The notes under the pieces: model-generated | What the model was told of the DNA's origin: nothing | Database searches by the model: none | Seen by the model: only the letters and a program-made list of their open reading frames with translations | Made by a program: the position numbers and the translations under genes | DNA from: Polaromonas sp. | GTDB lineage: Bacteria > Pseudomonadota > Gammaproteobacteria > Burkholderiales > Burkholderiaceae_C | Reading direction: 5' to 3' | DNA: 64,000 nucleotides | Assembly: GCA_031390175.1 (NCBI GenBank) | Contig: JANMTF010000195.1 | Span: forward strand, 12,941 to 76,940 | Part shown: one piece after another, positions 1 to 64,000 of the stretch | How the letters are laid out: every line of letters begins with the position of its first letter | How positions within the stretch are numbered: the first letter of the stretch is position 1

Positions 1-608
1 TCCAGTTGCACCGGCTGTAGCACCCCGGGGCGCAGCAGCACCGGTGCGCCGCGTGTGCAGTCGATGATGCTCGACTCTATGCCCACGCTGCATGCGCCGC
101 CGTCCAGCACCGGCATGGCATCACCGAGCTCATCGCGCACATGCTGGGCGGTGGTGGGGCTGACCTTGCCGAACTTGTTGGCACTCGGCGCGGCCAGGCC
201 CATCACACCGCGCTCGGCGCAGGCGCGCAGCAGCTCTAGCGCCAAGGGGTGGGAGGGGCAGCGCAAGCCAATGGAGTTTTGCCCACCCGCGCTCGCTGCG
301 GCCACGCCCTCTTTGCGCGGCACGATGATGGTCAGCGGCCCAGGCCAGAAGGCGGCGACCAGCTTGCGGGCAAATTCGGGCATGCTGGCGGCGAAGTAGT
401 CGGCACTCGCAGTGTCTGCCACATGCACGATGAGCGGGTGGTCTGCCGGGCGGCCTTTGGCAGCAAAAATTTGCGCCACCGCAGCGTCGTTGCCAGCGTC
501 CGCTCCCAGACCATACACGGTCTCCGTAGGAAAGGCCACCAGGCCACCAGCGGCCAATATGTCAGCGCAAGCAGCTACTGAAAGCATCGTGTTCAGGCTG
601 TGCGTCAT
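1..608 (-). CDS. tsaC: L-threonylcarbamoyladenylate synthase (YrdC/Sua5 family), N-terminal part; gene runs off the window start
   Basis: Manual minus-strand translation from the ATG at 606-608 gives MTHSLNTMLSVAACADILAAGGLVAFPTETVYGLGADAGNDAAVAQIFAAKGRPADHPLIVHV...LAAPSANKFGKVSPTTAQHV, which carries classic YrdC-domain motifs. It is absent from the ORF track because it is open at the window edge. Confidence 0.8.
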   Translation of the reverse strand, partial: MTHSLNTMLSVAACADILAAGGLVAFPTETVYGLGADAGNDAAVAQIFAAKGRPADHPLIVHVADTASADYFAASMPEFARKLVAAFWPGPLTIIVPRKEGVAAASAGGQNSIGLRCPSHPLALELLRACAERGVMGLAAPSANKFGKVSPTTAQHVRDELGDAMPVLDGGACSVGIESSIIDCTRGAPVLLRPGVLQPVQL

Positions 609-657
609 GCTTTGTTTTCGGTTCACGCGGCGTGTATTTTGATGACCCGCGCCCGGC

Positions 658-1875
658 TTACGCAAACGGCACACCCAGCAACGCAGCGGCTTGCCGGGCC
701 ACGGTGCGGGCTTGCTCGGCACTGGCAGCGGTGATGTTCAGGTGCCCCATCTTGCGGCCCTTGCGGGCGTCCAGCTTGCCGTACAAATGCAAGTGGGTGC
801 CGGGCAGGGCGAGCACAGCGGCCCAGTCGGGAGCCTTGGTTTTGCCAGCGGCATCGAACCACACATCACCGAGTAAATTGAGCATGATGCTGGCCGAGTG
901 CTGGCGCGGCTGGGGCAGGGGCAGGCCGCACAGAGCGCGCACTTGCAGCTCAAACTGGCTCACATTGCAGCCGTCCATGCTCCAGTGGCCGCTGTTGTGC
1001 GGGCGCGGGGCCATCTCGTTCACGGCCAGCGGGCTGCTCTCGCTAAGCTGGCCCGCGCTGTCCTTCAATATGAAAAACTCCACGCACAGCACGCCCACGT
1101 ACTCCAAGGCCTCCGCTATGCATTGCGTAGCTGCTTGCGCACGCGCTATGAGGGCTGGTGGCAAATTATGTTCATACACCTCGCTCACTGCCAAGATCCC
1201 GTCCACATGCACATTGCGCGCCACTGGCAGCGCCACCATCTGCCCATCGGGGCCGCGCGCGACGATCACCGAGCACTCGGCAGCGAGCGCGGCAAACTGC
1301 TCCAGCACGCAGGGCACTTCTTTGAGCTGCGCCCACGCGCTGGCCAGCTCTGCGCGGCTGCTCACCTTGACTTGGCCCTTGCCGTCATAGCCCAAGGTGG
1401 CGGTTTTCAGCATGCCGGGCAGGCAGTGCTCGGGCACGGTGGCCAGGTCGCTGGCCTGCTCTATCACCCAGTAAGGCACTGGGCCCACGCCTGAGGTTTT
1501 GCCTATCTCGGCCAGCCGGGTTTTCTCCATCCTGCGGTCTTGGGCAATGGCCACGCACTCGGCGTTGGGCGCCACCGGGCGGTGCGCGCCCAGGGTCATC
1601 AGCGCGGGGGCGGGCACGTTTTCAAACTCGGTGGTGATGGCTGCGCTGCGCTGCATTAGCTGCGCCAGGCCCTGCTCGTCCAGGTAGTTGGCCGCGATGT
1701 GGTACTGGCTGACTTGGCCCGCAGGGCTGGCCGGGTCAGCGTCCAGCACCACGGTGAAGTAGCCCATGCGCTGGGCGGCCTGCACAAACATACGGCCTAG
1801 CTGGCCACCGCCCATGACCCCAAGGGTAGGCTGGCGACCATCTGCAAGTGCTGCGCCGGGAAGAATCGGTTTCAT
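658..1875 (-). CDS. purK: N5-carboxyaminoimidazole ribonucleotide synthase (ATP-grasp)
   Basis: 405 aa ORF with LGVMGGGQLGRMF glycine-rich loop and ATP-grasp-like body. It sits downstream of purE in the same orientation. Confidence 0.9.
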   Translation of the reverse strand: MKPILPGAALADGRQPTLGVMGGGQLGRMFVQAAQRMGYFTVVLDADPASPAGQVSQYHIAANYLDEQGLAQLMQRSAAITTEFENVPAPALMTLGAHRPVAPNAECVAIAQDRRMEKTRLAEIGKTSGVGPVPYWVIEQASDLATVPEHCLPGMLKTATLGYDGKGQVKVSSRAELASAWAQLKEVPCVLEQFAALAAECSVIVARGPDGQMVALPVARNVHVDGILAVSEVYEHNLPPALIARAQAATQCIAEALEYVGVLCVEFFILKDSAGQLSESSPLAVNEMAPRPHNSGHWSMDGCNVSQFELQVRALCGLPLPQPRQHSASIMLNLLGDVWFDAAGKTKAPDWAAVLALPGTHLHLYGKLDARKGRKMGHLNITAASAEQARTVARQAAALLGVPFA

Positions 1876-2042
1876 GGTGTTTTATTCGAGGTGGGTGGTT
1901 TTGGGGTTGGTGGGTGGGCTGAGGGCGAAAGCGGATTTTTTTGAACGCAGAGGGCGCAGAAGGAATACCAAAAAAGAATACCAAAAATAATTGTCTTGGA
2001 GACTGCTTTTTTTAAATCAAATAACTTTTCGTTTGTAGGTAG

Positions 2043-2660
2043 TTAACGACTCCCCATTTTGTCTTCTTTTGTCTTCTTTTGCGCCCTTTGCGTAATCTTC
2101 GCGACCTCTGCGTTCGGCTGTTCGGTATTTAAGGCTTCAGGGTGTGCCGCCTGCACCATTGGCAACACGCTGGCACGCGCAATTTCGGTCTGTTTAGCAC
2201 GGAAAGCGTCCAACTTAGCCCGCAGCGCTGCATCGTGGCTGGCCAGCATGGCAATAGCAAACAGCGCCGCATTGGCCGCCCCGGCTGCGCCGATGGCAAA
2301 GGTGGCTACGGGCACGCCTTTGGGCATTTGCACAATGCTGTGCAGCGAGTCTACGCCCGAGAGGTGTTTGGACGCGACTGGCACGCCCAGCACGGGCACG
2401 GTGGTTTTGGCCGCCAGCATGCCCGGCAAATGCGCCGCGCCGCCTGCGCCTGCGATGATGGCTACCAGTCCGCGCCCGGCGGCGGCCTCGGCGTAGGCGA
2501 ACATATCGTCGGGCATGCGGTGCGCCGAAACCACGCGGGCCTCGTGGGGGATGCCAAAATCGGTCAAAATCTGCACCGCGTGCTGCATGGTATCCCAGTC
2601 CGAGCTGGAACCCATCAGTACACCGATGAAAATGCGAGAATCTGTAGGCTGTTGTGTCAT
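2043..2660 (-). CDS. purE: N5-carboxyaminoimidazole ribonucleotide mutase with a ~40 aa low-complexity C-terminal tail
   Basis: Contains [17 protein letters not shown]...VVSAHRMPD...[28 protein letters not shown], the canonical PurE core. The tail ...[23 protein letters not shown] is encoded by repeat-like DNA. Confidence 0.9.
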
Positions 2661-2714
2661 AGCTTGGATTCTACGTTTTCGTCCGCCCGTATTACCGCCT
2701 TACTAAAAACCACC

Positions 2715-3608
2715 ATGATCGAAGCCACCGTCCAAAATTTTGAAGCCGAGGTGATCCAAGCCTCCATGACCGTCCCCGTGCTGGTGGACTTTTGGGCCCC
2801 GTGGTGCGCGCCCTGCAAGTCCCTCGGCCCGATTTTGGAGAAGCTGGAACTGGCGTACGCCGGGCGCTTTAAGCTGGTGAAGATCGACTCGGACCAAGAG
2901 CAGCAAATCTCCCAAGCCTTTGGCATTCGCAGCATCCCCACGTGTGTGCTGCTCATCAACGGCCAGCCCGCCGACGGCTTTACCGGTGCGCTACCTGAGA
3001 GCAAAGTGCGCGAGTTTTTAGACAAGCATGTACCCCCTGCGCTGGAAGAACCCGAGCTGCTAGAAGAAGAGCCCCTGGTGCCCGGCAGCCTAGAAGCCAT
3101 CGCCGTGCTGCGCGAAGCCGTGGCTCTGGCCCCCGACAACGACGAAGCCCGCTTTGACTTGCTGCGCAGCCTGCTGCAAGCCGGCCTGGACGACGATGCC
3201 AAAGTAGCCCTGGCCCCGGTCATGCCAAAAATCAGCACGAACCGCAAGTTCGATGCCGCGCAGCGCATCTTGAACGCGATGGATTTCGCAGCGGGCCACG
3301 CAGACTACACAGCCGCCACAGCCGAGTGCGCAGCCAAAATCGCCACCAACAAGCGCGATTTTGAGGCCCGCTTTGCCCTGGCCCAGCTGCACATAGGCCA
3401 ACGCCAGTGGACCCTGGCGATGGACGAGCTGCTGGAGATTTTGATGCGCGACAAAACCTGGGCCGAAGAAAAAGCGCGCAAAACCTACGTCGCTATTTTA
3501 GAAATCATCGAGCCGCCCAAGGTCAAAGTAGCCGACGGCCAAATCCCGCCGCAAGACCCCACGGTAGCCACCTACCGCAGACGGCTCAGCTCGGTGGTGC
3601 TGAGTTGA
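2715..3608 (+). CDS. Thioredoxin-domain protein with C-terminal TPR-like domain (YbbN/CnoX-like co-chaperone)
   Basis: Internal ATG at 2715 of the 2142..3608 ORF gives MIEATVQNFEAEVIQASMTVPVLVDFWAPWCAPCKSLGPILEKLE. This is a thioredoxin fold with a WCAPC motif followed by a helical repeat region. The upstream part of the long ORF is antisense to purE. Confidence 0.8.
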   Translation: MIEATVQNFEAEVIQASMTVPVLVDFWAPWCAPCKSLGPILEKLELAYAGRFKLVKIDSDQEQQISQAFGIRSIPTCVLLINGQPADGFTGALPESKVREFLDKHVPPALEEPELLEEEPLVPGSLEAIAVLREAVALAPDNDEARFDLLRSLLQAGLDDDAKVALAPVMPKISTNRKFDAAQRILNAMDFAAGHADYTAATAECAAKIATNKRDFEARFALAQLHIGQRQWTLAMDELLEILMRDKTWAEEKARKTYVAILEIIEPPKVKVADGQIPPQDPTVATYRRRLSSVVLS

Positions 3609-3639
3609 GCTGAACAAATTTGTGGTCACGAATTTGGGT

Positions 3640-3860
3640 TGCGGCTAGCAGTGTCCTAGATCTGGAGTCACTCCCCGCAATAAGGCTGCAGACCAATAGA
3701 ATGATGCGGGAGAAGCTCCTGTATATGTAGCGTCTTGCAGGGAGCCTGCGGGTGCGCGCAGGGGCCTCCAGGGGCATACGAGCCCATTCGAGGGCATCCA
3801 AGCGCATCCAAACGGCCAAGACCACGCCTGCGCTGCCCAGTGGCGCGTTCGAGCGGTGCT
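3640..3860 (-). repeat. Degenerate solo half-copy (right-arm type) of the foldback repeat found at 7551-8270 and 8716-9297
   Basis: 3684-3732 reads GGCTGCAGACCAATAGAATGATGCGGGAGAAGCTCCTGTATATGTAGCG. This closely matches 8072-8120 and 9108-9157. The flanking GCGCAGG...CGTTCGAGCG stretch resembles the outer arm of those elements. Confidence 0.6.
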
Positions 3861-3966
3861 CATCCATTGGCCAGCAGGCGCGGCCAGCGATCCGGGTCGA
3901 CTACACAGGGCTGGGGACGGCTCCACCCAGCCATGCGGCCTGCCGCCTTCAGCGACGTGTGGCGTG

Positions 3967-3992
3967 CTAGTCCATTTGTGCAATGTACTAAT
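3967..3992 (+). promoter_or_regulatory. Conserved 26-nt motif copy 1 (CTAGTCCATTTGTGCAATGTACTAAT), 79 nt upstream of the 4046 start codon
   Basis: A near-identical motif recurs at 5026-5054, at almost the same distance (83 nt) from the 5109 start codon. Confidence 0.45.
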
Positions 3993-4045
3993 CGAACTAG
4001 GGAGATTAGATTCCACTTCCATACACATAAAAAGCAAAAACAATC

Positions 4046-4366
4046 ATGTCGTCCATGCCCACCTTTGATCATCTGCACAGCGCCATTGGGCAAGACTGGC
4101 ATATCCATGACGGTGCGCTGCATGTGGAGCAGGTCAAGATTGCCCAGGTGCAGGCAAGCAGGGCCATGAGCGCGCAGCACACGGCTTTTCACCTGACCGT
4201 AGAGATGCCTGTGGGCACTTATGGCGAGCAAGGCATTTACTCCCTGGTGGCCCCCGACGGCCAGGCCTGGTCTATTTTTATGAGCCCCGGCGCACCCTCG
4301 GCCGCTGGCCAGGCCCGCTTGCAGGCCTCTTTCAGTTACCCCAAAGCGTTGGCCACCGCTGCATAG
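4046..4366 (+). CDS. Small hypothetical protein (106 aa), first gene of the tail-collar/collagen-like cluster
   Basis: ATG-initiated ORF with no signal peptide, located 51 nt upstream of the tail-collar gene. I could not assign a family from the sequence alone. Confidence 0.55.
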   Translation: MSSMPTFDHLHSAIGQDWHIHDGALHVEQVKIAQVQASRAMSAQHTAFHLTVEMPVGTYGEQGIYSLVAPDGQAWSIFMSPGAPSAAGQARLQASFSYPKALATAA

Positions 4367-4417
4367 CCAAAGTGGTTAGTTCAGTCTCTTTTTAACTTTT
4401 TATAAAGGAAAAATCTC

Positions 4418-4981
4418 ATGGATCCGTTTCTTGGCGAAATCAAAATGGTCGGCTTTAACTTTGCGCCCAAAGGCTATGCCTTGTGCAACGGCGCGATCAT
4501 GTCGATTCAACAAAACTCCGCGTTGTTCGCCCTGCTAGGCACCACATTCGGTGGTGACGGCATCAACACCTTCGGGCTGCCTGACTACCGCGGCCGTGGC
4601 CCTGTCGGCATGGGACAAGGGCAAGGCTTGTCTGCGCCCATCCTGCAAGGCGAGCGGGCCGGTTTTGAAAGCGTCACGCTGACGCAGGGCAACTTGCCGA
4701 CCCACACCCATGCAGCAACCACAGCGGGCTTGTCTGCCAGCCCGGCAGCTACTACGGCGGGCGGCGGCCCTTCGCCCACTGGTGCAATTTTTGCCAGCCC
4801 CGCTGCGGGCGATTCTTTTGCATTGCCTGCCGCCGGCGATGTCACCATGGCCGCCATACCCGTCACGGGCACGGTCACCATCCTCCCCGCCGGTTCCAGC
4901 CAGCCAGTAGGCGTGCGCAACCCCTACCTGGGCACCAACTTTGTGATCGCGACAGAAGGCGTTTACCCGTCGCGCAACTAA
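4418..4981 (+). CDS. Phage tail-collar domain protein (MdpB-type, microcystin-dependent-protein family)
   Basis: MDPFLGEIKMVGFNFAPKGYALCNGAIMSIQQNSALFALLGTTFGGDGINTFGLPDYRGR...LTQGNLPTHTHA is the textbook Phage_Tail_Collar N-terminal signature. An AGGAAA RBS-like sequence lies upstream. Confidence 0.85.
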   Translation: MDPFLGEIKMVGFNFAPKGYALCNGAIMSIQQNSALFALLGTTFGGDGINTFGLPDYRGRGPVGMGQGQGLSAPILQGERAGFESVTLTQGNLPTHTHAATTAGLSASPAATTAGGGPSPTGAIFASPAAGDSFALPAAGDVTMAAIPVTGTVTILPAGSSQPVGVRNPYLGTNFVIATEGVYPSRN

Positions 4982-5025
4982 GCAATTTCTGCGCCGCCAG
5001 CCTGGACGGGTGGCGGTGTTGTCCA

Positions 5026-7385
<2,360 letters not shown>

Positions 7386-7532
7386 ATGGATAAATGGGGG
7401 CAGATTACATTTAATTTTCTGGCCTTCATTGATGCCCTGGTCACTCTTTATGCCATAGCCGCCTTATTCCACAGCCGCCTGGGCATGTTTTCAGATCGCT
7501 GCAGCACCATCAGCGTTTACTGCTGTTACTGA
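7386..7532 (+). CDS. Candidate 48-aa single-pass membrane micro-protein, start abutting the collagen-like gene stop (TAAATG)
   Basis: Manual translation gives MDKWGQITFNFLAFIDALVTLYAIAALFHSRLGMFSDRCSTISVYCCY, with a hydrophobic helix and a Cys-rich tail. It is below the ORF-track size cutoff. There is no independent coding evidence. Confidence 0.3.
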   Translation: MDKWGQITFNFLAFIDALVTLYAIAALFHSRLGMFSDRCSTISVYCCY

Positions 7533-7550
7533 CAATAACTTCTCGCCATT

Positions 7551-8270
7551 CCCCCCGAGCTGGTCGTCAGGTTCGTGAAGGCTTGCGCCTTCGGGCAAGC
7601 TCAGGACAGGCCATGCTCGGCCCGAACGGAGTCGCATGCGCTTAAACACGCTCGAACGGCGTGAATAGACTTGGGAGCACCTGCGCACAACTGCCTACCC
7701 AACTCAGAACGCTACACATACAGTAGCTGCTCCCGCATCATTCCAAAGGGCTGCAGCTCTATTGCTATTCTAAAAAGAGCCTCCAACCCGGCATTTTCAG
7801 GCTTTTTACTGTCCCGCAGGCCATTTGCATCGGCTGGGAGGGCGTTAAGTTATGCGAATTTGCTAACTACGCATAATGGCGCAAGAAAAAACGCAAAAAA
7901 AGTGCCAATTTTTCGTTAAATAATGCACGAATAAAACCAAAAATTAGGCAAAATTTGTTGCGGTACATAAATTCGCATAATTTAAGGACTTTTCAAAACC
8001 TGCAAAACCCGCACCAAGCCAGAAAACGCTTCCCAATTGCCCGTTTGGAGCCCTTTTTAAGATACTAATATGGCTGCAGCCCAATAGAATGATGCGGGAG
8101 CAGCTACTGTATGTGTAGCGCATACCAACTGGCACGCAGGCGCTTTGCGGCCCATCCCGCAAATAAGCGCCTACGGGTCTACTGCGTTGTGGCTGCGCTT
8201 GACCTGTTCTGAGCTTGCCCCCAGGGTTGACGCAGTTGCGAACCCAACGACCAACTCAGGGTGAACGGGG
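7551..8270. mobile_element. Non-coding foldback (MITE-like) element, copy 1, ~720 bp with long imperfect inverted arms
   Basis: The left arm CGCTACACATACAGTAGCTGCTCCCGCATCATT... (7710 onward) is the reverse complement of the right arm ...AATGATGCGGGAGCAGCTACTGTATGTGTAGCG (to 8120). The outer arms also pair (CCTGTCCTGAGCTTGCCCGAAGG-type). About 85-90% identical by eye to copy 2. I saw no credible ORF. Confidence 0.7.
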
Positions 8271-8362
8271 TTGATCGGCATGCATTTGTTTGCGGGATTG
8301 GCAATGCATAAAATTTGGGCATAACCAGTAAAGCAGCCGGGTCAATATTCAATCGGCGCTGA

Positions 8363-8599
8363 CAAGACGCAGACGCGCGCATCGCCAAGTCCCACAAACT
8401 CAAGCAAGATGCGGCTATGGCGATTGCCCAATGGATGCAGCCTGAATAGCTCACCCAAGTGGCAGCTGCTGAAATTTTGGATGTATCCAGGCCGCGTGTT
8501 TCAGATTTGGTTAATGCAAAGCTAGGCCGTTTTTTACTGGATACGCTGGTAGGTTTGCTGCTGCGAACCGGCAAGAGCGTGGAGCTGGTGGTGCATTGA
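8363..8599 (+). pseudogene. Remnant of an XRE/HTH-type antitoxin (HigA/HTH_37-like) with an in-frame TAG at 8447-8449 and a truncated N-terminus
   Basis: Manual translation gives ...RIAKSHKLKQDAAMAIAQWMQPE*LTQVAAAEILDVSRPRVSDLVNAKLGRFLLDTLVGLLLRTGKSVELVVH*. LTQ..AAE.L.VS.P.VS.L..GK...F.LDTL is the typical HTH core. No toxin partner is adjacent. Confidence 0.6.
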
Positions 8600-8715
8600 G
8601 TTTGCCGACAAGATCCGCTGCAGACTCCCAGAGCGCCTTGGATGGGTCTGAAACTCCTGATTTCATTGCTTCTTCTGCATATTTCTAAAATGCTAACCAA
8701 TGGATAGGCTTGCAA

Positions 8716-9297
8716 GCGCTTACGCACAGCTGCCTACCCAATTCAGAACGCTACACATACAGTAGCTGCTCCCGCAATACTCTATTGGGCTGCAACCCTA
8801 TGGTTATTATAAAAAGAGCCTCAATCTCGGCATTTTCGGGTTTTTTACCGGTCCGCAGGCCATTTGCACCGGCTGGGAGGGCGTTAAATTATGCGAATTG
8901 GCTAAATACGCATAATGGCACAAGAAAAAACCGCCAAAATGCCTAATTTTCGTTAAATAATGCACGAATATTGTCATAAATCCGGCCAAATCCATGGAGG
9001 CACATAAATTCGCATAACTTAAGGACTTTCCAAAGTCTACAAAGCCCGCACCGAGCCAGAAAATGCTTCCAAATTGCCTGTTTGGGGCCTATATTAAGAT
9101 ACTAATTGGGCTGCAGCCCAATAGAATAATGCGGAAGCAACTATTGTATATGTAGCGCATGAAAACTGGTACGCAGGCGCTTTGTGGCGCATCCCACAGA
9201 TCAGCGCCTACGGGTCCACTGCGTTGGGGCTGAACATGGCCTGTCCTGAGCTTGCCCGAGGGCCGGCTGCCTTGCGAACGCTCAGGCTGGCTCAGAG
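8716..9297. mobile_element. Non-coding foldback (MITE-like) element, copy 2, in direct orientation to copy 1 and lacking most of the left outer arm
   Basis: 8749-8798 and 9108-9157 are inverted copies of the same terminal core. The interior (GGCGTTAAATTATGCGAATT...CGTTAAATAATGCACGAAT...ACATAAATTCGCATAA) is collinear with copy 1. Confidence 0.7.
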
Positions 9298-9332
9298 TGA
9301 TCAAAGAGCGCCTATTTTCAGGAACAGCCAGA

Positions 9333-10262
9333 CTAGCCGCCATTGATGTTGCCGTCGCGCTGCTGCTGCTGCTGCTGATGGGGCTGCGGTGCACGTGCAC
9401 GCTGCTCGGGGGCGGGGGCATAGACCTCGCCACTGGACGAGCGCAGGGCGCTGCCCTCTACGGTAACTTTGCTGCCTACGGCGGGCGCGCTGGCTTGCTC
9501 CAGGGTGCGGCTGGAGCCGTCTTGCATGCGCACGCGCACTTGGTAGATGGTGTCTTTTTTGATGTTTTTCTCTACCGCGTTGCCGGCCCAGCCGCCGCCT
9601 ACCGCGCCTAGCACTGTGGCTGCTGTGCGGCCGTTGCCATTGCCTACCTGGTTGCCTACAACCGCGCCCAGCACGCCGCCAGCCACCATGCCCACGCCGC
9701 TGCCCTTGCCGGGGCGGGTGACGGGGGTGACAGCTTCGATGGTGCCGCAGCTGGCGCAAATGGGCTTGGCTTGTACCGGGGCTTGGGCGGTGGCTTGGGC
9801 GGTGGTTGGTGCAGCGGCTTGCCCGGCCGGTGCTTGTGTGCTAGTGGCTGGGGGAGCTTTGCCGTAAGCCGCAGGTGCGTTGGCTTGTGCAGGCGCTGGC
9901 TGGGCAGCGGCGTTAGTCGGTTTGATCTGGGCCTTGGCTACCGCAGGTTTGGCGGCATTTTTAGCTGCTGCTTGCGAGCGGCTCTGTGGGGTTTCAGAGG
10001 GGTTTTCTATGGGCTTGCCGTCGGCAGACTCGGTGATCATGGCACCAGTACCCACGCCTGCAAACCGCATGGCATTGAAGCTGCCCGCACTAGGGTCGAC
10101 TGAGCGTTTGTGGATCGACACCAGGCTGGCTCCCATGGCCAGCACGCACATGCCCAGCACGCCGATGATGGCCCACAGAGGCTTGGTGGGTGAGGGCGCA
10201 CTGGGGCTCAAACCGCTGGCGTTGGGGGTACCCGCATTGGGGTAAGACATGGCTGTGTTCAT
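9333..10262 (-). CDS. Membrane-anchored glycine-zipper protein (SlyB / 17 kDa surface-antigen-like) with Ala/Pro/Gln-rich linker and poly-Gln C-terminus
   Basis: Start chosen at MNTAMSYP, with an AAGGGA RBS-like sequence 7 nt upstream. It has a TM segment LWAIIGVLGMCVLAMGASLV and a glycine zipper GVGMVAGGVLGAVVGNQVGNGNGRTAATVLGAVGGGWAGN. Confidence 0.75.
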   Translation of the reverse strand: MNTAMSYPNAGTPNASGLSPSAPSPTKPLWAIIGVLGMCVLAMGASLVSIHKRSVDPSAGSFNAMRFAGVGTGAMITESADGKPIENPSETPQSRSQAAAKNAAKPAVAKAQIKPTNAAAQPAPAQANAPAAYGKAPPATSTQAPAGQAAAPTTAQATAQAPVQAKPICASCGTIEAVTPVTRPGKGSGVGMVAGGVLGAVVGNQVGNGNGRTAATVLGAVGGGWAGNAVEKNIKKDTIYQVRVRMQDGSSRTLEQASAPAVGSKVTVEGSALRSSSGEVYAPAPEQRARAPQPHQQQQQQRDGNINGG

Positions 10263-10496
10263 AAAGAGTCCCTTTCTGTCGCGCCGCGACGGCGCAGTGT
10301 GCATGGGCTGTTCAACGCCCGTGCAGACAGCAAGGTACACAACTTTGTGCAAAGCAAGATGTGCGCTTTGTAACCCGGGGTAAAGCCTGGCAGAGACAGG
10401 CTAAAGCGTGACGCGCTGGGGGCGTGATGGGCGGGGCTGAATGCGCGGCTAAAAGCTGGGATAGTGTGCAGCAGAAGGTGCCGCTGACTGCGCAGC

Positions 10497-11054
10497 TCAG
10501 TGCCCGGCAAAATCAACCAGGGTAAAGAGTGGCAAGCCTGCGGCGCGCAATTTGTCCGAGCCGTGTAGCTCGGGCAAATCCACTATGGCAGCGCCCTCCA
10601 TGACGGTGGCACCTAGTTTTTCGAGCAGTTTTTTGCCCGCCATCATGGTGCCGCCGGTGGCAATCAGGTCGTCAATCAGCAGCACACGCTGGCCGGGGTG
10701 TACGGCGTCGGTGTGCAGCTCTACCGTGGCGCTGCCGTATTCGAGCTCATAGGTTTCTTCAATGGTGGTAAATGGCAGCTTGCCTTTTTTACGTATAGGT
10801 ACAAATCCGACGTTGAGTTCATAGGCCACTACGGCGCCCAAAATAAAGCCGCGCGCGTCCAGCCCGGCCACCACATCGGGGCGCAGGGCGGGGTCCATGT
10901 AGCGGTGTACAAAGGCGTCGATCAGCACGCGAAACACGCGGGGGTTTTGCAAGAGGGGGGTGATGTCACGAAACTGCACGCCGGGCGCGGGCCAGTCGGG
11001 CACCGTGCGAATGTGGCTGCGCAGGTAGTCGGTAACGGCGGGGGCGGTCAGCAT
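10497..11054 (-). CDS. apt: Adenine phosphoribosyltransferase
   Basis: 185 aa. It contains [21 protein letters not shown] and the PRPP-binding motif [13 protein letters not shown]. Confidence 0.92.
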
Positions 11055-11075
11055 ATTGCGTGGGACAAATGAGGC

Positions 11076-12098
11076 TTAGCGCATTTCGCCGTATTGGGTG
11101 GTGCTGAGCACAGGCGCATCCGGGTCTGGCATCTCTGTGTCTTCGTAACCGGTGAGTAGTAGTTTGTTATTGATAGCGGCTAGCGATGCTGCCTTGGCGG
11201 CTGTCGCAGCGGCCAAGGCGGGTGCGTTTGCCATAGCGGCATGCGGTGACGTATAGGCCTGCGTGGTGGCATACGCATTAGCTGAAGCGGGGCTGCCACC
11301 AAGCGGTATGGACATGCCAGGTTGCGAGCCAGAGGCCAGCGCACGCTTGAAGGCTTCTACCTCGGCTTGCTCCAAGGGGTCAGCGCCTGGTTTGTTGCCC
11401 GTTCTGGCGGTTAGGGGTGCCAGGGGTTTAGCTGCAGATGCGGGTGCGGGACGCGCAGCGGATGCCGCGCTGGCGGTAGGCGATGGCCGTGCCATAGGCA
11501 TGGGCTGAGCTACAGGTGCGCGAGCAGGTACGGAAGGGTAAGGCACCTCAGAGAGCGGCGCGGGCCGAGAGTTGGTGTACGAATGGGTGCCAAATAAAGG
11601 TACAGGGGCGCTGCTCGCCGCTATACGCGCCGTTCCATTGGATACGGTCTCGTAAAAACGCCAGTACACGGCTTGCACTACCAGCTCATAACGGTTTTTG
11701 GCCGACTGCGCAATCATCGCTTCTATCTCAGCCAATTTGGCAGTTTCACCTGCAAATTCGGCGGACAAGTCAATCATCACCAAGAAGGTACGGCCACGCT
11801 GGTCGAGTGCCAGAACTTTGAATTTGAATGCCGAAGACAGTACTCCTACACGGACCATCGACTCGCGCACGACTTGAAACAGCAACTCACGGCGGGCATT
11901 ACGCTCAGTGCGGCGCTGCTCCATGCGCTGCGCGGGTGAACCAGCATTAGCGGATGCCGCTCCGCTAGAGGCGGGTCTGGCACCCATCAACGGGCGCGTC
12001 GCGTCCGCCAGTGTGGCATGGATGTCCGATTGCAATGGTCTGGTAGATGGCTGCGCCGTTGGCTCGCTTTTGCCCAATAACCAATTAACTATTCCCAT
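11076..12098 (-). CDS. Hypothetical protein with Ala/Pro-rich C-terminal half
   Basis: 340 aa ORF with normal codon usage and a structured central region (RRELLFQVVRESMVRVGVLSSAFKFKVLALDQRGRTFLVMIDL). I do not recognise a family. Confidence 0.6.
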   Translation of the reverse strand: MGIVNWLLGKSEPTAQPSTRPLQSDIHATLADATRPLMGARPASSGAASANAGSPAQRMEQRRTERNARRELLFQVVRESMVRVGVLSSAFKFKVLALDQRGRTFLVMIDLSAEFAGETAKLAEIEAMIAQSAKNRYELVVQAVYWRFYETVSNGTARIAASSAPVPLFGTHSYTNSRPAPLSEVPYPSVPARAPVAQPMPMARPSPTASAASAARPAPASAAKPLAPLTARTGNKPGADPLEQAEVEAFKRALASGSQPGMSIPLGGSPASANAYATTQAYTSPHAAMANAPALAAATAAKAASLAAINNKLLLTGYEDTEMPDPDAPVLSTTQYGEMR

Positions 12099-12273
12099 GG
12101 CGCGTCCGCTTCCTTATTCATAGACATAGTCAGGGCAAAGAGCGCACCGCTATACCGCATTACAGCCGATCAGGGCATACCAACTTACTGCATTACACAC
12201 GTTCTACATCAATTTTATGACTCTGCGTTCTACCTAAAACGACTAACACGTGCAAAAGGTATACGTTCAGTAA

Positions 12274-12302
12274 CAAAAAAAGCCCCGCAGGGGGCTTTTT
12301 TC
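12274..12302 (-). terminator. Rho-independent terminator downstream of the RRM-protein gene
   Basis: AAAAAAAGCCCCGCAGGGGGCTTTTTTT forms a 6-bp GC stem (AGCCCC/GGGGCT) with a GCAG loop. A and T tracts on both sides make it potentially bidirectional. Confidence 0.8.
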
Positions 12303-12325
12303 ACGAATAGCGTTGTAACGAGGGC

Positions 12326-12835
12326 TTAATAGCCGCCGCGTCCACCACCGCCACCGCCGCCGCCACTGCGACCGCCGCCGCCGTAAGGGCTGCGGAAACC
12401 GCCGCCATCACCGCCGCCACCACCACCAGCGCCGCCGCCGTAGCCGCCACCGCCGCTACGACCACCGCCGCCGCCGCCGTAACCACCACCACCGCCGCCG
12501 CCGCTGCCGCCACCACCGTAGCCGCCACCGCCGCTACGGCCACCGCCGCCACCAAAGCCGCCGCCACCAGTGCGTGGTGGGCGAGCTTCCATGGGACGAG
12601 CTTCGTTAACTACAACGGCGCGGCCGTCGAGTTGTTGGCCGTTCATGCCTTCAACAGCAGCCAAAGCCTCAGCGTCGCTGGACATTTCAACAAAGCCGAA
12701 GCCTTTTGAACGACCAGTGTCACGCTCCATCATCACTTTAGCGCTGGTAACACCGCCAAAAGCCGAGAATGCTTGGTGCAAATCTTCGTCGCGAACAGAA
12801 TATGGCAGATTGCCAACGTACAGTTTATTGCCCAT
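12326..12835 (-). CDS. RRM-type RNA-binding protein with Gly-rich C-terminal tail
   Basis: MGNKLYVGNLPYSVRDEDLHQAFSAFGGVTSAKVMMERDTGRSKGFGFVEM carries the RNP2 and RNP1 motifs. It is followed by a (GGGGY/GGRS)n tail. An AGGAG RBS lies upstream of the 12835 start. Confidence 0.9.
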   Translation of the reverse strand: MGNKLYVGNLPYSVRDEDLHQAFSAFGGVTSAKVMMERDTGRSKGFGFVEMSSDAEALAAVEGMNGQQLDGRAVVVNEARPMEARPPRTGGGGFGGGGGRSGGGGYGGGGSGGGGGGGYGGGGGGRSGGGGYGGGAGGGGGGDGGGFRSPYGGGGRSGGGGGGGGRGGY

Positions 12836-12940
12836 GAATGGGACTCCTATCAATCACAATTAAAAAGCGATGGAGTCCCTGAGCAAACGCATACCTGCAA
12901 GAAACTGACCGATCACCAACTACACCTACAAAAATAGTAA

Positions 12941-13879
12941 ATGGTCTTGCATTATGCGCCAAAATATGCTTTCGTGTCGAACCCCGTACTTACCCTTGAT
13001 CCTATAGTGTCGCCTTTACGCATCGTTTGCCTAGTTCCCAGCATCACCGAGTTGATCGTGGAGTTGGGTTTGGGCGACTATTTGGTGGGCCGCACGGGGT
13101 TTTGCATCCACCCGGCCGCTGTGGTGAAGCACATCCCCAAGGTGGGCGGCACCAAGGCGGTCAATCTGGACAAAATCCGCGCTCTGGCCCCTACCCATGT
13201 GGTGGTGAATGTGGATGAAAACGAAAAAACCATGGTCGACGCCCTGCGCCCATGGGTGGCGCACATCGTGGTCACACACCCCCAGGGGCCATGGGACAAC
13301 ATGGCTTTGATAGACCAGTTATTGGTCGCATTCGTCCACTCACACGCTATCAATTCAGTAGCTGCTCCCGCAATTATCCAAAGGGCTGAAGACTTGAAAG
13401 AGCAAATTTTCCAGCGCGGGACAGCCTTGCAGGCAGGCCAGGCGCACGCCGGGCTCCAAGCACCTCGCCAGCGCGTGCTTTATTTGATTTGGCAAGACCC
13501 CTGGATGACGGTGGCGAGAGACACGTACATCAGCCGCATGCTGGATTTGATCGGCTGGCAAACCTGGCCCAATGTACAGGGCGGAGATGGCATCGCCACG
13601 CCCGGAGCCGGGCGCTACCCCGTGATTCAGGGCGACGAGCCTTGGCTAGAGGGCATTGACCGCGTGCTGTTGTCGTCAGAACCCTACAGTTTTGGCCCAA
13701 CGCATGTGGCCCAGGTGCAAAATTGGTTGCCCCACACTAAAGTGCAATTGGTGGACGGCGAAATGCTCAGTTGGTACGGCAGCCGCGCCGTCCTGGGCTT
13801 GGACTATTTGGCCGCTCTGTCGACTGGCGGCGCCACAGACTTGGGCGCCGACATTGGGCTGGGCACATCGTCAGCGTAG
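12941..13879 (+). CDS. Periplasmic-binding-protein-fold protein (BtuF-like helical-backbone metal/cobalamin receptor family, no signal peptide); start uncertain
   Basis: RIVCLVPSITELIVELGLGDYLVGRTGFCIHP...VGGTKAVNLDKIRALAPTHVVVNVDEN is typical of this family. It contains an in-frame family-1 repeat at 13359-13391. The 3' end overlaps the convergent anti-sigma gene. Confidence 0.65.
   Translation: MVLHYAPKYAFVSNPVLTLDPIVSPLRIVCLVPSITELIVELGLGDYLVGRTGFCIHPAAVVKHIPKVGGTKAVNLDKIRALAPTHVVVNVDENEKTMVDALRPWVAHIVVTHPQGPWDNMALIDQLLVAFVHSHAINSVAAPAIIQRAEDLKEQIFQRGTALQAGQAHAGLQAPRQRVLYLIWQDPWMTVARDTYISRMLDLIGWQTWPNVQGGDGIATPGAGRYPVIQGDEPWLEGIDRVLLSSEPYSFGPTHVAQVQNWLPHTKVQLVDGEMLSWYGSRAVLGLDYLAALSTGGATDLGADIGLGTSSA
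13359..13391 (+). repeat. Family-1 dispersed element copy, inside a CDS
   Basis: TAGCTGCTCCCGCAATTATCCAAAGGGCTGAAG, translated in the host frame as VAAPAIIQRAED. Confidence 0.8.
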
Positions 13880-14064
13880 TTGCGCCACTGGCGCATGGCG
13901 TTGCGCATCGTGAGTATTTGACTTTCAAAACTCGGGCAGGCGTTGCAAATCCACATATGGGTGCGCAAGGCCAGTTTTTCGCCCGTATTCAGATGGCGAT
14001 CCTCCCTGGCCACCACCAAAGCGGCTACTTCTTTACACGAGCGACGAAAAGGATAAGACAACAT
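13804..14064 (-). CDS. Small zinc-finger (zf-HC2-type) anti-sigma factor without TM segment
   Basis: 86 aa. The H-x3-C-x2-C pattern in LRTHMWICNACPSF is present. It lies immediately downstream of the ECF sigma gene. Confidence 0.7.
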   Translation of the reverse strand: MLSYPFRRSCKEVAALVVAREDRHLNTGEKLALRTHMWICNACPSFESQILTMRNAMRQWRNYADDVPSPMSAPKSVAPPVDRAAK

Positions 14065-14122
14065 GGTGGATCACAAAAGTGCTGGCTATGAAAAGGCTGG
14101 TGGGGCGAGAGGGGTCGTGCGC

Positions 14123-14695
14123 TCAATGCTGGGCAGATGCCTTTTGCCCAAACCAGTTGAGCTCCAGGCATTCACGCAGCCGCAGCCGCGCACGGTGCAA
14201 TTGCACGTAGAGGTTAGTAGCGGTGATACCCAGTTCCTTACACACCTCGTCGGCATCCATCTCCAGCCACTCACGCATCAAAAATAAGCGCCCTTGCGCT
14301 GGGGGCAGCTTGCTCACGCAGGCATCCATGACGGTCATAAATTGTTTTTGCCCTAAATCCTGGTCTGGGTTGCCCCAGTTGGCCGGGTGCTCGGCAAAAT
14401 GGCCGTCGGCTTTGAAGCCAATCGCGTCCAGTTCGTCACCTTCCCGGTCGCCTTGCAGGTCGCTGGCGTTCACCTCCCGCAGGTTGGCGCGCAAGGTGTC
14501 AACCACTTTGTGCTTCAAAATGCCCACCAACCAGGTTTTCAGCTGCGACTGCCCGGCAAACGACTGTGGCTTGGCAATGGCCGCCAGAATGGTCTCTGAC
14601 ACCGCATCTTCAGCCCAGGCATCGTTGCGCAGTTGCAGGCGCGCGAAGCGCATCAGGTAGCTGCGCAGATCGGCCACATCGGTTTCAAAACTCAT
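14123..14695 (-). CDS. ECF-family RNA polymerase sigma-70 factor
   Basis: 190 aa with region 2 (AEDAVSETILAAI...LKTWLVGILKHKVVDTLR) and region 4 (MREWLEMDADEVCKELGITATNLYVQLHRARLRLRE). Confidence 0.88.
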   Translation of the reverse strand: MSFETDVADLRSYLMRFARLQLRNDAWAEDAVSETILAAIAKPQSFAGQSQLKTWLVGILKHKVVDTLRANLREVNASDLQGDREGDELDAIGFKADGHFAEHPANWGNPDQDLGQKQFMTVMDACVSKLPPAQGRLFLMREWLEMDADEVCKELGITATNLYVQLHRARLRLRECLELNWFGQKASAQH

Positions 14696-14816
14696 ATTCA
14701 GTATCCGTTATTTGGAGGCCATGCTTTTATCGCACTGATCGCTTGATCAGCACCCTTAGAGTCTATACGTCGCCTGTCGCAGTTTGGATGTGCAAGGCCC
14801 CGCCCCAGCTAAAGCC

Positions 14817-15644
14817 CTACAACTTCAAGTCATACCCAATCGTCATGGGCGCATGGTCAGAAAATTTCTCGGTTTTGTAAATTTCTTCTTCCCGTGCCAG
14901 TGCTGCTATGGTGGGGCTGGCCAGGTGGTAATCCAGCCGCCAACCTACGTTTTTGGCATAGGCTTGGCCACGCTGGCTCCACCATGTGTAACAGGTGTCG
15001 GTGGTACCTGGCTGGAGGCGGCGGTACACGTCTACCAAGCCACCACGCTGCGTCGCGTTGGCTGACTCACAGTCCAGCATCCTGGTGAGCCAGGCCCGCT
15101 CGTCGGGCAAAAAACCGCTGTTTTTTACATTGCCCTTGAAGTTTTTCAAGTCAGCCTCTTTGTGCGCAATGTTAATGTCGCCACATAGCACCAACTCGCG
15201 CTTTTTACCTAATGCAATTATATGTGGGGACATTTTGTCTAAAAATCGGTACTTGGCCGCTTGCCGGTCTTCACCCGACGAGCCGCTGGGAAAGTAGCTG
15301 CTGATGATCGAGAACTTGCGCGTGGGGGTATCAAAGCGCAGCTCCACATACCGGCCTTCGGCATCAAACTCGCCGCCATCAAAGCCAATGATCACCTCGC
15401 TGGGGACATGGCGGGTGTACACGCCCACGCCGCTGTAGCCCTTTTTCTCGGCAAACTGAAAATACCCCTGCATGCCGGCAATTTGCTCAAATTTGCCTGC
15501 AATGTCCACCGCCTGGGCTTTGACCTCTTGCACGCACATACAATCAGGCGCAGACTTTTCTACCCACGCTTCCATCCCTTTAGTGGCGGCCGAGCGGATG
15601 CCGTTGAAGTTCAGGCTGGTGATTTTGAAGAGTGATTTTTTCAT
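14817..15644 (-). CDS. xth: Exodeoxyribonuclease III
   Basis: 275 aa. FKITSLNFNGIRSA...PDCMCVQEVK...GDINIAH...SDHAP are EEP-nuclease motifs. Confidence 0.9.
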   Translation of the reverse strand: MKKSLFKITSLNFNGIRSAATKGMEAWVEKSAPDCMCVQEVKAQAVDIAGKFEQIAGMQGYFQFAEKKGYSGVGVYTRHVPSEVIIGFDGGEFDAEGRYVELRFDTPTRKFSIISSYFPSGSSGEDRQAAKYRFLDKMSPHIIALGKKRELVLCGDINIAHKEADLKNFKGNVKNSGFLPDERAWLTRMLDCESANATQRGGLVDVYRRLQPGTTDTCYTWWSQRGQAYAKNVGWRLDYHLASPTIAALAREEEIYKTEKFSDHAPMTIGYDLKL

Positions 15645-15653
15645 GGACGAGTG

Positions 15654-16358
15654 ATGACATTAAACAAAGTGCGAGTAGATTCCGTGCCAGACAGGTTAGC
15701 CCTTGATTTTGTGCAATTTGCAGTCGAATCAGGCGTGCTGCGCTTTGGCGAATTTACAACTAAAGCCGGTAGATTGTCACCCTATTTTTTCAACGCCGGT
15801 TTGTTTGACGATGGTGCCAAGTTAGGCCGCTTGGCGCAGTTCTATGCGCAGCGCATTATGCAAAGCGGTATCGAGTTTGACATGCTTTTTGGCCCGGCTT
15901 ACAAGGGCATCCCGCTAGCAGCCGCGGTGGCCATCGAGCTGGCGCGCCTGGGCCGCAACGTGCCCTATGCCTACAACCGCAAAGAGGCCAAAGACCATGG
16001 CGAAGGCGGCACCTTGGTAGGCGCACCGGTCAAAGGCCGGGTGCTGATAGTGGACGACGTGATGTCGGCGGGTACCGCCGCGCGCGAGTCGATTGCCATC
16101 ATTACTGCCGCGGGTGCCAAGCCCCACGCGGTCACCATTGCCTTGGACCGACAAGAAAAAGCCACTGAAATCAAAGATGGCCGGGCCCAAGACGTGCCGC
16201 ATAGTGCCGTGCAATACGTCACTAATGTGCTCGGCCTACAGGTTTGTGCGATTGCGAACCTGGCTGATTTATTGCACTATCTACAGTCTAGCGGGGTTAA
16301 TATGGCGCAGCATACTGTGGCTGTGCAGGCCTACCGAGATCGCTACGGTGTTGCCTGA
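15654..16358 (+). CDS. pyrE: Orotate phosphoribosyltransferase
   Basis: VLRFGEFTTKAGRLSPYFFNAGLF...PAYKGIPLAAA...VLIVDDVMSAGTA. ATG at 15654; a GTG at 15651 is an alternative start. Confidence 0.92.
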   Translation: MTLNKVRVDSVPDRLALDFVQFAVESGVLRFGEFTTKAGRLSPYFFNAGLFDDGAKLGRLAQFYAQRIMQSGIEFDMLFGPAYKGIPLAAAVAIELARLGRNVPYAYNRKEAKDHGEGGTLVGAPVKGRVLIVDDVMSAGTAARESIAIITAAGAKPHAVTIALDRQEKATEIKDGRAQDVPHSAVQYVTNVLGLQVCAIANLADLLHYLQSSGVNMAQHTVAVQAYRDRYGVA

Positions 16359-16419
16359 CAACCCCGCGTCACCCTGTTGCGTTACAACCAGCATGAACAC
16401 CGCGCTACACTGGAGTCCC

Positions 16420-17067
16420 ATGAGATTGAGCGTTAAATTATCGTTGTGTGCCGGGCTATGGCTAGCCAGCGCGCTAGCTTGGGGGCAAATTTACACCTGT
16501 ATAGATGCCAAAGGCCGCAAACTCACCTCTGACCGCCCCATCCCAGAATGCGCTGACCGTGAGCAAAAAGAGCTCAACAACAGCGGCACCGTCAAGCGCA
16601 CGGTCAAACCTGCAATGACGGCGGAAGAACAGCGTGTTTTTGACGAAAAAGAAAAGCAAGCTACCGAAGAGCGCCTGCGCCTGAACGAAGAAAAACGCAA
16701 AGACCGCGCCTTGCTCACCCGCTACCCTAGCCGTCCCAGCCATGACAAAGAGCGCTCCGACACACTGGCGCAAGTAGATGACGTGATGAAAGCGGCAACC
16801 AAACGTGTTGGCGAACTGGCGGTGCAACGCAAAGAGATCGATACCGAGCTGGAGTTTTACAAAAAGAACCCTGCCAAAATACCCCTGTCACTCAAGCGCC
16901 AAATCGAAGACAACGATGCCAGCGTGGCGGTGCAAAAACGCTTTATCGTTGACCAGGAGTCGGAGAAAAAGCGCACCAATGCACGCTTTGACGATGAACT
17001 GGTGCGGCTTAAAACGCTGTGGCTGCTTACCGCCACGCCAACAGCAACAGCGGCACCTAAAAAATAA
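16420..17067 (+). CDS. Secreted DUF4124-like protein with a coiled-coil, Lys/Glu-rich body
   Basis: MRLSVKLSLCAGLWLASALAWGQIYTCIDAKGRKLTSDRPIPEC is a signal peptide followed by the (I/V)Y(K/T)C.D..G....SD.P motif. An ATG at 16393 is an alternative start. The upstream part of the 16093 ORF overlaps pyrE. Confidence 0.7.
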   Translation: MRLSVKLSLCAGLWLASALAWGQIYTCIDAKGRKLTSDRPIPECADREQKELNNSGTVKRTVKPAMTAEEQRVFDEKEKQATEERLRLNEEKRKDRALLTRYPSRPSHDKERSDTLAQVDDVMKAATKRVGELAVQRKEIDTELEFYKKNPAKIPLSLKRQIEDNDASVAVQKRFIVDQESEKKRTNARFDDELVRLKTLWLLTATPTATAAPKK

Positions 17068-17074
17068 GCTATTT

Positions 17075-17111
17075 AGGGCTGTAGCCATTTAAAATATTGC
17101 GGGAGCAGCTA
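17075..17111 (-). repeat. Family-1 dispersed element copy (intergenic, between convergent genes)
   Basis: AGGGCTGTAGCCATTTAAAATATTGCGGGAGCAGCTA. Confidence 0.8.
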
Positions 17112-17153
17112 TTTTATCAATAGCGTGTTGTAGACGACATCCGCTCTCCCGCA

Positions 17154-18722
17154 TCAGCCCAACTTGGCTTTCAATAGCGCATTGATCTGTGCCGGATTGC
17201 CTTTGCCATTGCTGGCCTTCATCACCTGTCCTACCAAGGCGTTAAAGGCCTTGTCTTTGCCTGCACGGTACTGCGCAATGTTGTCGGCATTGGCTGCTAG
17301 CACTTCGTCGATGATGGCTTCTAACGCGCCCGTGTCGTTCATTTGCTTGAGGCCTTTGGCCTCGATGATCGCATCCACGTCTTGCGCTGCAGACATGCCA
17401 GCGGGCGTTTGCCACAGAGCATCAAACACTTGCTTGGCGGCATTGTTGGAGATGCTGTTGTCGGTAATGCGCTTGATCAATGCGCCTAGGCGCCCTGGCG
17501 AGACGGGACAGGCAGCGATGTCCAACCCATCGGCATTCAAACGCCTTGACACCTCGCCCATAGTCCAGTTGCTGGCCAGTTTGGCCTGGCCGCTGGCTTT
17601 GGTGCAGCTCTCAAAATAGGCGGCCATGGCCTTGCTTTGCGTTAACTGCGCAGCGTCGTACTCCGGCAGGCCGTAGTCGGCGACAAAGCGCGCCTCCATC
17701 GCGCGGGGCAGCTCGGTCATCTCGGCGCGCACCCGCTCGACCCAATCGCGGCCGATCACCAGGGGCGGCAGGTCAGGGTCAGGGAAGTAGCGGTAGTCGG
17801 CAGCGTCTTCCTTGGTGCGCATGGCGCGTGTCTCACCCGTGTCGGGGTTGAACAGCACGGTGGCCTGCTGGATGGTTTTACCGTCTTCTATTTGCTCAAT
17901 CTGCCAGCGCACTTCATAGTCGATAGCCTGCTGCATGAACTTGAAACTGTTGAGGTTTTTAATCTCGCGGCGCGTGCCAAACTTGTCGCCGGGCTTGCGC
18001 ACCGACACGTTGGCGTCACACCTGAAGCTGCCCTCTTGCATATTGCCGTCGCAAATACCGATCCAGGTGACGATTTTGTGCAGCTCTCTGGCATAGGCGA
18101 CGGCCTCAGCGCTGGAGCGCATGTCGGGCTCGGTGACTATTTCCAGTAGTGGCGTGCCTGCGCGGTTCAAGTCGATGCCGCTTTGGCCCCCGCGAGCTCC
18201 GCTTGCGGCACCTAAGGATGCGTCTTCATGCAGCGACTTGCCAGCGTCTTCTTCCAGGTGGGCGCGAACCAAGCGCACTGATTTTTTGACATCACCGAGA
18301 AAAAACTCCACCGAACCGCCCTGCACAACGGGGATCTCAAACTGGCTGATCTGGTAGCCCTTGGGCAGATCGGGGTAAAAGTAGTTTTTACGCGCAAAAA
18401 TGCTGCGCGGGGCGATGTGCGCACCAATGGCGAGGCCGAACTGGATAGCACGCTCGACCGCGCCCTTGTTCATCACTGGCAGGGTGCCGGGCAAGGCCAG
18501 ATCCACTGCGCACGCTTGGGTATTGGCCTCTGCCCCAAAGGCGGTGGAGGCGCGGCTGAAAATCTTGCTCTGGGTGGAGAGTTGGGAATGGGTCTCAAAG
18601 CCAATGACGACTTCGTAGCCGCGCACCAGGAGGGACGGATCGACCTGGCGGTCGTCTTTGAAATCGGTCGCAGAGGCTGTGAGGGCAGTGGTTGGCTCAG
18701 TGGTTTGGACAGGGGCGTTCAT
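17154..18722 (-). CDS. gatB: Asp/Glu-tRNA(Asn/Gln) amidotransferase subunit B
   Basis: Start at MNAPVQ (18722), 1 nt beyond the gatA stop. [15 protein letters not shown]...[15 protein letters not shown] motifs are present. The first 46 codons of the tracked ORF overlap gatA. Confidence 0.9.
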
Positions 18723-18723
18723 G

Positions 18724-20211
18724 TTAAATGCCCTCCATAAAGGTGGGTGGTTGGCGCGAGTGAAAATCAGTCGCCTGCTGCAAACGGTGCGCCATGCTGA
18801 GCAGCTTGGCTTCTGAAAAGTAGTTACCAATGAGCTGCAGACCCACCGGCATGCCGCCACCTTCTTTGGATGCAGCGAACCCGGCTGGTACGCTCATGCC
18901 AGGCAGGCCGGCCAGCGAGGCGGGCAAAGTGAAAATATCAGCCAGATAGTTGGCGACCGGGTCATCGGATTTTTCACCAATTTTCCACGCCACCGTGGGA
19001 GCCACGGGCCCTGCAATGACGTCACACAGCTTGAAGGCCTGCTGAAAATCATCGGCAATCATGCGACGGATTTTTTGCGCTTGCAGGTAGTACGCGTCGT
19101 AGTAGCCGTGGCTCAGCACGTACGCGCCGATCATGATGCGGCGTTTGACCTCGTCGCCAAAGCCTTCAGCGCGGGTTTTTTGGTACATGTCAGCCAGGTC
19201 GGTGTAGTGCGCTGCGCGGTGGCCAAACTTCACGCCGTCAAACCGGCTCAGGTTGGAGCTGGCCTCGGCGGGCGCGATGATGTAGTACACCGGGATGGAC
19301 AGCTCGGTGCGCGGCAGGCTGATGGGCACGAGTGTGGCACCGAGTTTTTCGTATTCTTTCAAAGCGCCGTCAATGGCGGCGCGCACGTCTTGGCTCAAAC
19401 CATCGCCAAAAAACTCTTTGGGGATGCCGATGCGCAGACCTGCAATGCTATCGTTTAAAGAGCGAGAATAGTCTTCTGCTGGCATGTCCAGCGAGGTCGA
19501 GTCGCGGTCCAGATCGGGGCCGCACATGGCGGTGAGGAGCAATGCGCAGTCTTCGGCGCTGCGCGCCATCGGCCCGGCTTGGTCCAGGCTGGACGCAAAG
19601 GCCACCATGCCGTAGCGCGAGGCGCGGCCATAGGTGGGCTTGATGCCCGTGATGCCGCAAAACGCAGCGGGTTGACGGATCGAGCCCCCCGTGTCGGTGC
19701 CGGTAGCCGCCGCGCACAGGCCTGCTGCCACGGCTGCTGCGCTGCCGCCCGAGGAGCCACCGGGGATGCGTGAGGTATCCCATGGGTTGCGCACGTTGTG
19801 GTACGCAGAGTTTTCATTGCCAGAACCCATCGCAAACTCGTCGCAATTGAGCTTGCCCAGAGTGACCACGCCTTCCGATGCTAATTGACTGACCACCGTG
19901 CTATCGAAGGGTGAGCGATAACCGCTGAGCATCTTGGAGCCTGCGGTGGTGGCGAAGTCTTTGGTGGCAAAAATATCCTTGTGCGCAATCGGTACGCCCA
20001 GCAGGGGCGATGTTTGGCCAGCAGCCAGGCGGGCATCAGCCGCGCGGGCTTGTGCCAAAGTCGCGTCTTCGTCCACGGCTAAAAATGCGCCCAAAGCGCT
20101 GTGCGCCTGGATGCGCACCAGGTAGTGCTGCGCTGCCTCGACAGCGGAGATTTTTTTAGCGGCCAGGTCTTTGGCTAAAGCGGCCACGCTGAGGGTGTGT
20201 AGTGCGGTCAT
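18724..20211 (-). CDS. gatA: Asp/Glu-tRNA(Asn/Gln) amidotransferase subunit A
   Basis: 495 aa with the amidase signature [14 protein letters not shown]...[17 protein letters not shown]. Confidence 0.93.
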
Positions 20212-20220
20212 GGCGGCTCT

Positions 20221-20520
20221 TTACTCGATCACCTTGGGCACCAAAAACAGCCCGCGCTCTACCGACGGGGCGCTTTTTTGGTTGGCTTCGCGCTGGTTCG
20301 GCTCGCTGGCGATGTCCTCGCGCAGGCGCAGGGCCATCTCTTGGATGGCGGCCACTGGGTGAGCCAGAGGCACGATACCCTTGGTATCCACCGCCCGCAT
20401 TTGCTCCACGATATTAAAAAAACCATTGATTTGGCCCAGCATGCGCTGGGATTCTTCGGGCTTGAGCTCTAGCCGCGCCAAGTGGGCGATGCGGTCAATG
20501 TCTTGCGAATTCAGGGACAT
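20221..20520 (-). CDS. gatC: Asp/Glu-tRNA(Asn/Gln) amidotransferase subunit C
   Basis: Internal start gives [46 protein letters not shown], 99 aa. Confidence 0.88.
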
Positions 20521-20785
20521 AGGTGTGGGCAGCGTGGTAAAAATTAGCCGGTACGGCTGTGGTCTGGGCTGGCAGGGCTTTGTAAGCTGGTGTTTCTGCA
20601 TCAAAAATATGAGCAAAAACAACAGCCTCAACCAAGTTATGCACAGGGGATGCGGTATTATCCAACCTTTGGTGTATGGGCCCTAAATCAGGGGTAAATT
20701 GCATCAAAAAAACTGATTTAGGACTATTTTAGACAGAAGTACAGCGGTGTGTGACCTTGGCGTGCACCATCCTGGAGAGGATTAG

Positions 20786-21832
<1,047 letters not shown>

Positions 21833-21850
21833 CTCTACGGAATAGCCGCC

Positions 21851-22771
21851 GTGCCACTAGGCACCCTTGACCGCACCCCTCCACCCTTCTTTAAGCAGGG
21901 GCACTCAGCGCTGTCCAAGCTGATGTTTTTCAGCGCATTGGCGGTGTTTTTAATGGTGGCCGACACGCGTTTTAAAATTACACAACCACTGCGTGCGACC
22001 GTAGCCACTGTGCTTTTTCCCCTGCAATGGTTGGCCATGCGCCCAGTGCTGATGGTGCAAAGTGGTGCTGGTTACTTTGAGTCATTGCAAGACGCGCAGG
22101 TTTCCCAAGAGGATGCCCGTAAAAAATTGGCTCTGCAGGCGCAGCGTGCGGCCCAAGTTGAGCAACTATCGCTGGAAAACGCACGGCTGCGTAAACTACT
22201 GACATTGCGCGATCAAATCACTACGCCGTCACAAGCCGCGCAGGTGCTTTATGACGCAGCTGACCCCTACACCCGCCGCGTCATCATTGACAAAGGTTTG
22301 GCCCAGAGCATCAAGCCTGGGTCTCCGGTGATCGACGAGTCTGGCGTACTGGGGCAGGTGACGCGGGTACATCCCTTGGTCAGCGAAGTGACCTTGGTGA
22401 TAGACCGTGAGCAGGCTATTCCTGTGCTCAACACCCGCACTGGCGCGCGCAGCGTCGCCTATGGTGACCCTATCACGCAGGGGGGCAGTTTAGAGTTACG
22501 CTTTATGGCGGGCAATGCAGACGTGCAGCAAGGCGATATTCTGGCCACCAGCGGGGTAGACGGCGTGTACCCTGCTGGCCTGTCGGTGGCGCGCATAGAC
22601 AAAATTGAGCGCCGCGCAGACTCTGCCTTTGCCCGCATCTACTGCCAACCCTTGTCACTTATCCACAGCACCAAACACGTCATGGTACTTGACCCAGTTT
22701 CGGCTCAAATACCAGATAAACCGCGCCCAGATGTTGCGCCAGTAGCTTCTAAAAAAGGAGCTAACAAATGA
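21851..22771 (+). CDS. mreC: Rod-shape-determining protein MreC
   Basis: GTG start. It has an N-terminal TM segment, a coiled coil (LENARLRKLL), and a beta-rich C-terminal domain. Position is between mreB and mreD. Confidence 0.88.
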   Translation: MPLGTLDRTPPPFFKQGHSALSKLMFFSALAVFLMVADTRFKITQPLRATVATVLFPLQWLAMRPVLMVQSGAGYFESLQDAQVSQEDARKKLALQAQRAAQVEQLSLENARLRKLLTLRDQITTPSQAAQVLYDAADPYTRRVIIDKGLAQSIKPGSPVIDESGVLGQVTRVHPLVSEVTLVIDREQAIPVLNTRTGARSVAYGDPITQGGSLELRFMAGNADVQQGDILATSGVDGVYPAGLSVARIDKIERRADSAFARIYCQPLSLIHSTKHVMVLDPVSAQIPDKPRPDVAPVASKKGANK

Positions 22772-23295
22772 TCATGCCTATTGGCCAGCAGTTGCTGTTG
22801 CCGGCCAACCCATTGTTCATTTGGGGCAGCTTGCTGGTAGCCATGCTGCTTAACTTTGTGATGGCAACCTCATTGGGCCGCGTGGCTTGGACGCCTGATA
22901 TTTTGGCGCTGGTTTTGGTGTTTTGGACCGTGCACCAACCACTGCGTATTGGCATTGGCGTGGCCTTCGTTTTTGGTGTGTGCATGGATGTGCAGCAGGC
23001 AGCGCTGCTGGGCCAGCATGCGTGGAGCTATGCGGCCATGTGCTTTGGCGCCATTGCGATGCACCGCCGCTTGCTTTGGTTCAGCGTGCCATCGCAGGCG
23101 CTGCAGGTACTGCCGTTGTTCGTGGCTGCGCACGCCTTGCAACTGGCGGTGCGCATGCTGGGTGGTGGTGTTTTTCCTGGGCTTTCATTGTTCCTCGCAC
23201 CTGCATTGGAGGCTTTGCTTTGGCCGCTGGTATCGATCATCTTGCTCGCCCCCCAGCGCCGCGCGCCGGACCGTGATGCCAATAGACCACTATAG
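22768..23295 (+). CDS. mreD: Rod-shape-determining protein MreD
   Basis: 175 aa polytopic membrane protein with a 4-nt overlap with mreC. Confidence 0.85.
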   Translation: MIMPIGQQLLLPANPLFIWGSLLVAMLLNFVMATSLGRVAWTPDILALVLVFWTVHQPLRIGIGVAFVFGVCMDVQQAALLGQHAWSYAAMCFGAIAMHRRLLWFSVPSQALQVLPLFVAAHALQLAVRMLGGGVFPGLSLFLAPALEALLWPLVSIILLAPQRRAPDRDANRPL

Positions 23296-23320
23296 TATGG
23301 CACTGCGGTGTATGGCCTCC

Positions 23321-23488
23321 ACGCTTGTCACTGCGTGTACTGCGCTGCCCCCCCGAGGGGGCTCTCCTTGCTTGGGGCGGCCCGGCGCTGCGTCGCCATG
23401 ACCCCCACGCTTGTCACTGCGTGTACTGCGCTGCCCCCCGCGGGGGCTCTCCTTGCTTGGGGCGGCCCGGCGCTGCGTCGTTATGACT
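23321..23488 (+). repeat. Two tandem copies (period 86 bp) of the family-2 element; the second copy contains the mrdA start codon
   Basis: ACGCTTGTCACTGCGTGTACTGCGCTGCCCCCCG(A/C)GGGGGCTCTCCTTGCTTGGGGCGGCCCGGCGCTGCGTCG(CC/TT)ATGAC occurs at 23321-23406 and again from 23407 to about 23488. Confidence 0.9.
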
Positions 23489-25531
23489 GAACTGCGCAAC
23501 GTTGAAGCTGAGCTGGTGAGGTTTCGCCGGCGGGTGCTGATTGCCAGCATTGGGGTGTTGGTGGCGTTTACTTTGTTGACCTCGCGATTGGTATGGCTGC
23601 AAGTGTTTCGCCATGAAGATTTGGACGAGCAAGCGGAGAGTAACCGTACCGCTGTGGTTCCCATCGTGCCGAATCGGGGCTTGATTCTGGACCGCAACGG
23701 TTTGGTGCTGGCCACTAATTACTCGGCCTACACACTAGAGATCACGCCCTCTAAAGTGAGCAGTCTGGAAGACACGTTTGAACAGCTTAACGCGTTGGTG
23801 GAGATCACGCCGCGCGATCGCAAGCGGTTTAAAAAGTTGATGGACGAATCCAAAAGTTTCGAGTCTTTGCCGATCCGTACACGGTTGACGGACGAAGAGG
23901 TTGCCAAGTTTGCTGCGCAGCGTTTTCGCTTTACCGGCGTGGATATCAAGGCGCGTTTGTTCCGCAACTACCCCTATGGCGAGCTAGCCAGCCACGTGGT
24001 GGGCTATATTGGGCGTATCAACCAGAAAGAAAAAGAAACCATTGACGATTGGCCTGAAGAACAACAGGTAAATTACAAAGGCACCGACTATATTGGCAAG
24101 CTGGGCGTAGAGCAGAGCTTTGAGAGCCAATTGCATGGCATCACAGGCGTTGAAGAGATGGAAACCTCGGCCGGTGGACGCGCGGTACGCAGGCTGGCCA
24201 GTACGCCCGCTTCTCCGGGCAGCACGGTGCAGTTATCGATCGATATCAAGCTGCAAAAATTGATCGAAGACATGTTTGGCGAGCGGCGCGGTGCTTTGGT
24301 TGCGATTGACCCACGTAACGGCGAAGTGCTGGCTTTTGTGAGCAAGCCAACTTTTGACCCGAACCTGTTTGTCGAGGGCATCGACGTTGAAAACTGGGCC
24401 TTGCTCAATGAATCCATTGATAAACCGCTGCTGAACCGGGCATTACGCGGCACCTACCCGCCAGGTTCCACCTACAAACCCTTCATGGCCATGGCGGCAC
24501 TGGAAAACGGCAAACGCACAGCCAGCACTGTCATCAACGACGCAGGTTCATGGACTTTCGCAGGCCATACCTTTCGTAGCCACGGCGACGGCGGTCTGGG
24601 CGCGGTAGACATGTACCGCAGCATCGTCAAATCCAGCAACGTGTACTACTACTCTTTGGCCAACGAGCTGGGTGTGGACGCCATGCACGACTTTATGAAA
24701 CCACTGGGTTTTGGACAGATCACCGGCATTGACATTAACGGGGAAGTACGTGGTGTACTTCCCAGCACCGACTGGAAGCGCAACTACTACAAGCGCAGCG
24801 AGCAAAAAAAATGGTATGCGGGTGAGACTATCTCCCTGGGAATCGGGCAGGGCTATAACGCCTTCACTATGCTCCAATTAGCGCAGGCAACGGCAGTGTT
24901 AGCCAACGCCGGCGTGAAACACAAACCCCGGGTGGTGATTGCCACCCAAGATGCGATGGCGCGCGAACGCGTACCCGTGCCGGCCCAGCCGCCCATTGAC
25001 CTGGGGTACAAGAGTGAGAACGTGGCCGTGGTGCACCGAGCGCTGGCGGGGGTGACCACAGAGGGCACTTCGGCCCGCGTGTTTGCGGGTGCTGGCTACA
25101 CCAGCGGCGGTAAAACCGGCACCGCCCAGGCCGTGGGTATAGGCCAAAGAGAAAGATACGATGCCCGCAAAATGGAAGAGCACCAACGCGATCATGCTCT
25201 GTACATGGCATTTGCACCCGCCGAGGCACCGCGCATAGCCATCGCGGTGATTGTAGAAAACGCCGGTTTTGGTGCTGAGCACGCCGCCCCCATTGCGCGG
25301 CGTGCTTTTGATTATTGGTTGCTAGGCCAATACCCCAACGAGCAAGACATGGCCGCAGTGCAAAAGGGCCAAGCGGCAGCCCCTATTGGCAAGCCGCGTC
25401 TTGCCAGTGAGCTGCCTTGGCCACCAGCCGGCGTCCACTTGACCAGCCCTAGTGCGGTAGGTACGGCCGGTGGAGCCAGTGCCAGCGCCATCACCAACAC
25501 CAAGGGGGTAACGGCCAAAACAACACCATAG
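23483..25531 (+). CDS. mrdA: Penicillin-binding protein 2 (elongasome transpeptidase)
   Basis: Start at MTELRNVEAELVRFRRR. GSTYKP (SxxK), SSN and KTGTAQ motifs are present. Confidence 0.92.
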   Translation: MTELRNVEAELVRFRRRVLIASIGVLVAFTLLTSRLVWLQVFRHEDLDEQAESNRTAVVPIVPNRGLILDRNGLVLATNYSAYTLEITPSKVSSLEDTFEQLNALVEITPRDRKRFKKLMDESKSFESLPIRTRLTDEEVAKFAAQRFRFTGVDIKARLFRNYPYGELASHVVGYIGRINQKEKETIDDWPEEQQVNYKGTDYIGKLGVEQSFESQLHGITGVEEMETSAGGRAVRRLASTPASPGSTVQLSIDIKLQKLIEDMFGERRGALVAIDPRNGEVLAFVSKPTFDPNLFVEGIDVENWALLNESIDKPLLNRALRGTYPPGSTYKPFMAMAALENGKRTASTVINDAGSWTFAGHTFRSHGDGGLGAVDMYRSIVKSSNVYYYSLANELGVDAMHDFMKPLGFGQITGIDINGEVRGVLPSTDWKRNYYKRSEQKKWYAGETISLGIGQGYNAFTMLQLAQATAVLANAGVKHKPRVVIATQDAMARERVPVPAQPPIDLGYKSENVAVVHRALAGVTTEGTSARVFAGAGYTSGGKTGTAQAVGIGQRERYDARKMEEHQRDHALYMAFAPAEAPRIAIAVIVENAGFGAEHAAPIARRAFDYWLLGQYPNEQDMAAVQKGQAAAPIGKPRLASELPWPPAGVHLTSPSAVGTAGGASASAITNTKGVTAKTTP

Positions 25532-25621
25532 CCAATTACTTGGCAAACTTGGCATTCGAGTAGGCGTACAGACTACAAGGTGTATTAAACTTCGATTTTT
25601 GCTAGGAATGCATCCTCTCCC

Positions 25622-26923
25622 ATGACCATTGCTGAAATTGCGCTCTGGAGTGCCAGCTTAGGCGTCTTTCTCGTATGCTTGGTTGCGGGCTTGGTCCACG
25701 CGCTACTTACCCGTACTACGACGGGCGTTCAGGCTGGCGTGTTTATTTCTATAGCCGGTTTGTTTGTGGCCACCTGCAGTGGACTGCTGTTAACTTTCTT
25801 GCCTGGTTTGCCACTGAAAACGGTGCAACTTCTCACTCTGGTTACCGGCCCCATTGCTGCGTGCGCGGGTACTTGGGGGCTCATGCAGTTTTTGCGCGCC
25901 CATCAACATGACCAATTCGTGCAACGTGGGCTTACGGTGATCGGTATCGCTAGCGCAGCAGCGTTGTTAGGGTCGCTCTGGCCCAACTACCCACAAGCGC
26001 TGGGGTGGACAGCGCTGGTGGTGTCGCTGTGCTCGTTAGCATCATTTTGGCTGGCCTTGCGCTCAGCGCTTTTGGGCGACCGGTTTGCTTGGCCAATGGC
26101 TGGGGCTACTGCGGCGATGGCGTTCGGCGTCGCAGGGGTGTATGCCACGGCTTTGCGTGTCATAGACAACAACCTAGCTTTGCAGGCAGTATCAGCCATC
26201 TGCGTAGTGGGCTACTTGGTAGGGTGCCTGGTGACTGTCTGGCGGCGTAACAACGAGTTTTTGCGCATGCGCCGAGCCATGTCCATGCACCGCGAGAAAG
26301 ATCTGTTGACCCAGCTGTGGACTGGCGCAGCGCTGATCAAGCTGGTGGAGCAAACTATTGCACGCGCCCGGCGCAACCGCCAGGAAACCGCCATTGTTTG
26401 TATTGAAATTTTCAATGCGCCACAACTGCGCCAAGAGCTGGGCAACAACGCGCTGGAGCAAGTGATCTACGGCATCGCTGCGCGGATTCGACAAAGCGTA
26501 GGTGCATCGGCCGAAGTGGGCCGTTACGATGACACCAGCTTTGTAGTGATTGTAGAAAGTGTCAAGCGCCCCAGCATGCTGCGCACCATGGGCCTGCGCT
26601 TGGCGGTGGCGGTACGCAAGCCCTTCATGTTGAACCCCTACAGCACCTCACCCAGAGAGTTCAAAGCTGACATGGGTGTAGGAATAGCCCGCTTGCCCGC
26701 CACCCGCGACCCACGGGCTGGCTGGACAACTCGTTCTAGCCGCGCCTCCAAACCCAGCTCGGCAGACACCAGTTTTCTGTCGGACAGCGCGGGTCTGTCG
26801 CAGGAGTCCATGCATGACGCAGCCAAGCTAGCCAAAAAATCTCGTGCATTCAATTCTCGGGTCGCAATCATGGATGCTTATTCGCGCAAAGCGATGGCGG
26901 TAGAAGAAGCCGACCTGGCTTGA
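25622..26923 (+). CDS. Polytopic membrane protein with degenerate GGDEF-like cytoplasmic domain
   Basis: About 6-7 N-terminal TM helices are followed by a GGDEF-fold region (ETAIVCIEIFNAPQLRQELGNNALEQVIYGIAARIRQSV...VGRYDDTSFVVIV). The GG(D/E)EF site reads YDDTSF. Confidence 0.7.
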   Translation: MTIAEIALWSASLGVFLVCLVAGLVHALLTRTTTGVQAGVFISIAGLFVATCSGLLLTFLPGLPLKTVQLLTLVTGPIAACAGTWGLMQFLRAHQHDQFVQRGLTVIGIASAAALLGSLWPNYPQALGWTALVVSLCSLASFWLALRSALLGDRFAWPMAGATAAMAFGVAGVYATALRVIDNNLALQAVSAICVVGYLVGCLVTVWRRNNEFLRMRRAMSMHREKDLLTQLWTGAALIKLVEQTIARARRNRQETAIVCIEIFNAPQLRQELGNNALEQVIYGIAARIRQSVGASAEVGRYDDTSFVVIVESVKRPSMLRTMGLRLAVAVRKPFMLNPYSTSPREFKADMGVGIARLPATRDPRAGWTTRSSRASKPSSADTSFLSDSAGLSQESMHDAAKLAKKSRAFNSRVAIMDAYSRKAMAVEEADLA

Positions 26924-27056
26924 CACCCAAGGCGCTGAGCGATTTGTCTCGAGGTGGCGGCGGCTTGAGCTTTGAAGATGGTTTTGTTGCAAGCTTTTAC
27001 CCCCCCTGGAAAACTAAATTATCAAAGGGGCAGTCGCTGTTTTAGTAGCGGCTGTA

Positions 27057-30000
27057 TCAACCCAAATGCTTGCCCACAATCCCGGCAATCTCAAACATCG
27101 TCACCTGCGCTTTGCCAAATACCGGCAGTAGCTTGGCATCCGCGTTGATGCTGCGTTTGTCTTTAGCATCTTGCAGATTATTGGCTTTAATGTAGTCCCA
27201 CAGCTTTTTGATCACCTGTGAGCGCGCTATCGGCTCGGCACCAATCACTGCGGCCAAAGCCACGCTGGGGGTGGCACCAGTGGCTGGTGCGGCGCGTGGT
27301 TTGCGCACTGCAGTGGACTGAGTGGCAGCTTTGGTTGGAGCCTTTTTAGCGGCTACTTTGCTGGCAGGTTTTGCCGTCTTTGCGCCTGCTTTCTTGGTCG
27401 CTGCCGTGCCGGTTTTAGCCGCCGATTTTTTAGCCACAGGTGCGCCCGCCGCGGTTTTGCGCGCTGGGAATTTGCTGGTACGGGGCTCGAACTCAAAGCC
27501 TACTTTGCCCTCCTCCTTGTTCCAGGACAAAAAGGCTTTGAAGCTGCGGCGGGTGCGCATGCTCACAAATTTGTCTAGCAGGTCAGTCTTGCCGGTCTCC
27601 AGCAGTTTGGTCATTTGCTCGCGTTCTACGGGCTGCTGCAAAATGACTTGACCACTCTTGAAGTCGCAACTCGGCGTGGGTTGCGCGTCAGTGGGCACTG
27701 ACTTCTCGCATACATAGCTCTTGCCAAACTCTTTCACGGGAGCGCCGCACTTGGGGCAAGCGCCCAACGACTCTTTGCCCGACAGATCGACAATCTCGCC
27801 GGATTCTGCCGCTTTGGCGTCTTCGCCAAAGTCAAATTCAAGCTTCCAGTTTTTCTCTTCCTCGTTGTATTTGAGGGCGATCTCGGCGACAAAAGGCCAA
27901 CCTGCTTTGGAGCGGAAGCCTTCCAGCGGGCCGATCTTTTTGTTACGCAAAAACTGCTCTACCTCGGCAGGCTCAAAGGTGCGGCCCGCCGGGGTTTTGC
28001 CAAAGCTAAAACCGCAGCCTTCCAGTGCGCCCGCCTTGCCTGTGCAGGTGTAGCGGCGGTAGTTTTCTTTCACGATGCCTGCGCAGTTGGGGCAGGGTGT
28101 GGTGAGTGTGGCGTAGTCGCCGGGCACAGTGTCGCGGTCGTATTCTTTGGCTTTTTTGACGATTTTTTCCGTCATGGCGTTGATCTCTGCCATGAAGGTT
28201 TCGCGGCTCATCTTGCCTTTTTCCATCAGCGCCAGTTTGTGCTCCCATTCGCCGGTCAGCTCGGGTGTGGAAAGCTCCTCTACGCCCAAGCCGCGCAACA
28301 GCGTCATCAACTGGAAGGCTTTGGCAGTGGGGATCAGCTCGCGGCCTTCGCGCAGGATGTATTTTTCGTTGATCAAACCTTCAATGGTGGCGGCGCGGGT
28401 GGCGGGTGTGCCCAAGCCTTTTTCCTGCATGGCCTCACGCAGTTCATCGTCTTCTACCAACTTGCCTGCGCCTTCCATGGCGCCCAAAAGCGTAGCTTCG
28501 GAGTAGCGCGCGGGAGGACGGGTTTTCAGCGCCTTGGCTTCGACCACATCGTTCTTCACCATCTCGCCGGGTTTCACGGCCACCAGTTGCTGCCCTTTTT
28601 CGCCCTCTTTCGCGTCGGTGACTTCGTCAGCAGCTTCCTTGCCGTAGATGGCCAGCCAGCCGGGTTTGACCAGTACCTTGCCTTCGGTTTTGAAGCTGTG
28701 GTTGCTATATGCCCCCACGCTCTGCGCTGACGCGTCGCCGCTGCCCCCCGAGGGGGCCGTGCCTTGCTTGGGGCTGCCCGGCGCTGCGGCAACCGTCGTT
28801 ATACGCGTCGTCACCTGGTATTCGGCACTCGGGTAGAACACCGCCATAAAGCGGCGCACCACCAAGGTGTACAGCTTGTGCTCTGCTTCTGATAGCCCGC
28901 TGGGCGCTTGCAGCGTGGGGATAATGGCAAAGTGGTCTGACACTTTGGTGTTGTCAAAGATGCGTTTGCTGGGCTTGATGTAGCCGTTTTTAATCGCCAG
29001 CGCGGCGTGCGGCTCCAGGTGCTTATGGCCGCTGTCGGCCAGCATCTCAAAGGTCTTTTTCACCACCGGAACGTAGTCTTCGGGCAGGGCGCGCGAGTCG
29101 GTACGCGGGTAGGTCAAGGCCTTGTGCCGCTCGTACAGGGACTGGGCAATTTGCAGCGTGGTCTTGGCGCTAAAGCCAAACTTGCCGTTGGCCTCGCGTT
29201 GCAGGCTGGTCAAATCGAACAGCAGGGGCGAGGCTTGGGTGGTCGGCTTGCTCTCTTCGGTCACCGTCGCTTGCTTGCCTTTGACCGCATCGACCACGGC
29301 CTGGGCTTCACGTTCACTCCAGACGCGGTCGGCCTTAGCCTCCGCATCCTCGCCCTTTTTCCACTTCGGGTCAAACCACTTGGCCGGGTACTCGCCCGCC
29401 TCGCTCAAGAAGCTGGCGTGGATCTCCCAGTAGTCGCGGAAGATGTGTTTGCGGATCTGTTCTTCGCGCTCGACCATCACCGCCAGGGTGGGCGTTTGCA
29501 CGCGGCCCACGGTTGTTAAGAAGAAGCCGCCATCGCGCGAATTAAAGGCGGTCATGGCGCGGGTGCCGTTGATGCCCACCAGCCAATCGGCCTCGGAGCG
29601 GCTGCGCGCGGCGTCCGCCAGCGGCAGCATCTGCTTGTCACTGCGCAGGGTGTCAAAGCCGTCGCGGATGGCCTGCGGGGTCATGCTTTGCAGCCACAGG
29701 CGGGTAATCGGCTTGCCCAGGGGCACGTATTTGCCCTCCTTGTTGCCACCCGCATACTGCTCGATCAAGCGGAAAATCAGCTCACCCTCACGCCCCGCGT
29801 CGCAGGCGTTGACGATATTGCCCACGTCTTTGCGCTTGGCCAGCTTGACCACCGCGTTCAGGCGCGTCTTGGTTTTGTCCACGGGTTTCAAATCAAAGTA
29901 GGGCGGGATGACGGGCAGATTGGCAAAGCTCCACTTGCCGCGCTTCACGTCAAATTCTTCCGGGGCTTGAATTTCTACCAAGTGGCCCACGGCGGAGCTG

Positions 30001-30122
30001 ACGATATGCGTGTCGCTCTCAAAATACTCGTCGTGCTTTTCAAACTTGCCCACATTCGGGGTCAAGGCACGCACGATGTCTTGGGCCACAGAGGGCTTTT
30101 CGGCAATGATTAAGGTTTTCAT
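27057..30122 (-). CDS. topB: DNA topoisomerase III with C-terminal zinc-ribbon repeats, Lys/Ala-rich histone-H1-like linker and terminal SWIB/MDM2 domain
   Basis: MKTLIIAEKPSVAQDI (Toprim domain) and the type IA core are present, followed by several CPxC...C..C zinc ribbons and KKSAAKTGTAATKKAGAKTAKPASKVAAKKAPTKAA. The C-terminus LAAVIGAEPIARSQVIKKLWDYIKANNLQDAKDKRSINADAKLLPVFG...MFEIAGIVGKHL reads as a SWIB domain. Confidence 0.9.
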   Translation of the reverse strand: MKTLIIAEKPSVAQDIVRALTPNVGKFEKHDEYFESDTHIVSSAVGHLVEIQAPEEFDVKRGKWSFANLPVIPPYFDLKPVDKTKTRLNAVVKLAKRKDVGNIVNACDAGREGELIFRLIEQYAGGNKEGKYVPLGKPITRLWLQSMTPQAIRDGFDTLRSDKQMLPLADAARSRSEADWLVGINGTRAMTAFNSRDGGFFLTTVGRVQTPTLAVMVEREEQIRKHIFRDYWEIHASFLSEAGEYPAKWFDPKWKKGEDAEAKADRVWSEREAQAVVDAVKGKQATVTEESKPTTQASPLLFDLTSLQREANGKFGFSAKTTLQIAQSLYERHKALTYPRTDSRALPEDYVPVVKKTFEMLADSGHKHLEPHAALAIKNGYIKPSKRIFDNTKVSDHFAIIPTLQAPSGLSEAEHKLYTLVVRRFMAVFYPSAEYQVTTRITTVAAAPGSPKQGTAPSGGSGDASAQSVGAYSNHSFKTEGKVLVKPGWLAIYGKEAADEVTDAKEGEKGQQLVAVKPGEMVKNDVVEAKALKTRPPARYSEATLLGAMEGAGKLVEDDELREAMQEKGLGTPATRAATIEGLINEKYILREGRELIPTAKAFQLMTLLRGLGVEELSTPELTGEWEHKLALMEKGKMSRETFMAEINAMTEKIVKKAKEYDRDTVPGDYATLTTPCPNCAGIVKENYRRYTCTGKAGALEGCGFSFGKTPAGRTFEPAEVEQFLRNKKIGPLEGFRSKAGWPFVAEIALKYNEEEKNWKLEFDFGEDAKAAESGEIVDLSGKESLGACPKCGAPVKEFGKSYVCEKSVPTDAQPTPSCDFKSGQVILQQPVEREQMTKLLETGKTDLLDKFVSMRTRRSFKAFLSWNKEEGKVGFEFEPRTSKFPARKTAAGAPVAKKSAAKTGTAATKKAGAKTAKPASKVAAKKAPTKAATQSTAVRKPRAAPATGATPSVALAAVIGAEPIARSQVIKKLWDYIKANNLQDAKDKRSINADAKLLPVFGKAQVTMFEIAGIVGKHLG
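28712..28804 (-). repeat. Family-2 element copy (93 bp) embedded in frame in topB
   Basis: CCCCCACGCTCTGCGCTGACGCGTCGCCGCTGCCCCCCGAGGGGGCCGTGCCTTGCTTGGGGCTGCCCGGCGCTGCGGCAACCGTCGTTATAC aligns along its length with the 86-bp unit at 23402-23487. It encodes ITTVAAAPGSPKQGTAPSGGSGDASAQSVG. Confidence 0.8.
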
Positions 30123-30254
30123 ATCTACATTCTCGCTCTAATTACATAGCACCTACTACAATGCAGGTCTCGCGCACGCACATGTGCGCGCACACGCAGG
30201 CGGGCGCGCTCACACACGCGCGCCCATGATTCACCATACCAAATTTTTCGGGCC

Positions 30255-30866
30255 ATGCCAAAAACCTCTCCAAAAGCTGAAAAAATCAGCCCAAACAACA
30301 AGGCCTTGAAAGCCCCTAGCAAAGCCCTTAAAGCCAGCCCCTCAGTAGACGACAAAGCCCTTGCCAAGGCCGCCAAACTGGCCAAGCGCACAGCCAAACT
30401 CGACGCCTTGGTGTTGCCCGGTGCATTTATCAAAACCCGCAAATCCGGAGTGCACGGCAAAGGCATGTTTGCCATAGCCCCCGTGGCTGAAGGCCAACAC
30501 CTGATCGAATATGTGGGCGAACGCATCGACTGGCAAACCGCCTTGGATCGCCACCCACACGACCCCAAGCAGCCTAACCATACCTTTTACTTCTCGCTGG
30601 AAGATGGCCGCTGCATCGACGCCAAGGTCGGCGGCAACGACAGCCGCTGGATCAACCACAGCTGCAAGCCTAACTGCGAAGCCGACGAGCTGCATGGCCG
30701 CGTGTTCATCAAAGCCCTGCGCAATATTGAAAAAGGTGAAGAGCTGTTTTATAACTATGGCCTGGTCATTGACGAGCCGTATACCAAAAAGCTCAAATCT
30801 GAGTACGCCTGCTGGTGTGGTGCGCCCAAGTGCCGTGGCACCATGCTGGCATCTAAAAAGCGCTAG
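30255..30866 (+). CDS. SET-domain protein-lysine methyltransferase with Lys/Ala-rich N-terminal tail
   Basis: VHGKGMFAIAPVAEGQHLIEYVGERI...RWINHSCKPNCEA...ELFYNYG...YACWCGAPKCRG covers the SET core (NHSC, ELxxxY) and a post-SET Cys cluster. Confidence 0.88.
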   Translation: MPKTSPKAEKISPNNKALKAPSKALKASPSVDDKALAKAAKLAKRTAKLDALVLPGAFIKTRKSGVHGKGMFAIAPVAEGQHLIEYVGERIDWQTALDRHPHDPKQPNHTFYFSLEDGRCIDAKVGGNDSRWINHSCKPNCEADELHGRVFIKALRNIEKGEELFYNYGLVIDEPYTKKLKSEYACWCGAPKCRGTMLASKKR

Positions 30867-30924
30867 GTGGCTGCCCGATCGGCTCCTTATGCGCCAGCGT
30901 AACTTCTAAACCCTGTCGCTCATC

Positions 30925-31758
30925 TTGTCGTCTATCTTGCCTTCCTCTTTGCAGTCCGCCCCGGCCAACCAGCCAAGCTTCTTTGGCAGCGCTGAGGCCA
31001 TCTGGCAGACCGTGATGGCCATGGGCCTGCCCAGCTTGACAGGCTTTAGCGTGGAGGTACTGTCCGAGATTGACTCGACCAATACCGAGCTGATGCGCCG
31101 CGCTCGCGCCGGGCAGACCGAGCCCACCTTGCTGGTGGCCGAGCAGCAAACCGCCGGGCGTGGCCGATTGGGGCGGCAGTGGGCCTCGGCCCCGGGCAGC
31201 TCGCTGACCTTCTCGCTCGGCCTGCTTTTGCAACCGCAAGCTTGGGACGGCCTGTCGCTGGCCGTCGGCCTGAGCGTGGCGAGCAGCTTGCATGAGGACA
31301 TCCAGCTGAAATGGCCCAACGACCTGTGGGTGCGCGGCTGCAAGCTGGCGGGCATTTTGATTGAAACCGCCGCCGCGCCTGGCAATACGGGGCCGCGCTA
31401 TGCTGTCATAGGCATTGGCATCAATATCGCGCCACGGCCTGCTGAGGGCCTGTCTACCCCTCCGGCCAGCCTGCAAGCCCTGCTACCCCACGCCAGCGCC
31501 GCACATGCACTGCAAAGGGTGGCTGCGCCACTTTTGCGCGATGTATTGATGTTTGAGCAGGACGGTTTTGCCCCGTTTGCTGCGCGCTTTGCTGCGCGTG
31601 ATGCTTTGCATGGGCGCGAAGTGCTTTTAAGCGACGGCATGCATGGCGCCGCCAAGGGCGTAGACAAACGTGGCGCACTGCTGGTGCAAACGCCGCAAGG
31701 CGTGCAGCACGTTACCAGCTCTGAAGTAAGCGTGCGGCCTGTCGCAAGCGACCATTAG
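30925..31758 (+). CDS. birA: Biotin--[acetyl-CoA-carboxylase] ligase (no HTH domain)
   Basis: EIDSTNTELMRRA...AEQQTAGRGRLGRQW...KWPNDLWV...KLAGILIE. TTG start at 30925; an ATG at 31015 is an alternative. Confidence 0.85.
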   Translation: MSSILPSSLQSAPANQPSFFGSAEAIWQTVMAMGLPSLTGFSVEVLSEIDSTNTELMRRARAGQTEPTLLVAEQQTAGRGRLGRQWASAPGSSLTFSLGLLLQPQAWDGLSLAVGLSVASSLHEDIQLKWPNDLWVRGCKLAGILIETAAAPGNTGPRYAVIGIGINIAPRPAEGLSTPPASLQALLPHASAAHALQRVAAPLLRDVLMFEQDGFAPFAARFAARDALHGREVLLSDGMHGAAKGVDKRGALLVQTPQGVQHVTSSEVSVRPVASDH

Positions 31759-31799
31759 CCTGCTGCCTGTACCATACGGTCTGTAACTTCTCTTTCAGC

Positions 31800-32474
31800 A
31801 TGCTCCGATTTTTTGTTATTCTGCTATTGCTTGCCAACGGGGTTTACTTTGCATGGTCACGCGGCCATTTGGCTGTGCTGGGTTTGGCCCCAGTATCGCA
31901 AACCGAGCCCGCGCGCATGCAAACGCAAATCAAACCCGAGGCCGTGCGCTTGCTAGGCTCTACCGAGGTACGTCGCATGGAAATGGCCGCTGCTGCACCA
32001 CCACCCGCGCAAGCCAAACCGCTCGAGTGCCTACAAAGCATATTTCTAAGCGACAAACTGGCCCAAGCCGTGCGCACAGCTGCTGAGGGCTTGCCTGCTG
32101 GCAGTTGGTTGCTGGACGAGGCGCAAGAACCAGGCCGATGGATCGTCTACATGGGCAAATACACCGCAGCTGATGTGCTGGCCAAGAAAAAAGCTGAGCT
32201 GCGCCAATTGGGTGTGGACTACGAGCCCGTGCAAGTCTCCAGCCTGGCGCCCGGCATCTCCCTGGGTGGCCACCCCACCCAAGCCGAGGCCACCCGAGAG
32301 CTGGCCGATCTGAACAAACGCGGCGTACGCACTGCCAAAGTAGTGCAAGAAAAACCTGCTGCAAAGGGGCACGTGCTGCGCTTACCAGCGGTTGACGAAG
32401 CGTTGCGAGCGCAGCTGGATGGCGTGCGCACGGCTTTGGGCACTGCTGGTTTGCGAACTTGCAGGGCTTATTGA
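31800..32474 (+). CDS. Membrane-anchored protein with SPOR-like C-terminal repeats
   Basis: N-terminal TM segment FFVILLLLANGVYFAW. The C-terminal segments (WIVYMGKYTAADVLAKKKAELRQLGVDYEPV...GHPTQAEATRELADLNKRGV) resemble the SPOR fold. This assignment is weak. Confidence 0.5.
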   Translation: MLRFFVILLLLANGVYFAWSRGHLAVLGLAPVSQTEPARMQTQIKPEAVRLLGSTEVRRMEMAAAAPPPAQAKPLECLQSIFLSDKLAQAVRTAAEGLPAGSWLLDEAQEPGRWIVYMGKYTAADVLAKKKAELRQLGVDYEPVQVSSLAPGISLGGHPTQAEATRELADLNKRGVRTAKVVQEKPAAKGHVLRLPAVDEALRAQLDGVRTALGTAGLRTCRAY

Positions 32475-32723
32475 TTTTTTTTCTTTGCTTTAGGTTGCGC
32501 AGCAAGCGAAGGCTTCTGAAGACGCTTTTCTTGCTAGGTCAGTGTGCGGCGACGGAGGAATTCACGTAGCCAACCAGTCACCTTGAAGCGGCATCTTCAG
32601 TGCAACTCCTGCCGTCCAAGAAACTGCCCCAACCGGCCGCTAATTTCACCGCAACCAGCACATTTATCGGTCATAAAGCAACAGACGGCCTAAAATCAAG
32701 AATACACCAAGAGGAGTTGAGCT

Positions 32724-33398
32724 ATGCGTATTTTGATTGCAGAAGACGACCAAGTGCTGGCTGATGGCCTGCTGCGCACCCTGCGCAGCTCTGGCGCGGC
32801 GGTAGACCATGTGACCGATGGCGCGTTGGCGGAGGCAGCGCTGCTGACCAATACCGAGCTGGATTTGCTCATTTTGGATCTGGGCTTGCCCAAAATGCAC
32901 GGCCTGGAAGTACTCAAGCGCCTGCGCAGCCGAGGTTCGACCTTGCCTGTGCTTATCCTCACGGCTGCCGACAGCGTGGACGAGCGTGTCAAAGGCCTCG
33001 ACCTTGGTGCTGATGACTACATGGCCAAGCCCTTCAGCCTGCAAGAGCTAGAAGCGCGGGTGCGCGCCCTCACGCGGCGCAGTACGGGCAGCGCCAGCAC
33101 CCTTATCAAGCACGGCCCCTTGCATTACGACCAGTCGGGTCGCGTGGCCACGATTGACGGCAAGATGGTTGATTTGTCGGCCCGCGAACTGGGCTTGCTT
33201 GAAGTGCTGTTGGTACGCTCGGGCCGCTTGGTCAGCAAAGACCAGCTGGTCGAGCGCCTGTGCGAGTGGGGCGAAGAAGTGAGCAATAACGCCATCGAGG
33301 TGTACATCCACCGCCTGCGCAAAAAGATTGAGAAAGGCCCCATTCGCATTGCCACGGTGCGCGGCTTGGGATATTGCCTGGAAAAAATTCCAAACTAA
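32724..33398 (+). CDS. OmpR/PhoB-family response regulator
   Basis: MRILIAEDD...DLLILDLGLP...ADDYMAKPF followed by a winged-helix domain (LSARELGLLEVLL...VYIHRLRKKI...IATVRGLGY). Confidence 0.9.
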   Translation: MRILIAEDDQVLADGLLRTLRSSGAAVDHVTDGALAEAALLTNTELDLLILDLGLPKMHGLEVLKRLRSRGSTLPVLILTAADSVDERVKGLDLGADDYMAKPFSLQELEARVRALTRRSTGSASTLIKHGPLHYDQSGRVATIDGKMVDLSARELGLLEVLLVRSGRLVSKDQLVERLCEWGEEVSNNAIEVYIHRLRKKIEKGPIRIATVRGLGYCLEKIPN

Positions 33399-34918
33399 TA
33401 GCAACTCCCGTGAAACTATTCCAGCGCGAGCAGCGCAGTTTGTTTGGCGAGATCCTAGACTGGATGCTGACGCCGCTGCTGCTCTTGTGGCCCATCAGTT
33501 TGGTGCTCACCTGGCTGGTGGCACAGGGCATTGCCACCAAGCCGTTTGACCGGGCGCTGGCGTTCAATGCGCAGGCGCTGGCGCAGCTGGTGAGTGTTCA
33601 AAACGAGCGCGCGCAATTTAGCCTGCCCGCACCTGCCCGCGAGATTTTGCGGGCGGACGACTCTGATTTGGTTTACTACCAGGTGCTAGGCCTCAAGGGC
33701 GAGTATCTGAGCGGCGAAAAAGACATGCCGCTGCCGTCCGACGACGACAAAATAGAGCTGGGCAAAGTCAAGCTGCGCGACGACGAGATGCGCGGGCTGG
33801 ATGTGCGGATTGCCTATGTGTATGTTGATGCCTCGGCCAACGCAGGCAGCACGGCCACTGTCGCCATCACCCCAGCCTCTTTGAGCGCCAAACCCGTGCT
33901 GGTGCAAGTGGCCGAAACCCTGGAAAAACGCTCCACGCTGGCCACCGAGATTGTCAAAGGCGTGATGCTGCCGCAGTTTGTGATTTTCCCTTTGGCGGTG
34001 TTTTTAGTATGGCTGGCACTGGTGCGCGGCATCAAACCACTGAGCGAACTGGAAGACCGCATCCGCGCCCGAAAGCCTGATGATTTAAGCCCGATTGACG
34101 ACAAAACTGTGCCCTTTGAGGTGGTTCCGTTGGTGTCGTCAGTCAATGATTTGCTGGCACGTCAAAAGCAATCCATCGCTGCGCAAAAACGTTTTTTGGC
34201 CGATGCGGCGCACCAACTTAAAACACCACTGGCAGGCCTGCGCATGCAGGCGGAGTTAGCCCTGCGGGAGGGCACCCAAGAGGCTGACCTGAAACAATCG
34301 CTCAAGCAAGTCAGCCGCTCCAGCATTCGCGCCACGCATACGGTTAACCAGCTTTTGGCCTTGGCCCGCGCCGAGGCCAGTGGGCAAAGCGTGCCCAAGC
34401 AGTCCTGTGATTTGGCAGCATTGACTGTAGAGGTGGTGCAAGACTGTTTGCCCCGCGCCATGGAAAAACGCATTGACCTGGGCTATGAGGGTGTGCAGCC
34501 CGGCACGCTGGACTCCGATGGCAAAACTCACGCTGCTTCCGTGCTGGGCAACTCTACGCTGATCAAGGAGATGGTGCGCAATTTGATAGATAACGCCCTT
34601 ACCTATATTGGTGCCAATGAGGCTCACCCCGGTGTAGTGACAGCGCGTGTGCTGGCCGACCCGTTTGGCGGTGTGGTGGTATTGCAAGTGGAAGACAACG
34701 GCCCTGGCATTGCGCCGTCCGAGCGCGAGCTGGTGTTGCAGCCCTTCTACCGCGCACTGGGCCAGGAGGCTGACGGCTCGGGTTTAGGTTTGGCCATCGT
34801 GGCCGAGATTGCGCAGCAGCACCAAGCTACGTTGGCGATGGAGGACACCACCGCTCGCGCTACTCCGCCAGGGGTGCGGTTTACCTTGCGTTTTCCAAAA
34901 ATGCCAACTGCGGGTTAG
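33374..34918 (+). CDS. Sensor histidine kinase (TctE/QseC-like N-terminal sensor, HisKA, HATPase_c)
   Basis: H-box FLADAAHQLKTPLAG. N, G1 and G2 boxes (NLIDNALTY, VEDNGPGI, GSGLGLAIV) are present. TTG start at 33374 overlaps the regulator; a GTG at 33410 is an alternative. Confidence 0.88.
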   Translation: MPGKNSKLIATPVKLFQREQRSLFGEILDWMLTPLLLLWPISLVLTWLVAQGIATKPFDRALAFNAQALAQLVSVQNERAQFSLPAPAREILRADDSDLVYYQVLGLKGEYLSGEKDMPLPSDDDKIELGKVKLRDDEMRGLDVRIAYVYVDASANAGSTATVAITPASLSAKPVLVQVAETLEKRSTLATEIVKGVMLPQFVIFPLAVFLVWLALVRGIKPLSELEDRIRARKPDDLSPIDDKTVPFEVVPLVSSVNDLLARQKQSIAAQKRFLADAAHQLKTPLAGLRMQAELALREGTQEADLKQSLKQVSRSSIRATHTVNQLLALARAEASGQSVPKQSCDLAALTVEVVQDCLPRAMEKRIDLGYEGVQPGTLDSDGKTHAASVLGNSTLIKEMVRNLIDNALTYIGANEAHPGVVTARVLADPFGGVVVLQVEDNGPGIAPSERELVLQPFYRALGQEADGSGLGLAIVAEIAQQHQATLAMEDTTARATPPGVRFTLRFPKMPTAG

Positions 34919-34937
34919 CGGCTTCAGCAAAGACGTT

Positions 34938-36239
34938 TTAAAAACCGTAGCACTTGAACGCCATGGCTGGGGACTGGCCGCTGATCAACTCGGCAATGGC
35001 TTTGCCCGAGCCCGCGCCATGTGTCCAGCCCAGTGTGCCGTGGCCGGTATTGACCCACAGTTTGCCAACGGATGTGCGGCCAATGTAGGGAATATTGGTC
35101 GGTGTGGCCGGGCGCAGCCCGCACCACAGGTTGGGCTGGCCACCTTGAGCGGCGTTGCGGGTATCGGCCACACCGGGCAACACCAGTTCGATACGGTCTA
35201 GCAGCATTTGACATCGGGTCTGGGCCAGGCGCGAACTCAGCGACAAGTCGTAGCCGCCTACTTCAATCGTGCCCGCCACCCGCAGCTGCTTGCCTAAACG
35301 AGAAATGGCAATTTTTTTATCGTCGTCGATCATCGACACCTGCGGCGCTGCATCTGGCTGGAGCAATGGCAGCGTGGCGCTGTAGCCTTTGCCGGGGTAG
35401 ACGGGAATGTCCACTCCCACCGTGCGCAAAAGCGGCGCAGAATAGCTGCCGCATGCCACCACCACGGCATCTGCACGCAGCAGCTGTTGCACGCCGCTGT
35501 CGCGTGCGCGTACGGTGACCGAGTCAACCGAATTCGCCAGCTTGTTCAGCCGCTGCACATCGTGCCCCCACAGCATGTGCGCACCGCGCTGGGCACACAG
35601 GGCGGCCAGCTTTTGGGTAAACACCCGCGCATCACCTGACTCGTCGCTGGCGGTATAGGTGCCGCCTGCAATATTCGGGGCAAAGGTTTTCAGAGCAGGC
35701 TCGATTTTGACCAAATCATCTCGGCTCACGATACGGCGGTCCACACCGTACTTCTGCATCATGGCGGCCTCGCCTGCGGCGGCATCAAACTCTTTGCTGT
35801 CGGTGAAGTAGTGGGCAATGCCTTTTTCCAGCCGCTGGTACTCAATGCCCGTGCTGCGCACCACGTCTTTGAGGGCTGTGTGGCTATAACGCCCCAAGGC
35901 CACCAGTTGCTGTACGTTGCGCTCAAACGCCGCGTCATTGCACTGCGCCAAAAACTGCAAACCCCAGCGGTACTGCTGCCAGCCCTTGCCCAGCGGCCAT
36001 TGCGGGCGAAACAGCAAGGGCGCTTCGGCAGAGAACATCCACTTCAAGGCTTTCAGTGGCGCACCTTTGCTGGCCCAAGGCTCGCAATAGCTCACCGATA
36101 TTTGGGCCGCGTTGGCAAAACTGGTCTCTTGGGCGGCATCGCTTTGCCTATCCACCACCACCACCTCGTGGCCGCGCTCCAGCAAATGCCAGGCCGTGCT
36201 GATGCCAATAATGCCTGCGCCTAAAATCATAACTTTCAT
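34938..36239 (-). CDS. dadA: D-amino-acid dehydrogenase-like FAD oxidoreductase
   Basis: MKVMILGAGIIGISTAWHLLERGHEVVVVDR is a Rossmann FAD-binding motif. Length is 433 aa with DadA-like overall pattern. Confidence 0.8.
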   Translation of the reverse strand: MKVMILGAGIIGISTAWHLLERGHEVVVVDRQSDAAQETSFANAAQISVSYCEPWASKGAPLKALKWMFSAEAPLLFRPQWPLGKGWQQYRWGLQFLAQCNDAAFERNVQQLVALGRYSHTALKDVVRSTGIEYQRLEKGIAHYFTDSKEFDAAAGEAAMMQKYGVDRRIVSRDDLVKIEPALKTFAPNIAGGTYTASDESGDARVFTQKLAALCAQRGAHMLWGHDVQRLNKLANSVDSVTVRARDSGVQQLLRADAVVVACGSYSAPLLRTVGVDIPVYPGKGYSATLPLLQPDAAPQVSMIDDDKKIAISRLGKQLRVAGTIEVGGYDLSLSSRLAQTRCQMLLDRIELVLPGVADTRNAAQGGQPNLWCGLRPATPTNIPYIGRTSVGKLWVNTGHGTLGWTHGAGSGKAIAELISGQSPAMAFKCYGF

Positions 36240-36348
36240 AGCCAGCGAGTGTGCGGTATCTAGCCAAAAATGAAAAGATAAATTAAACTTTTAGTAAAAG
36301 TACAGCGCTTGTAAATAATACGGGTAATTGGGGTCGGTTTGACAAATT

Positions 36349-36376
36349 TCATAGTTCAATTATCATTGAACTATGA
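36349..36376. promoter_or_regulatory. 12-4-12 perfect inverted repeat, candidate ArsR operator
   Basis: TCATAGTTCAAT-TATC-ATTGAACTATGA lies 60 nt upstream of the arsR start, in the dadA/arsR divergent region. Confidence 0.55.
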
Positions 36377-36435
36377 AAACACTTTCCAAGCCTAATAAAT
36401 CTGCCAAAATAGCCTAGACTGATGCCCTCCGCGGC

Positions 36436-36732
36436 TTGGCCGCGCTGGCGCAGGCGCAGCGGCTGCGCAGCTTTCGCGCGCTGGTGGTGGCGGGCTGCGA
36501 TGGGCTCACACCCAGTGCGCTGGCTGCGCTGCTGGACATTGCACCCAGCGCGCTGTCGTTCCACCTCAAAGAGCTATCCTACAGCGGCTTGGTCAGCGCC
36601 GAGCAACGCGGGCGCAACCTGATTTACCGCGCTCACTACGCGCAAATGAACGCCTTGCTGGCTTACCTGACCGAGCACTGCTGCGCGGGGCAAGCCTACG
36701 CTGTGGGAGGCAGTGACGCTGCCTGTTGTTAA
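36436..36732 (+). CDS. arsR: ArsR/SmtB-family metalloregulator
   Basis: LAALAQAQRLRSFRALVVAG..LTPSALAALLDIAPSALSFHLKELSYSGLV..EQRGRNLIY followed by a C-terminal Cys cluster. TTG start; no in-frame ATG is available. Confidence 0.85.
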   Translation: MAALAQAQRLRSFRALVVAGCDGLTPSALAALLDIAPSALSFHLKELSYSGLVSAEQRGRNLIYRAHYAQMNALLAYLTEHCCAGQAYAVGGSDAACC

Positions 36733-36781
36733 GAAAAATATTATCCGGCAATCTTGTCCTATTTACCAAGGAGCATGCACC

Positions 36782-37300
36782 ATGAAACGCTTTCACGTTC
36801 ACCTCTGTGTTAACGACATCGCTCCGTCAGTGGGCTTCTACAGCACCTTGTTTGGCCACGCACCCAGCGTGCAAAAGCCAGACTACGCCAAGTGGATGCT
36901 GGACGACCCGCGCATCAATTTTGCCATCTCTGCACAAGGCCATGCCGCCGGGCTGGACCACTTGGGTTTTCAGGTCGAAAGCGCCGACGAGCTGCACGAG
37001 ATGACGGACGCCTTGCAACGCGCTGGTGTAGCCGTCACAGGCCAAGGCGCGGCAACCTGCTGCTATGCGCAAAGCGAAAAGGGCTGGGTGCATGACCCGC
37101 AAGGCATTGCATGGGAGAGCTTTGTCACCACCGGCCAGTCCACCACCTACGGGGCTGATCGCACAGAACAACCCGTCAGTGCGAGGGCATGCTGTGCACC
37201 TGCTGATTCCCAAATGGCTACGAAGCCGACGCTGCAAAACATTCAGATCGCGCCTGCCAGCTGCGGTGTACCCCGTGCAACAGCAGCAAGCTGCTGCTAG
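36782..37300 (+). CDS. arsI: ArsI/CadI-family VOC (glyoxalase-fold) metalloenzyme
   Basis: MKRFHVHLCVNDI...LDHLGFQV...ATCCYAQSEKGWVHDPQGIAWESF, with a vicinal Cys pair typical of ArsI. An AAGGAG RBS lies upstream of 36782. Confidence 0.7.
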   Translation: MKRFHVHLCVNDIAPSVGFYSTLFGHAPSVQKPDYAKWMLDDPRINFAISAQGHAAGLDHLGFQVESADELHEMTDALQRAGVAVTGQGAATCCYAQSEKGWVHDPQGIAWESFVTTGQSTTYGADRTEQPVSARACCAPADSQMATKPTLQNIQIAPASCGVPRATAASCC

Positions 37301-37325
37301 CTTCTTTAAATTACTATAAATACAA

Positions 37326-37360
37326 TAGCTGCTTCCGCAATATTCTATTGGGCTGGTGGC
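37326..37360 (+). repeat. Family-1 dispersed element copy (arsI-arsC intergenic)
   Basis: TAGCTGCTTCCGCAATATTCTATTGGGCTGGTGGC. Confidence 0.8.
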
Positions 37361-37388
37361 ACTATTTACTACATGCAAGGCTCATACC

Positions 37389-37886
37389 ATGACTACACCA
37401 CTCAACGTCCTCTTCCTATGCACCCACAACTCCGCCCGCCGCATTTTGGCCGAGGCGGTGCTTAACCACCTGGGCACAGGCAAGTTCAAAGGCTTCTCCG
37501 CAGGCAGCAGCCCGCGAGACAACCAACAGCCCAACCCATTGGGACTAGAAGTGCTGCGAAACACAGGCATATCTACAGACGGCCTGCGCAGCAAAAGCTG
37601 GGACGAGTTTGCGCTGCCCAGCGCACCGCAGATGGACTTGATCATCACCGTGTGCGACCACGCTGCGGGTGAGATCTGCCCGCACTGGCCGGGCCAGCCT
37701 GCCACGGCCCATTAGAGCTACCCCGACCCCAGCGCTGGCGACGCAAGCGATGCTGAAAAACACAGGGCATTTAAGCAAACTTTTCTGGCTATCAAGCGGC
37801 GTATTGAGCTGCTGATCAGCCTGCCACCCGAAAAACTGCAAGCGGTAGCCCTGCAAACCAGCGCAAGAGATCTGGCCAGATCATGA
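37389..37886 (+). pseudogene. arsC: LMW-PTP-type arsenate reductase interrupted by an in-frame TAG at 37713-37715
   Basis: MTTPLNVLFLCTHNSARRILAE...VCDHAAGEICPHWPGQPATAH*SYPDPSAGDASDAEKHRAFKQTFLAIKRRIELLISLPPEKLQAVALQ. The reading frame continues to a TGA that overlaps the next gene's ATG (ATGA). Confidence 0.75.
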
Positions 37887-38578
37887 GTGCGCCTGAAGCG
37901 CCTATCTACACGCTCTCACAAAAAGCCTTTGCTGAATGCATTGGCACAGCGATGCTGCTGTGCGCAGTGATTGGCTCGGGCATCATGGCCGAACGTTTGA
38001 GCGGCGGCAACAACGGCGTGGCACTGCTGGCCAACACCCTGGCCACGGTGTTTGCACTGTTTGTATTGATCGAAGTGCTGGGCCCCATCAGCGGGGCACA
38101 CTTTAACCCGCTGGTAACACTGTTTTTTATACGAAATCAGCCTCTAGCCCTACAGAATATTGCGGGAGCAGCTATTGTATTTATAGTAGCCAAGTTGCTG
38201 GGTGCTGTGCTCGGCGCGTGCCTTGCCAACGCCATGCTTGACCCGCCCGCGCTGCACACCAGCGCCAAACTGCGCGGCGGCTGGGGCCAGTAGTGGGCCG
38301 AGGCGGTAGCCGTCGCAGGCTTGGTCTTTGTTATCGCCCGCTCCGGCGCGGTCTACGTGCATGCCAAGGCCAGCGCACTGGTGGCCTGCTATATCGGCGC
38401 GGCTTACTGGTTTACCGCCAGCACCTCATTCGCCAACCCTGCTGCCGTGCTGGGCCGCATGCTGAGTGACAGCTTTGCGGGCATCGCTCCAGCAAGTGCG
38501 CTTGGCTTTGTGGCAGCGCAGAGTGTGGGTGCTGCTGTGGGCTGGCTCGCTAGTAAACAGTTAGACGCGCCTGGGTAA
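37883..38578 (+). pseudogene. MIP-family aquaporin/aquaglyceroporin interrupted by an in-frame TAG at 38291-38293 and carrying a family-1 repeat
   Basis: AFAECIGTAMLL...GAHFNPLVTL...KLRGGWGQ*WAEAVAVAGLVFVI...WFTASTSFANPAAVLGR. Both half-ORFs (37883..38293 and 38321..38578) are in the same frame. Confidence 0.75.
38141..38186 (-). repeat. Family-1 dispersed element copy inside the aquaporin reading frame
   Basis: CCTCTAGCCCTACAGAATATTGCGGGAGCAGCTATTGTATTTATAG, translated as PLALQNIAGAAIVFIV. Confidence 0.8.
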
Positions 38579-38610
38579 GGGGGTGATTTTTTTTCGTAGA
38601 GTTGGATGCA

Positions 38611-39015
38611 CTAAAGCGACAGCAATGACAGGCCAGCGTAGCTGGCAAATTCTTTGTCGAATGACACCAAGCGAAGACTCGCTACCTGGGCGAACGCGGC
38701 TAGATAGGTATCTGTCCAATCGGTGTTGCGAAAGGTCGCTTGCGCAGTAAGTTTGCGCATCGCAGTGTCGATACCTGGCGGCTCCGCCATGACGCTGACC
38801 TCGGGCAGATTTATCACTGCTTGGTAGGCCTGCCACGCCTGCTCTTGGGTGTAGGGCGTACCGCCCATCACAGCTTTATTGGTAGACAGGCGCAGTCGCC
38901 CCAGCATGGTGATGCGGCAAAACACCATGCGTTCGGAGCCCGCTTTTTCCCAGTAAAGTTTTGCTGCTGGGTGATGCACATGCTGCGCATTCAATAGGGC
39001 CAACCAGACATTCAC
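38611..39015 (-). CDS. vapC: PIN-domain toxin (VapC family); first canonical start (GTG 39015) lies after the conserved N-terminal Asp
   Basis: VNVWLALLNAQHVHHPAAKLYW... In-frame upstream codons read STQGDLPD, with no ATG, GTG or TTG before the stop. Confidence 0.7.
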   Translation of the reverse strand: MNVWLALLNAQHVHHPAAKLYWEKAGSERMVFCRITMLGRLRLSTNKAVMGGTPYTQEQAWQAYQAVINLPEVSVMAEPPGIDTAMRKLTAQATFRNTDWTDTYLAAFAQVASLRLVSFDKEFASYAGLSLLSL

Positions 39016-39061
39016 GTCTGGCAGATCCCCTTGGGTGGATTACTGCACGTTGGCGTAAGCA

Positions 39062-39325
39062 CTACTGCGCGGCATGCCTGGCTGTGTCTTCTGCGTCCAT
39101 GATGGCGGTGAGCTGGGCGTTGCTCCTGGCGGGCATCGGTTTGGCCTGCGCACGGTGACATACGGGCGCTGGGCTGCGCAGCATGGCGGCAGGTACGCCA
39201 ACCGGGTGCTTGAGCGCCGCCTGCACCAAATTGGCAAAATATTCTTTGAGCTTGAGGCCTTCCAGCCCCGCGCAGGCTTTGACATCACGCATCAATGGGT
39301 CGGGGAGGTCGAGTGTAGTGCGCAT
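39062..39325 (-). CDS. vapB: VapB-type antitoxin
   Basis: MRTTLDLPDPLMRDVKACAGLEGLKLKEYFANLVQAALK has the typical MRTTL(D/T)(L/I)(P/D)D N-terminus. It lies upstream of vapC. Confidence 0.7.
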   Translation of the reverse strand: MRTTLDLPDPLMRDVKACAGLEGLKLKEYFANLVQAALKHPVGVPAAMLRSPAPVCHRAQAKPMPARSNAQLTAIMDAEDTARHAAQ

Positions 39326-39434
39326 AAAAAGCACTTTATGCATATTTTGCATTTCGGTGCGCCAACAACGTTTGCCAGACCGTACCTGAACAGCAAACTG
39401 GCTAGAAATGCATTTCGCCGTTTTACAAATAAAA

Positions 39435-39472
39435 ATAGCTGCTCGCCCAATAATAAATTGCGCAAGCAGCTA
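39435..39472. repeat. Family-1-related hairpin (two half-cores in inverted orientation)
   Basis: ATAGCTGCTCGCCCAATAATAAATTGCGCAAGCAGCTAT lies downstream of the phoX stop. Confidence 0.7.
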
Positions 39473-39527
39473 TTAAATTCGTAGTGCGCTCTGCCATAGC
39501 AGAGCATCACTGGTTAGTCAGGACATT

Positions 39528-41834
39528 TCAACCAAAACCCACTTGCCCGCCGTCGTTCTTGGTCACCACAATGGTGGCTGAGCGTGGGCGCTTGGGCACG
39601 GCTCCGGCTGCGCCTTTGCTGGCATCGGGCCAGTAGCTGGTCCACTTGCTGGGATCGGCCAGGTTGGCTTGCGACGTGTCTTCGCCGGGGTGCTGGATGT
39701 TGACGAAGATGGCTTTGCCGTCGGGAGTTTCGGCAATACCGGTGACCTCGGCTTCCAGCGGGCCGACCAGGAAGCGCTTGAGTTCGGCTGCGCTGGGTTT
39801 TTTGCCTACGTAGGTTTCTACGGTTTTGGCGGCGATGGCGGGGGCTGTAGCGGTAGCCGCTAAGGCCGGATAGTTGATGGCTGTTTTGGCACCATCGCCA
39901 CGCGTACCGGGCAGGCCGCCCAGCAGCATGCAGTTGGTCACGTCGGTGTAGCGGCCGTCGTCGGTTTGCACCCAACAGATGCCGGTGGATTGGCTGAACC
40001 ACAGACCATCGGGGCTGGAGAAATCATTGTCAGCCGTCAGGCCCGACAGGTTGACGCTGGCACCGTCTGCACCTGCCTCGGCACCAAAGAGGTACACGTC
40101 CCAGTTAAAGCTGGTGGCTGCGGGGTCTGCTGCGGCTTCGGAGAAGCGCAAGATGTGGCCGTTGACATTGCCACGGTTGGTCACGGGAGGGGTCGCGCTG
40201 CCGTAGGTGTCGCTGTAGGCGCGGGGGTTGGCCGGGTCGGCTGTGGCCGAGGTGCGCGACGAGTTGTTGGTCATGGCCATGTACACGTCATTGTTCTTCG
40301 GGTTGACTGCACCCCACTCCGGGCGGTCCATCTTGGTGGCACCCACTGCATCGGCGGCCAGGCGGGTGTTGAGCGTCACATCCAGCTGGTCGGCAAAGGC
40401 GTATGCGGTGTTGGCTTTGATGGCGGCGTTGTCGAAGCTCAAAGCAATCCAGCTCCCGGTGCCGTCGGCATTGAACCTGGCTACATACAACGTGCCCTCG
40501 TCAAAGTACTTGTCACCAATGGCCATGCGGTTGGTGGCGCTACCGTCTGCCGCATTCCAGGTGGCTTTGGAGACAAACTTGTACATGTACTCGTTGTTCG
40601 AGTCGTCGCCCATGTAGACAGCGATGGCCTTGCCCTGCACGGGCTTGGGCATGACGGCGGCCTCGTGGGCGAAGCGGCCCATGGCAGTGCGTTTTTTGAT
40701 GGCGGCGGTTTTGTCATACGGGTCGATTTCGACCACATAACCAAAGGTGTTGGCGATGTTACGGTAGTCGTCGCTGCCATCCGTCGATACGCCCAGACTG
40801 CTCATGTCCCAGCGCTGGTACAGGTCACCCGTGCGGTCGGCTTCCCAGCCGTAGCGGCTGGCGACGTTGGACTCTACGCCAGTGGTAGCGTTGACAACCC
40901 TGCTGCGGCCATAACGGTTGATACTGACGATTTCTTTGGCACTGCGTTTGGCGTTGTCGCCCGCTGCGCGGAAAAAATAACCCGCCCAGTTTTCTTCACA
41001 GGTTAAGAAGGTACCCCAGTAGCTGTAGCCGGTGCCGCAGTTGTTTTGCGTGCCACGGGTTTGCACGCCCGTGGGTGAGAATGTGGTCTTCATGGCGGCG
41101 CTGCCGCGCAAGGGGCCAGACAGCTCCATGGTGGTGGTGGGCGTGATGCGGCGGTTGTAGGTGGAGTCGACTGGATATTCCCACTTGCCGTTGGTGAGCT
41201 TGACCTCGATGACGGCGCAGCCATGCACGGCGACCTCTTTGTCTACCTCGGCTTTAGGGCGGACGCCCGTGGTGGGGCCGTTGGGGTGCAGCCAATTCTG
41301 CACCATGTATTCGTGGTTCATGGCCAGCAGGCCGCGTGTGGAACCCAAGGGATCACGCGCTGTCCCTGCGCCGTTCAAGCCGAAGTATTCAATGCCGTCG
41401 TGGCAGTCGCCACTGCGTTTGTCCATGTCGGTGTCGGTGCCGTCGTTTTTATAGGCGGCCAGGCCAGCGACGAGAGGATCGCCGGTGCGGTAGATGGTGG
41501 TCGATGTGTAACCTGCTGCCACTGTGATGGTATCGGTCAGATTTTTTGGTACCACGGCAAAGCCCAAAGGCTTCAGTACTGGAGCTGCTGGAGCCGGTGC
41601 GGGTGCTGGCGGCGCGGCGGCCACGGTATCGTCACTGCCGCCACAGGCTGCCAGGGCGATGCTGCCGAAGATGGCGCTGGCACCCGTACCGACAGCGCCT
41701 TTGAACAACGCGCGGCGACCCAGACGGGCTTGCAGTACGCTGTCAAAGTGGGTGTTAGAGCTGGTGTTGTTAATGTGGTCGTCAGCATCGACAACATCTA
41801 CGGGGGCGGGAGCAGGCTTGAAAATCGCGTTCAT
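39528..41834 (-). CDS. phoX: PhoX-family alkaline phosphatase with Tat signal and lipobox
   Basis: Start at MNAIFKP. It has the twin-arginine motif LGRRALFKG and the lipobox LAACGG. The long beta-propeller-like body (768 aa) has an overall pattern typical of PhoX/DUF839. Confidence 0.8.
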   Translation of the reverse strand: MNAIFKPAPAPVDVVDADDHINNTSSNTHFDSVLQARLGRRALFKGAVGTGASAIFGSIALAACGGSDDTVAAAPPAPAPAPAAPVLKPLGFAVVPKNLTDTITVAAGYTSTTIYRTGDPLVAGLAAYKNDGTDTDMDKRSGDCHDGIEYFGLNGAGTARDPLGSTRGLLAMNHEYMVQNWLHPNGPTTGVRPKAEVDKEVAVHGCAVIEVKLTNGKWEYPVDSTYNRRITPTTTMELSGPLRGSAAMKTTFSPTGVQTRGTQNNCGTGYSYWGTFLTCEENWAGYFFRAAGDNAKRSAKEIVSINRYGRSRVVNATTGVESNVASRYGWEADRTGDLYQRWDMSSLGVSTDGSDDYRNIANTFGYVVEIDPYDKTAAIKKRTAMGRFAHEAAVMPKPVQGKAIAVYMGDDSNNEYMYKFVSKATWNAADGSATNRMAIGDKYFDEGTLYVARFNADGTGSWIALSFDNAAIKANTAYAFADQLDVTLNTRLAADAVGATKMDRPEWGAVNPKNNDVYMAMTNNSSRTSATADPANPRAYSDTYGSATPPVTNRGNVNGHILRFSEAAADPAATSFNWDVYLFGAEAGADGASVNLSGLTADNDFSSPDGLWFSQSTGICWVQTDDGRYTDVTNCMLLGGLPGTRGDGAKTAINYPALAATATAPAIAAKTVETYVGKKPSAAELKRFLVGPLEAEVTGIAETPDGKAIFVNIQHPGEDTSQANLADPSKWTSYWPDASKGAAGAVPKRPRSATIVVTKNDGGQVGFG

Positions 41835-41937
41835 GGCTAGGGTGTCCTTGGTTGTTGGTAAAACCACTATCATCGAATGGACGTGTGAAAGCTACATGAC
41901 ACTCTTGTGAAGAATTGATGACGCGCGCCCCAGCCCC

Positions 41938-43851
41938 TTACCGCATCAAGCGCAGTACCTCGTCCCCATAGGCTTCCAGTTTTTTCGCCCCCATGCCACT
42001 GATGCCCGACAGCTGTGCCAAAGACTGCGGCGCGAGTGTGGCAATCGAGATCAAAGTGGCATCGTGGAAGATCACATAGGCAGGCAGATTGTGCTCTTTG
42101 GCCACTTCGGCGCGCCAGGCTTTGAGGGCGGCAAAGCGTTCGCGGGCCCCCAGGTTCATGTCGGCAGTGGCTTTTTCTTTGTTGATTTTGTCTTGGATAG
42201 ACTTCTCGCTGGATGCCTTGCGCGACGAGGCGGTGGCGCGCTCGGTCACGGCCTCGCGCACTTCGAGCTTGTGGTCGCTGCGCAAAAACTCCTTGGCCGC
42301 TGCGGTGAGCTGCAAGGTATTGAAGGCTTCAGCGTTCACGTTGATCATGCCCAGCGCGATGAGTTGCCTGAACACGCTGCGCCACTGCTGCTCGCCTACA
42401 TCCGCACCAATGCCGAAGGTGCTGAGTGTGCTGTGGTTGAACTGCGCCATTTTGTCGGTGGTTTTGCCGCGCAGAATGTCAATCAAGTGGCCTGCACCAA
42501 AGCTGATGCCACTGGCTTGCTGCACGCGGAAGATGCAACTAATGGCTTTGCGTGCCGCCTCGGTGGCGTCCCACACCGCCGCCGGGCTCATGCAGTTGTC
42601 GCAGTTGCCACACCTGAAACTCAAACGTTTGCCGTCGCCATCCAACTCACCCGTGACCTTCTGGTCGAAGTAACCGAGCAGCCGCCCCCGGCGGCAATCC
42701 ATGGCCTCTGACAATGCCAACAGCGCATCGAGCTTGCCGCGCATCACCTGTTTGTAGGTCTCGCCTGCGGGGCTCTCATCGATCATGCGGCGCTGGTTCA
42801 CCACGTCTTGCAAGCCGTAGCACATCCAGGCGTTGGCGGGTTCGCCGTCGCGGCCTGCTCTGCCGGTTTCTTGGTAGTAGCCTTCGATGTTTTTGGGCAT
42901 GTCCAGATGGGCGACAAAGCGCACGTCGGGTTTGTCAATGCCCATGCCAAAAGCGATGGTGGCCACCATCACCACCGCCTCGCCCAGCGTGCCGTCGCTG
43001 CGCAAAAACGCATCCTGGTTGGCTTGGCGCACGGCACGGTCTAGCCCGGCATGGTAGGGCAGGGCGCGCACGCCGTGCTCGCAAAGCATATCGGCCACCT
43101 CTTCCACCCGTTTGCGCGACTGGCAGTACACAATGCCTGCGTCGCCGGTGTGTTCGGTATCGATAAAGCGCAGCAGCTGTTTACGCGGGTCGTTCTTCTC
43201 GACTATTTTGTAGCGGATGTTCGGGCGGTCAAAGCTGGAGACGAACTGCTTGGCATCCTGCAGTTGCAGTCGCTCGACAATGTCGCTGCGCGTCAGCGCA
43301 TCGGCGGTAGCGGTAAGGGCTACCCGCGGTGTGCTGGGGAAACGTTCGTGCAGCACCGTGAGCGAGCGGTATTCGGGCCTGAAATCATGCCCCCACTGGC
43401 TCACGCAATGCGCCTCGTCAATGGCAAACAGGCTGAGCTGACCGCGCTCGTAGAGCGAGTCCATCAGCGCCAAAAAGCGCGCATTGGTCACCCGCTCGGG
43501 CGCGGCGTACAGCAGGGTGATCTCGCCGCGCAGCAGCTTTTGCTCGACCGCATTGGCCTCTTGCCCGGTAAGGGTGGAGTTGAGAAACGCGGCCTCTACG
43601 CCCGCCTCGTGCAAAGCGCCCACCTGGTCGTGCATCAGCGCAATCAGCGGCGAAACGACGACCGTAATGCCTTTGCCCAACTGCTGGCGTGCGATGGCGG
43701 GGATTTGAAAGCACAGCGACTTGCCGCTGCCGGTGGGCATCAGCACCAGCGCGTCGCCACCGTGGATAAGGTGCTCTATCGCCGCCTCTTGGTGCCCACG
43801 GAAAGCGGAGTAGCCAAAAACGTCGTGGAGGATGGTGTGCGGGAGAGACAA
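41938..43851 (-). CDS. recQ: ATP-dependent DNA helicase RecQ
   Basis: FGYSAFRGHQEAAI...MPTGSGKSLCFQIPA...DEAHCVSQWGHDFRP, followed by a zinc-binding region and a C-terminal HRDC domain. Confidence 0.95.
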   Translation of the reverse strand: MSLPHTILHDVFGYSAFRGHQEAAIEHLIHGGDALVLMPTGSGKSLCFQIPAIARQQLGKGITVVVSPLIALMHDQVGALHEAGVEAAFLNSTLTGQEANAVEQKLLRGEITLLYAAPERVTNARFLALMDSLYERGQLSLFAIDEAHCVSQWGHDFRPEYRSLTVLHERFPSTPRVALTATADALTRSDIVERLQLQDAKQFVSSFDRPNIRYKIVEKNDPRKQLLRFIDTEHTGDAGIVYCQSRKRVEEVADMLCEHGVRALPYHAGLDRAVRQANQDAFLRSDGTLGEAVVMVATIAFGMGIDKPDVRFVAHLDMPKNIEGYYQETGRAGRDGEPANAWMCYGLQDVVNQRRMIDESPAGETYKQVMRGKLDALLALSEAMDCRRGRLLGYFDQKVTGELDGDGKRLSFRCGNCDNCMSPAAVWDATEAARKAISCIFRVQQASGISFGAGHLIDILRGKTTDKMAQFNHSTLSTFGIGADVGEQQWRSVFRQLIALGMINVNAEAFNTLQLTAAAKEFLRSDHKLEVREAVTERATASSRKASSEKSIQDKINKEKATADMNLGARERFAALKAWRAEVAKEHNLPAYVIFHDATLISIATLAPQSLAQLSGISGMGAKKLEAYGDEVLRLMR

Positions 43852-43892
43852 AGCGTGAACAACTCAAAAAAATGAAACAATATCGCTACTAA

Positions 43893-43940
43893 TAAAATAG
43901 CTGTTCCCGCAATATTCTATGGGGCTAGAGCTCTATTTTA
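43893..43940 (+). repeat. Family-1 dispersed element copy (gst-recQ intergenic)
   Basis: TAAAATAGCTGTTCCCGCAATATTCTATGGGGCTAGAGCTCTATTTTA, with complementary AAAATAG/CTATTTT flanks. Confidence 0.85.
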
Positions 43941-43981
43941 ATGGATGAAAGGGCGTGGATTGAGGTTTACTTGCACTGCGC

Positions 43982-44644
43982 TTATGCAGCGCCCGCGTAC
44001 AAGTTGAGCTGCAAGCGCTCACGCTCTATCACCCGCGCCACGGCTGGCAGGGCGGCCAGTTTTTGCACATGCGCCCATGCGGCGCTAAAGCCTGCGGGAT
44101 TAATACCCGCTATGCTGCCCCAGCGCAATAAAGTGAGGGTATAGCAGTCCAACGGGCCAAGGGTGTGACCCGCCAGAAATGCTTGGCCTTGCCTTTGGGC
44201 AGCTGCCGCCAACGCGTCTATTTCGGCCAGTTGCTTGGCAAACAACTGGGCGTTGTAGGTTTTCAGCTCGGGATGCAGCGCCGGATTGTCGGTGAACTTT
44301 TGCGGCATAAAAATATGCGTGAAGGTAGGGTGCACGGTATTGTTCATCCACGCCAGGGTTTGCAGCATGCGTGCTTTGGCCAAAGGCTGGCTGGGCACAT
44401 ACTGCATCTGCGGGTACTGGTCACTCAGATAGCCTACGATGGCAACGATTTGCGTAATGGTTTGCCCGCCATCCACCAATACCGGCACCTGACCACGCGG
44501 GTTGATGGCCTGGTAAGCCTCGCCATTTTGCTCACCCTTGTGCAGCTTGACCATGATGGGTTCATAGGCTGCCCCCGAGGCTTCGAGCAATACATGCGGT
44601 ACAAACGAGCATGCGCCTGGCGCAAAATACAGCTGGGGTGACAT
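43982..44644 (-). CDS. Glutathione S-transferase
   Basis: MSPQLYFAPGACSFVPHVLLEASGAAYEP...INPRGQVPVL matches the GST N-terminal thioredoxin-like fold pattern. Confidence 0.85.
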   Translation of the reverse strand: MSPQLYFAPGACSFVPHVLLEASGAAYEPIMVKLHKGEQNGEAYQAINPRGQVPVLVDGGQTITQIVAIVGYLSDQYPQMQYVPSQPLAKARMLQTLAWMNNTVHPTFTHIFMPQKFTDNPALHPELKTYNAQLFAKQLAEIDALAAAAQRQGQAFLAGHTLGPLDCYTLTLLRWGSIAGINPAGFSAAWAHVQKLAALPAVARVIERERLQLNLYAGAA

Positions 44645-44744
44645 GGGTAAACTCCGGTAGTGAAGCCGCTGATTTTAAGGCCGTTTACGTCACGGTAACA
44701 CCGTTGGCGATCTGCTTAAAGGGTAGTTTTATATGCCGTTTATG

Positions 44745-44790
44745 CCCCTAAACCTCTAGAACATTGCGCAAGCAGCTATGAAATTAATAG
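44745..44790 (-). repeat. Family-1 dispersed element copy overlapping the 44778 start codon
   Basis: CCCTAAACCTCTAGAACATTGCGCAAGCAGCTATGAAATTAATAG. The ATG of the YchJ-like ORF lies in the AGCAGCTATG part of the core. Confidence 0.7.
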
Positions 44791-45221
44791 TATCTGAAAA
44801 AACCTGTCCATGCCGTCAGCGAGAGGAGGTGCCGACGGCCTACGCTCAGTGCTGTCAGCCGTGGCACCAGGGCTTGCAGCATGCAGTGCATGCCACTACG
44901 CCCGAGCAGTTGATGCGCTCGCGCTACAGCGCCTATGCACTGGCTACCCACAACAACCCTCAAGGCCACACCATGCTGGCCTACGTGCAGGCCACTTGGC
45001 ACCACGGCAGCGCGCCGGGTGATTGGGAATTCTCCCCCATCCAGTGGACGGGCTTGGAAGTTCTCAACTCCGAACAATCGCAGGACGCGGGCATTGTGGA
45101 GTTTGTCGCCTATTACAAAGAGAACGGCAAAGCGCACAAGATGCACGAAATCAGCCGCTTTGTCCGCAGCGACGACGGCGCGCGGTGGTTGTACATTGAT
45201 GGACAAGCGGGCCAAGCCTAA
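44778..45221 (+). CDS. YchJ-family (UPF0225, SEC-C-motif) protein
   Basis: CPCRQ...AYAQCCQPWH...PEQLMRSRYSAYAL...W.GLEV......G.VEFVAYYKENGK...HEISRFVR.DG.WLYIDG. Confidence 0.75.
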   Translation: MKLIVSEKTCPCRQREEVPTAYAQCCQPWHQGLQHAVHATTPEQLMRSRYSAYALATHNNPQGHTMLAYVQATWHHGSAPGDWEFSPIQWTGLEVLNSEQSQDAGIVEFVAYYKENGKAHKMHEISRFVRSDDGARWLYIDGQAGQA

Positions 45222-45248
45222 GCCCCTGATGGGCCAAACCTGTCGTAG

Positions 45249-45782
45249 CTAGTCTTGCGGCTCAAGCAGTATGGACACTGCGCTGGCATTGGTGTGCCAA
45301 TGCTGTGTGCGGGATGTATGGCGGCGCAGGTCGCTTAAAAATGCTGCCATTTCCAATAAGTTGCAACCGTTGCGCCAACCAACCGCACGGTTCGGAAACA
45401 TGCGCACCCGTGCGCGGGCATCGGTCATCAACACATGCCATTGGCGCGGGCGAAGGTGCAAACGAATGGCTTGTGTGATCGCCTCTACTTCTGGCTCAAC
45501 GCCTTCAAAAAGACAAATCCACCGGTCACTCCCAGCCATGACGATACCGGTAATGCTGCTGGCCGTGTCCAACGCACACATCGCCTCCACCCAAGCCTGG
45601 ATGTCAGACATGGGCGTAAGCGGGTTGTTGACGCTTAAGAAAACCGTCTTTTGAATCAGCTGTGCGGAACGCACCATAAGGCAGTATGTTTCATTCGGCG
45701 CTTCTTGATTTGCGGGCCGGGGAATTGTCAAAATTGAACTTGGTGACTGGTGCAAGTTTGGACTGCACATGCACTGTTTCAA
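45249..45782 (-). CDS. BLUF-like domain protein (apparently degenerate flavin site)
   Basis: YCLMVRSAQ...ITGIVMAGSDRWICLFEGVEPEVEAITQAIRLHLRPRQWHVLMTD...RMFPNRAVGW follows the BLUF pattern Y.L.Y.S...ITG.L.....F.Q.LEG....V..L...I..D.RH..V. The start is uncertain. Confidence 0.55.
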   Translation of the reverse strand: MKQCMCSPNLHQSPSSILTIPRPANQEAPNETYCLMVRSAQLIQKTVFLSVNNPLTPMSDIQAWVEAMCALDTASSITGIVMAGSDRWICLFEGVEPEVEAITQAIRLHLRPRQWHVLMTDARARVRMFPNRAVGWRNGCNLLEMAAFLSDLRRHTSRTQHWHTNASAVSILLEPQD

Positions 45783-45954
45783 TGCATTAACGACGTGTAT
45801 TAATGAATATTTGACGATGCAATGCCGTTACTTTAATGCGCTTTACGAGTGATAAATGTCACGTAAGTTAGGAGTAACTTCTCTATTTTTGCAAGCGCGC
45901 AGTCATACTTTAGTTTGCAAAAATATGCGGCACCGCCTACCAAGCGTTAACGAC

Positions 45955-46455
45955 TCAGGCCTTCTGCACACGTTCAGCGTAGCGGTTAAACCGCCATGCA
46001 CTGCCTTCTAGCGTAATGCGTTGCCACACCGCTCGCTTAGCGGCCGGGGCCAGCTCTGGCCAGTGTTGTACCTCGCCAAAGCTGCGCCCACAGCCTTTGC
46101 AGAAGTCGTCACCTTGGCTGGTGGAGCAAATGGCGATGCAAGGTGTATCGGGCGTGCTCTCGTACCACAACAGCCAAGCGGCGTAGGCCTTGCGGGGCAT
46201 GCTGCGCTCGTCCGCCCTGTCTTGGTGGTAAAAAACCAACAAGGCATACACCTCTGCCAAAGCGCGCAACTCGGGTGCCAAGGTAATGCCATCGGGTGAA
46301 GGCGCGCGTGCACGCCAATAGTTAATGGCTGCTTCTATGTCGGTGATGTGGATGCCCAAGCTGCTTGGGCCGCTGGAAACAGGCGCGGCAACGGAGCTAG
46401 TGGGCGTATGGAGGGCTATCGTGGACATGGGAATCGGATGATACCGCGCTGTCAC
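45955..46455 (-). CDS. Hypothetical protein with C-terminal DUF1289-like Cys motif
   Basis: PCIAICSTSQGDDFCKGCGRSFGEVQHWPEL resembles the C.G.C......C.GC.R...E...W motif. The N-terminal half (IHITDIEAAINYWRARAP) is of unknown function. Confidence 0.6.
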   Translation of the reverse strand: MTARYHPIPMSTIALHTPTSSVAAPVSSGPSSLGIHITDIEAAINYWRARAPSPDGITLAPELRALAEVYALLVFYHQDRADERSMPRKAYAAWLLWYESTPDTPCIAICSTSQGDDFCKGCGRSFGEVQHWPELAPAAKRAVWQRITLEGSAWRFNRYAERVQKA

Positions 46456-46487
46456 CCAGCTGCGCCGCTTTAGGGCTTAGATACTTC

Positions 46488-47447
46488 TTAGGGAAGAGTC
46501 TTGGGAGATGTCCTCACACTCCACAGCATAGTGATGGCCAGTACCGCCACTACAACACCTAGCGACACCAACACCGGAATCTTGAACACATCGATCAACA
46601 CCATCTTGGTCCCGATAAATACCAACACCACGGCCAGGCCATAAGTGAGCAAATGGAACTTGCTGGCCACCGCAGCGAGCAAAAAGTACATCGCCCGCAG
46701 GCCCAGAATGGCAAACACATTGGAGGTCAACACAATGAAAGGGTCGCTGGTGATGGCAAAAATGGCAGGGATCGAGTCCACCGCAAAGATCACGTCCGTC
46801 AGACCTACCAGACAGATCACCATGAACAGCGGTGTGGCAATTTTTTTGCCGTTTTCCACGGTCCAAAATTTCTCGCCATCGTAGTTTTTACTGACCGGCA
46901 AAATGCGGCGCAGCAGCTTGAGCGCCGGGTTGTCGTCCAGCGACTGCTCTTTGCCTGCAGCCCACCACATCTTGATGCCAGTGAGAATAAGGAAAGCCCC
47001 GAACACGTACAAAATCCAGTGGAACTGCTGGAGCAACCAGCCGCCGACCAAGATCATGATGGTGCGCAGCACGATGGCACCGATGATGCCGATCATCAGC
47101 ACCCGTTTTTGGTAGACCGCTGGCACGGCAAAATAGGTAAAGATCATCAAGAAAACAAAGATGTTGTCTACTGCCAGCGATTTCTCGATCAGATAGCCGG
47201 TAAGAAACTCCAGCGCCTTGGTGGTGGCTATTGCAGGATCGCCCGTGGTGTCTTTTACAGCCCACCAGAACAGGGCGTTGAACGTCAAACTGGCCAGCAC
47301 CCAAATGATGGACCACTGCATGGCTTCTTTGACACCGACCTCGTGGGCGCCTTGTTTTTTAAGCACCACAAAATCAATAAACAGCGCCACCAGAACGACA
47401 GCGATAAATGCGGCCCATAGCCACAGAGGAGCAATTGTTTGCATCAC
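46488..47447 (-). CDS. TerC-family integral membrane protein (Alx-like)
   Basis: 319 aa, polytopic. YLIEKSLAVDNIFVF and AVDSIPAIFAIT match TerC signature repeats. Confidence 0.88.
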   Translation of the reverse strand: MMQTIAPLWLWAAFIAVVLVALFIDFVVLKKQGAHEVGVKEAMQWSIIWVLASLTFNALFWWAVKDTTGDPAIATTKALEFLTGYLIEKSLAVDNIFVFLMIFTYFAVPAVYQKRVLMIGIIGAIVLRTIMILVGGWLLQQFHWILYVFGAFLILTGIKMWWAAGKEQSLDDNPALKLLRRILPVSKNYDGEKFWTVENGKKIATPLFMVICLVGLTDVIFAVDSIPAIFAITSDPFIVLTSNVFAILGLRAMYFLLAAVASKFHLLTYGLAVVLVFIGTKMVLIDVFKIPVLVSLGVVVAVLAITMLWSVRTSPKTLP

Positions 47448-47478
47448 GAAACTTTTTAGTTGACGGAGTTAGAGGTAA

Positions 47479-47645
47479 CTCCGAAAGGTCTTGCGGGGTG
47501 GCAACGCATGCGCATGAAGGCATGTGTTTTGATGGCTTCCCGTGCTCCGGCTGTTATTAAAATAATAGCAACGTACTGACGAAACACGGGCACTGCAATG
47601 CTTTTTACTGTAAAGCTTTGGAGCGCGCTACTCCCCTTTCGGTGA
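47479..47645 (-). ncRNA. yybP-ykoY (Mn2+-responsive) riboswitch in the TerC leader
   Basis: The minus-strand RNA reads CACCGAAAGGGGAGUAGCGCG...(variable insert)...CCGCAAGACCUUUCGGAG. Both conserved halves are present (AAAGGGGAGUAGC and GCAAGACCUUUC), with a CCGAAAGG/CCUUUCGG closing helix. A GGAGUUA-CCUC-UAACUCC hairpin follows, just upstream of the start codon. Confidence 0.75.
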
Positions 47646-47755
47646 AACAATTATGCAGTAATTCGCCACCGCACCTGGTAGCCCTACGCCGTTGGAGGCT
47701 ATTGCTCGCCAGCACCGTGAGCTGCGCGCCTTGGGCGCGATGCTATGCTCCGGGT

Positions 47756-48109
47756 ATGAAATTACTCATTAAATGGCTGCTCAGTGCCATGGCCTTGCTG
47801 GCTGTGGCACACTTTTATTCCGGCGTAACGGTTCAAAGTTTCACAGCCGCTTTGATCGCTGCCTTTGTGATTGGCCTGCTCAACACGATTGTGCGGCCCA
47901 TCTTGGTGGTGCTCACCTTGCCGGTCACCATCATTTCCCTGGGCTTGTTTTTGTTCGTCATCAACGCGCTGATGTTTTGGGCAGCGTCGAGCCTGCTGGA
48001 GGGCTTTCAGGTGCGTGATTTCACCGCTGCTTTGGTGGGCTCGCTACTGTACTCCGTGGCGGGTATGGTGATCGAGGCGGCCTTGGAGCGGGTGTTCAAG
48101 AAGGCGTAA
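47756..48109 (+). CDS. Small four-helix membrane protein (phage-holin-4_2 / YvlD-like family)
   Basis: The internal ATG gives MKLLIKWLLSAMALLAVAHFYSGVTVQSFTAALIAAFVIGLLNTIVRPILVVLTLPVTIISLGLFLFVINALMFW. Confidence 0.75.
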   Translation: MKLLIKWLLSAMALLAVAHFYSGVTVQSFTAALIAAFVIGLLNTIVRPILVVLTLPVTIISLGLFLFVINALMFWAASSLLEGFQVRDFTAALVGSLLYSVAGMVIEAALERVFKKA

Positions 48110-48194
48110 TGCCCCTTTGCGGCATACCGGCGCAGCCAGCGCTGTAGCAGAGCAAGGCGGCGGGACAGAACATCGTGCTGATCTGTTAGCAGAG

Positions 48195-49883
48195 TCAGTT
48201 CAGTGGTTTGTCGTTATGCAGTTCGCGTACCAGTACCTGCACCGCGCGGGTCCGTGCATCGATGATGGACGATTCAATGTGGTCAGGCGTAACCAAGCGC
48301 CTGGCAAGATCTTGGCCGGCTTTCAAACGGTCCAAAGCGGCCGAGTAGTCCAGCAAAGCCATCCGTGCCTCAGCTTGCGCGCGGATGGCGCGCAGGGGCT
48401 GATTTTTGGCGGTGTAAGCGCCGGCCAGTGCATCCCAGGCAGGCGCATCGTTGGGCCGCCCAACCACCCAGCTTTGTAGACGCTCTATCACTTCGGCTAA
48501 GGTATCGTGTACACCAGATAGCTTGGTCGCTGACTGGGCCCACAGCAGCAAAGCCGCACGCTGTTGCACACGAGCAGGCGCCACGCGCAATGGGCCATTG
48601 GGCACCTGCGCAGCCACATAAGGCAACAATGCGGCCTGTGCTTTGGTGTGGTTGCCCTGAGCCATGGCAATTTCAGCTACTATTAAATCGATAGCTGCTC
48701 TCGCATTATTTTGTTGGGCTAGTGCCGGATTTTTATCACTTTCCAGTAATTGAACTGCGCTGGCAGCCAGACTACTGGCAGTCGACAAATCACGCAGCTT
48801 AAACGCTGCCAAACTGCCCCCATAGAGCTGGCCAATGGCTTGGGCTTGGGTTGCGCGCTGCGGGTTGGCCGTGGAAGTAGCAGTAAGAGTAGCAGGCACA
48901 GTGGCAGCCACGCGGCGCGCCTGCGCCAGCTCTGAGCGCAGCTTGTCTACGCCAGGGTCGGCCAGCAGGCGCGATCGCGTAGCAATGATGGCGTGCTCTA
49001 TGGCCAGCACCTCGTTTTCTTGCGCGGCTGTGGCGCGGCCAGTGGGTTTACTGAGCCCACTGGGCGGGCTCAGTTGCAAGCGGGCCTGCATATCGCCTAT
49101 GCGCTCGCTGGTCAATGGATGCGTGCGCAGGTAGGGAAAACTGCCGTTGTCGTTGATGCGGTTGGCCAAGGCCAGTTTGTCGAACATGCCCACAAAGCCT
49201 TGCACGTCGAATTGCGCGTCTTGCATCACTTGGTAGCCTACGCGGTCAGCTTCGCGCTCCATATCGCGAGAAAAATTAAGCTGCGCTTGCGCACCCACCG
49301 CTTGGCTGCCGGTGATGACCGCATTGGCCACATCGGAATTTTTGCGCGCTGCCAATGCGCCCAAGATCATTGCGCCTAGCAATACCGGTCCCATCTGGTT
49401 TTGCTGCGTCGTCATGCGCGCTATGTGGCGCTGCGTCACATGGCTGAGCTCATGCGCCATCACCGAGGCCAGCTCGTCGCGGTTGGCCACCATGGCGATC
49501 AAACCCAGGTGCACGCCCATATAACCGCCAGGCAGGGCAAAGGCGTTGACCGTGCGGTCACGCGCCAACACCACTTCCCAGGCAAAGCGCTCGGCCAGCT
49601 GGGGCGTGATATCGCCGCGCTGGCGCGCGGTTTGCAGCAAGGGCTGCCAAATGCGCTGCAAATAGTCGGCGATCAAAGGATCGTCCAGATAGTCTGGATC
49701 ACGGTAAATCTCGCGCGCAATACGCTGGCCTAGCTGGCGCTCAGCCGCCACGCTCATCTCTTGCCCATCACCCAGTTGCGGCAAACTGCTTTGGCTGGAT
49801 ACCTGCGTTGGCAGCAAAGCAGACGCTACAAATAAAGTAGCTGCTCCCGCAATACTCCGGAGGGCTAGAGGCCTTTTTTGCAT
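48195..49883 (-). CDS. M48-family periplasmic metalloprotease with TPR-like C-terminal domain (BepA/YfgC-like)
   Basis: HELSHVTQRH (HExxH) lies in a BepA-like context, with LPQLGDG after the signal peptide. It contains two family-1 repeat copies in frame. Confidence 0.85.
   Translation of the reverse strand: MQKRPLALRSIAGAATLFVASALLPTQVSSQSSLPQLGDGQEMSVAAERQLGQRIAREIYRDPDYLDDPLIADYLQRIWQPLLQTARQRGDITPQLAERFAWEVVLARDRTVNAFALPGGYMGVHLGLIAMVANRDELASVMAHELSHVTQRHIARMTTQQNQMGPVLLGAMILGALAARKNSDVANAVITGSQAVGAQAQLNFSRDMEREADRVGYQVMQDAQFDVQGFVGMFDKLALANRINDNGSFPYLRTHPLTSERIGDMQARLQLSPPSGLSKPTGRATAAQENEVLAIEHAIIATRSRLLADPGVDKLRSELAQARRVAATVPATLTATSTANPQRATQAQAIGQLYGGSLAAFKLRDLSTASSLAASAVQLLESDKNPALAQQNNARAAIDLIVAEIAMAQGNHTKAQAALLPYVAAQVPNGPLRVAPARVQQRAALLLWAQSATKLSGVHDTLAEVIERLQSWVVGRPNDAPAWDALAGAYTAKNQPLRAIRAQAEARMALLDYSAALDRLKAGQDLARRLVTPDHIESSIIDARTRAVQVLVRELHNDKPLN
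48679..48737 (+). repeat. Family-1 dispersed element copy inside the M48 protease CDS
   Basis: ACTATTAAATCGATAGCTGCTCTCGCATTATTTTGTTGGGCTAGTGCCGGATTTTTATC. The host (minus-strand) frame reads DKNPALAQQNNARAAIDLIVAE. Confidence 0.75.
49828..49880 (+). repeat. Family-1 dispersed element copy forming the 5' end of the M48 protease CDS
   Basis: ACAAATAAAGTAGCTGCTCCCGCAATACTCCGGAGGGCTAGAGGCCTTTTTTG. The host frame reads MQKRPLALRSIAGAATLFVA. Confidence 0.8.
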
Positions 49884-50093
49884 GTAAATACAATCAATAC
49901 AAATGGATGGATAAACAAACTACGGCTTAAGATGAGCACACCGATACAAGCCCTGTCACTGCCAGATTTAATGCAAAATATGCACCGCTAGTCTGCACGC
50001 CGCCTTTCCAGAGATTTCCTGCGCCGGACATACGCTTATGATGCCAAGTAAAGATAAAGGTTGCGTAAAGAGATGTTGAAGGTAACAAACAAT

Positions 50094-50603
50094 ATGCCAC
50101 ATAACGGTTTAACGCATTTTGACCAATCTGGTCACGCCCATATGGTTGACGTGGCGGACAAGCCTGCTACGCGGCGCGTGGCGGTGGCCCAAGGCTGCAT
50201 TGTGATGCAGGCCGCCACCTTGGCGCTGATTGAGTCTGGCAGCGCTAAAAAGGGCGATGTGCTGGGAATTGCGCGCATTGCGGGTATCCAGGCTGCCAAA
50301 AAAACCAGCGATCTGATCCCTCTGTGCCATCCGCTGGCTTTGACCCGGGTCGCTATAGAGTTTTCCGCAGATCGGGGCACAGCGTCGCAAGCACAGGCGG
50401 TTCCCACCGTCACCTGCACCGCTACGGTAGAAACCGTAGGCCCTACCGGCGTAGAGATGGAGGCGCTGTGCGCCGCCAGTGTGGCTTTGCTGACGATTTA
50501 CGATATGTGCAAAGCCGTTGACCGCGGTATGACGGTGCACAGCCTGCGCTTGGTGGAAAAGCATGGCGGAAAATCGGGCAGTTTTGTGGCCGGCGCGCCT
50601 TAA
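50094..50603 (+). CDS. moaC: Cyclic pyranopterin monophosphate synthase
   Basis: [27 protein letters not shown]...[30 protein letters not shown]. An upstream ATG at 50073 is an alternative start. Confidence 0.9.
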
Positions 50604-50630
50604 TCGCGCAAGGGTGCAGACACCCGGCCC

Positions 50631-53396
50631 TTATCCAAACACCGCCACCCAAAGCGCACTCACCGCTGCCCGCTCAGTCTCCAGCGCGGCTGTATCGAGC
50701 TGGGTAGGCACTTCGTTCAGGCGCGCCAAATGCTGCGCTTGACGCAGGGCGCGGTAAGCGGCGGCGGCATTCTCTCCCACGCCGGATGGCAACAAGCCGT
50801 GCAGCTCTGCGCGTTGCAGCAAAGCGATATTGCCTACGTTATCGCGCAATGCAGGCTGCGCCTGTGCATGGGCAAGCACCAGGTACTGCACCACAAACTC
50901 GACATCCACCATGCCGCCCGGGCTGTGCTTCACGTCAAACTGGTCTGGCGGCACGCGGTGCGCGGCGCGCACTTTGTCGCGCATCGCCAAAATCTCCTGG
51001 GCTAAGGCCGCAGCATCGCGCGGTGCGCACAGCACCGCCGTGCGTACCGCCTCAAACCGCGCCCGCAATGGCGCATCCCCCAGCACACAGCGCGCACGGG
51101 TCATCGCCTGGTGCTCCCACACCCAGGCGGTGTTGCTGCCGCGCTGGGTTTGGTAATCTTCAAACGCCGCCATGGTGGTGACCAACAAGCCCGAGCCACC
51201 ATTGGGCCGCAGCGCGGTGTCAATCTCGTACAAATCGCCCTCCGAGGTTTTGACGGAAAGCCAGGCAATCAGCTTGCGCACCAAGGCAGCGTAGGCCATG
51301 CCCGCGTTGTCGTGCGCATCGTCATACACGAAGACAATGTCCAGATCACTGCCATAGCCCAGCTCTTTGCCTCCCAGCTTGCCGTAGGCGATGATGGCAA
51401 ACTGCGATTGCTCCGCATGGCGGTTTTTTAACCTCGCCCAGCACCAACGGGCGGTGGTTTGCAGCACGCTGTCTGCCAGTGCGCTGAGCTCATCAGCCAC
51501 TTGCTCTACCGTAGCGCGGCCTTCTACATCGCGCACCAAAATGCGAAACACCTCGGCATGCTGGGCGCGGCGCAGCAGCAGCATCAAAGCCTCATCGTCG
51601 TCTTGGCCACTGCGGTGCAAAGCATCTGCACGGCCTTGAAGCTCAGATTCAAACTGTGCGGGATCAAAGCGTTCATACAGCACAGCGTCGCTGGCCAACT
51701 CGTCCACCACGCCTGGGTGCGTCATCAGGTAGCGGGCAGGCCACCGGGCGGTGCCCAGGACGCGCAGCAAGCGTTCATGCACCTGGGGGCGCTCCAGCAG
51801 CAAAGAAAGATAGCTTTCGCGGCGCAGCAGGGGCTCGATCCAGTCCGCTATGCGCACCGCAGCGTCTTCACTGATTTTTTTCTCGGTCAACCATTGGCCT
51901 GTGCGCCGCACCAATCGCTGCAAACGTTCTAGCGACGCATCACTCAGCGCCAGCACGCGGGGGTGCTCGCGCCACAAGGCCACACGCTCACGAAAACGTG
52001 CTGGCAAGCCTTCGAGCAGTTGCTCCAGCGTATCGACCGGGGTGTTGCCCGGCCCACAATTCTCACAAGTTTGGGTGTTGCCCAGTAAACGGTCAAACTC
52101 TGTCGCCACGGCTTCACGGTGCGCGTCCAAGGCCGACAAAAATGGACCGCTGTCCTCGTAGCCCATGCTGCGCGCCAGCCATGCCAAATCGGCCTCGTCG
52201 GTGGGCACCACATGGGTTTGCTGGTCGTCCAGGTACTGGATGCGGTGCTCCACCCGGCGCAAGAATACATAGGCCTGTGCCAGCGCAGTCGCCGTGGCCT
52301 GCGGCATCAGGCCTGCAGTCGCTACGCGCAGCAATGCATCCAGCGTAGCGCGGGTGCGCAGCTCCGGGAACTGGCCGCCGCGCACCACCTGCAAAAGCTG
52401 CACGGTAAACTCAATCTCACGGATACCGCCGCGCGAGAGCTTGATGTCATTCGCCCGCTCCGGCCTGCCCGCTGCACGCTTGCTGGCATGGTCGCGGATT
52501 TGCCGGTGCAGCACACGCAAAGCGTCAAATACGTTGTAATCGAGATACTTACGGAACACAAAGGGCAATACCACTTGGCGCAGCGCGACTGCCGAAGCCA
52601 AGGCCCTGGCAGGCGCGACCACGCGGCTTTTGAGCCAGGCAAAGCGCTCCCACTCGCGCCCATGGGCCACCAGGTAGTCTTCTAAAGCGCCCAAGGACAC
52701 GGCGCTGGGCCCCGAGTTACCATGGGGGCGCAGCGCCAAATCGACCCGGAACACAAAGCCGTGCTCGGTGGTGTCGGCAAGCCATGTGCTGATGCTGCGT
52801 ACCACTTTGGCAAAGTACTCGTGGTTGCTGATGCGGCCTCGGCCTAGCGCGCTGCCAGCGGTCTCGCCGTCTTCCTCGTACACGTAGATCAAGTCAATAT
52901 CGCTCGATACGTTGAGCTCATGGGCGCCCAGCTTGCCCATGCCTACCACCCAAAACGCCACGCGTTGGCCGGTGACAGACAGCGGTGCGCCGTGCACAGC
53001 GTCCAAAGCCTGCATGGACTGGGTGCAAGCGGTATCCAGCGCAAACTCGGCCAGCGTCGTCATGGCCGTGGTGATCTCGGCCAAAGCGCCATGCGCGTCG
53101 CAGTCGCGCACCGTCAAGCGCTCCAGCACCAAGGCCCGCGTGATGCGCAGGCTCGCCGATGGCTCCAAGCCGCTGTGCACCAACTGGTCATAGCACACGT
53201 TTAAGGTGCTAAGGGTGAGGCCTGTGGTGGGTAAAAAAGCCAAAAATGGTGCATACCGATGCCGCACTCTCTGGGCGTAGCGTGGGTAGTCCGAGCTATT
53301 GGGAGTGCCAGAAAGCGGTACGGGCGGACAAGAAAGCCCTTCGCTACACAAAACTTCACATTCTTGCGGCGAACTGGGGCTTGCATCACGGGTCAT
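50631..53396 (-). CDS. glnE: Bifunctional glutamine synthetase adenylyltransferase / adenylyl-removing enzyme
   Basis: Two nucleotidyltransferase modules are present (VVGMGKLGAHELNVSSDIDLIYVY and IIAYGKLGGKELGYGSDLDIVFVY). The start is placed at MTRDASP. The tracked 1300-aa ORF extends about 380 codons further, antisense to the YhdP-like gene. Confidence 0.88.
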   Translation of the reverse strand: MTRDASPSSPQECEVLCSEGLSCPPVPLSGTPNSSDYPRYAQRVRHRYAPFLAFLPTTGLTLSTLNVCYDQLVHSGLEPSASLRITRALVLERLTVRDCDAHGALAEITTAMTTLAEFALDTACTQSMQALDAVHGAPLSVTGQRVAFWVVGMGKLGAHELNVSSDIDLIYVYEEDGETAGSALGRGRISNHEYFAKVVRSISTWLADTTEHGFVFRVDLALRPHGNSGPSAVSLGALEDYLVAHGREWERFAWLKSRVVAPARALASAVALRQVVLPFVFRKYLDYNVFDALRVLHRQIRDHASKRAAGRPERANDIKLSRGGIREIEFTVQLLQVVRGGQFPELRTRATLDALLRVATAGLMPQATATALAQAYVFLRRVEHRIQYLDDQQTHVVPTDEADLAWLARSMGYEDSGPFLSALDAHREAVATEFDRLLGNTQTCENCGPGNTPVDTLEQLLEGLPARFRERVALWREHPRVLALSDASLERLQRLVRRTGQWLTEKKISEDAAVRIADWIEPLLRRESYLSLLLERPQVHERLLRVLGTARWPARYLMTHPGVVDELASDAVLYERFDPAQFESELQGRADALHRSGQDDDEALMLLLRRAQHAEVFRILVRDVEGRATVEQVADELSALADSVLQTTARWCWARLKNRHAEQSQFAIIAYGKLGGKELGYGSDLDIVFVYDDAHDNAGMAYAALVRKLIAWLSVKTSEGDLYEIDTALRPNGGSGLLVTTMAAFEDYQTQRGSNTAWVWEHQAMTRARCVLGDAPLRARFEAVRTAVLCAPRDAAALAQEILAMRDKVRAAHRVPPDQFDVKHSPGGMVDVEFVVQYLVLAHAQAQPALRDNVGNIALLQRAELHGLLPSGVGENAAAAYRALRQAQHLARLNEVPTQLDTAALETERAAVSALWVAVFG

Positions 53397-53418
53397 AATT
53401 CCAACTATCTTCTGTACC

Positions 53419-56400
53419 ATGTCCGAATTGTCACCCCATCCACCCGCTGCTAGCGCCGCGCCACTGCCCGAGCCGCCCGCCCACATGTCCTCGCGCCGTT
53501 TGCGCTGGGCCAGCCGCGCTATGGCACTGGTGTGGTGGCTGGTGTTGGCCGCAGCCATTGTCTTTGGCCTGTCTTGGATTGCACTGCATGGCCTGATTGT
53601 GCCGCGAATCGGCGAACTGCGCCCAACCCTGGAAAGCCGCCTCAGCCAAATCATAGGGGTGCCCGTGCGTATTGGCGCGATCACAGCCCAATCGCATACG
53701 TTGGTGCCTTCGTTTGAACTGCAGGACGTGCGCCTGCTCGACAGCGCGGGGCGCGATGCTTTGGTGCTCAAAAAAGTAACCGCAGCACTGTCTCCACGCT
53801 CGCTGGCCAGTCTGGGCTTTGAGCAACTGGTCATTGACCAGCCAGAACTGGACATTCGGCGTACCGCGCAAGGGCGTATTTTGGTGGCCGGGCTGGACAT
53901 GTCAGCCAGCAAAGACGAAGAAAACAACCAAGACGCAGCGCATTGGTTTTTCCAGCAACGTGAGTTTGTGATTCGCTCGGGTACGGTACGTTGGACGGAT
54001 GAGATGCGCGGCGCACCGCCGCTAGCGCTGAGCCAAGTGGATTTCGTTTTGCGCAACCCTGGGCGCCAGCATCTATTTCGCCTAGACGCCACGCCTGCTC
54101 CTGCTTGGGGCGAGCGCTTCAAAATTGTTGGCAATACCCGCAGCCCTCTCACCGGTTCCCATGCGGGAAAATGGCAAGATTGGGAAGGCGAGCTGTTTGC
54201 CGACTTTTCTCGCATAGATGTCTCCCAGCTCAAGCCGTACGCCGATGTGGGTATAGACATCACGCGCGGTGCGGGCGCACTGCGCGCTTGGGCTACCCTC
54301 AGCCAAGGGCAGCTCACCGCCGCTACTGCCGATGTGGCTTTGAGGCAGGTGGATGTCCGCTTGGCCAAGGACTTGCAGCCTATCGCCATGCAGTCGGTCA
54401 GTGGCCGCTTGGCCGGGCAAACCGTGGCGGGTGGTATTCGCTTTGCAACCGAAGGCTTGGCTTTTCGTACCCAAGACGGCATCCAATGGCCGGGCGGCAA
54501 TGTGAGCTTCTTGCAAACCGGGCAAGAAGGCAAGGTGCAAGCCTATGGAGAACTCAAAGCCGACCGGCTCGACCTCGCCGCGCTGGCGCAAATTGCCGAT
54601 CGTTTGCCGGTAGGTACCGCCACCCACAGTTTGATTCGCAGCCTGGCTCCCAAAGGTTTGGTCAGTACATTGCAAGCCAGTTGGCAAGGCCATATCAGCG
54701 AGCCTCGCCGTTACGAAGCACAAGGGCGCGTGCAAGGCTTGAGCGTGGCATCGCAACGCGCACCGACTACGCCGCAAGCCATTGAACAGCTGGGTACGAG
54801 CACGCTTGCACTAGTGCAGCAAACCCGGCCTGGTGTGCGTGGCGCTGCGGTCGATTTCAAGCTGAACCAAACTGGCGGCGATGCCAAATTGGTGATTACC
54901 AACGGGGCGGTAGACTTACCCGGCGCGTTGGAAGACCCTGTGGTGCTGCTCGACAGTTTGAGTGCCGATGCCAAATGGGTATTGGACAACGGGAAAATTG
55001 ATCTTAAGTTGGACAAAATTCAGTTTGCCAACGCCGATGCCCAAGGCATCGCCCAAGCCCATTGGCACACGGCAGATCCCGACCAGAGCCGTGCCAAATC
55101 ACGCTTTCCTGGTGTGCTCGACTTGCAGGGCACCTTGTCCCGCGGTGATGGCACCAAGATATCGCGCTATCTGCCCTTTGTGATAGGCAAAGCCGCGCGT
55201 GACTATGTGCGCGAAGCCGTGGTGCAGGGGCGTGTGAGTTCTGCCAAATTCACTATCAAGGGCGATTTGTTTGACATGCCGTTTGCCGACCCCAAACTGG
55301 GCGAGTTTCGCATTGCAGCCCAAGTGGTCGATGCCCGCTTTGCCTACGTGCCTAAATCTATCCAGCCCTCAGGTACCTTGCCATGGCCTGTGCTAAACCA
55401 AATGAACGGTGAGCTGGTATTTGATCGCACATCCTTGGCTGTCAATGCCGCCTCTGGCCGCTTTGGTGACAATAACAGCCTGCAAATTGTCCGAGCTGAC
55501 GCGCGTATTCCAGATCTGTCCATCACGCCCACCATCATCGTAAACGCCGATGCGCGGGGTACCGGCAGCGATATGCTGGCCGTCGTCAATGGTTCGCCCC
55601 TTTTGGGCATTACCAACCAAAGTTTGGCTAAAACTACCGCCACTGGCAACGCCGATATCCAACTCAATCTCAATTTGCCTTTGTTTAACTTAGAGCGCTC
55701 TAAAGTACTGGGCAGCATTACTCTGGCAGGCAATGACGTGCAAATTACCCCTGAAAGCCCCCTGCTCGCTCGCGCTAAGGGCTTGGTGACTTTCAACGAG
55801 TCCGGATTTGCCATCCAAGGCGCACAAGCCAGCTTGCTGGGCGGCGATATGCGCCTGGAGGGTGGCACGCAAAGTAATGCCGGGCCTGACGATGCGGGCT
55901 TGGTGTTCAAAGCCCACGGCACAGTTACCGCGGAAGCGTTGCGTCAAGCCAAAGAATTGGGTTTTGTCTCGCGTTTAGGCCAAAGCGCCACGGGCAGTGC
56001 GGCATATGCTGCGGTTTTGAGTTTTCGCAAAGGCCTGCCCGAGCTGTCCATCACCAGCAATCTGCAAGGCATGGCACTGAGTTTCCCGCCCCCACTGAAC
56101 AAACCGGCGGAGACGGTGCTGGCGCTGCGCTACGAAAATAACTTGCTACGCGAGTCATTGGCCGCCGGGCAAAAACTGCAGGACCAAATTCTGGTGGACA
56201 TAGGCAACATAGCCTCTATCGTGTATGTGCGTGACATCTCAGGTGCAGAGCCTCGGGTACTGCGCGGCGGCATCGGTGTGGGTCTGAGCCAAGGCGAAAC
56301 TACGCCGTATACCGAAGATGCTGTGATCGCCAACATCAATTTTGCGCAGGTGAATCTTGACGCTTGGCGAAAGGCTCTGAGCAGCACAACAGGTGCCAGT

Positions 56401-57609
56401 CTAGGCCCAGCAAATTTGGCACCGGATAACACCACCAGCAGCAGCGCCGTCAGCGGCTATATGCCCAGCATCGTTGGTGTGCGAGCGCGCGAGCTTACCA
56501 TAGAGGGGCGCACTTTGAACAATGTGGTGGTGGGCGGCTCGCGCGAAGGTTTGACCTGGCGTGCTAACCTGGATGCACGTGAGCTCAACGGCTATGTGGA
56601 GTACCACCAGCCCAGTGGCAACAACCCCGGGCGTGTCTACGCCCGCTTGGCAAGATTGACGATTGCGCAGGCTGGCGCCAATGAGATTGAGGCCACCTTG
56701 AGCGAGCAACCTACCGCCATCCCTGCTCTGGACATCGTGGTGGAGGATCTCGAACTGCGTGGCAAGAAATTCGGTCGGGTTGAAGTAGAAGCCGTCAACC
56801 GTGGGATTTCTGCAGCGGCGCGCGAAGGCGCTGTGCGTGAATGGCGTTTGAATAAACTCAATGTCACCCTGCCAGAAGCCCAACTCACCGCTACCGGGAA
56901 CTGGATCGCTCTAGGAACCAATCCTCTGGAAGGTAGAGCTAGCCAGCGCAGACGAACCGTCATGAACTTTAAACTGGCCATTGCCGACTCGGGTGAGCTG
57001 CTCAAACGTTTGGGCATGGAGAAAACAGTGGCCCAAGGCAAGGGCGCAATGGAGGGCCAAGTGTCGTGGCTCGGATCACCTTTGGCCTTGGACTACCCCA
57101 GTTTGAGCGGCAACTTTAATGTCAATATTGAAGAAGGTCGGTTCCTTAAAGTTGAGCCTGGTCTAGGCAAACTGTTAGGCGTATTAAGCTTGCAGTCGCT
57201 GCCGCGCAGACTTACGCTGGATTTTCGTGATGTATTCAGCGATGGTTTTTCGTTTGACTTTATCCGCGGTGACGTCAGATTAGAACAAGGCATCGCGATT
57301 ACCAATAATCTGCAAATGAAGGGTATTAACGCCGCGGTACTAATGGAAGGCCGCGCCGATATTGCCAAAGAGACCCAAGACCTGCGCGTGGTGGTGGTGC
57401 CTGAGATCAATGCTGGAACCGCTTCGTTGATTGCCGCCGTGATCAATCCCGCCATTGGTTTGGGCACCTTTTTAGCGCAGTTGCTTTTGCGCCGCCCCTT
57501 GCTGGAGGCTGCAACCCAAGAGTACCGTGTTGATGGAACCTGGACAGAGCCTAAGTTCACCAAAGTCAGTAAAAAAACAAGTCTCCCCGCTTCAGAGTTG
57601 TCACAATAG
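53419..57609 (+). CDS. YhdP-family (AsmA-like, DUF3971-containing) giant envelope protein
   Basis: Start at MSELSPH. It has an N-terminal TM anchor ALVWWLVLAAAIVFGLSWIALHG and is about 1396 aa. The C-terminus GKLLGVLSLQSLPRRLTLDFRDVFSDGFSFD...EINAGTASL is typical of YhdP. Confidence 0.8.
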   Translation: MSELSPHPPAASAAPLPEPPAHMSSRRLRWASRAMALVWWLVLAAAIVFGLSWIALHGLIVPRIGELRPTLESRLSQIIGVPVRIGAITAQSHTLVPSFELQDVRLLDSAGRDALVLKKVTAALSPRSLASLGFEQLVIDQPELDIRRTAQGRILVAGLDMSASKDEENNQDAAHWFFQQREFVIRSGTVRWTDEMRGAPPLALSQVDFVLRNPGRQHLFRLDATPAPAWGERFKIVGNTRSPLTGSHAGKWQDWEGELFADFSRIDVSQLKPYADVGIDITRGAGALRAWATLSQGQLTAATADVALRQVDVRLAKDLQPIAMQSVSGRLAGQTVAGGIRFATEGLAFRTQDGIQWPGGNVSFLQTGQEGKVQAYGELKADRLDLAALAQIADRLPVGTATHSLIRSLAPKGLVSTLQASWQGHISEPRRYEAQGRVQGLSVASQRAPTTPQAIEQLGTSTLALVQQTRPGVRGAAVDFKLNQTGGDAKLVITNGAVDLPGALEDPVVLLDSLSADAKWVLDNGKIDLKLDKIQFANADAQGIAQAHWHTADPDQSRAKSRFPGVLDLQGTLSRGDGTKISRYLPFVIGKAARDYVREAVVQGRVSSAKFTIKGDLFDMPFADPKLGEFRIAAQVVDARFAYVPKSIQPSGTLPWPVLNQMNGELVFDRTSLAVNAASGRFGDNNSLQIVRADARIPDLSITPTIIVNADARGTGSDMLAVVNGSPLLGITNQSLAKTTATGNADIQLNLNLPLFNLERSKVLGSITLAGNDVQITPESPLLARAKGLVTFNESGFAIQGAQASLLGGDMRLEGGTQSNAGPDDAGLVFKAHGTVTAEALRQAKELGFVSRLGQSATGSAAYAAVLSFRKGLPELSITSNLQGMALSFPPPLNKPAETVLALRYENNLLRESLAAGQKLQDQILVDIGNIASIVYVRDISGAEPRVLRGGIGVGLSQGETTPYTEDAVIANINFAQVNLDAWRKALSSTTGASLGPANLAPDNTTSSSAVSGYMPSIVGVRARELTIEGRTLNNVVVGGSREGLTWRANLDARELNGYVEYHQPSGNNPGRVYARLARLTIAQAGANEIEATLSEQPTAIPALDIVVEDLELRGKKFGRVEVEAVNRGISAAAREGAVREWRLNKLNVTLPEAQLTATGNWIALGTNPLEGRASQRRRTVMNFKLAIADSGELLKRLGMEKTVAQGKGAMEGQVSWLGSPLALDYPSLSGNFNVNIEEGRFLKVEPGLGKLLGVLSLQSLPRRLTLDFRDVFSDGFSFDFIRGDVRLEQGIAITNNLQMKGINAAVLMEGRADIAKETQDLRVVVVPEINAGTASLIAAVINPAIGLGTFLAQLLLRRPLLEAATQEYRVDGTWTEPKFTKVSKKTSLPASELSQ

Positions 57610-57614
57610 GCCGT

Positions 57615-58448
57615 ATGAAAGTTGCCGCCATCCAAATGGTCTCGTGCTTGCAGGTTGATACCAACCTGCAAAGGGCTGAGGCGCTGGTGCAAGAAGCCGC
57701 CTCCCAAGGTGCAGAGCTGGTGGTGTTGCCTGAGTATTTTTGTGCGCTCGGCCAGCGCGATACCGATAAACTGATCATGCAAGAACAAGATGGCACCGGG
57801 CCGATTCAGCAGTTTTTAGCCGATGCTGCCAAGCGCCACGGCGTTTGGCTGGTGGGCGGCACGATGCCAGTGTCCACTTCGCAAGCGGCCAAGGTGCGCA
57901 ACAGCTGCTTGGTGTTTAGCCCCCAGGGCAAGCAAATAGCCCGCTACGACAAAATTCATCTGTTTGCATTTGACAATGGCACCGAGCGCTACGACGAATC
58001 CCGCGTGCTCGAACCTGGCGATACACCGGTCTGCTTTAGTCTGCCCTCGCGCGACGGCCATGCCTGGCGTGTGGGCCTGAGCGTGTGCTACGACCTGCGC
58101 TTTGCAGCGCTGTACCAGATGCTTCAAGCCGATGTGCTGCTGGTGCCCAGTGCCTTTACCCACACCACAGGGCAGGCCCACTGGGAGGTGCTGCTGCGCG
58201 CCCGCGCTATTGAAAACCTGGCCTACGTGGTAGCCCCCGCACAAGGCGGCGTACACGCCAATGGGAGGCGTACTTGGGGCCACTCGATGGTGGTGAATGC
58301 CTGGGGCCGGGTATTGGCCGAACGAGCAGAAGGTGAGGGCGTGGTGATAGCCGATATGTCCATGCCTGAACTCGTTATGCAGCGCAAGCAGCTGCCTGCC
58401 TTAGCGCACAGAAAACCCTTGCCTCCCGCCATGCCTGCATTCCAATGA
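57615..58448 (+). CDS. Carbon-nitrogen hydrolase (nitrilase superfamily) protein
   Basis: MKVAAIQM...ELVVLPEYF...KIHLF...GLSVCYDLRF covers the Glu-Lys-Cys catalytic-triad context. Confidence 0.85.
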   Translation: MKVAAIQMVSCLQVDTNLQRAEALVQEAASQGAELVVLPEYFCALGQRDTDKLIMQEQDGTGPIQQFLADAAKRHGVWLVGGTMPVSTSQAAKVRNSCLVFSPQGKQIARYDKIHLFAFDNGTERYDESRVLEPGDTPVCFSLPSRDGHAWRVGLSVCYDLRFAALYQMLQADVLLVPSAFTHTTGQAHWEVLLRARAIENLAYVVAPAQGGVHANGRRTWGHSMVVNAWGRVLAERAEGEGVVIADMSMPELVMQRKQLPALAHRKPLPPAMPAFQ

Positions 58449-60496
58449 CGCGGGCTGGTACCGCAAGCATCGCAGCCAAGCCACTTTGGTTAACCCACAT
58501 CTGGCCCACGCGCAGGCGAGTACTATGGGCCCTATTGGTCGTCTTGGTGGTGGCTTTGTTGGTGCTCTTGGTGTGGTTGGCCGGGCGCTACGAGGCCAGC
58601 CAAGTGCAAGCGCGCCTGGAGCGTGACGCTACCGAGGCCGCCAGTGACATACGCGTAGCCCTGACCCGCAATGTGCAAAGCTTGCAGGCGCTTCAGGCGG
58701 CGCAGTCTGAGCCCAATGCCTGGGCCCAGGAAGCCACCGCCATACTGCGCGGGCACCGAGAGCTGGTGCGCATTGAATGGCGCGACTTGCAGTTCAATGT
58801 CCGCACAGAGGCGAACTCGCCATTCCAAAAACCCTTGTTCAACCAACTGGCCCGAAGCAGCTCGCAAAGTGAACTCCAACTGGCCTGTAGTTTGGCCCGT
58901 CGCTTGAGTGGTCCGGCCTATTCCAGCAGCCATTTTGTGCCACAGCCTGATGGCTTGGGGCTAGAGCTGATCGAGCTGTGCATGCCGCTGACCATGGCCG
59001 GTCAAAACAGCGGCTACTTGGTGGCCACCTATGCGCTGCAAAGCATATTGACCGAACTGATTGGCAAGCAACTCACCCGGGGGCAGGAGGTGTCGTTTAC
59101 CGAAGCCGATGGCACACGCTTGGCTATTCACGGCACTACGCTGCGCGGCAGCCGTGTATTTACCGCCCAGCAACTGCTGGATTTGCCTGGCAACACATTG
59201 GTAGTGCGTATGGACAGCTGGCGCGGCGCGCCCGCCCTGTTCCCCAATGTGTTGACGGCTTTGGTCACCCTAATGGCCGTGGCGTTGGTATGTGTATTGG
59301 TACTGCTGGGCAAAGACATCAGCAAACGCCTGCGCGCGGAGCGCGAACTGGCAGAAGCTTTGGCATTTCGCAAAGCCATGGAAGACTCTCTCGTCACCGG
59401 CATGCGCGCGCGCGACTTGCAAGGCCGCATTACCTACGTGAACCCAGCCCTGTGCCAAATGACGGGCTATTCCGCCGCTGAGCTGGTGGGTATTACGTCG
59501 CCCATGCCGTATTGGCCGCCCGAGCTGGCCAACGAATATGAGCAACGCCAGGCTGTGCGCTTGGCTGACAACCGGCCCTCACGCCAGGGCTACGAGTCGG
59601 TGTTTGTGCGCGAAGATGGCACGCGGTTTCCGGTGCTGATTATTGAGGCTCCTCTGATCAATGCCCTGGGCACGCAAACTGGCTGGATGAGCGCCATCCT
59701 GGACATGACCGACCAGCGGCGCATGGAAGAACTCTCGCGCGCAAGCCTGGAGCGGCTGCAGGCCAGCGCCCGCTTGGCTACGGTGGGCGAGATGGCCTCC
59801 CTGCTCAGCCATGAGCTGAACCAGCCTCTGGCGGCCATCTCCAGCTACGCCACTGGCTCGCTCAACATGCTGCAAGCGCACGCCGCTTTGAGCCCGCAGG
59901 ATATGGAGCACGCCATGCGCCGTATCGGCGAGCAGGCCGAACGAGCCGGCAAAGTGATCAAATCTGTCCACAACTTTGTGCGCCGCCGTGACCAAGCCCA
60001 CGAGAAAATCGCGCCCAGCGCCTTGCTCGACGCCATCATGCCTCTGGTGAGCCTGCAAGCGCGCAAGCTGGGCGTGCGGGTGCAGGTGCAGTGCGCGCCC
60101 GATCTGGCAGCCGTGCTGTGTGACCGCACGATGGTGGAGCAAGTGCTGCTGAACCTGGCGCGCAATGCCATGCAAGCCATGGAGCATGTGCCGATAGATC
60201 AGCGCATACTGGGGCTAGAAGTTCGGGCCACTATGCGCTTGAGCGCCCAGCTGGACGACACCCAAACCAGCCGTCGTTGGATGGAATTTACCGTGACCGA
60301 TTGCGGCGGGGGTATCGATGCCGCGACGGCAGAGCGTTTGTTTACCCCGTTTTTTACTACCAAAAAGGAAGGCATGGGCTTGGGTCTGAGCATGTGCCGC
60401 ACTGTGGTGGAACAACACGGCGGCTTTCTCGCCTACGAGCCGCGCAAGCCACGCGGGACTATGTTTAAATTCACCCTACCTACTCATAAAATCTAG
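58445..60496 (+). CDS. Sensor histidine kinase (periplasmic sensor, PAS, HisKA, HATPase_c)
   Basis: Two TM segments and a PAS region (ITYVNPALCQMTGYSAAELVG). H-box LLSHELNQPLAAI and HATPase_c boxes NLARNAMQAM...DCGGGI...GMGLGLS are present. It shares an ATGA overlap with the upstream gene. Confidence 0.88.
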   Translation: MTRAGTASIAAKPLWLTHIWPTRRRVLWALLVVLVVALLVLLVWLAGRYEASQVQARLERDATEAASDIRVALTRNVQSLQALQAAQSEPNAWAQEATAILRGHRELVRIEWRDLQFNVRTEANSPFQKPLFNQLARSSSQSELQLACSLARRLSGPAYSSSHFVPQPDGLGLELIELCMPLTMAGQNSGYLVATYALQSILTELIGKQLTRGQEVSFTEADGTRLAIHGTTLRGSRVFTAQQLLDLPGNTLVVRMDSWRGAPALFPNVLTALVTLMAVALVCVLVLLGKDISKRLRAERELAEALAFRKAMEDSLVTGMRARDLQGRITYVNPALCQMTGYSAAELVGITSPMPYWPPELANEYEQRQAVRLADNRPSRQGYESVFVREDGTRFPVLIIEAPLINALGTQTGWMSAILDMTDQRRMEELSRASLERLQASARLATVGEMASLLSHELNQPLAAISSYATGSLNMLQAHAALSPQDMEHAMRRIGEQAERAGKVIKSVHNFVRRRDQAHEKIAPSALLDAIMPLVSLQARKLGVRVQVQCAPDLAAVLCDRTMVEQVLLNLARNAMQAMEHVPIDQRILGLEVRATMRLSAQLDDTQTSRRWMEFTVTDCGGGIDAATAERLFTPFFTTKKEGMGLGLSMCRTVVEQHGGFLAYEPRKPRGTMFKFTLPTHKI

Positions 60497-60502
60497 CGCA
60501 CT

Positions 60503-61129
60503 ATGCAACCCATCCAAGATGCCACTGTTTATATCGTAGACGACGATACCGGCGTGCGCGATGCGCTGGCTTGGTTGCTACGCTCGCGCCGCCTTCCGCA
60601 TGAGTCGTTTGACAGTGCCGAGGCGTTTTGGGCTAACGTGGCGCAAAACTACAATCCCCGCCAAGCCAGCTGCCTGCTGCTGGACGTGCGCATGCCCGGC
60701 ATGAGCGGGCTAGCCCTGTTTGAGCAACTGCAAACCAAGCCATGGGCCGCAGCGCTACCGGTGATCTTTCTCACCGGCCATGCCGATGTACCGACTGCGG
60801 TCGATGCCGTCAAACGGGGTGCGTTTGATTTTTATGAAAAACCGTTTTCAGACAACGCCCTGGTAGACCGCATAGAGCAAGCACTGGCCGTGAGCGCCAC
60901 CGTCGTGCAAGCTACCAAAGCCCACGACAGCCTGCGCCACCGCCACGACGAGCTGACCGAACGCGAGCGCGATGTGATGCGCCTGGTAACCGACGGTCTG
61001 CCCAACAAACTGATCGCCGATCAGCTCGACATCAGTGTGCGCACCGTGGAGGTGCACCGTGCCCGGGTGTTCGACAAAATGGGCGTGAAGTCTGCAGTTG
61101 AGTTGGCTAATTTGCTACGTAATTTATAG
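60503..61129 (+). CDS. FixJ/NarL-family response regulator (REC + LuxR HTH)
   Basis: VYIVDDD...LLLDVRMPGMSG...FYEKPF, followed by LTERERDVMRLVTDGLPNKLIADQLDISVRTVEVHRARVFDKMG. Confidence 0.9.
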   Translation: MQPIQDATVYIVDDDTGVRDALAWLLRSRRLPHESFDSAEAFWANVAQNYNPRQASCLLLDVRMPGMSGLALFEQLQTKPWAAALPVIFLTGHADVPTAVDAVKRGAFDFYEKPFSDNALVDRIEQALAVSATVVQATKAHDSLRHRHDELTERERDVMRLVTDGLPNKLIADQLDISVRTVEVHRARVFDKMGVKSAVELANLLRNL

Positions 61130-61179
61130 CTGCTCCCGCAATATTTTATTGGGCTAGAGCCGGATTTTGCTAAAAATAG
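61121..61179 (+). repeat. Family-1 dispersed element copy overlapping the response-regulator stop codon
   Basis: AATTTATAGCTGCTCCCGCAATATTTTATTGGGCTAGAGCCGGATTTTGCTAAAAATAG. The TAG stop at 61127-61129 is the first three bases of the core. Confidence 0.85.
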
Positions 61180-61223
61180 TTGCCTGAGATTGCGTGCGAT
61201 CGATGCGCCTGTGTTTTGTACTA

Positions 61224-61508
61224 GAGCTGGCCGACGGCGTACTCTTTGTCTTGTACGGGAGCAGGCCGACGGTGTACTCAGCTCCGCGGCTGTCCCCCGT
61301 GGCGGCCTAGGGCCGCTGCCTCCTCCTTTATGCCGCTACGCTGAGTACACCGCCGACCAGCTCTTGTGACCATGGTGGCGATCCACCGTTATGCCCCAAC
61401 CATTCCCTGACGCAGCTCTGGCACTTGGTGTGCACAGCGCAGCGGCATAAAAGAGGAGGCCGCAGGCCGGGGGACAGCCGCGCAGCTGTGCACACCCAGT
61501 GCCAGAGC
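61224..61508. repeat. Cluster of three interleaved inverted-repeat pairs in the convergent intergenic region
   Basis: Pair A is 61261-61282 with 61340-61363 (GGTGTACTCAGC / GCTGAGTACACC). Pair B is 61286-61337 with 61441-61481 (GCGGCTGTCCCCCG...TTTATGCCGCT / AGCGGCATAAA...CGGGGGACAGCCGC). Pair C is 61413-61440 with 61480-61508 (CTCTGGCACTTGGTGTGCACAGC / GCTGTGCACACCCAGTGCCAGAG). Confidence 0.8.
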
Positions 61509-61545
61509 GAGCACAGAACCGAGCACAGACCGATCTGATCGTCGA

Positions 61546-62577
<1,032 letters not shown>

Positions 62578-63207
62578 TTACGGGCGGCAGCCGAGTTGGC
62601 CAGATTTGCTGTCGGCAAAATACTTAAGCTTCTCCAGACACATGATTTCTTCTTTAGGCACCTTGGTTTTAGGCGCAGCCTTGCAGGTGAAAGAGCCATT
62701 GGCTTTGACACTGGCTTTGCTCAGGGTCCAGCCTTTAGGGCACAGATCCGAGCTTTCCTGCGCTTTAGCCGGTGCGTCCGAGGCGGTTGGAGCGGCGGCG
62801 GCTACAGCGGGAGCCGCTGGCGCTACGGATACAGCGGGCGCTGCGGCTACGGCAGCAGCAGCTACGGTCACCACCACTTTTTGGTTTTTGCCATTGCATT
62901 TCAATACCGAGCCAACGCGCTTTGGTTCAGCCACAATGGTGTAGGTCCCTGGTTTGGCGTATTGGTGTGATGCGACCGTTGGCACATCTTGGGCTTGGTT
63001 AATCTTGCTTTCCAGCACCGCGCCGTCTCCCCAGACAATGTGCAACCCACAGTTGATAGTTTGCGCCACATCAATGCCTACGGTGGCTTGCACCGCTTCG
63101 CCCACTTTGACTTGCGTAGGCACCACTTTAAGGCTGCTGACGGTTTGCGCTGACAGGCTGGTGGCCCATACGGCCGCTACTGCTGCCAAAAATCGAACTG
63201 CTTTCAT
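62578..63207 (-). CDS. Secreted protein with PKD-like N-terminal domain, poly-Ala/Pro linker and Cys-containing C-terminal domain
   Basis: Signal peptide MKAVRFLAAVAAVWATSLSA. HQYAKPGTYTIV resembles the PKD H.Y...G.Y motif. The linker reads AAAAVAAAPAVSVAPAAPAVAAAAP. Confidence 0.65.
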   Translation of the reverse strand: MKAVRFLAAVAAVWATSLSAQTVSSLKVVPTQVKVGEAVQATVGIDVAQTINCGLHIVWGDGAVLESKINQAQDVPTVASHQYAKPGTYTIVAEPKRVGSVLKCNGKNQKVVVTVAAAAVAAAPAVSVAPAAPAVAAAAPTASDAPAKAQESSDLCPKGWTLSKASVKANGSFTCKAAPKTKVPKEEIMCLEKLKYFADSKSGQLGCRP

Positions 63208-63232
63208 ACTGATCTCCTGTTAAAAATTAAAA

Positions 63233-64000
63233 TTAACGGCGCTGCAAAGCTGCTTGCACAGTTGCTGCGACGTTCTCGGGGGTGAAACCAAAATGCGTGA
63301 ACAGCACGGGCGCGGGGGCCGACTCGCCATAGCTGTCGATACCGACCACTGCGGCGCAGCCGTACTTCCACCAGCCATCGGTGCTGCCCATCTCTACCGC
63401 AACGCGCGGGATGCCTGCCGGCAACACTTGCTTTTTGTAAGCCACGCTTTGTTTGTCGAAAGTGGTGGTGCTGGGCATGGAAACTACACGCACAGCTATT
63501 TTCTTGGTGGCCAAGAGTTCTTGCGCCTTTAGGGCCAATTGCACTTCCGAGCCGGTGGCGATGATGATGACTTGGGGCTTTTTGTTGATGCCGACTTCTT
63601 GCGGCTCGGCCAGCACGTAAGCGCCTTTGCTGATGTTGTCCAGGCCGCTTGCGTCGGGCGCGGCATTTGAATCAGCCTTGGGTGCGTAGGGCAGGTTTTG
63701 ACGTGACAGCAACAGCGCTGTAGGCTTGTTTTTGTTTTGCAGTGCAACGGCCCAAGCCACCGCGGTTTCTGCGGTATCAGCCGGACGCCACACGTCCAAG
63801 TTAGGGATCAAACGCAGCGAGGCCGCGTGCTCGATCGACTGGTGCGTGGGGCCGTCTTCACCCAAGCCAATACTGTCGTGGGTAAACACATGGATCACAC
63901 GCTTTTTCATCAGCGCGGCCATGCGGATGGCGTTGCGGCTGTAATCGCTGAAGGTAAGGAAGGTGCCGCCGTAGGGGATAAAGCCACCGTGCAGGGTAAT
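63233..64000 (-). CDS. tkt: Transketolase, C-terminal part; gene runs off the window end
   Basis: The frame is open to position 64000 (ITLHGGFIPYGGTFLTFSDYSRNAIRMAALMKKRVIHVFTHDSIGLGEDGPTHQSIEH), followed by the C-terminal domain. Confidence 0.92.
   Translation of the reverse strand: MTLHGGFIPYGGTFLTFSDYSRNAIRMAALMKKRVIHVFTHDSIGLGEDGPTHQSIEHAASLRLIPNLDVWRPADTAETAVAWAVALQNKNKPTALLLSRQNLPYAPKADSNAAPDASGLDNISKGAYVLAEPQEVGINKKPQVIIIATGSEVQLALKAQELLATKKIAVRVVSMPSTTTFDKQSVAYKKQVLPAGIPRVAVEMGSTDGWWKYGCAAVVGIDSYGESAPAPVLFTHFGFTPENVAATVQAALQRR

Follow-up and report, generated by a model that had tools for sequence, protein, structure and literature searches.

Introduction

REP families are species-specific, mainly 3'-extragenic repeats that create no target duplication, occur as inverted doublets termed REPINs and depend on a single-copy RAYT gene. 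The REP unit is an imperfect palindrome of about 20–40 nt that forms a stable hairpin, with a GTAG or GTRG tetranucleotide 5' of the palindrome, and REPs are known to stabilize upstream mRNA. Evolution by gene conversion has reportedly been proposed among the traits of these families. In many bacterial genomes, REP/REPIN-class repeats are the commonest non-coding feature; their long persistence and uniformity are still debated. A different repeat, the Betaproteobacterial repeat element (BRE), is most abundant in Polaromonas sp. JS666; it is about 90 bp long, has a G+C content of 69% and forms tandem arrays (VNTR) (Hot et al. 2011, PMC3110155).

Here, a repeat designated family-1 was analyzed in a stretch of 64 kb of Polaromonas chromosome (the window) and in related loci. 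An earlier note on this DNA had called the repeat REP or MITE-like. Family-1 resembles the selfish repeats of these types known from other bacteria and agrees with that description as a high-density extragenic family with inverted doublets; it departs from it in lacking both the stable hairpin of a REP and the target-site duplication of a MITE.

Results

Abundance and distribution of family-1

When the 15 copies claimed in the earlier note were used to build an nhmmer profile, it returned exactly these 15 in the window at E<1e-10, 8 in plus and 7 in minus orientation; all of them are real, with none expected by chance. A 16th, partial copy was detected in purK (match 1114-1141, E 3e-4). The 33-mer quoted in the earlier note matched 4 sites in the window at ≤3 mismatches, compared to 0 expected from shuffles. 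The copy coordinates given there proved roughly correct, several of them beginning too late according to an alignment of 114 copies (Table 1).

Two sister contigs (L146 and L148), chosen by their RecQ homologue with the repeat ignored, contained 6–7 copies per 22 kb. The high density noted previously, 15 copies per 64 kb, is therefore found elsewhere as well, and copies are not restricted to duplicated segments. Because just 4 of the 15 copies fall in a duplicated segment, family-1 is not an artefact of local duplication; it is a genuine and very abundant DNA repeat, with about one copy per 3–4 kb, largely between Polaromonas genes. Carriers comprise at least 10 species-level genomes of Polaromonas, a single Rhodoferax MAG and a plasmid record of Rhodoferax antarcticus; no copy was found in 383 kb from more distant relatives or in the viral contigs searched.

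Among 19 intergenic copies from the window, L146 and L148, nine lie in convergent, seven in tandem and three in divergent gaps. Family-1 is, as described before, dispersed in both orientations and mostly placed just past gene ends. The earlier count of four copies in reading frames (13345, 38122, 48678 and 49824, in frame) and two on a start or stop codon (17059 and 61113, both on stops) was about right. The tail of the 17059 copy overlaps the stop of ORF 16252-17067, and its 5' end lies 28 bp from the gatB stop.

Table 1. Family-1 copies and associated segments in the window.
Feature	Position	Strand	Evidence or remark
Partial copy, diverged, within purK (ARAQAATQCIA in reverse frame)	1114..1162	+	
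Copy, long-arm subtype, downstream of thioredoxin-TPR gene	3666..3732	-	nhmmer 45.9 bits, gene map
First ~540-bp duplicated segment, one composite inside	7662..8198	.	83-86% identical to 8701-9235
Copy, left arm of 411-bp composite 7710-8120	7710..7776	+	
Copy, right arm of composite 7710-8120	8054..8120	-	
Second ~540-bp duplicated segment	8701..9235	.	
Copy, left arm of 409-bp composite 8749-9157	8749..8815	+	
Copy, right arm of composite 8749-9157	9091..9157	-	
Copy, in frame in BtuF/HmuT-like periplasmic binding-protein gene (AINSVAAPAIIQRAEDL)	13345..13411	+	
Copy between convergent genes	17059..17125	-	nhmmer, gene map
Copy between glyoxalase-like gene and next gene	37312..37378	+	orthologue at L025 2379
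Copy, in frame in aquaporin gene (PLALQNIAGAAIVFIV)	38122..38188	-	top score, 56.8 bits
Copy, 'TTGCGC' variant, downstream of phoX	39420..39486	-	orthologous in L146, L148, L147
Copy, 5' end 32 bp upstream of recQ	43884..43950	+	
Copy between divergent GST and ychJ-like genes	44726..44792	-	orthologous in L048, L146
Copy inside M48 protease gene (NPALAQQNNARAAIDLIV)	48678..48744	+	
Copy encoding start codon and signal-peptide-like N-terminus of M48 protease (MQKRPLALRSIAGAATLFVA)	49824..49890	+	
Copy overlapping last 17 nt of LuxR-type response-regulator gene	61113..61179	+	

Anatomy of the unit

Unit boundaries were obtained from the 114-copy alignment, which comprised the window and 64 related loci. 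The unit measures about 67 bp and consists of a sharp 5' end, the dyad GCTAY-N7-RTAGC, the core TGCTCCCGCAATATTCTATTGGGCTAGAGGC and an AT-rich tail; the length of 35–50 bp assumed earlier is too short, as the information profile of this alignment gives 67 bp. The 5' boundary lies 13–17 bp upstream of 'TAGCTGC', and conservation then extends to about position 67. By itself, the dyad occurs 9 times in the window compared to 0.13 times expected. Its 3' arm includes the RTAG at positions 14–17, which precedes the arms CTGC(T)CCC...GGG(CT)GCAG and is nearly invariant (T15, A16 and G17 at 1.6–2.0 bits; position 14 is A or G). Relative to the host genome, family-1 is enriched in AT. In all related lineages the spacing of the 5' dyad is exactly 7 nt and the 3' part is specific to each lineage; the 5' dyad thus marks a superfamily wider than family-1, in which the 3' part varies by lineage.

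Folding and RNA signals

Folding as single-stranded DNA was no better than that of shuffled sequences for nine of ten window copies (z −1.2 to +1.0). The copy at 39420-39486 is the sole real hairpin among the window copies (z −7.6). RNAalifold gave no consensus structure (−0.23 kcal/mol), and three candidate stems showed no covariation beyond shuffles, pairing being equal to that of shuffled controls. The description of the repeat as an imperfect palindrome is therefore not supported; the complementary AAATAG/CTATTT flanks are among the three stems without covariation. Conservation of family-1 resides in primary sequence, not in pairing.

These data make it very unlikely that family-1 is a cis-acting RNA element with a post-transcriptional role as terminator, mRNA 3'-end stabilizer or small RNA. 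A position directly behind a stop codon is indeed common, 9 of the 19 intergenic copies occupy convergent gaps, a gap type that is thus over-represented, and the stabilization of upstream mRNA by REPs is established; however, folding energies equal those of shuffles, consensus structure and covariation were not found, and an Rfam covariance-model search gave no match even at E≤5. Furthermore, copies occur in both orientations relative to the flanking genes, and a terminator pattern was matched by a single copy of the eight in the stretch scanned.

Extremely improbable, in our view, is a mobile promoter that would drive transcription outward and in some cases provide a start codon. On the reverse strand there is a conserved −10-like hexamer, TAGAAT/TAAAAT (positions 37–32), in which C/T variation preserves the −10-like sequence, together with, in many copies, an ATG in the tail. 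The 5' end of the element lies 6–41 bp from the gene start at recQ, ychJ and the M48 gene, the M48 start codon is located within the element, and one consensus promoter match, in copy 43884, is aimed at recQ. However, a conserved −35 is absent, about half of the copies face a stop codon or sit in convergent gaps, and the scanned region contained 5 promoter-like sites as compared to 5.1 expected from shuffles.

Inverted pairs, target sites and search for a transposase

Besides single copies, which have either orientation, family-1 forms inverted pairs of 222 bp and 410 bp. These pairs are fixed in size, seven having 222 bp and three 409–411 bp, and single units outnumber them about 5 to 1. The composites carry terminal inverted repeats with arms of about 95–105 bp, which are absent from the single units that form the majority. 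In the duplicated segment 7662-8198, which is orthologous in L027 and L034, the composite has arms of 98 nt that are 78% complementary. A target-site duplication of 2–8 bp was not found at any tested boundary of 93 single copies and the 7+3 composites; such duplications may have eroded in old copies.

As stated previously, the 64-kb window contains no transposase. The suggestion that a RAYT gene (Y1/HUH, PF01797) might be flanked by inverted copies was not borne out: across the window plus 995 kb of related sequence, a motif scan and tblastn with a verified E. coli RayT revealed neither a RAYT nor another candidate transposase. Weak tblastn matches to RayT were rejected; they correspond to the opposite strand of long ORFs, apparently of the amidohydrolase type as read from their translations. 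An autonomous IS with family-1 ends was not found in the related loci, PLSDB plasmids or IMG/VR.

A classical MITE origin would imply that the 222-bp and 410-bp pairs are deletion derivatives of a DDE-type IS with terminal inverted repeats of about 95 bp, that the single 67-bp units are solo terminal repeats that remained after deletions, and that the insertions are old, hence their target-site duplications eroded. Long terminal inverted repeats, a non-coding interior of fixed size and a sharp outer end fit this origin. The intergenic DNA flanking orthologous copies is saturated with substitutions, so that short duplications may have vanished, and MITEs are on record in Polaromonas sp. JS666 (Mattes et al. 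2008, as cited in PMC10969869). Still, we consider this origin unlikely, given the lack of 2–8 bp duplications at the single copies and composites tested, the excess of singles, and the lack of an IS with these ends in loci, plasmids and viral contigs; moreover, erosion leaves unexplained the concerted evolution at orthologous sites described below.

Copies inside protein-coding genes

Proteins with copies in their reading frames are not lengthened, unlike the prediction of simple insertion. The M48 protease containing the 48678 copy has the same length as homologues down to 54% identity, with a gap-free alignment, and GC3 of this copy is 0.21 as compared to 0.64 for the whole gene. Across lineages, M48 copies have a GC3 of 0.21–0.42 (0.64–0.70 for the gene) and keep their AT-rich rare codons at only 56% protein identity. 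The purK copy aligns without gaps to solved PurK structures and is therefore not an insertion. The aquaporin copy (38122) adds at most 4–6 residues relative to a distant homologue; an orthologue of it exists in L033, with the aquaporin intact.

Orthologous copies and concerted evolution

In the syntenic block common to the window and L146, all five copies are retained. The recQ-upstream copy (43884) occurs in six genomes, with orthologues in L048, L146, L148, L145 and L150 (partial), and stays orthologous though the neighbor gene on its other side differs. At orthologous sites, the core is more conserved than the flanking intergenic DNA. Insertion polymorphism, that is a filled versus an exactly empty site, was not seen among the compared lineages, so that we infer, rather than observe, the mobility of family-1.

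In a small sample of four orthologous sets from six lineages, copies were compared with others of their own genome and with their orthologues. Orthologous copies of L147 reached 0.72–0.75 to own-genome copies and 0.41–0.65 to orthologues, the M48 copy of L155 reached 0.69 and 0.47–0.50, and copies of L148 reached 0.74–0.81 and 0.41–0.82, respectively. The L148 recQ-upstream copy is about equally close to its orthologues and to its own family. Position 28 is G in six of seven L148 copies, including three orthologous ones; all 15 window copies have A there. As judged from these alignments, orthologous copies carry the variant of their own lineage, which indicates concerted evolution.

Such a pattern may be read differently if the copies are host binding sites and not mobile DNA, with a chromosomal nucleoid-associated, topological or regulatory protein that binds dyad and core, selection acting at each site, and co-evolution by lineage. 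Conservation of the core in situ above its flanks, the AT-rich rare codons kept at M48 copies across lineages and the lineage-specific variants common to all copies agree with this, and the symmetry of GCTAY-N7-RTAGC would be typical for a dimeric binding site. We nevertheless hold it to be improbable: parallel selected substitutions at about a thousand sites are implausible, and the fixed-size inverted pairs and the 410-bp composite in the duplicated ~540-bp segment resemble mobile DNA. In addition, copies decay in whole lineages, for example in L154 (the L145 recQ copy is degenerate as well), and no rule of orientation or position relative to promoters is apparent.

Discussion

The best explanation, to which we assign an even chance, is that family-1 is a lineage-specific, REP/REPIN-like non-autonomous repeat that is recognized by a factor encoded elsewhere and homogenized by conversion. 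The conserved part, i.e., the dyad and the adjacent ~30 bp, would serve as the site that a sequence-specific protein from another locus of the genome recognizes; the likeliest candidate is an HUH/RAYT-type transposase or recombinase making no target duplication. Its units were dispersed long ago, both singly and as inverted pairs (foldback elements of 222 bp and 410 bp), mainly into short gaps behind genes, and have kept their sites through speciation. From the observed likeness of copies within each lineage we infer a homogenizing process, possibly gene conversion between copies or an enzyme-mediated swap of one copy for another. Homogenization within a lineage would give orthologous copies their lineage-specific variants, and the same process may overwrite tolerant coding stretches with protein length unchanged. 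On the other side of the balance stand the lack of a RAYT or transposase in the DNA searched, the lack of a stable hairpin in the typical copy, and proteins that are not lengthened. Ordinary RecA recombination would be inefficient between 67-bp repeats that are 70–85% identical, which speaks against conversion.

Alternatively, family-1 might be spread and maintained by templated replacement and not by insertion, the resident DNA being overwritten by the current master sequence of the lineage; we regard this as a rather doubtful option. The dedicated mechanism behind it could be enzymatic, with action at the GCTAY-N7-RTAGC dyad, or could consist of single-stranded copies annealing at replication forks. 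Templated replacement would account jointly for lineage-wide variants in about a thousand copies, orthologous ones included, sharp boundaries and the lack of target duplication, as well as for the purK, M48 and aquaporin copies, in which length is essentially kept and rare AT-rich codons are retained across genera.

Family-1 is an unusually clean case, as same-site copies can be traced through several Polaromonas lineages and change in concert, and its in-gene copies let insertion be distinguished from replacement. The constant dyad combined with a lineage-specific 3' half makes phylogenetic profiling for the partner protein directly feasible. Many short intergenic regions of Polaromonas annotations are furthermore explained by family-1, as are several start codons in dispute; its copies are likely breakpoints of assemblies and rearrangements.

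Several known systems share some of these properties. Like the 'dialects' of USS/DUS uptake sequences, family-1 shows regular density, inverted pairs behind genes, in-ORF copies without length change and lineage-specific variants across all copies, attributed in USS/DUS to biased recombination. However, USS/DUS have cores of 9–12 bp for which point mutation suffices, whereas a 45–65-bp block with a sharp end and composites of fixed size cannot arise in this way. BRE is likewise a mainly intergenic repeat, known from Comamonadaceae and Bordetella, with some copies overlapping or sitting in ORFs; unlike it, family-1 copies are scattered and have a higher AT content than the genome, and the family-1 core had no sequence match in the text-format BRE supplementary files. 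With Rickettsia palindromic elements (RPE), family-1 has in common old, vertically inherited, in-frame copies that are translated within functional proteins. RPE add residues to the host protein, whereas M48 and purK proteins are unchanged in length and the aquaporin is longer than a distant homologue by 4–6 residues at most; the sequences are unrelated and belong to another bacterial group.

Correia/NEMIS elements of Neisseria and ERIC/IRU elements of enterobacteria resemble the composites in being non-coding, dispersed intergenic elements of 200–400 bp with long terminal inverted repeats, which sometimes overlap gene ends and can supply promoter or start signals. Correia elements have a TA target-site duplication; in family-1 none was found, most copies are single arms and no parent IS is known.

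From REP elements, family-1 differs in its 67-bp unit without a stable hairpin, in conservation of sequence rather than pairing, in copies that are stably orthologous across species and also lie in frame within genes, and in that no RAYT was found; its doublets span 222–410 bp as compared to about 100 bp in REPINs. Nevertheless, with the RAYT-linked REP/BIME/REPIN elements of E. coli, Pseudomonas and Stenotrophomonas it shares a density of hundreds per genome, both orientations and a mostly extragenic location with a 3'/convergent bias. As in REP/REPIN families, inverted doublets occur without target duplication and without a transposase beside the copies, the conserved RTAG next to complementary arms may correspond to the REP tetranucleotide, and the consensus is species- or lineage-specific and evolves in concert.

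Copies in the window and anatomy of the unit

The window is a piece of bacterial chromosome with a G+C content of about 58% and carries the housekeeping genes purK, gatA/gatB, recQ, phoX and a gene for an M48 protease. A tRNA/tmRNA scan of the window found no gene, and an Rfam search (gathering threshold and E ≤ 5) matched no family. The core sequence quoted in the earlier note was found four times at ≤3 mismatches, where shuffled sequences led us to expect none. A profile built from the 15 copies claimed there recovered exactly these 15 at E < 1e-10, which confirmed the dispersed family; the same profile gave one additional match, a partial copy in purK. Eight of the 15 copies are in plus orientation, the other seven in minus orientation.

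Alignment of 114 copies anchored on the family-1 profile revealed a sharp 5' boundary, from which about 67 bp are conserved with the consensus YRCTAY-N7-RTAGCTGCTCCCGCAATATTYTA-NN-GGGCTRNAGSC-NN-ATT-N8-AAAAA. The units of 35-50 bp described at first reading are parts of this real element; they omit the tail or the first 13-17 bp. Single units account for about 80% of the copies. Facing pairs (composites) have the CGCTAC ends outermost and measured 222 bp in seven cases, 409-411 bp in three, and other sizes in a few. Each 222-bp element forms a long, imperfect foldback whose two arms measure about 95 and 105 bp. Both 410-bp elements of the window lie inside a duplicated segment of about 540 bp, the sole site in the window where local duplication raised the copy number. 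An exhaustive scan detected no target-site duplication at any boundary or length tested; this speaks against one of the two main rival explanations, a DDE-type MITE family whose duplications have eroded, which we regard as unlikely.

A scan for the HUH/Y motifs of a RAYT found nothing. The E. coli RayT sequence, verified against PDB 4ER8, was compared by tblastn with 995 kb of related DNA and gave only spurious matches in two loci (L058 and L050); these run antisense to long ORFs which, judged from their translations, apparently encode amidohydrolase-type enzymes. Likewise, inspection of translations revealed nothing that looks like a transposase between inverted copies at six loci (L023, L015, L064, L058, L057 and L056); what lies there seems to be non-coding or resembles a FabH-like ORF or a secreted protein.

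Distribution and density

A pattern scan with one genome per species yielded at least 64 loci; among the matches listed, nearly all were Polaromonas MAGs, together with one Rhodoferax and one betaproteobacterium. Several of these loci match sections of the window at 82-94% identity, which assigns the window to a Polaromonas species. Density was determined on eight contigs fetched via RecQ homologues, blind to the repeat. Seven copies per 22 kb were counted in L146, 6-7 per 22 kb in L148, 3-5 per contig in L150, 1-4 per contig in L145, and none in the four remaining contigs. The condition that would have refuted the earlier note, a density far below that of the window, thus fails. Eighty metagenome loci representing more remote relatives and amounting to 383 kb contained no copy; these loci, found with the flanking GST, are ≤69% identical and non-syntenic, so that no empty sites were obtainable from them and they serve as a negative control only. 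Plasmid and viral collections contained only two diverged copies, both in a Rhodoferax antarcticus plasmid record, and in one of these a perfect TAGCCCTTAT/ATAAGGGCTA hairpin replaces the core.

Persistence and concerted evolution of copies

The window and L146 share a syntenic block of 15 kb (about 83% identity at the nucleotide level), and all five copies within it occur in both. The copy upstream of recQ was found in the window, L048, L146, L148 and L145 and, as a partial copy, in L150; the gene on its far side varies (GST, thioesterase, chromate transporter or tgt). These orthologues carry a private GCTACTA variant, which indicates that a single insertion gave rise to them. Conservation is clearly higher in the core than in the flanking intergenic DNA, itself near saturation. 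Among the matches listed, which are loci selected by the repeat, every orthologous site was filled and none was exactly empty; we therefore infer mobility of the family from its architecture.

The most informative result is concerted evolution. Four orthologous sets were compared (recQ-upstream, PALP-downstream, AAA-stop/phoX-downstream and M48-internal), and copies of diverged lineages were closer to non-orthologous copies of their own genome than to their orthologues. Identities to the own family and to orthologues were 0.72-0.75 and 0.41-0.65 for L147 copies, 0.69 and 0.47-0.50 for the L155 M48 copy, and 0.74-0.81 and 0.41-0.82 for L148 copies; the only near-equal values belong to the recQ-upstream copy of L148 (0.81 as compared to 0.53-0.82). 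Position 28 is G in six of seven L148 copies, the three orthologous ones among them, and A in 15/15 window copies and 6/7 L146 copies. Independent mutation cannot yield own-genome variants shared at orthologous sites. The alternatives are a homogenising process that acts on the copies, namely gene conversion or templated replacement, and a binding protein that co-evolves and is followed by every site.

Primary sequence, not pairing, is conserved

The repeat had been described as an imperfect palindrome. When folded as single-stranded DNA, however, nine of ten window copies were no more stable than their dinucleotide-shuffled versions, and RNAalifold returned essentially no consensus structure for 112 copies. 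The 5' hairpin and the CTGC(T)CCC/GGG(CT)GCAG stem paired at the same frequency as column-shuffled controls. The proposed AAATAG/CTATTT stem fared no better, pairing exactly as often as such controls. The conserved feature of family-1 is its primary sequence, which suggests a site read by a protein and not a folded nucleic acid. That the copies are binding sites for a host function, the other main rival explanation, appears improbable to us. Consensus scans for promoters and terminators matched only one copy each, with no consistent sites. Sequence inspection revealed neither a GTTRRRY core of an integron attC site nor dif-like arms of a Xer site, and both identities were rejected on this ground.

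The dyad GCTAY-N7-RTAGC at the 5' end of the unit occurs nine times in the window (0.13 expected), 3-7 times per 14-22 kb in L146, L148, L150, L145, L147, L152, L155 and L156, twice in L149, once each in L151 and L154, and not at all in the 383-kb distant set (L065-L144). Its spacing is almost always exactly 7 nt, the only notable departure being three N6 matches in L150. Several dyad-bearing lineages are without the family-1 core, and the 3' half that follows the dyad differs from lineage to lineage: TGCTCCCGCAATATTCTATTGGGCTAGAGGC in the window type, TGCTTACGCTATATTTTATTGGGCTACAGCC in L145, TGCTTGCGCATATTCCACGCTGGCTA in L155, TGTTTGAGCAATAAATACTTGGACTACAAGC in L147/L149 and TCAATAAATACCGGGGCGA in L152.

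Genomic position and copies inside genes

Over the window and a pair of sister contigs for which genes had been called, 19 intergenic copies occupy nine convergent, seven tandem and three divergent gaps, often filling most of a gap of 80-100 bp; their orientation relative to neighbouring genes is not fixed. Four window copies are read through in frame, as originally reported, and so is the partial purK copy. At both M48 copies the alignment with homologues is gap-free down to 54% identity, and at both places the DNA is still element-like in the orthologous genes of L154, L155 and L156, whose protein identity is 68%, 63% and 56%, respectively. G+C at third codon positions in these stretches is 0.21-0.45 as compared to 0.64-0.70 for the whole gene. 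The partial purK copy aligns without gaps with solved PurK structures; the aquaporin copy makes the protein no more than 4-6 residues longer than AQP3 there, and its L033 counterpart sits in an intact aquaporin. Insertion of 67 bp does not predict constant protein length, hence the idea that the family spreads and is maintained by templated replacement and not by insertion, which we consider improbable.

The start codon of the M48 gene is disputed because of the repeat: JGI-called orthologues (555-563 aa) take in an element-encoded, signal-peptide-like N-terminus, and an NCBI-sourced protein starts further downstream. Two loci from other species (L064, L023) hold more in-frame copies, one forming part of a signal peptide (KKVAASAVFYWATAIF) and the other sitting in a FabH-like gene (LALAQSNIAGAAT).

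Coordinates of individual copies and neighbouring features; L numbers denote related loci and contigs compared with the window
Sequence	Position (strand)	Feature	Remark
Window	1114-1141	Partial family-1 copy	In purK
Window	5073-7385	770-aa ORF with collagen triple-helix repeats in five stretches (Pfam E 2.6e-35)	Just upstream of the composites; partly homologous gene in L027
Window	7710-8120; 8749-9157	Composites	
Window	8179-8727 (-)	182-aa ORF without Pfam match	Probably not a gene
Window	8400-8600 (+)	Decayed XRE/HTH-type antitoxin-like gene between the composites	Reads MAIAQWMQPE*, then LTQVAAAEILDVSRPRVSDLVNAKLGRF...VELVVH in a different frame
Window	36713-37300	Glyoxalase/ArsI-like gene	Lacking at the orthologous position in a different Polaromonas species (36700-37292 vs L025 2335-2359); indel adjoins 5' end of copy 37312
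Window	38291-38293	In-frame TGA in aquaporin gene (GGWGQ*WAEAV)	Pseudogene or sequencing error; TGG (Trp) in the intact L033 orthologue
Window	38611-39015	PIN/VapC toxin-antitoxin module adjoined by a copy	Adjacency may be coincidence
Window	39420-39486	Family-1 copy	Exception among the ten folded copies (z = -7.6)
Window	45206-45961	755-bp stretch with 160-177-aa minus-strand ORF	Missing in L048 (1786-1879); no family-1 copy at edges
Window	49757-49883	Start region of M48 protease gene	100% identical NCBI-sourced protein has 520 aa and starts 42 codons downstream
L023	6212-7000 (-)	In-frame copy	Other species
L064	2487-3050 (-)	In-frame copy	Other species
L056, L057	Whole loci	Other repeat families near long-arm composites	GC-rich units translating ...RAHPSPSE...; common stretch ...GVRSKFRTTL...; IS66-like transposase fragment (VPFTNNLAEQALRM) at L057 end
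L058	7230-7640	As L056, L057	As L056, L057
L147	8366-10642	phoX-like gene inverted relative to recQ, unlike window, L146 and L148	Inversion may be repeat-associated
L147	10765	Lineage-type repeat copy	Next to the inversion breakpoint
L153 (Rhodoferax antarcticus plasmid record)	5223-5869	PIN/VapC toxin-antitoxin module adjoined by a copy	Adjacency may be coincidence

Comparison with known repeat families

A literature search for the core sequence matched only unrelated primers. The only Polaromonas repeat described in the literature searched is BRE (Hot et al. 2011, PMC3110155), which is GC-rich and tandem-arrayed and hence a different element. MITEs were reported in the genome paper of Polaromonas JS666 (Mattes 2008), as cited in PMC10969869. 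Family-1 does not qualify as a classical MITE family: no target duplications were detected, and no parent IS turned up in the loci, plasmids and viral contigs searched. Family-1 is an interspersed repeat of the REP/MITE kind, old, lineage-specific and homogenised within lineages; it may or may not be identical to the JS666 MITEs.

A candidate partner protein acting in trans would recognise the family-1 sequence, and gene conversion would keep the copies uniform within each lineage. We hold this account of a REP-like, protein-recognised and conversion-maintained family with moderate confidence. The interpretation in the earlier note is supported in part: the dense dispersed family, its two orientations and its location mostly just beyond gene ends stand; the palindrome is not supported, and the unit is larger than described. 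Family-1 differs from REP/REPIN elements in having no stable hairpin and no RAYT within the 995 kb searched, and its membership among them is not established. Its behaviour is nevertheless closest to these elements, with which it shares density, 3' extragenic bias, occurrence in both orientations, inverted doublets, lack of target duplication, a consensus that is specific to the lineage, and a partner acting in trans from a place not next to the copies.
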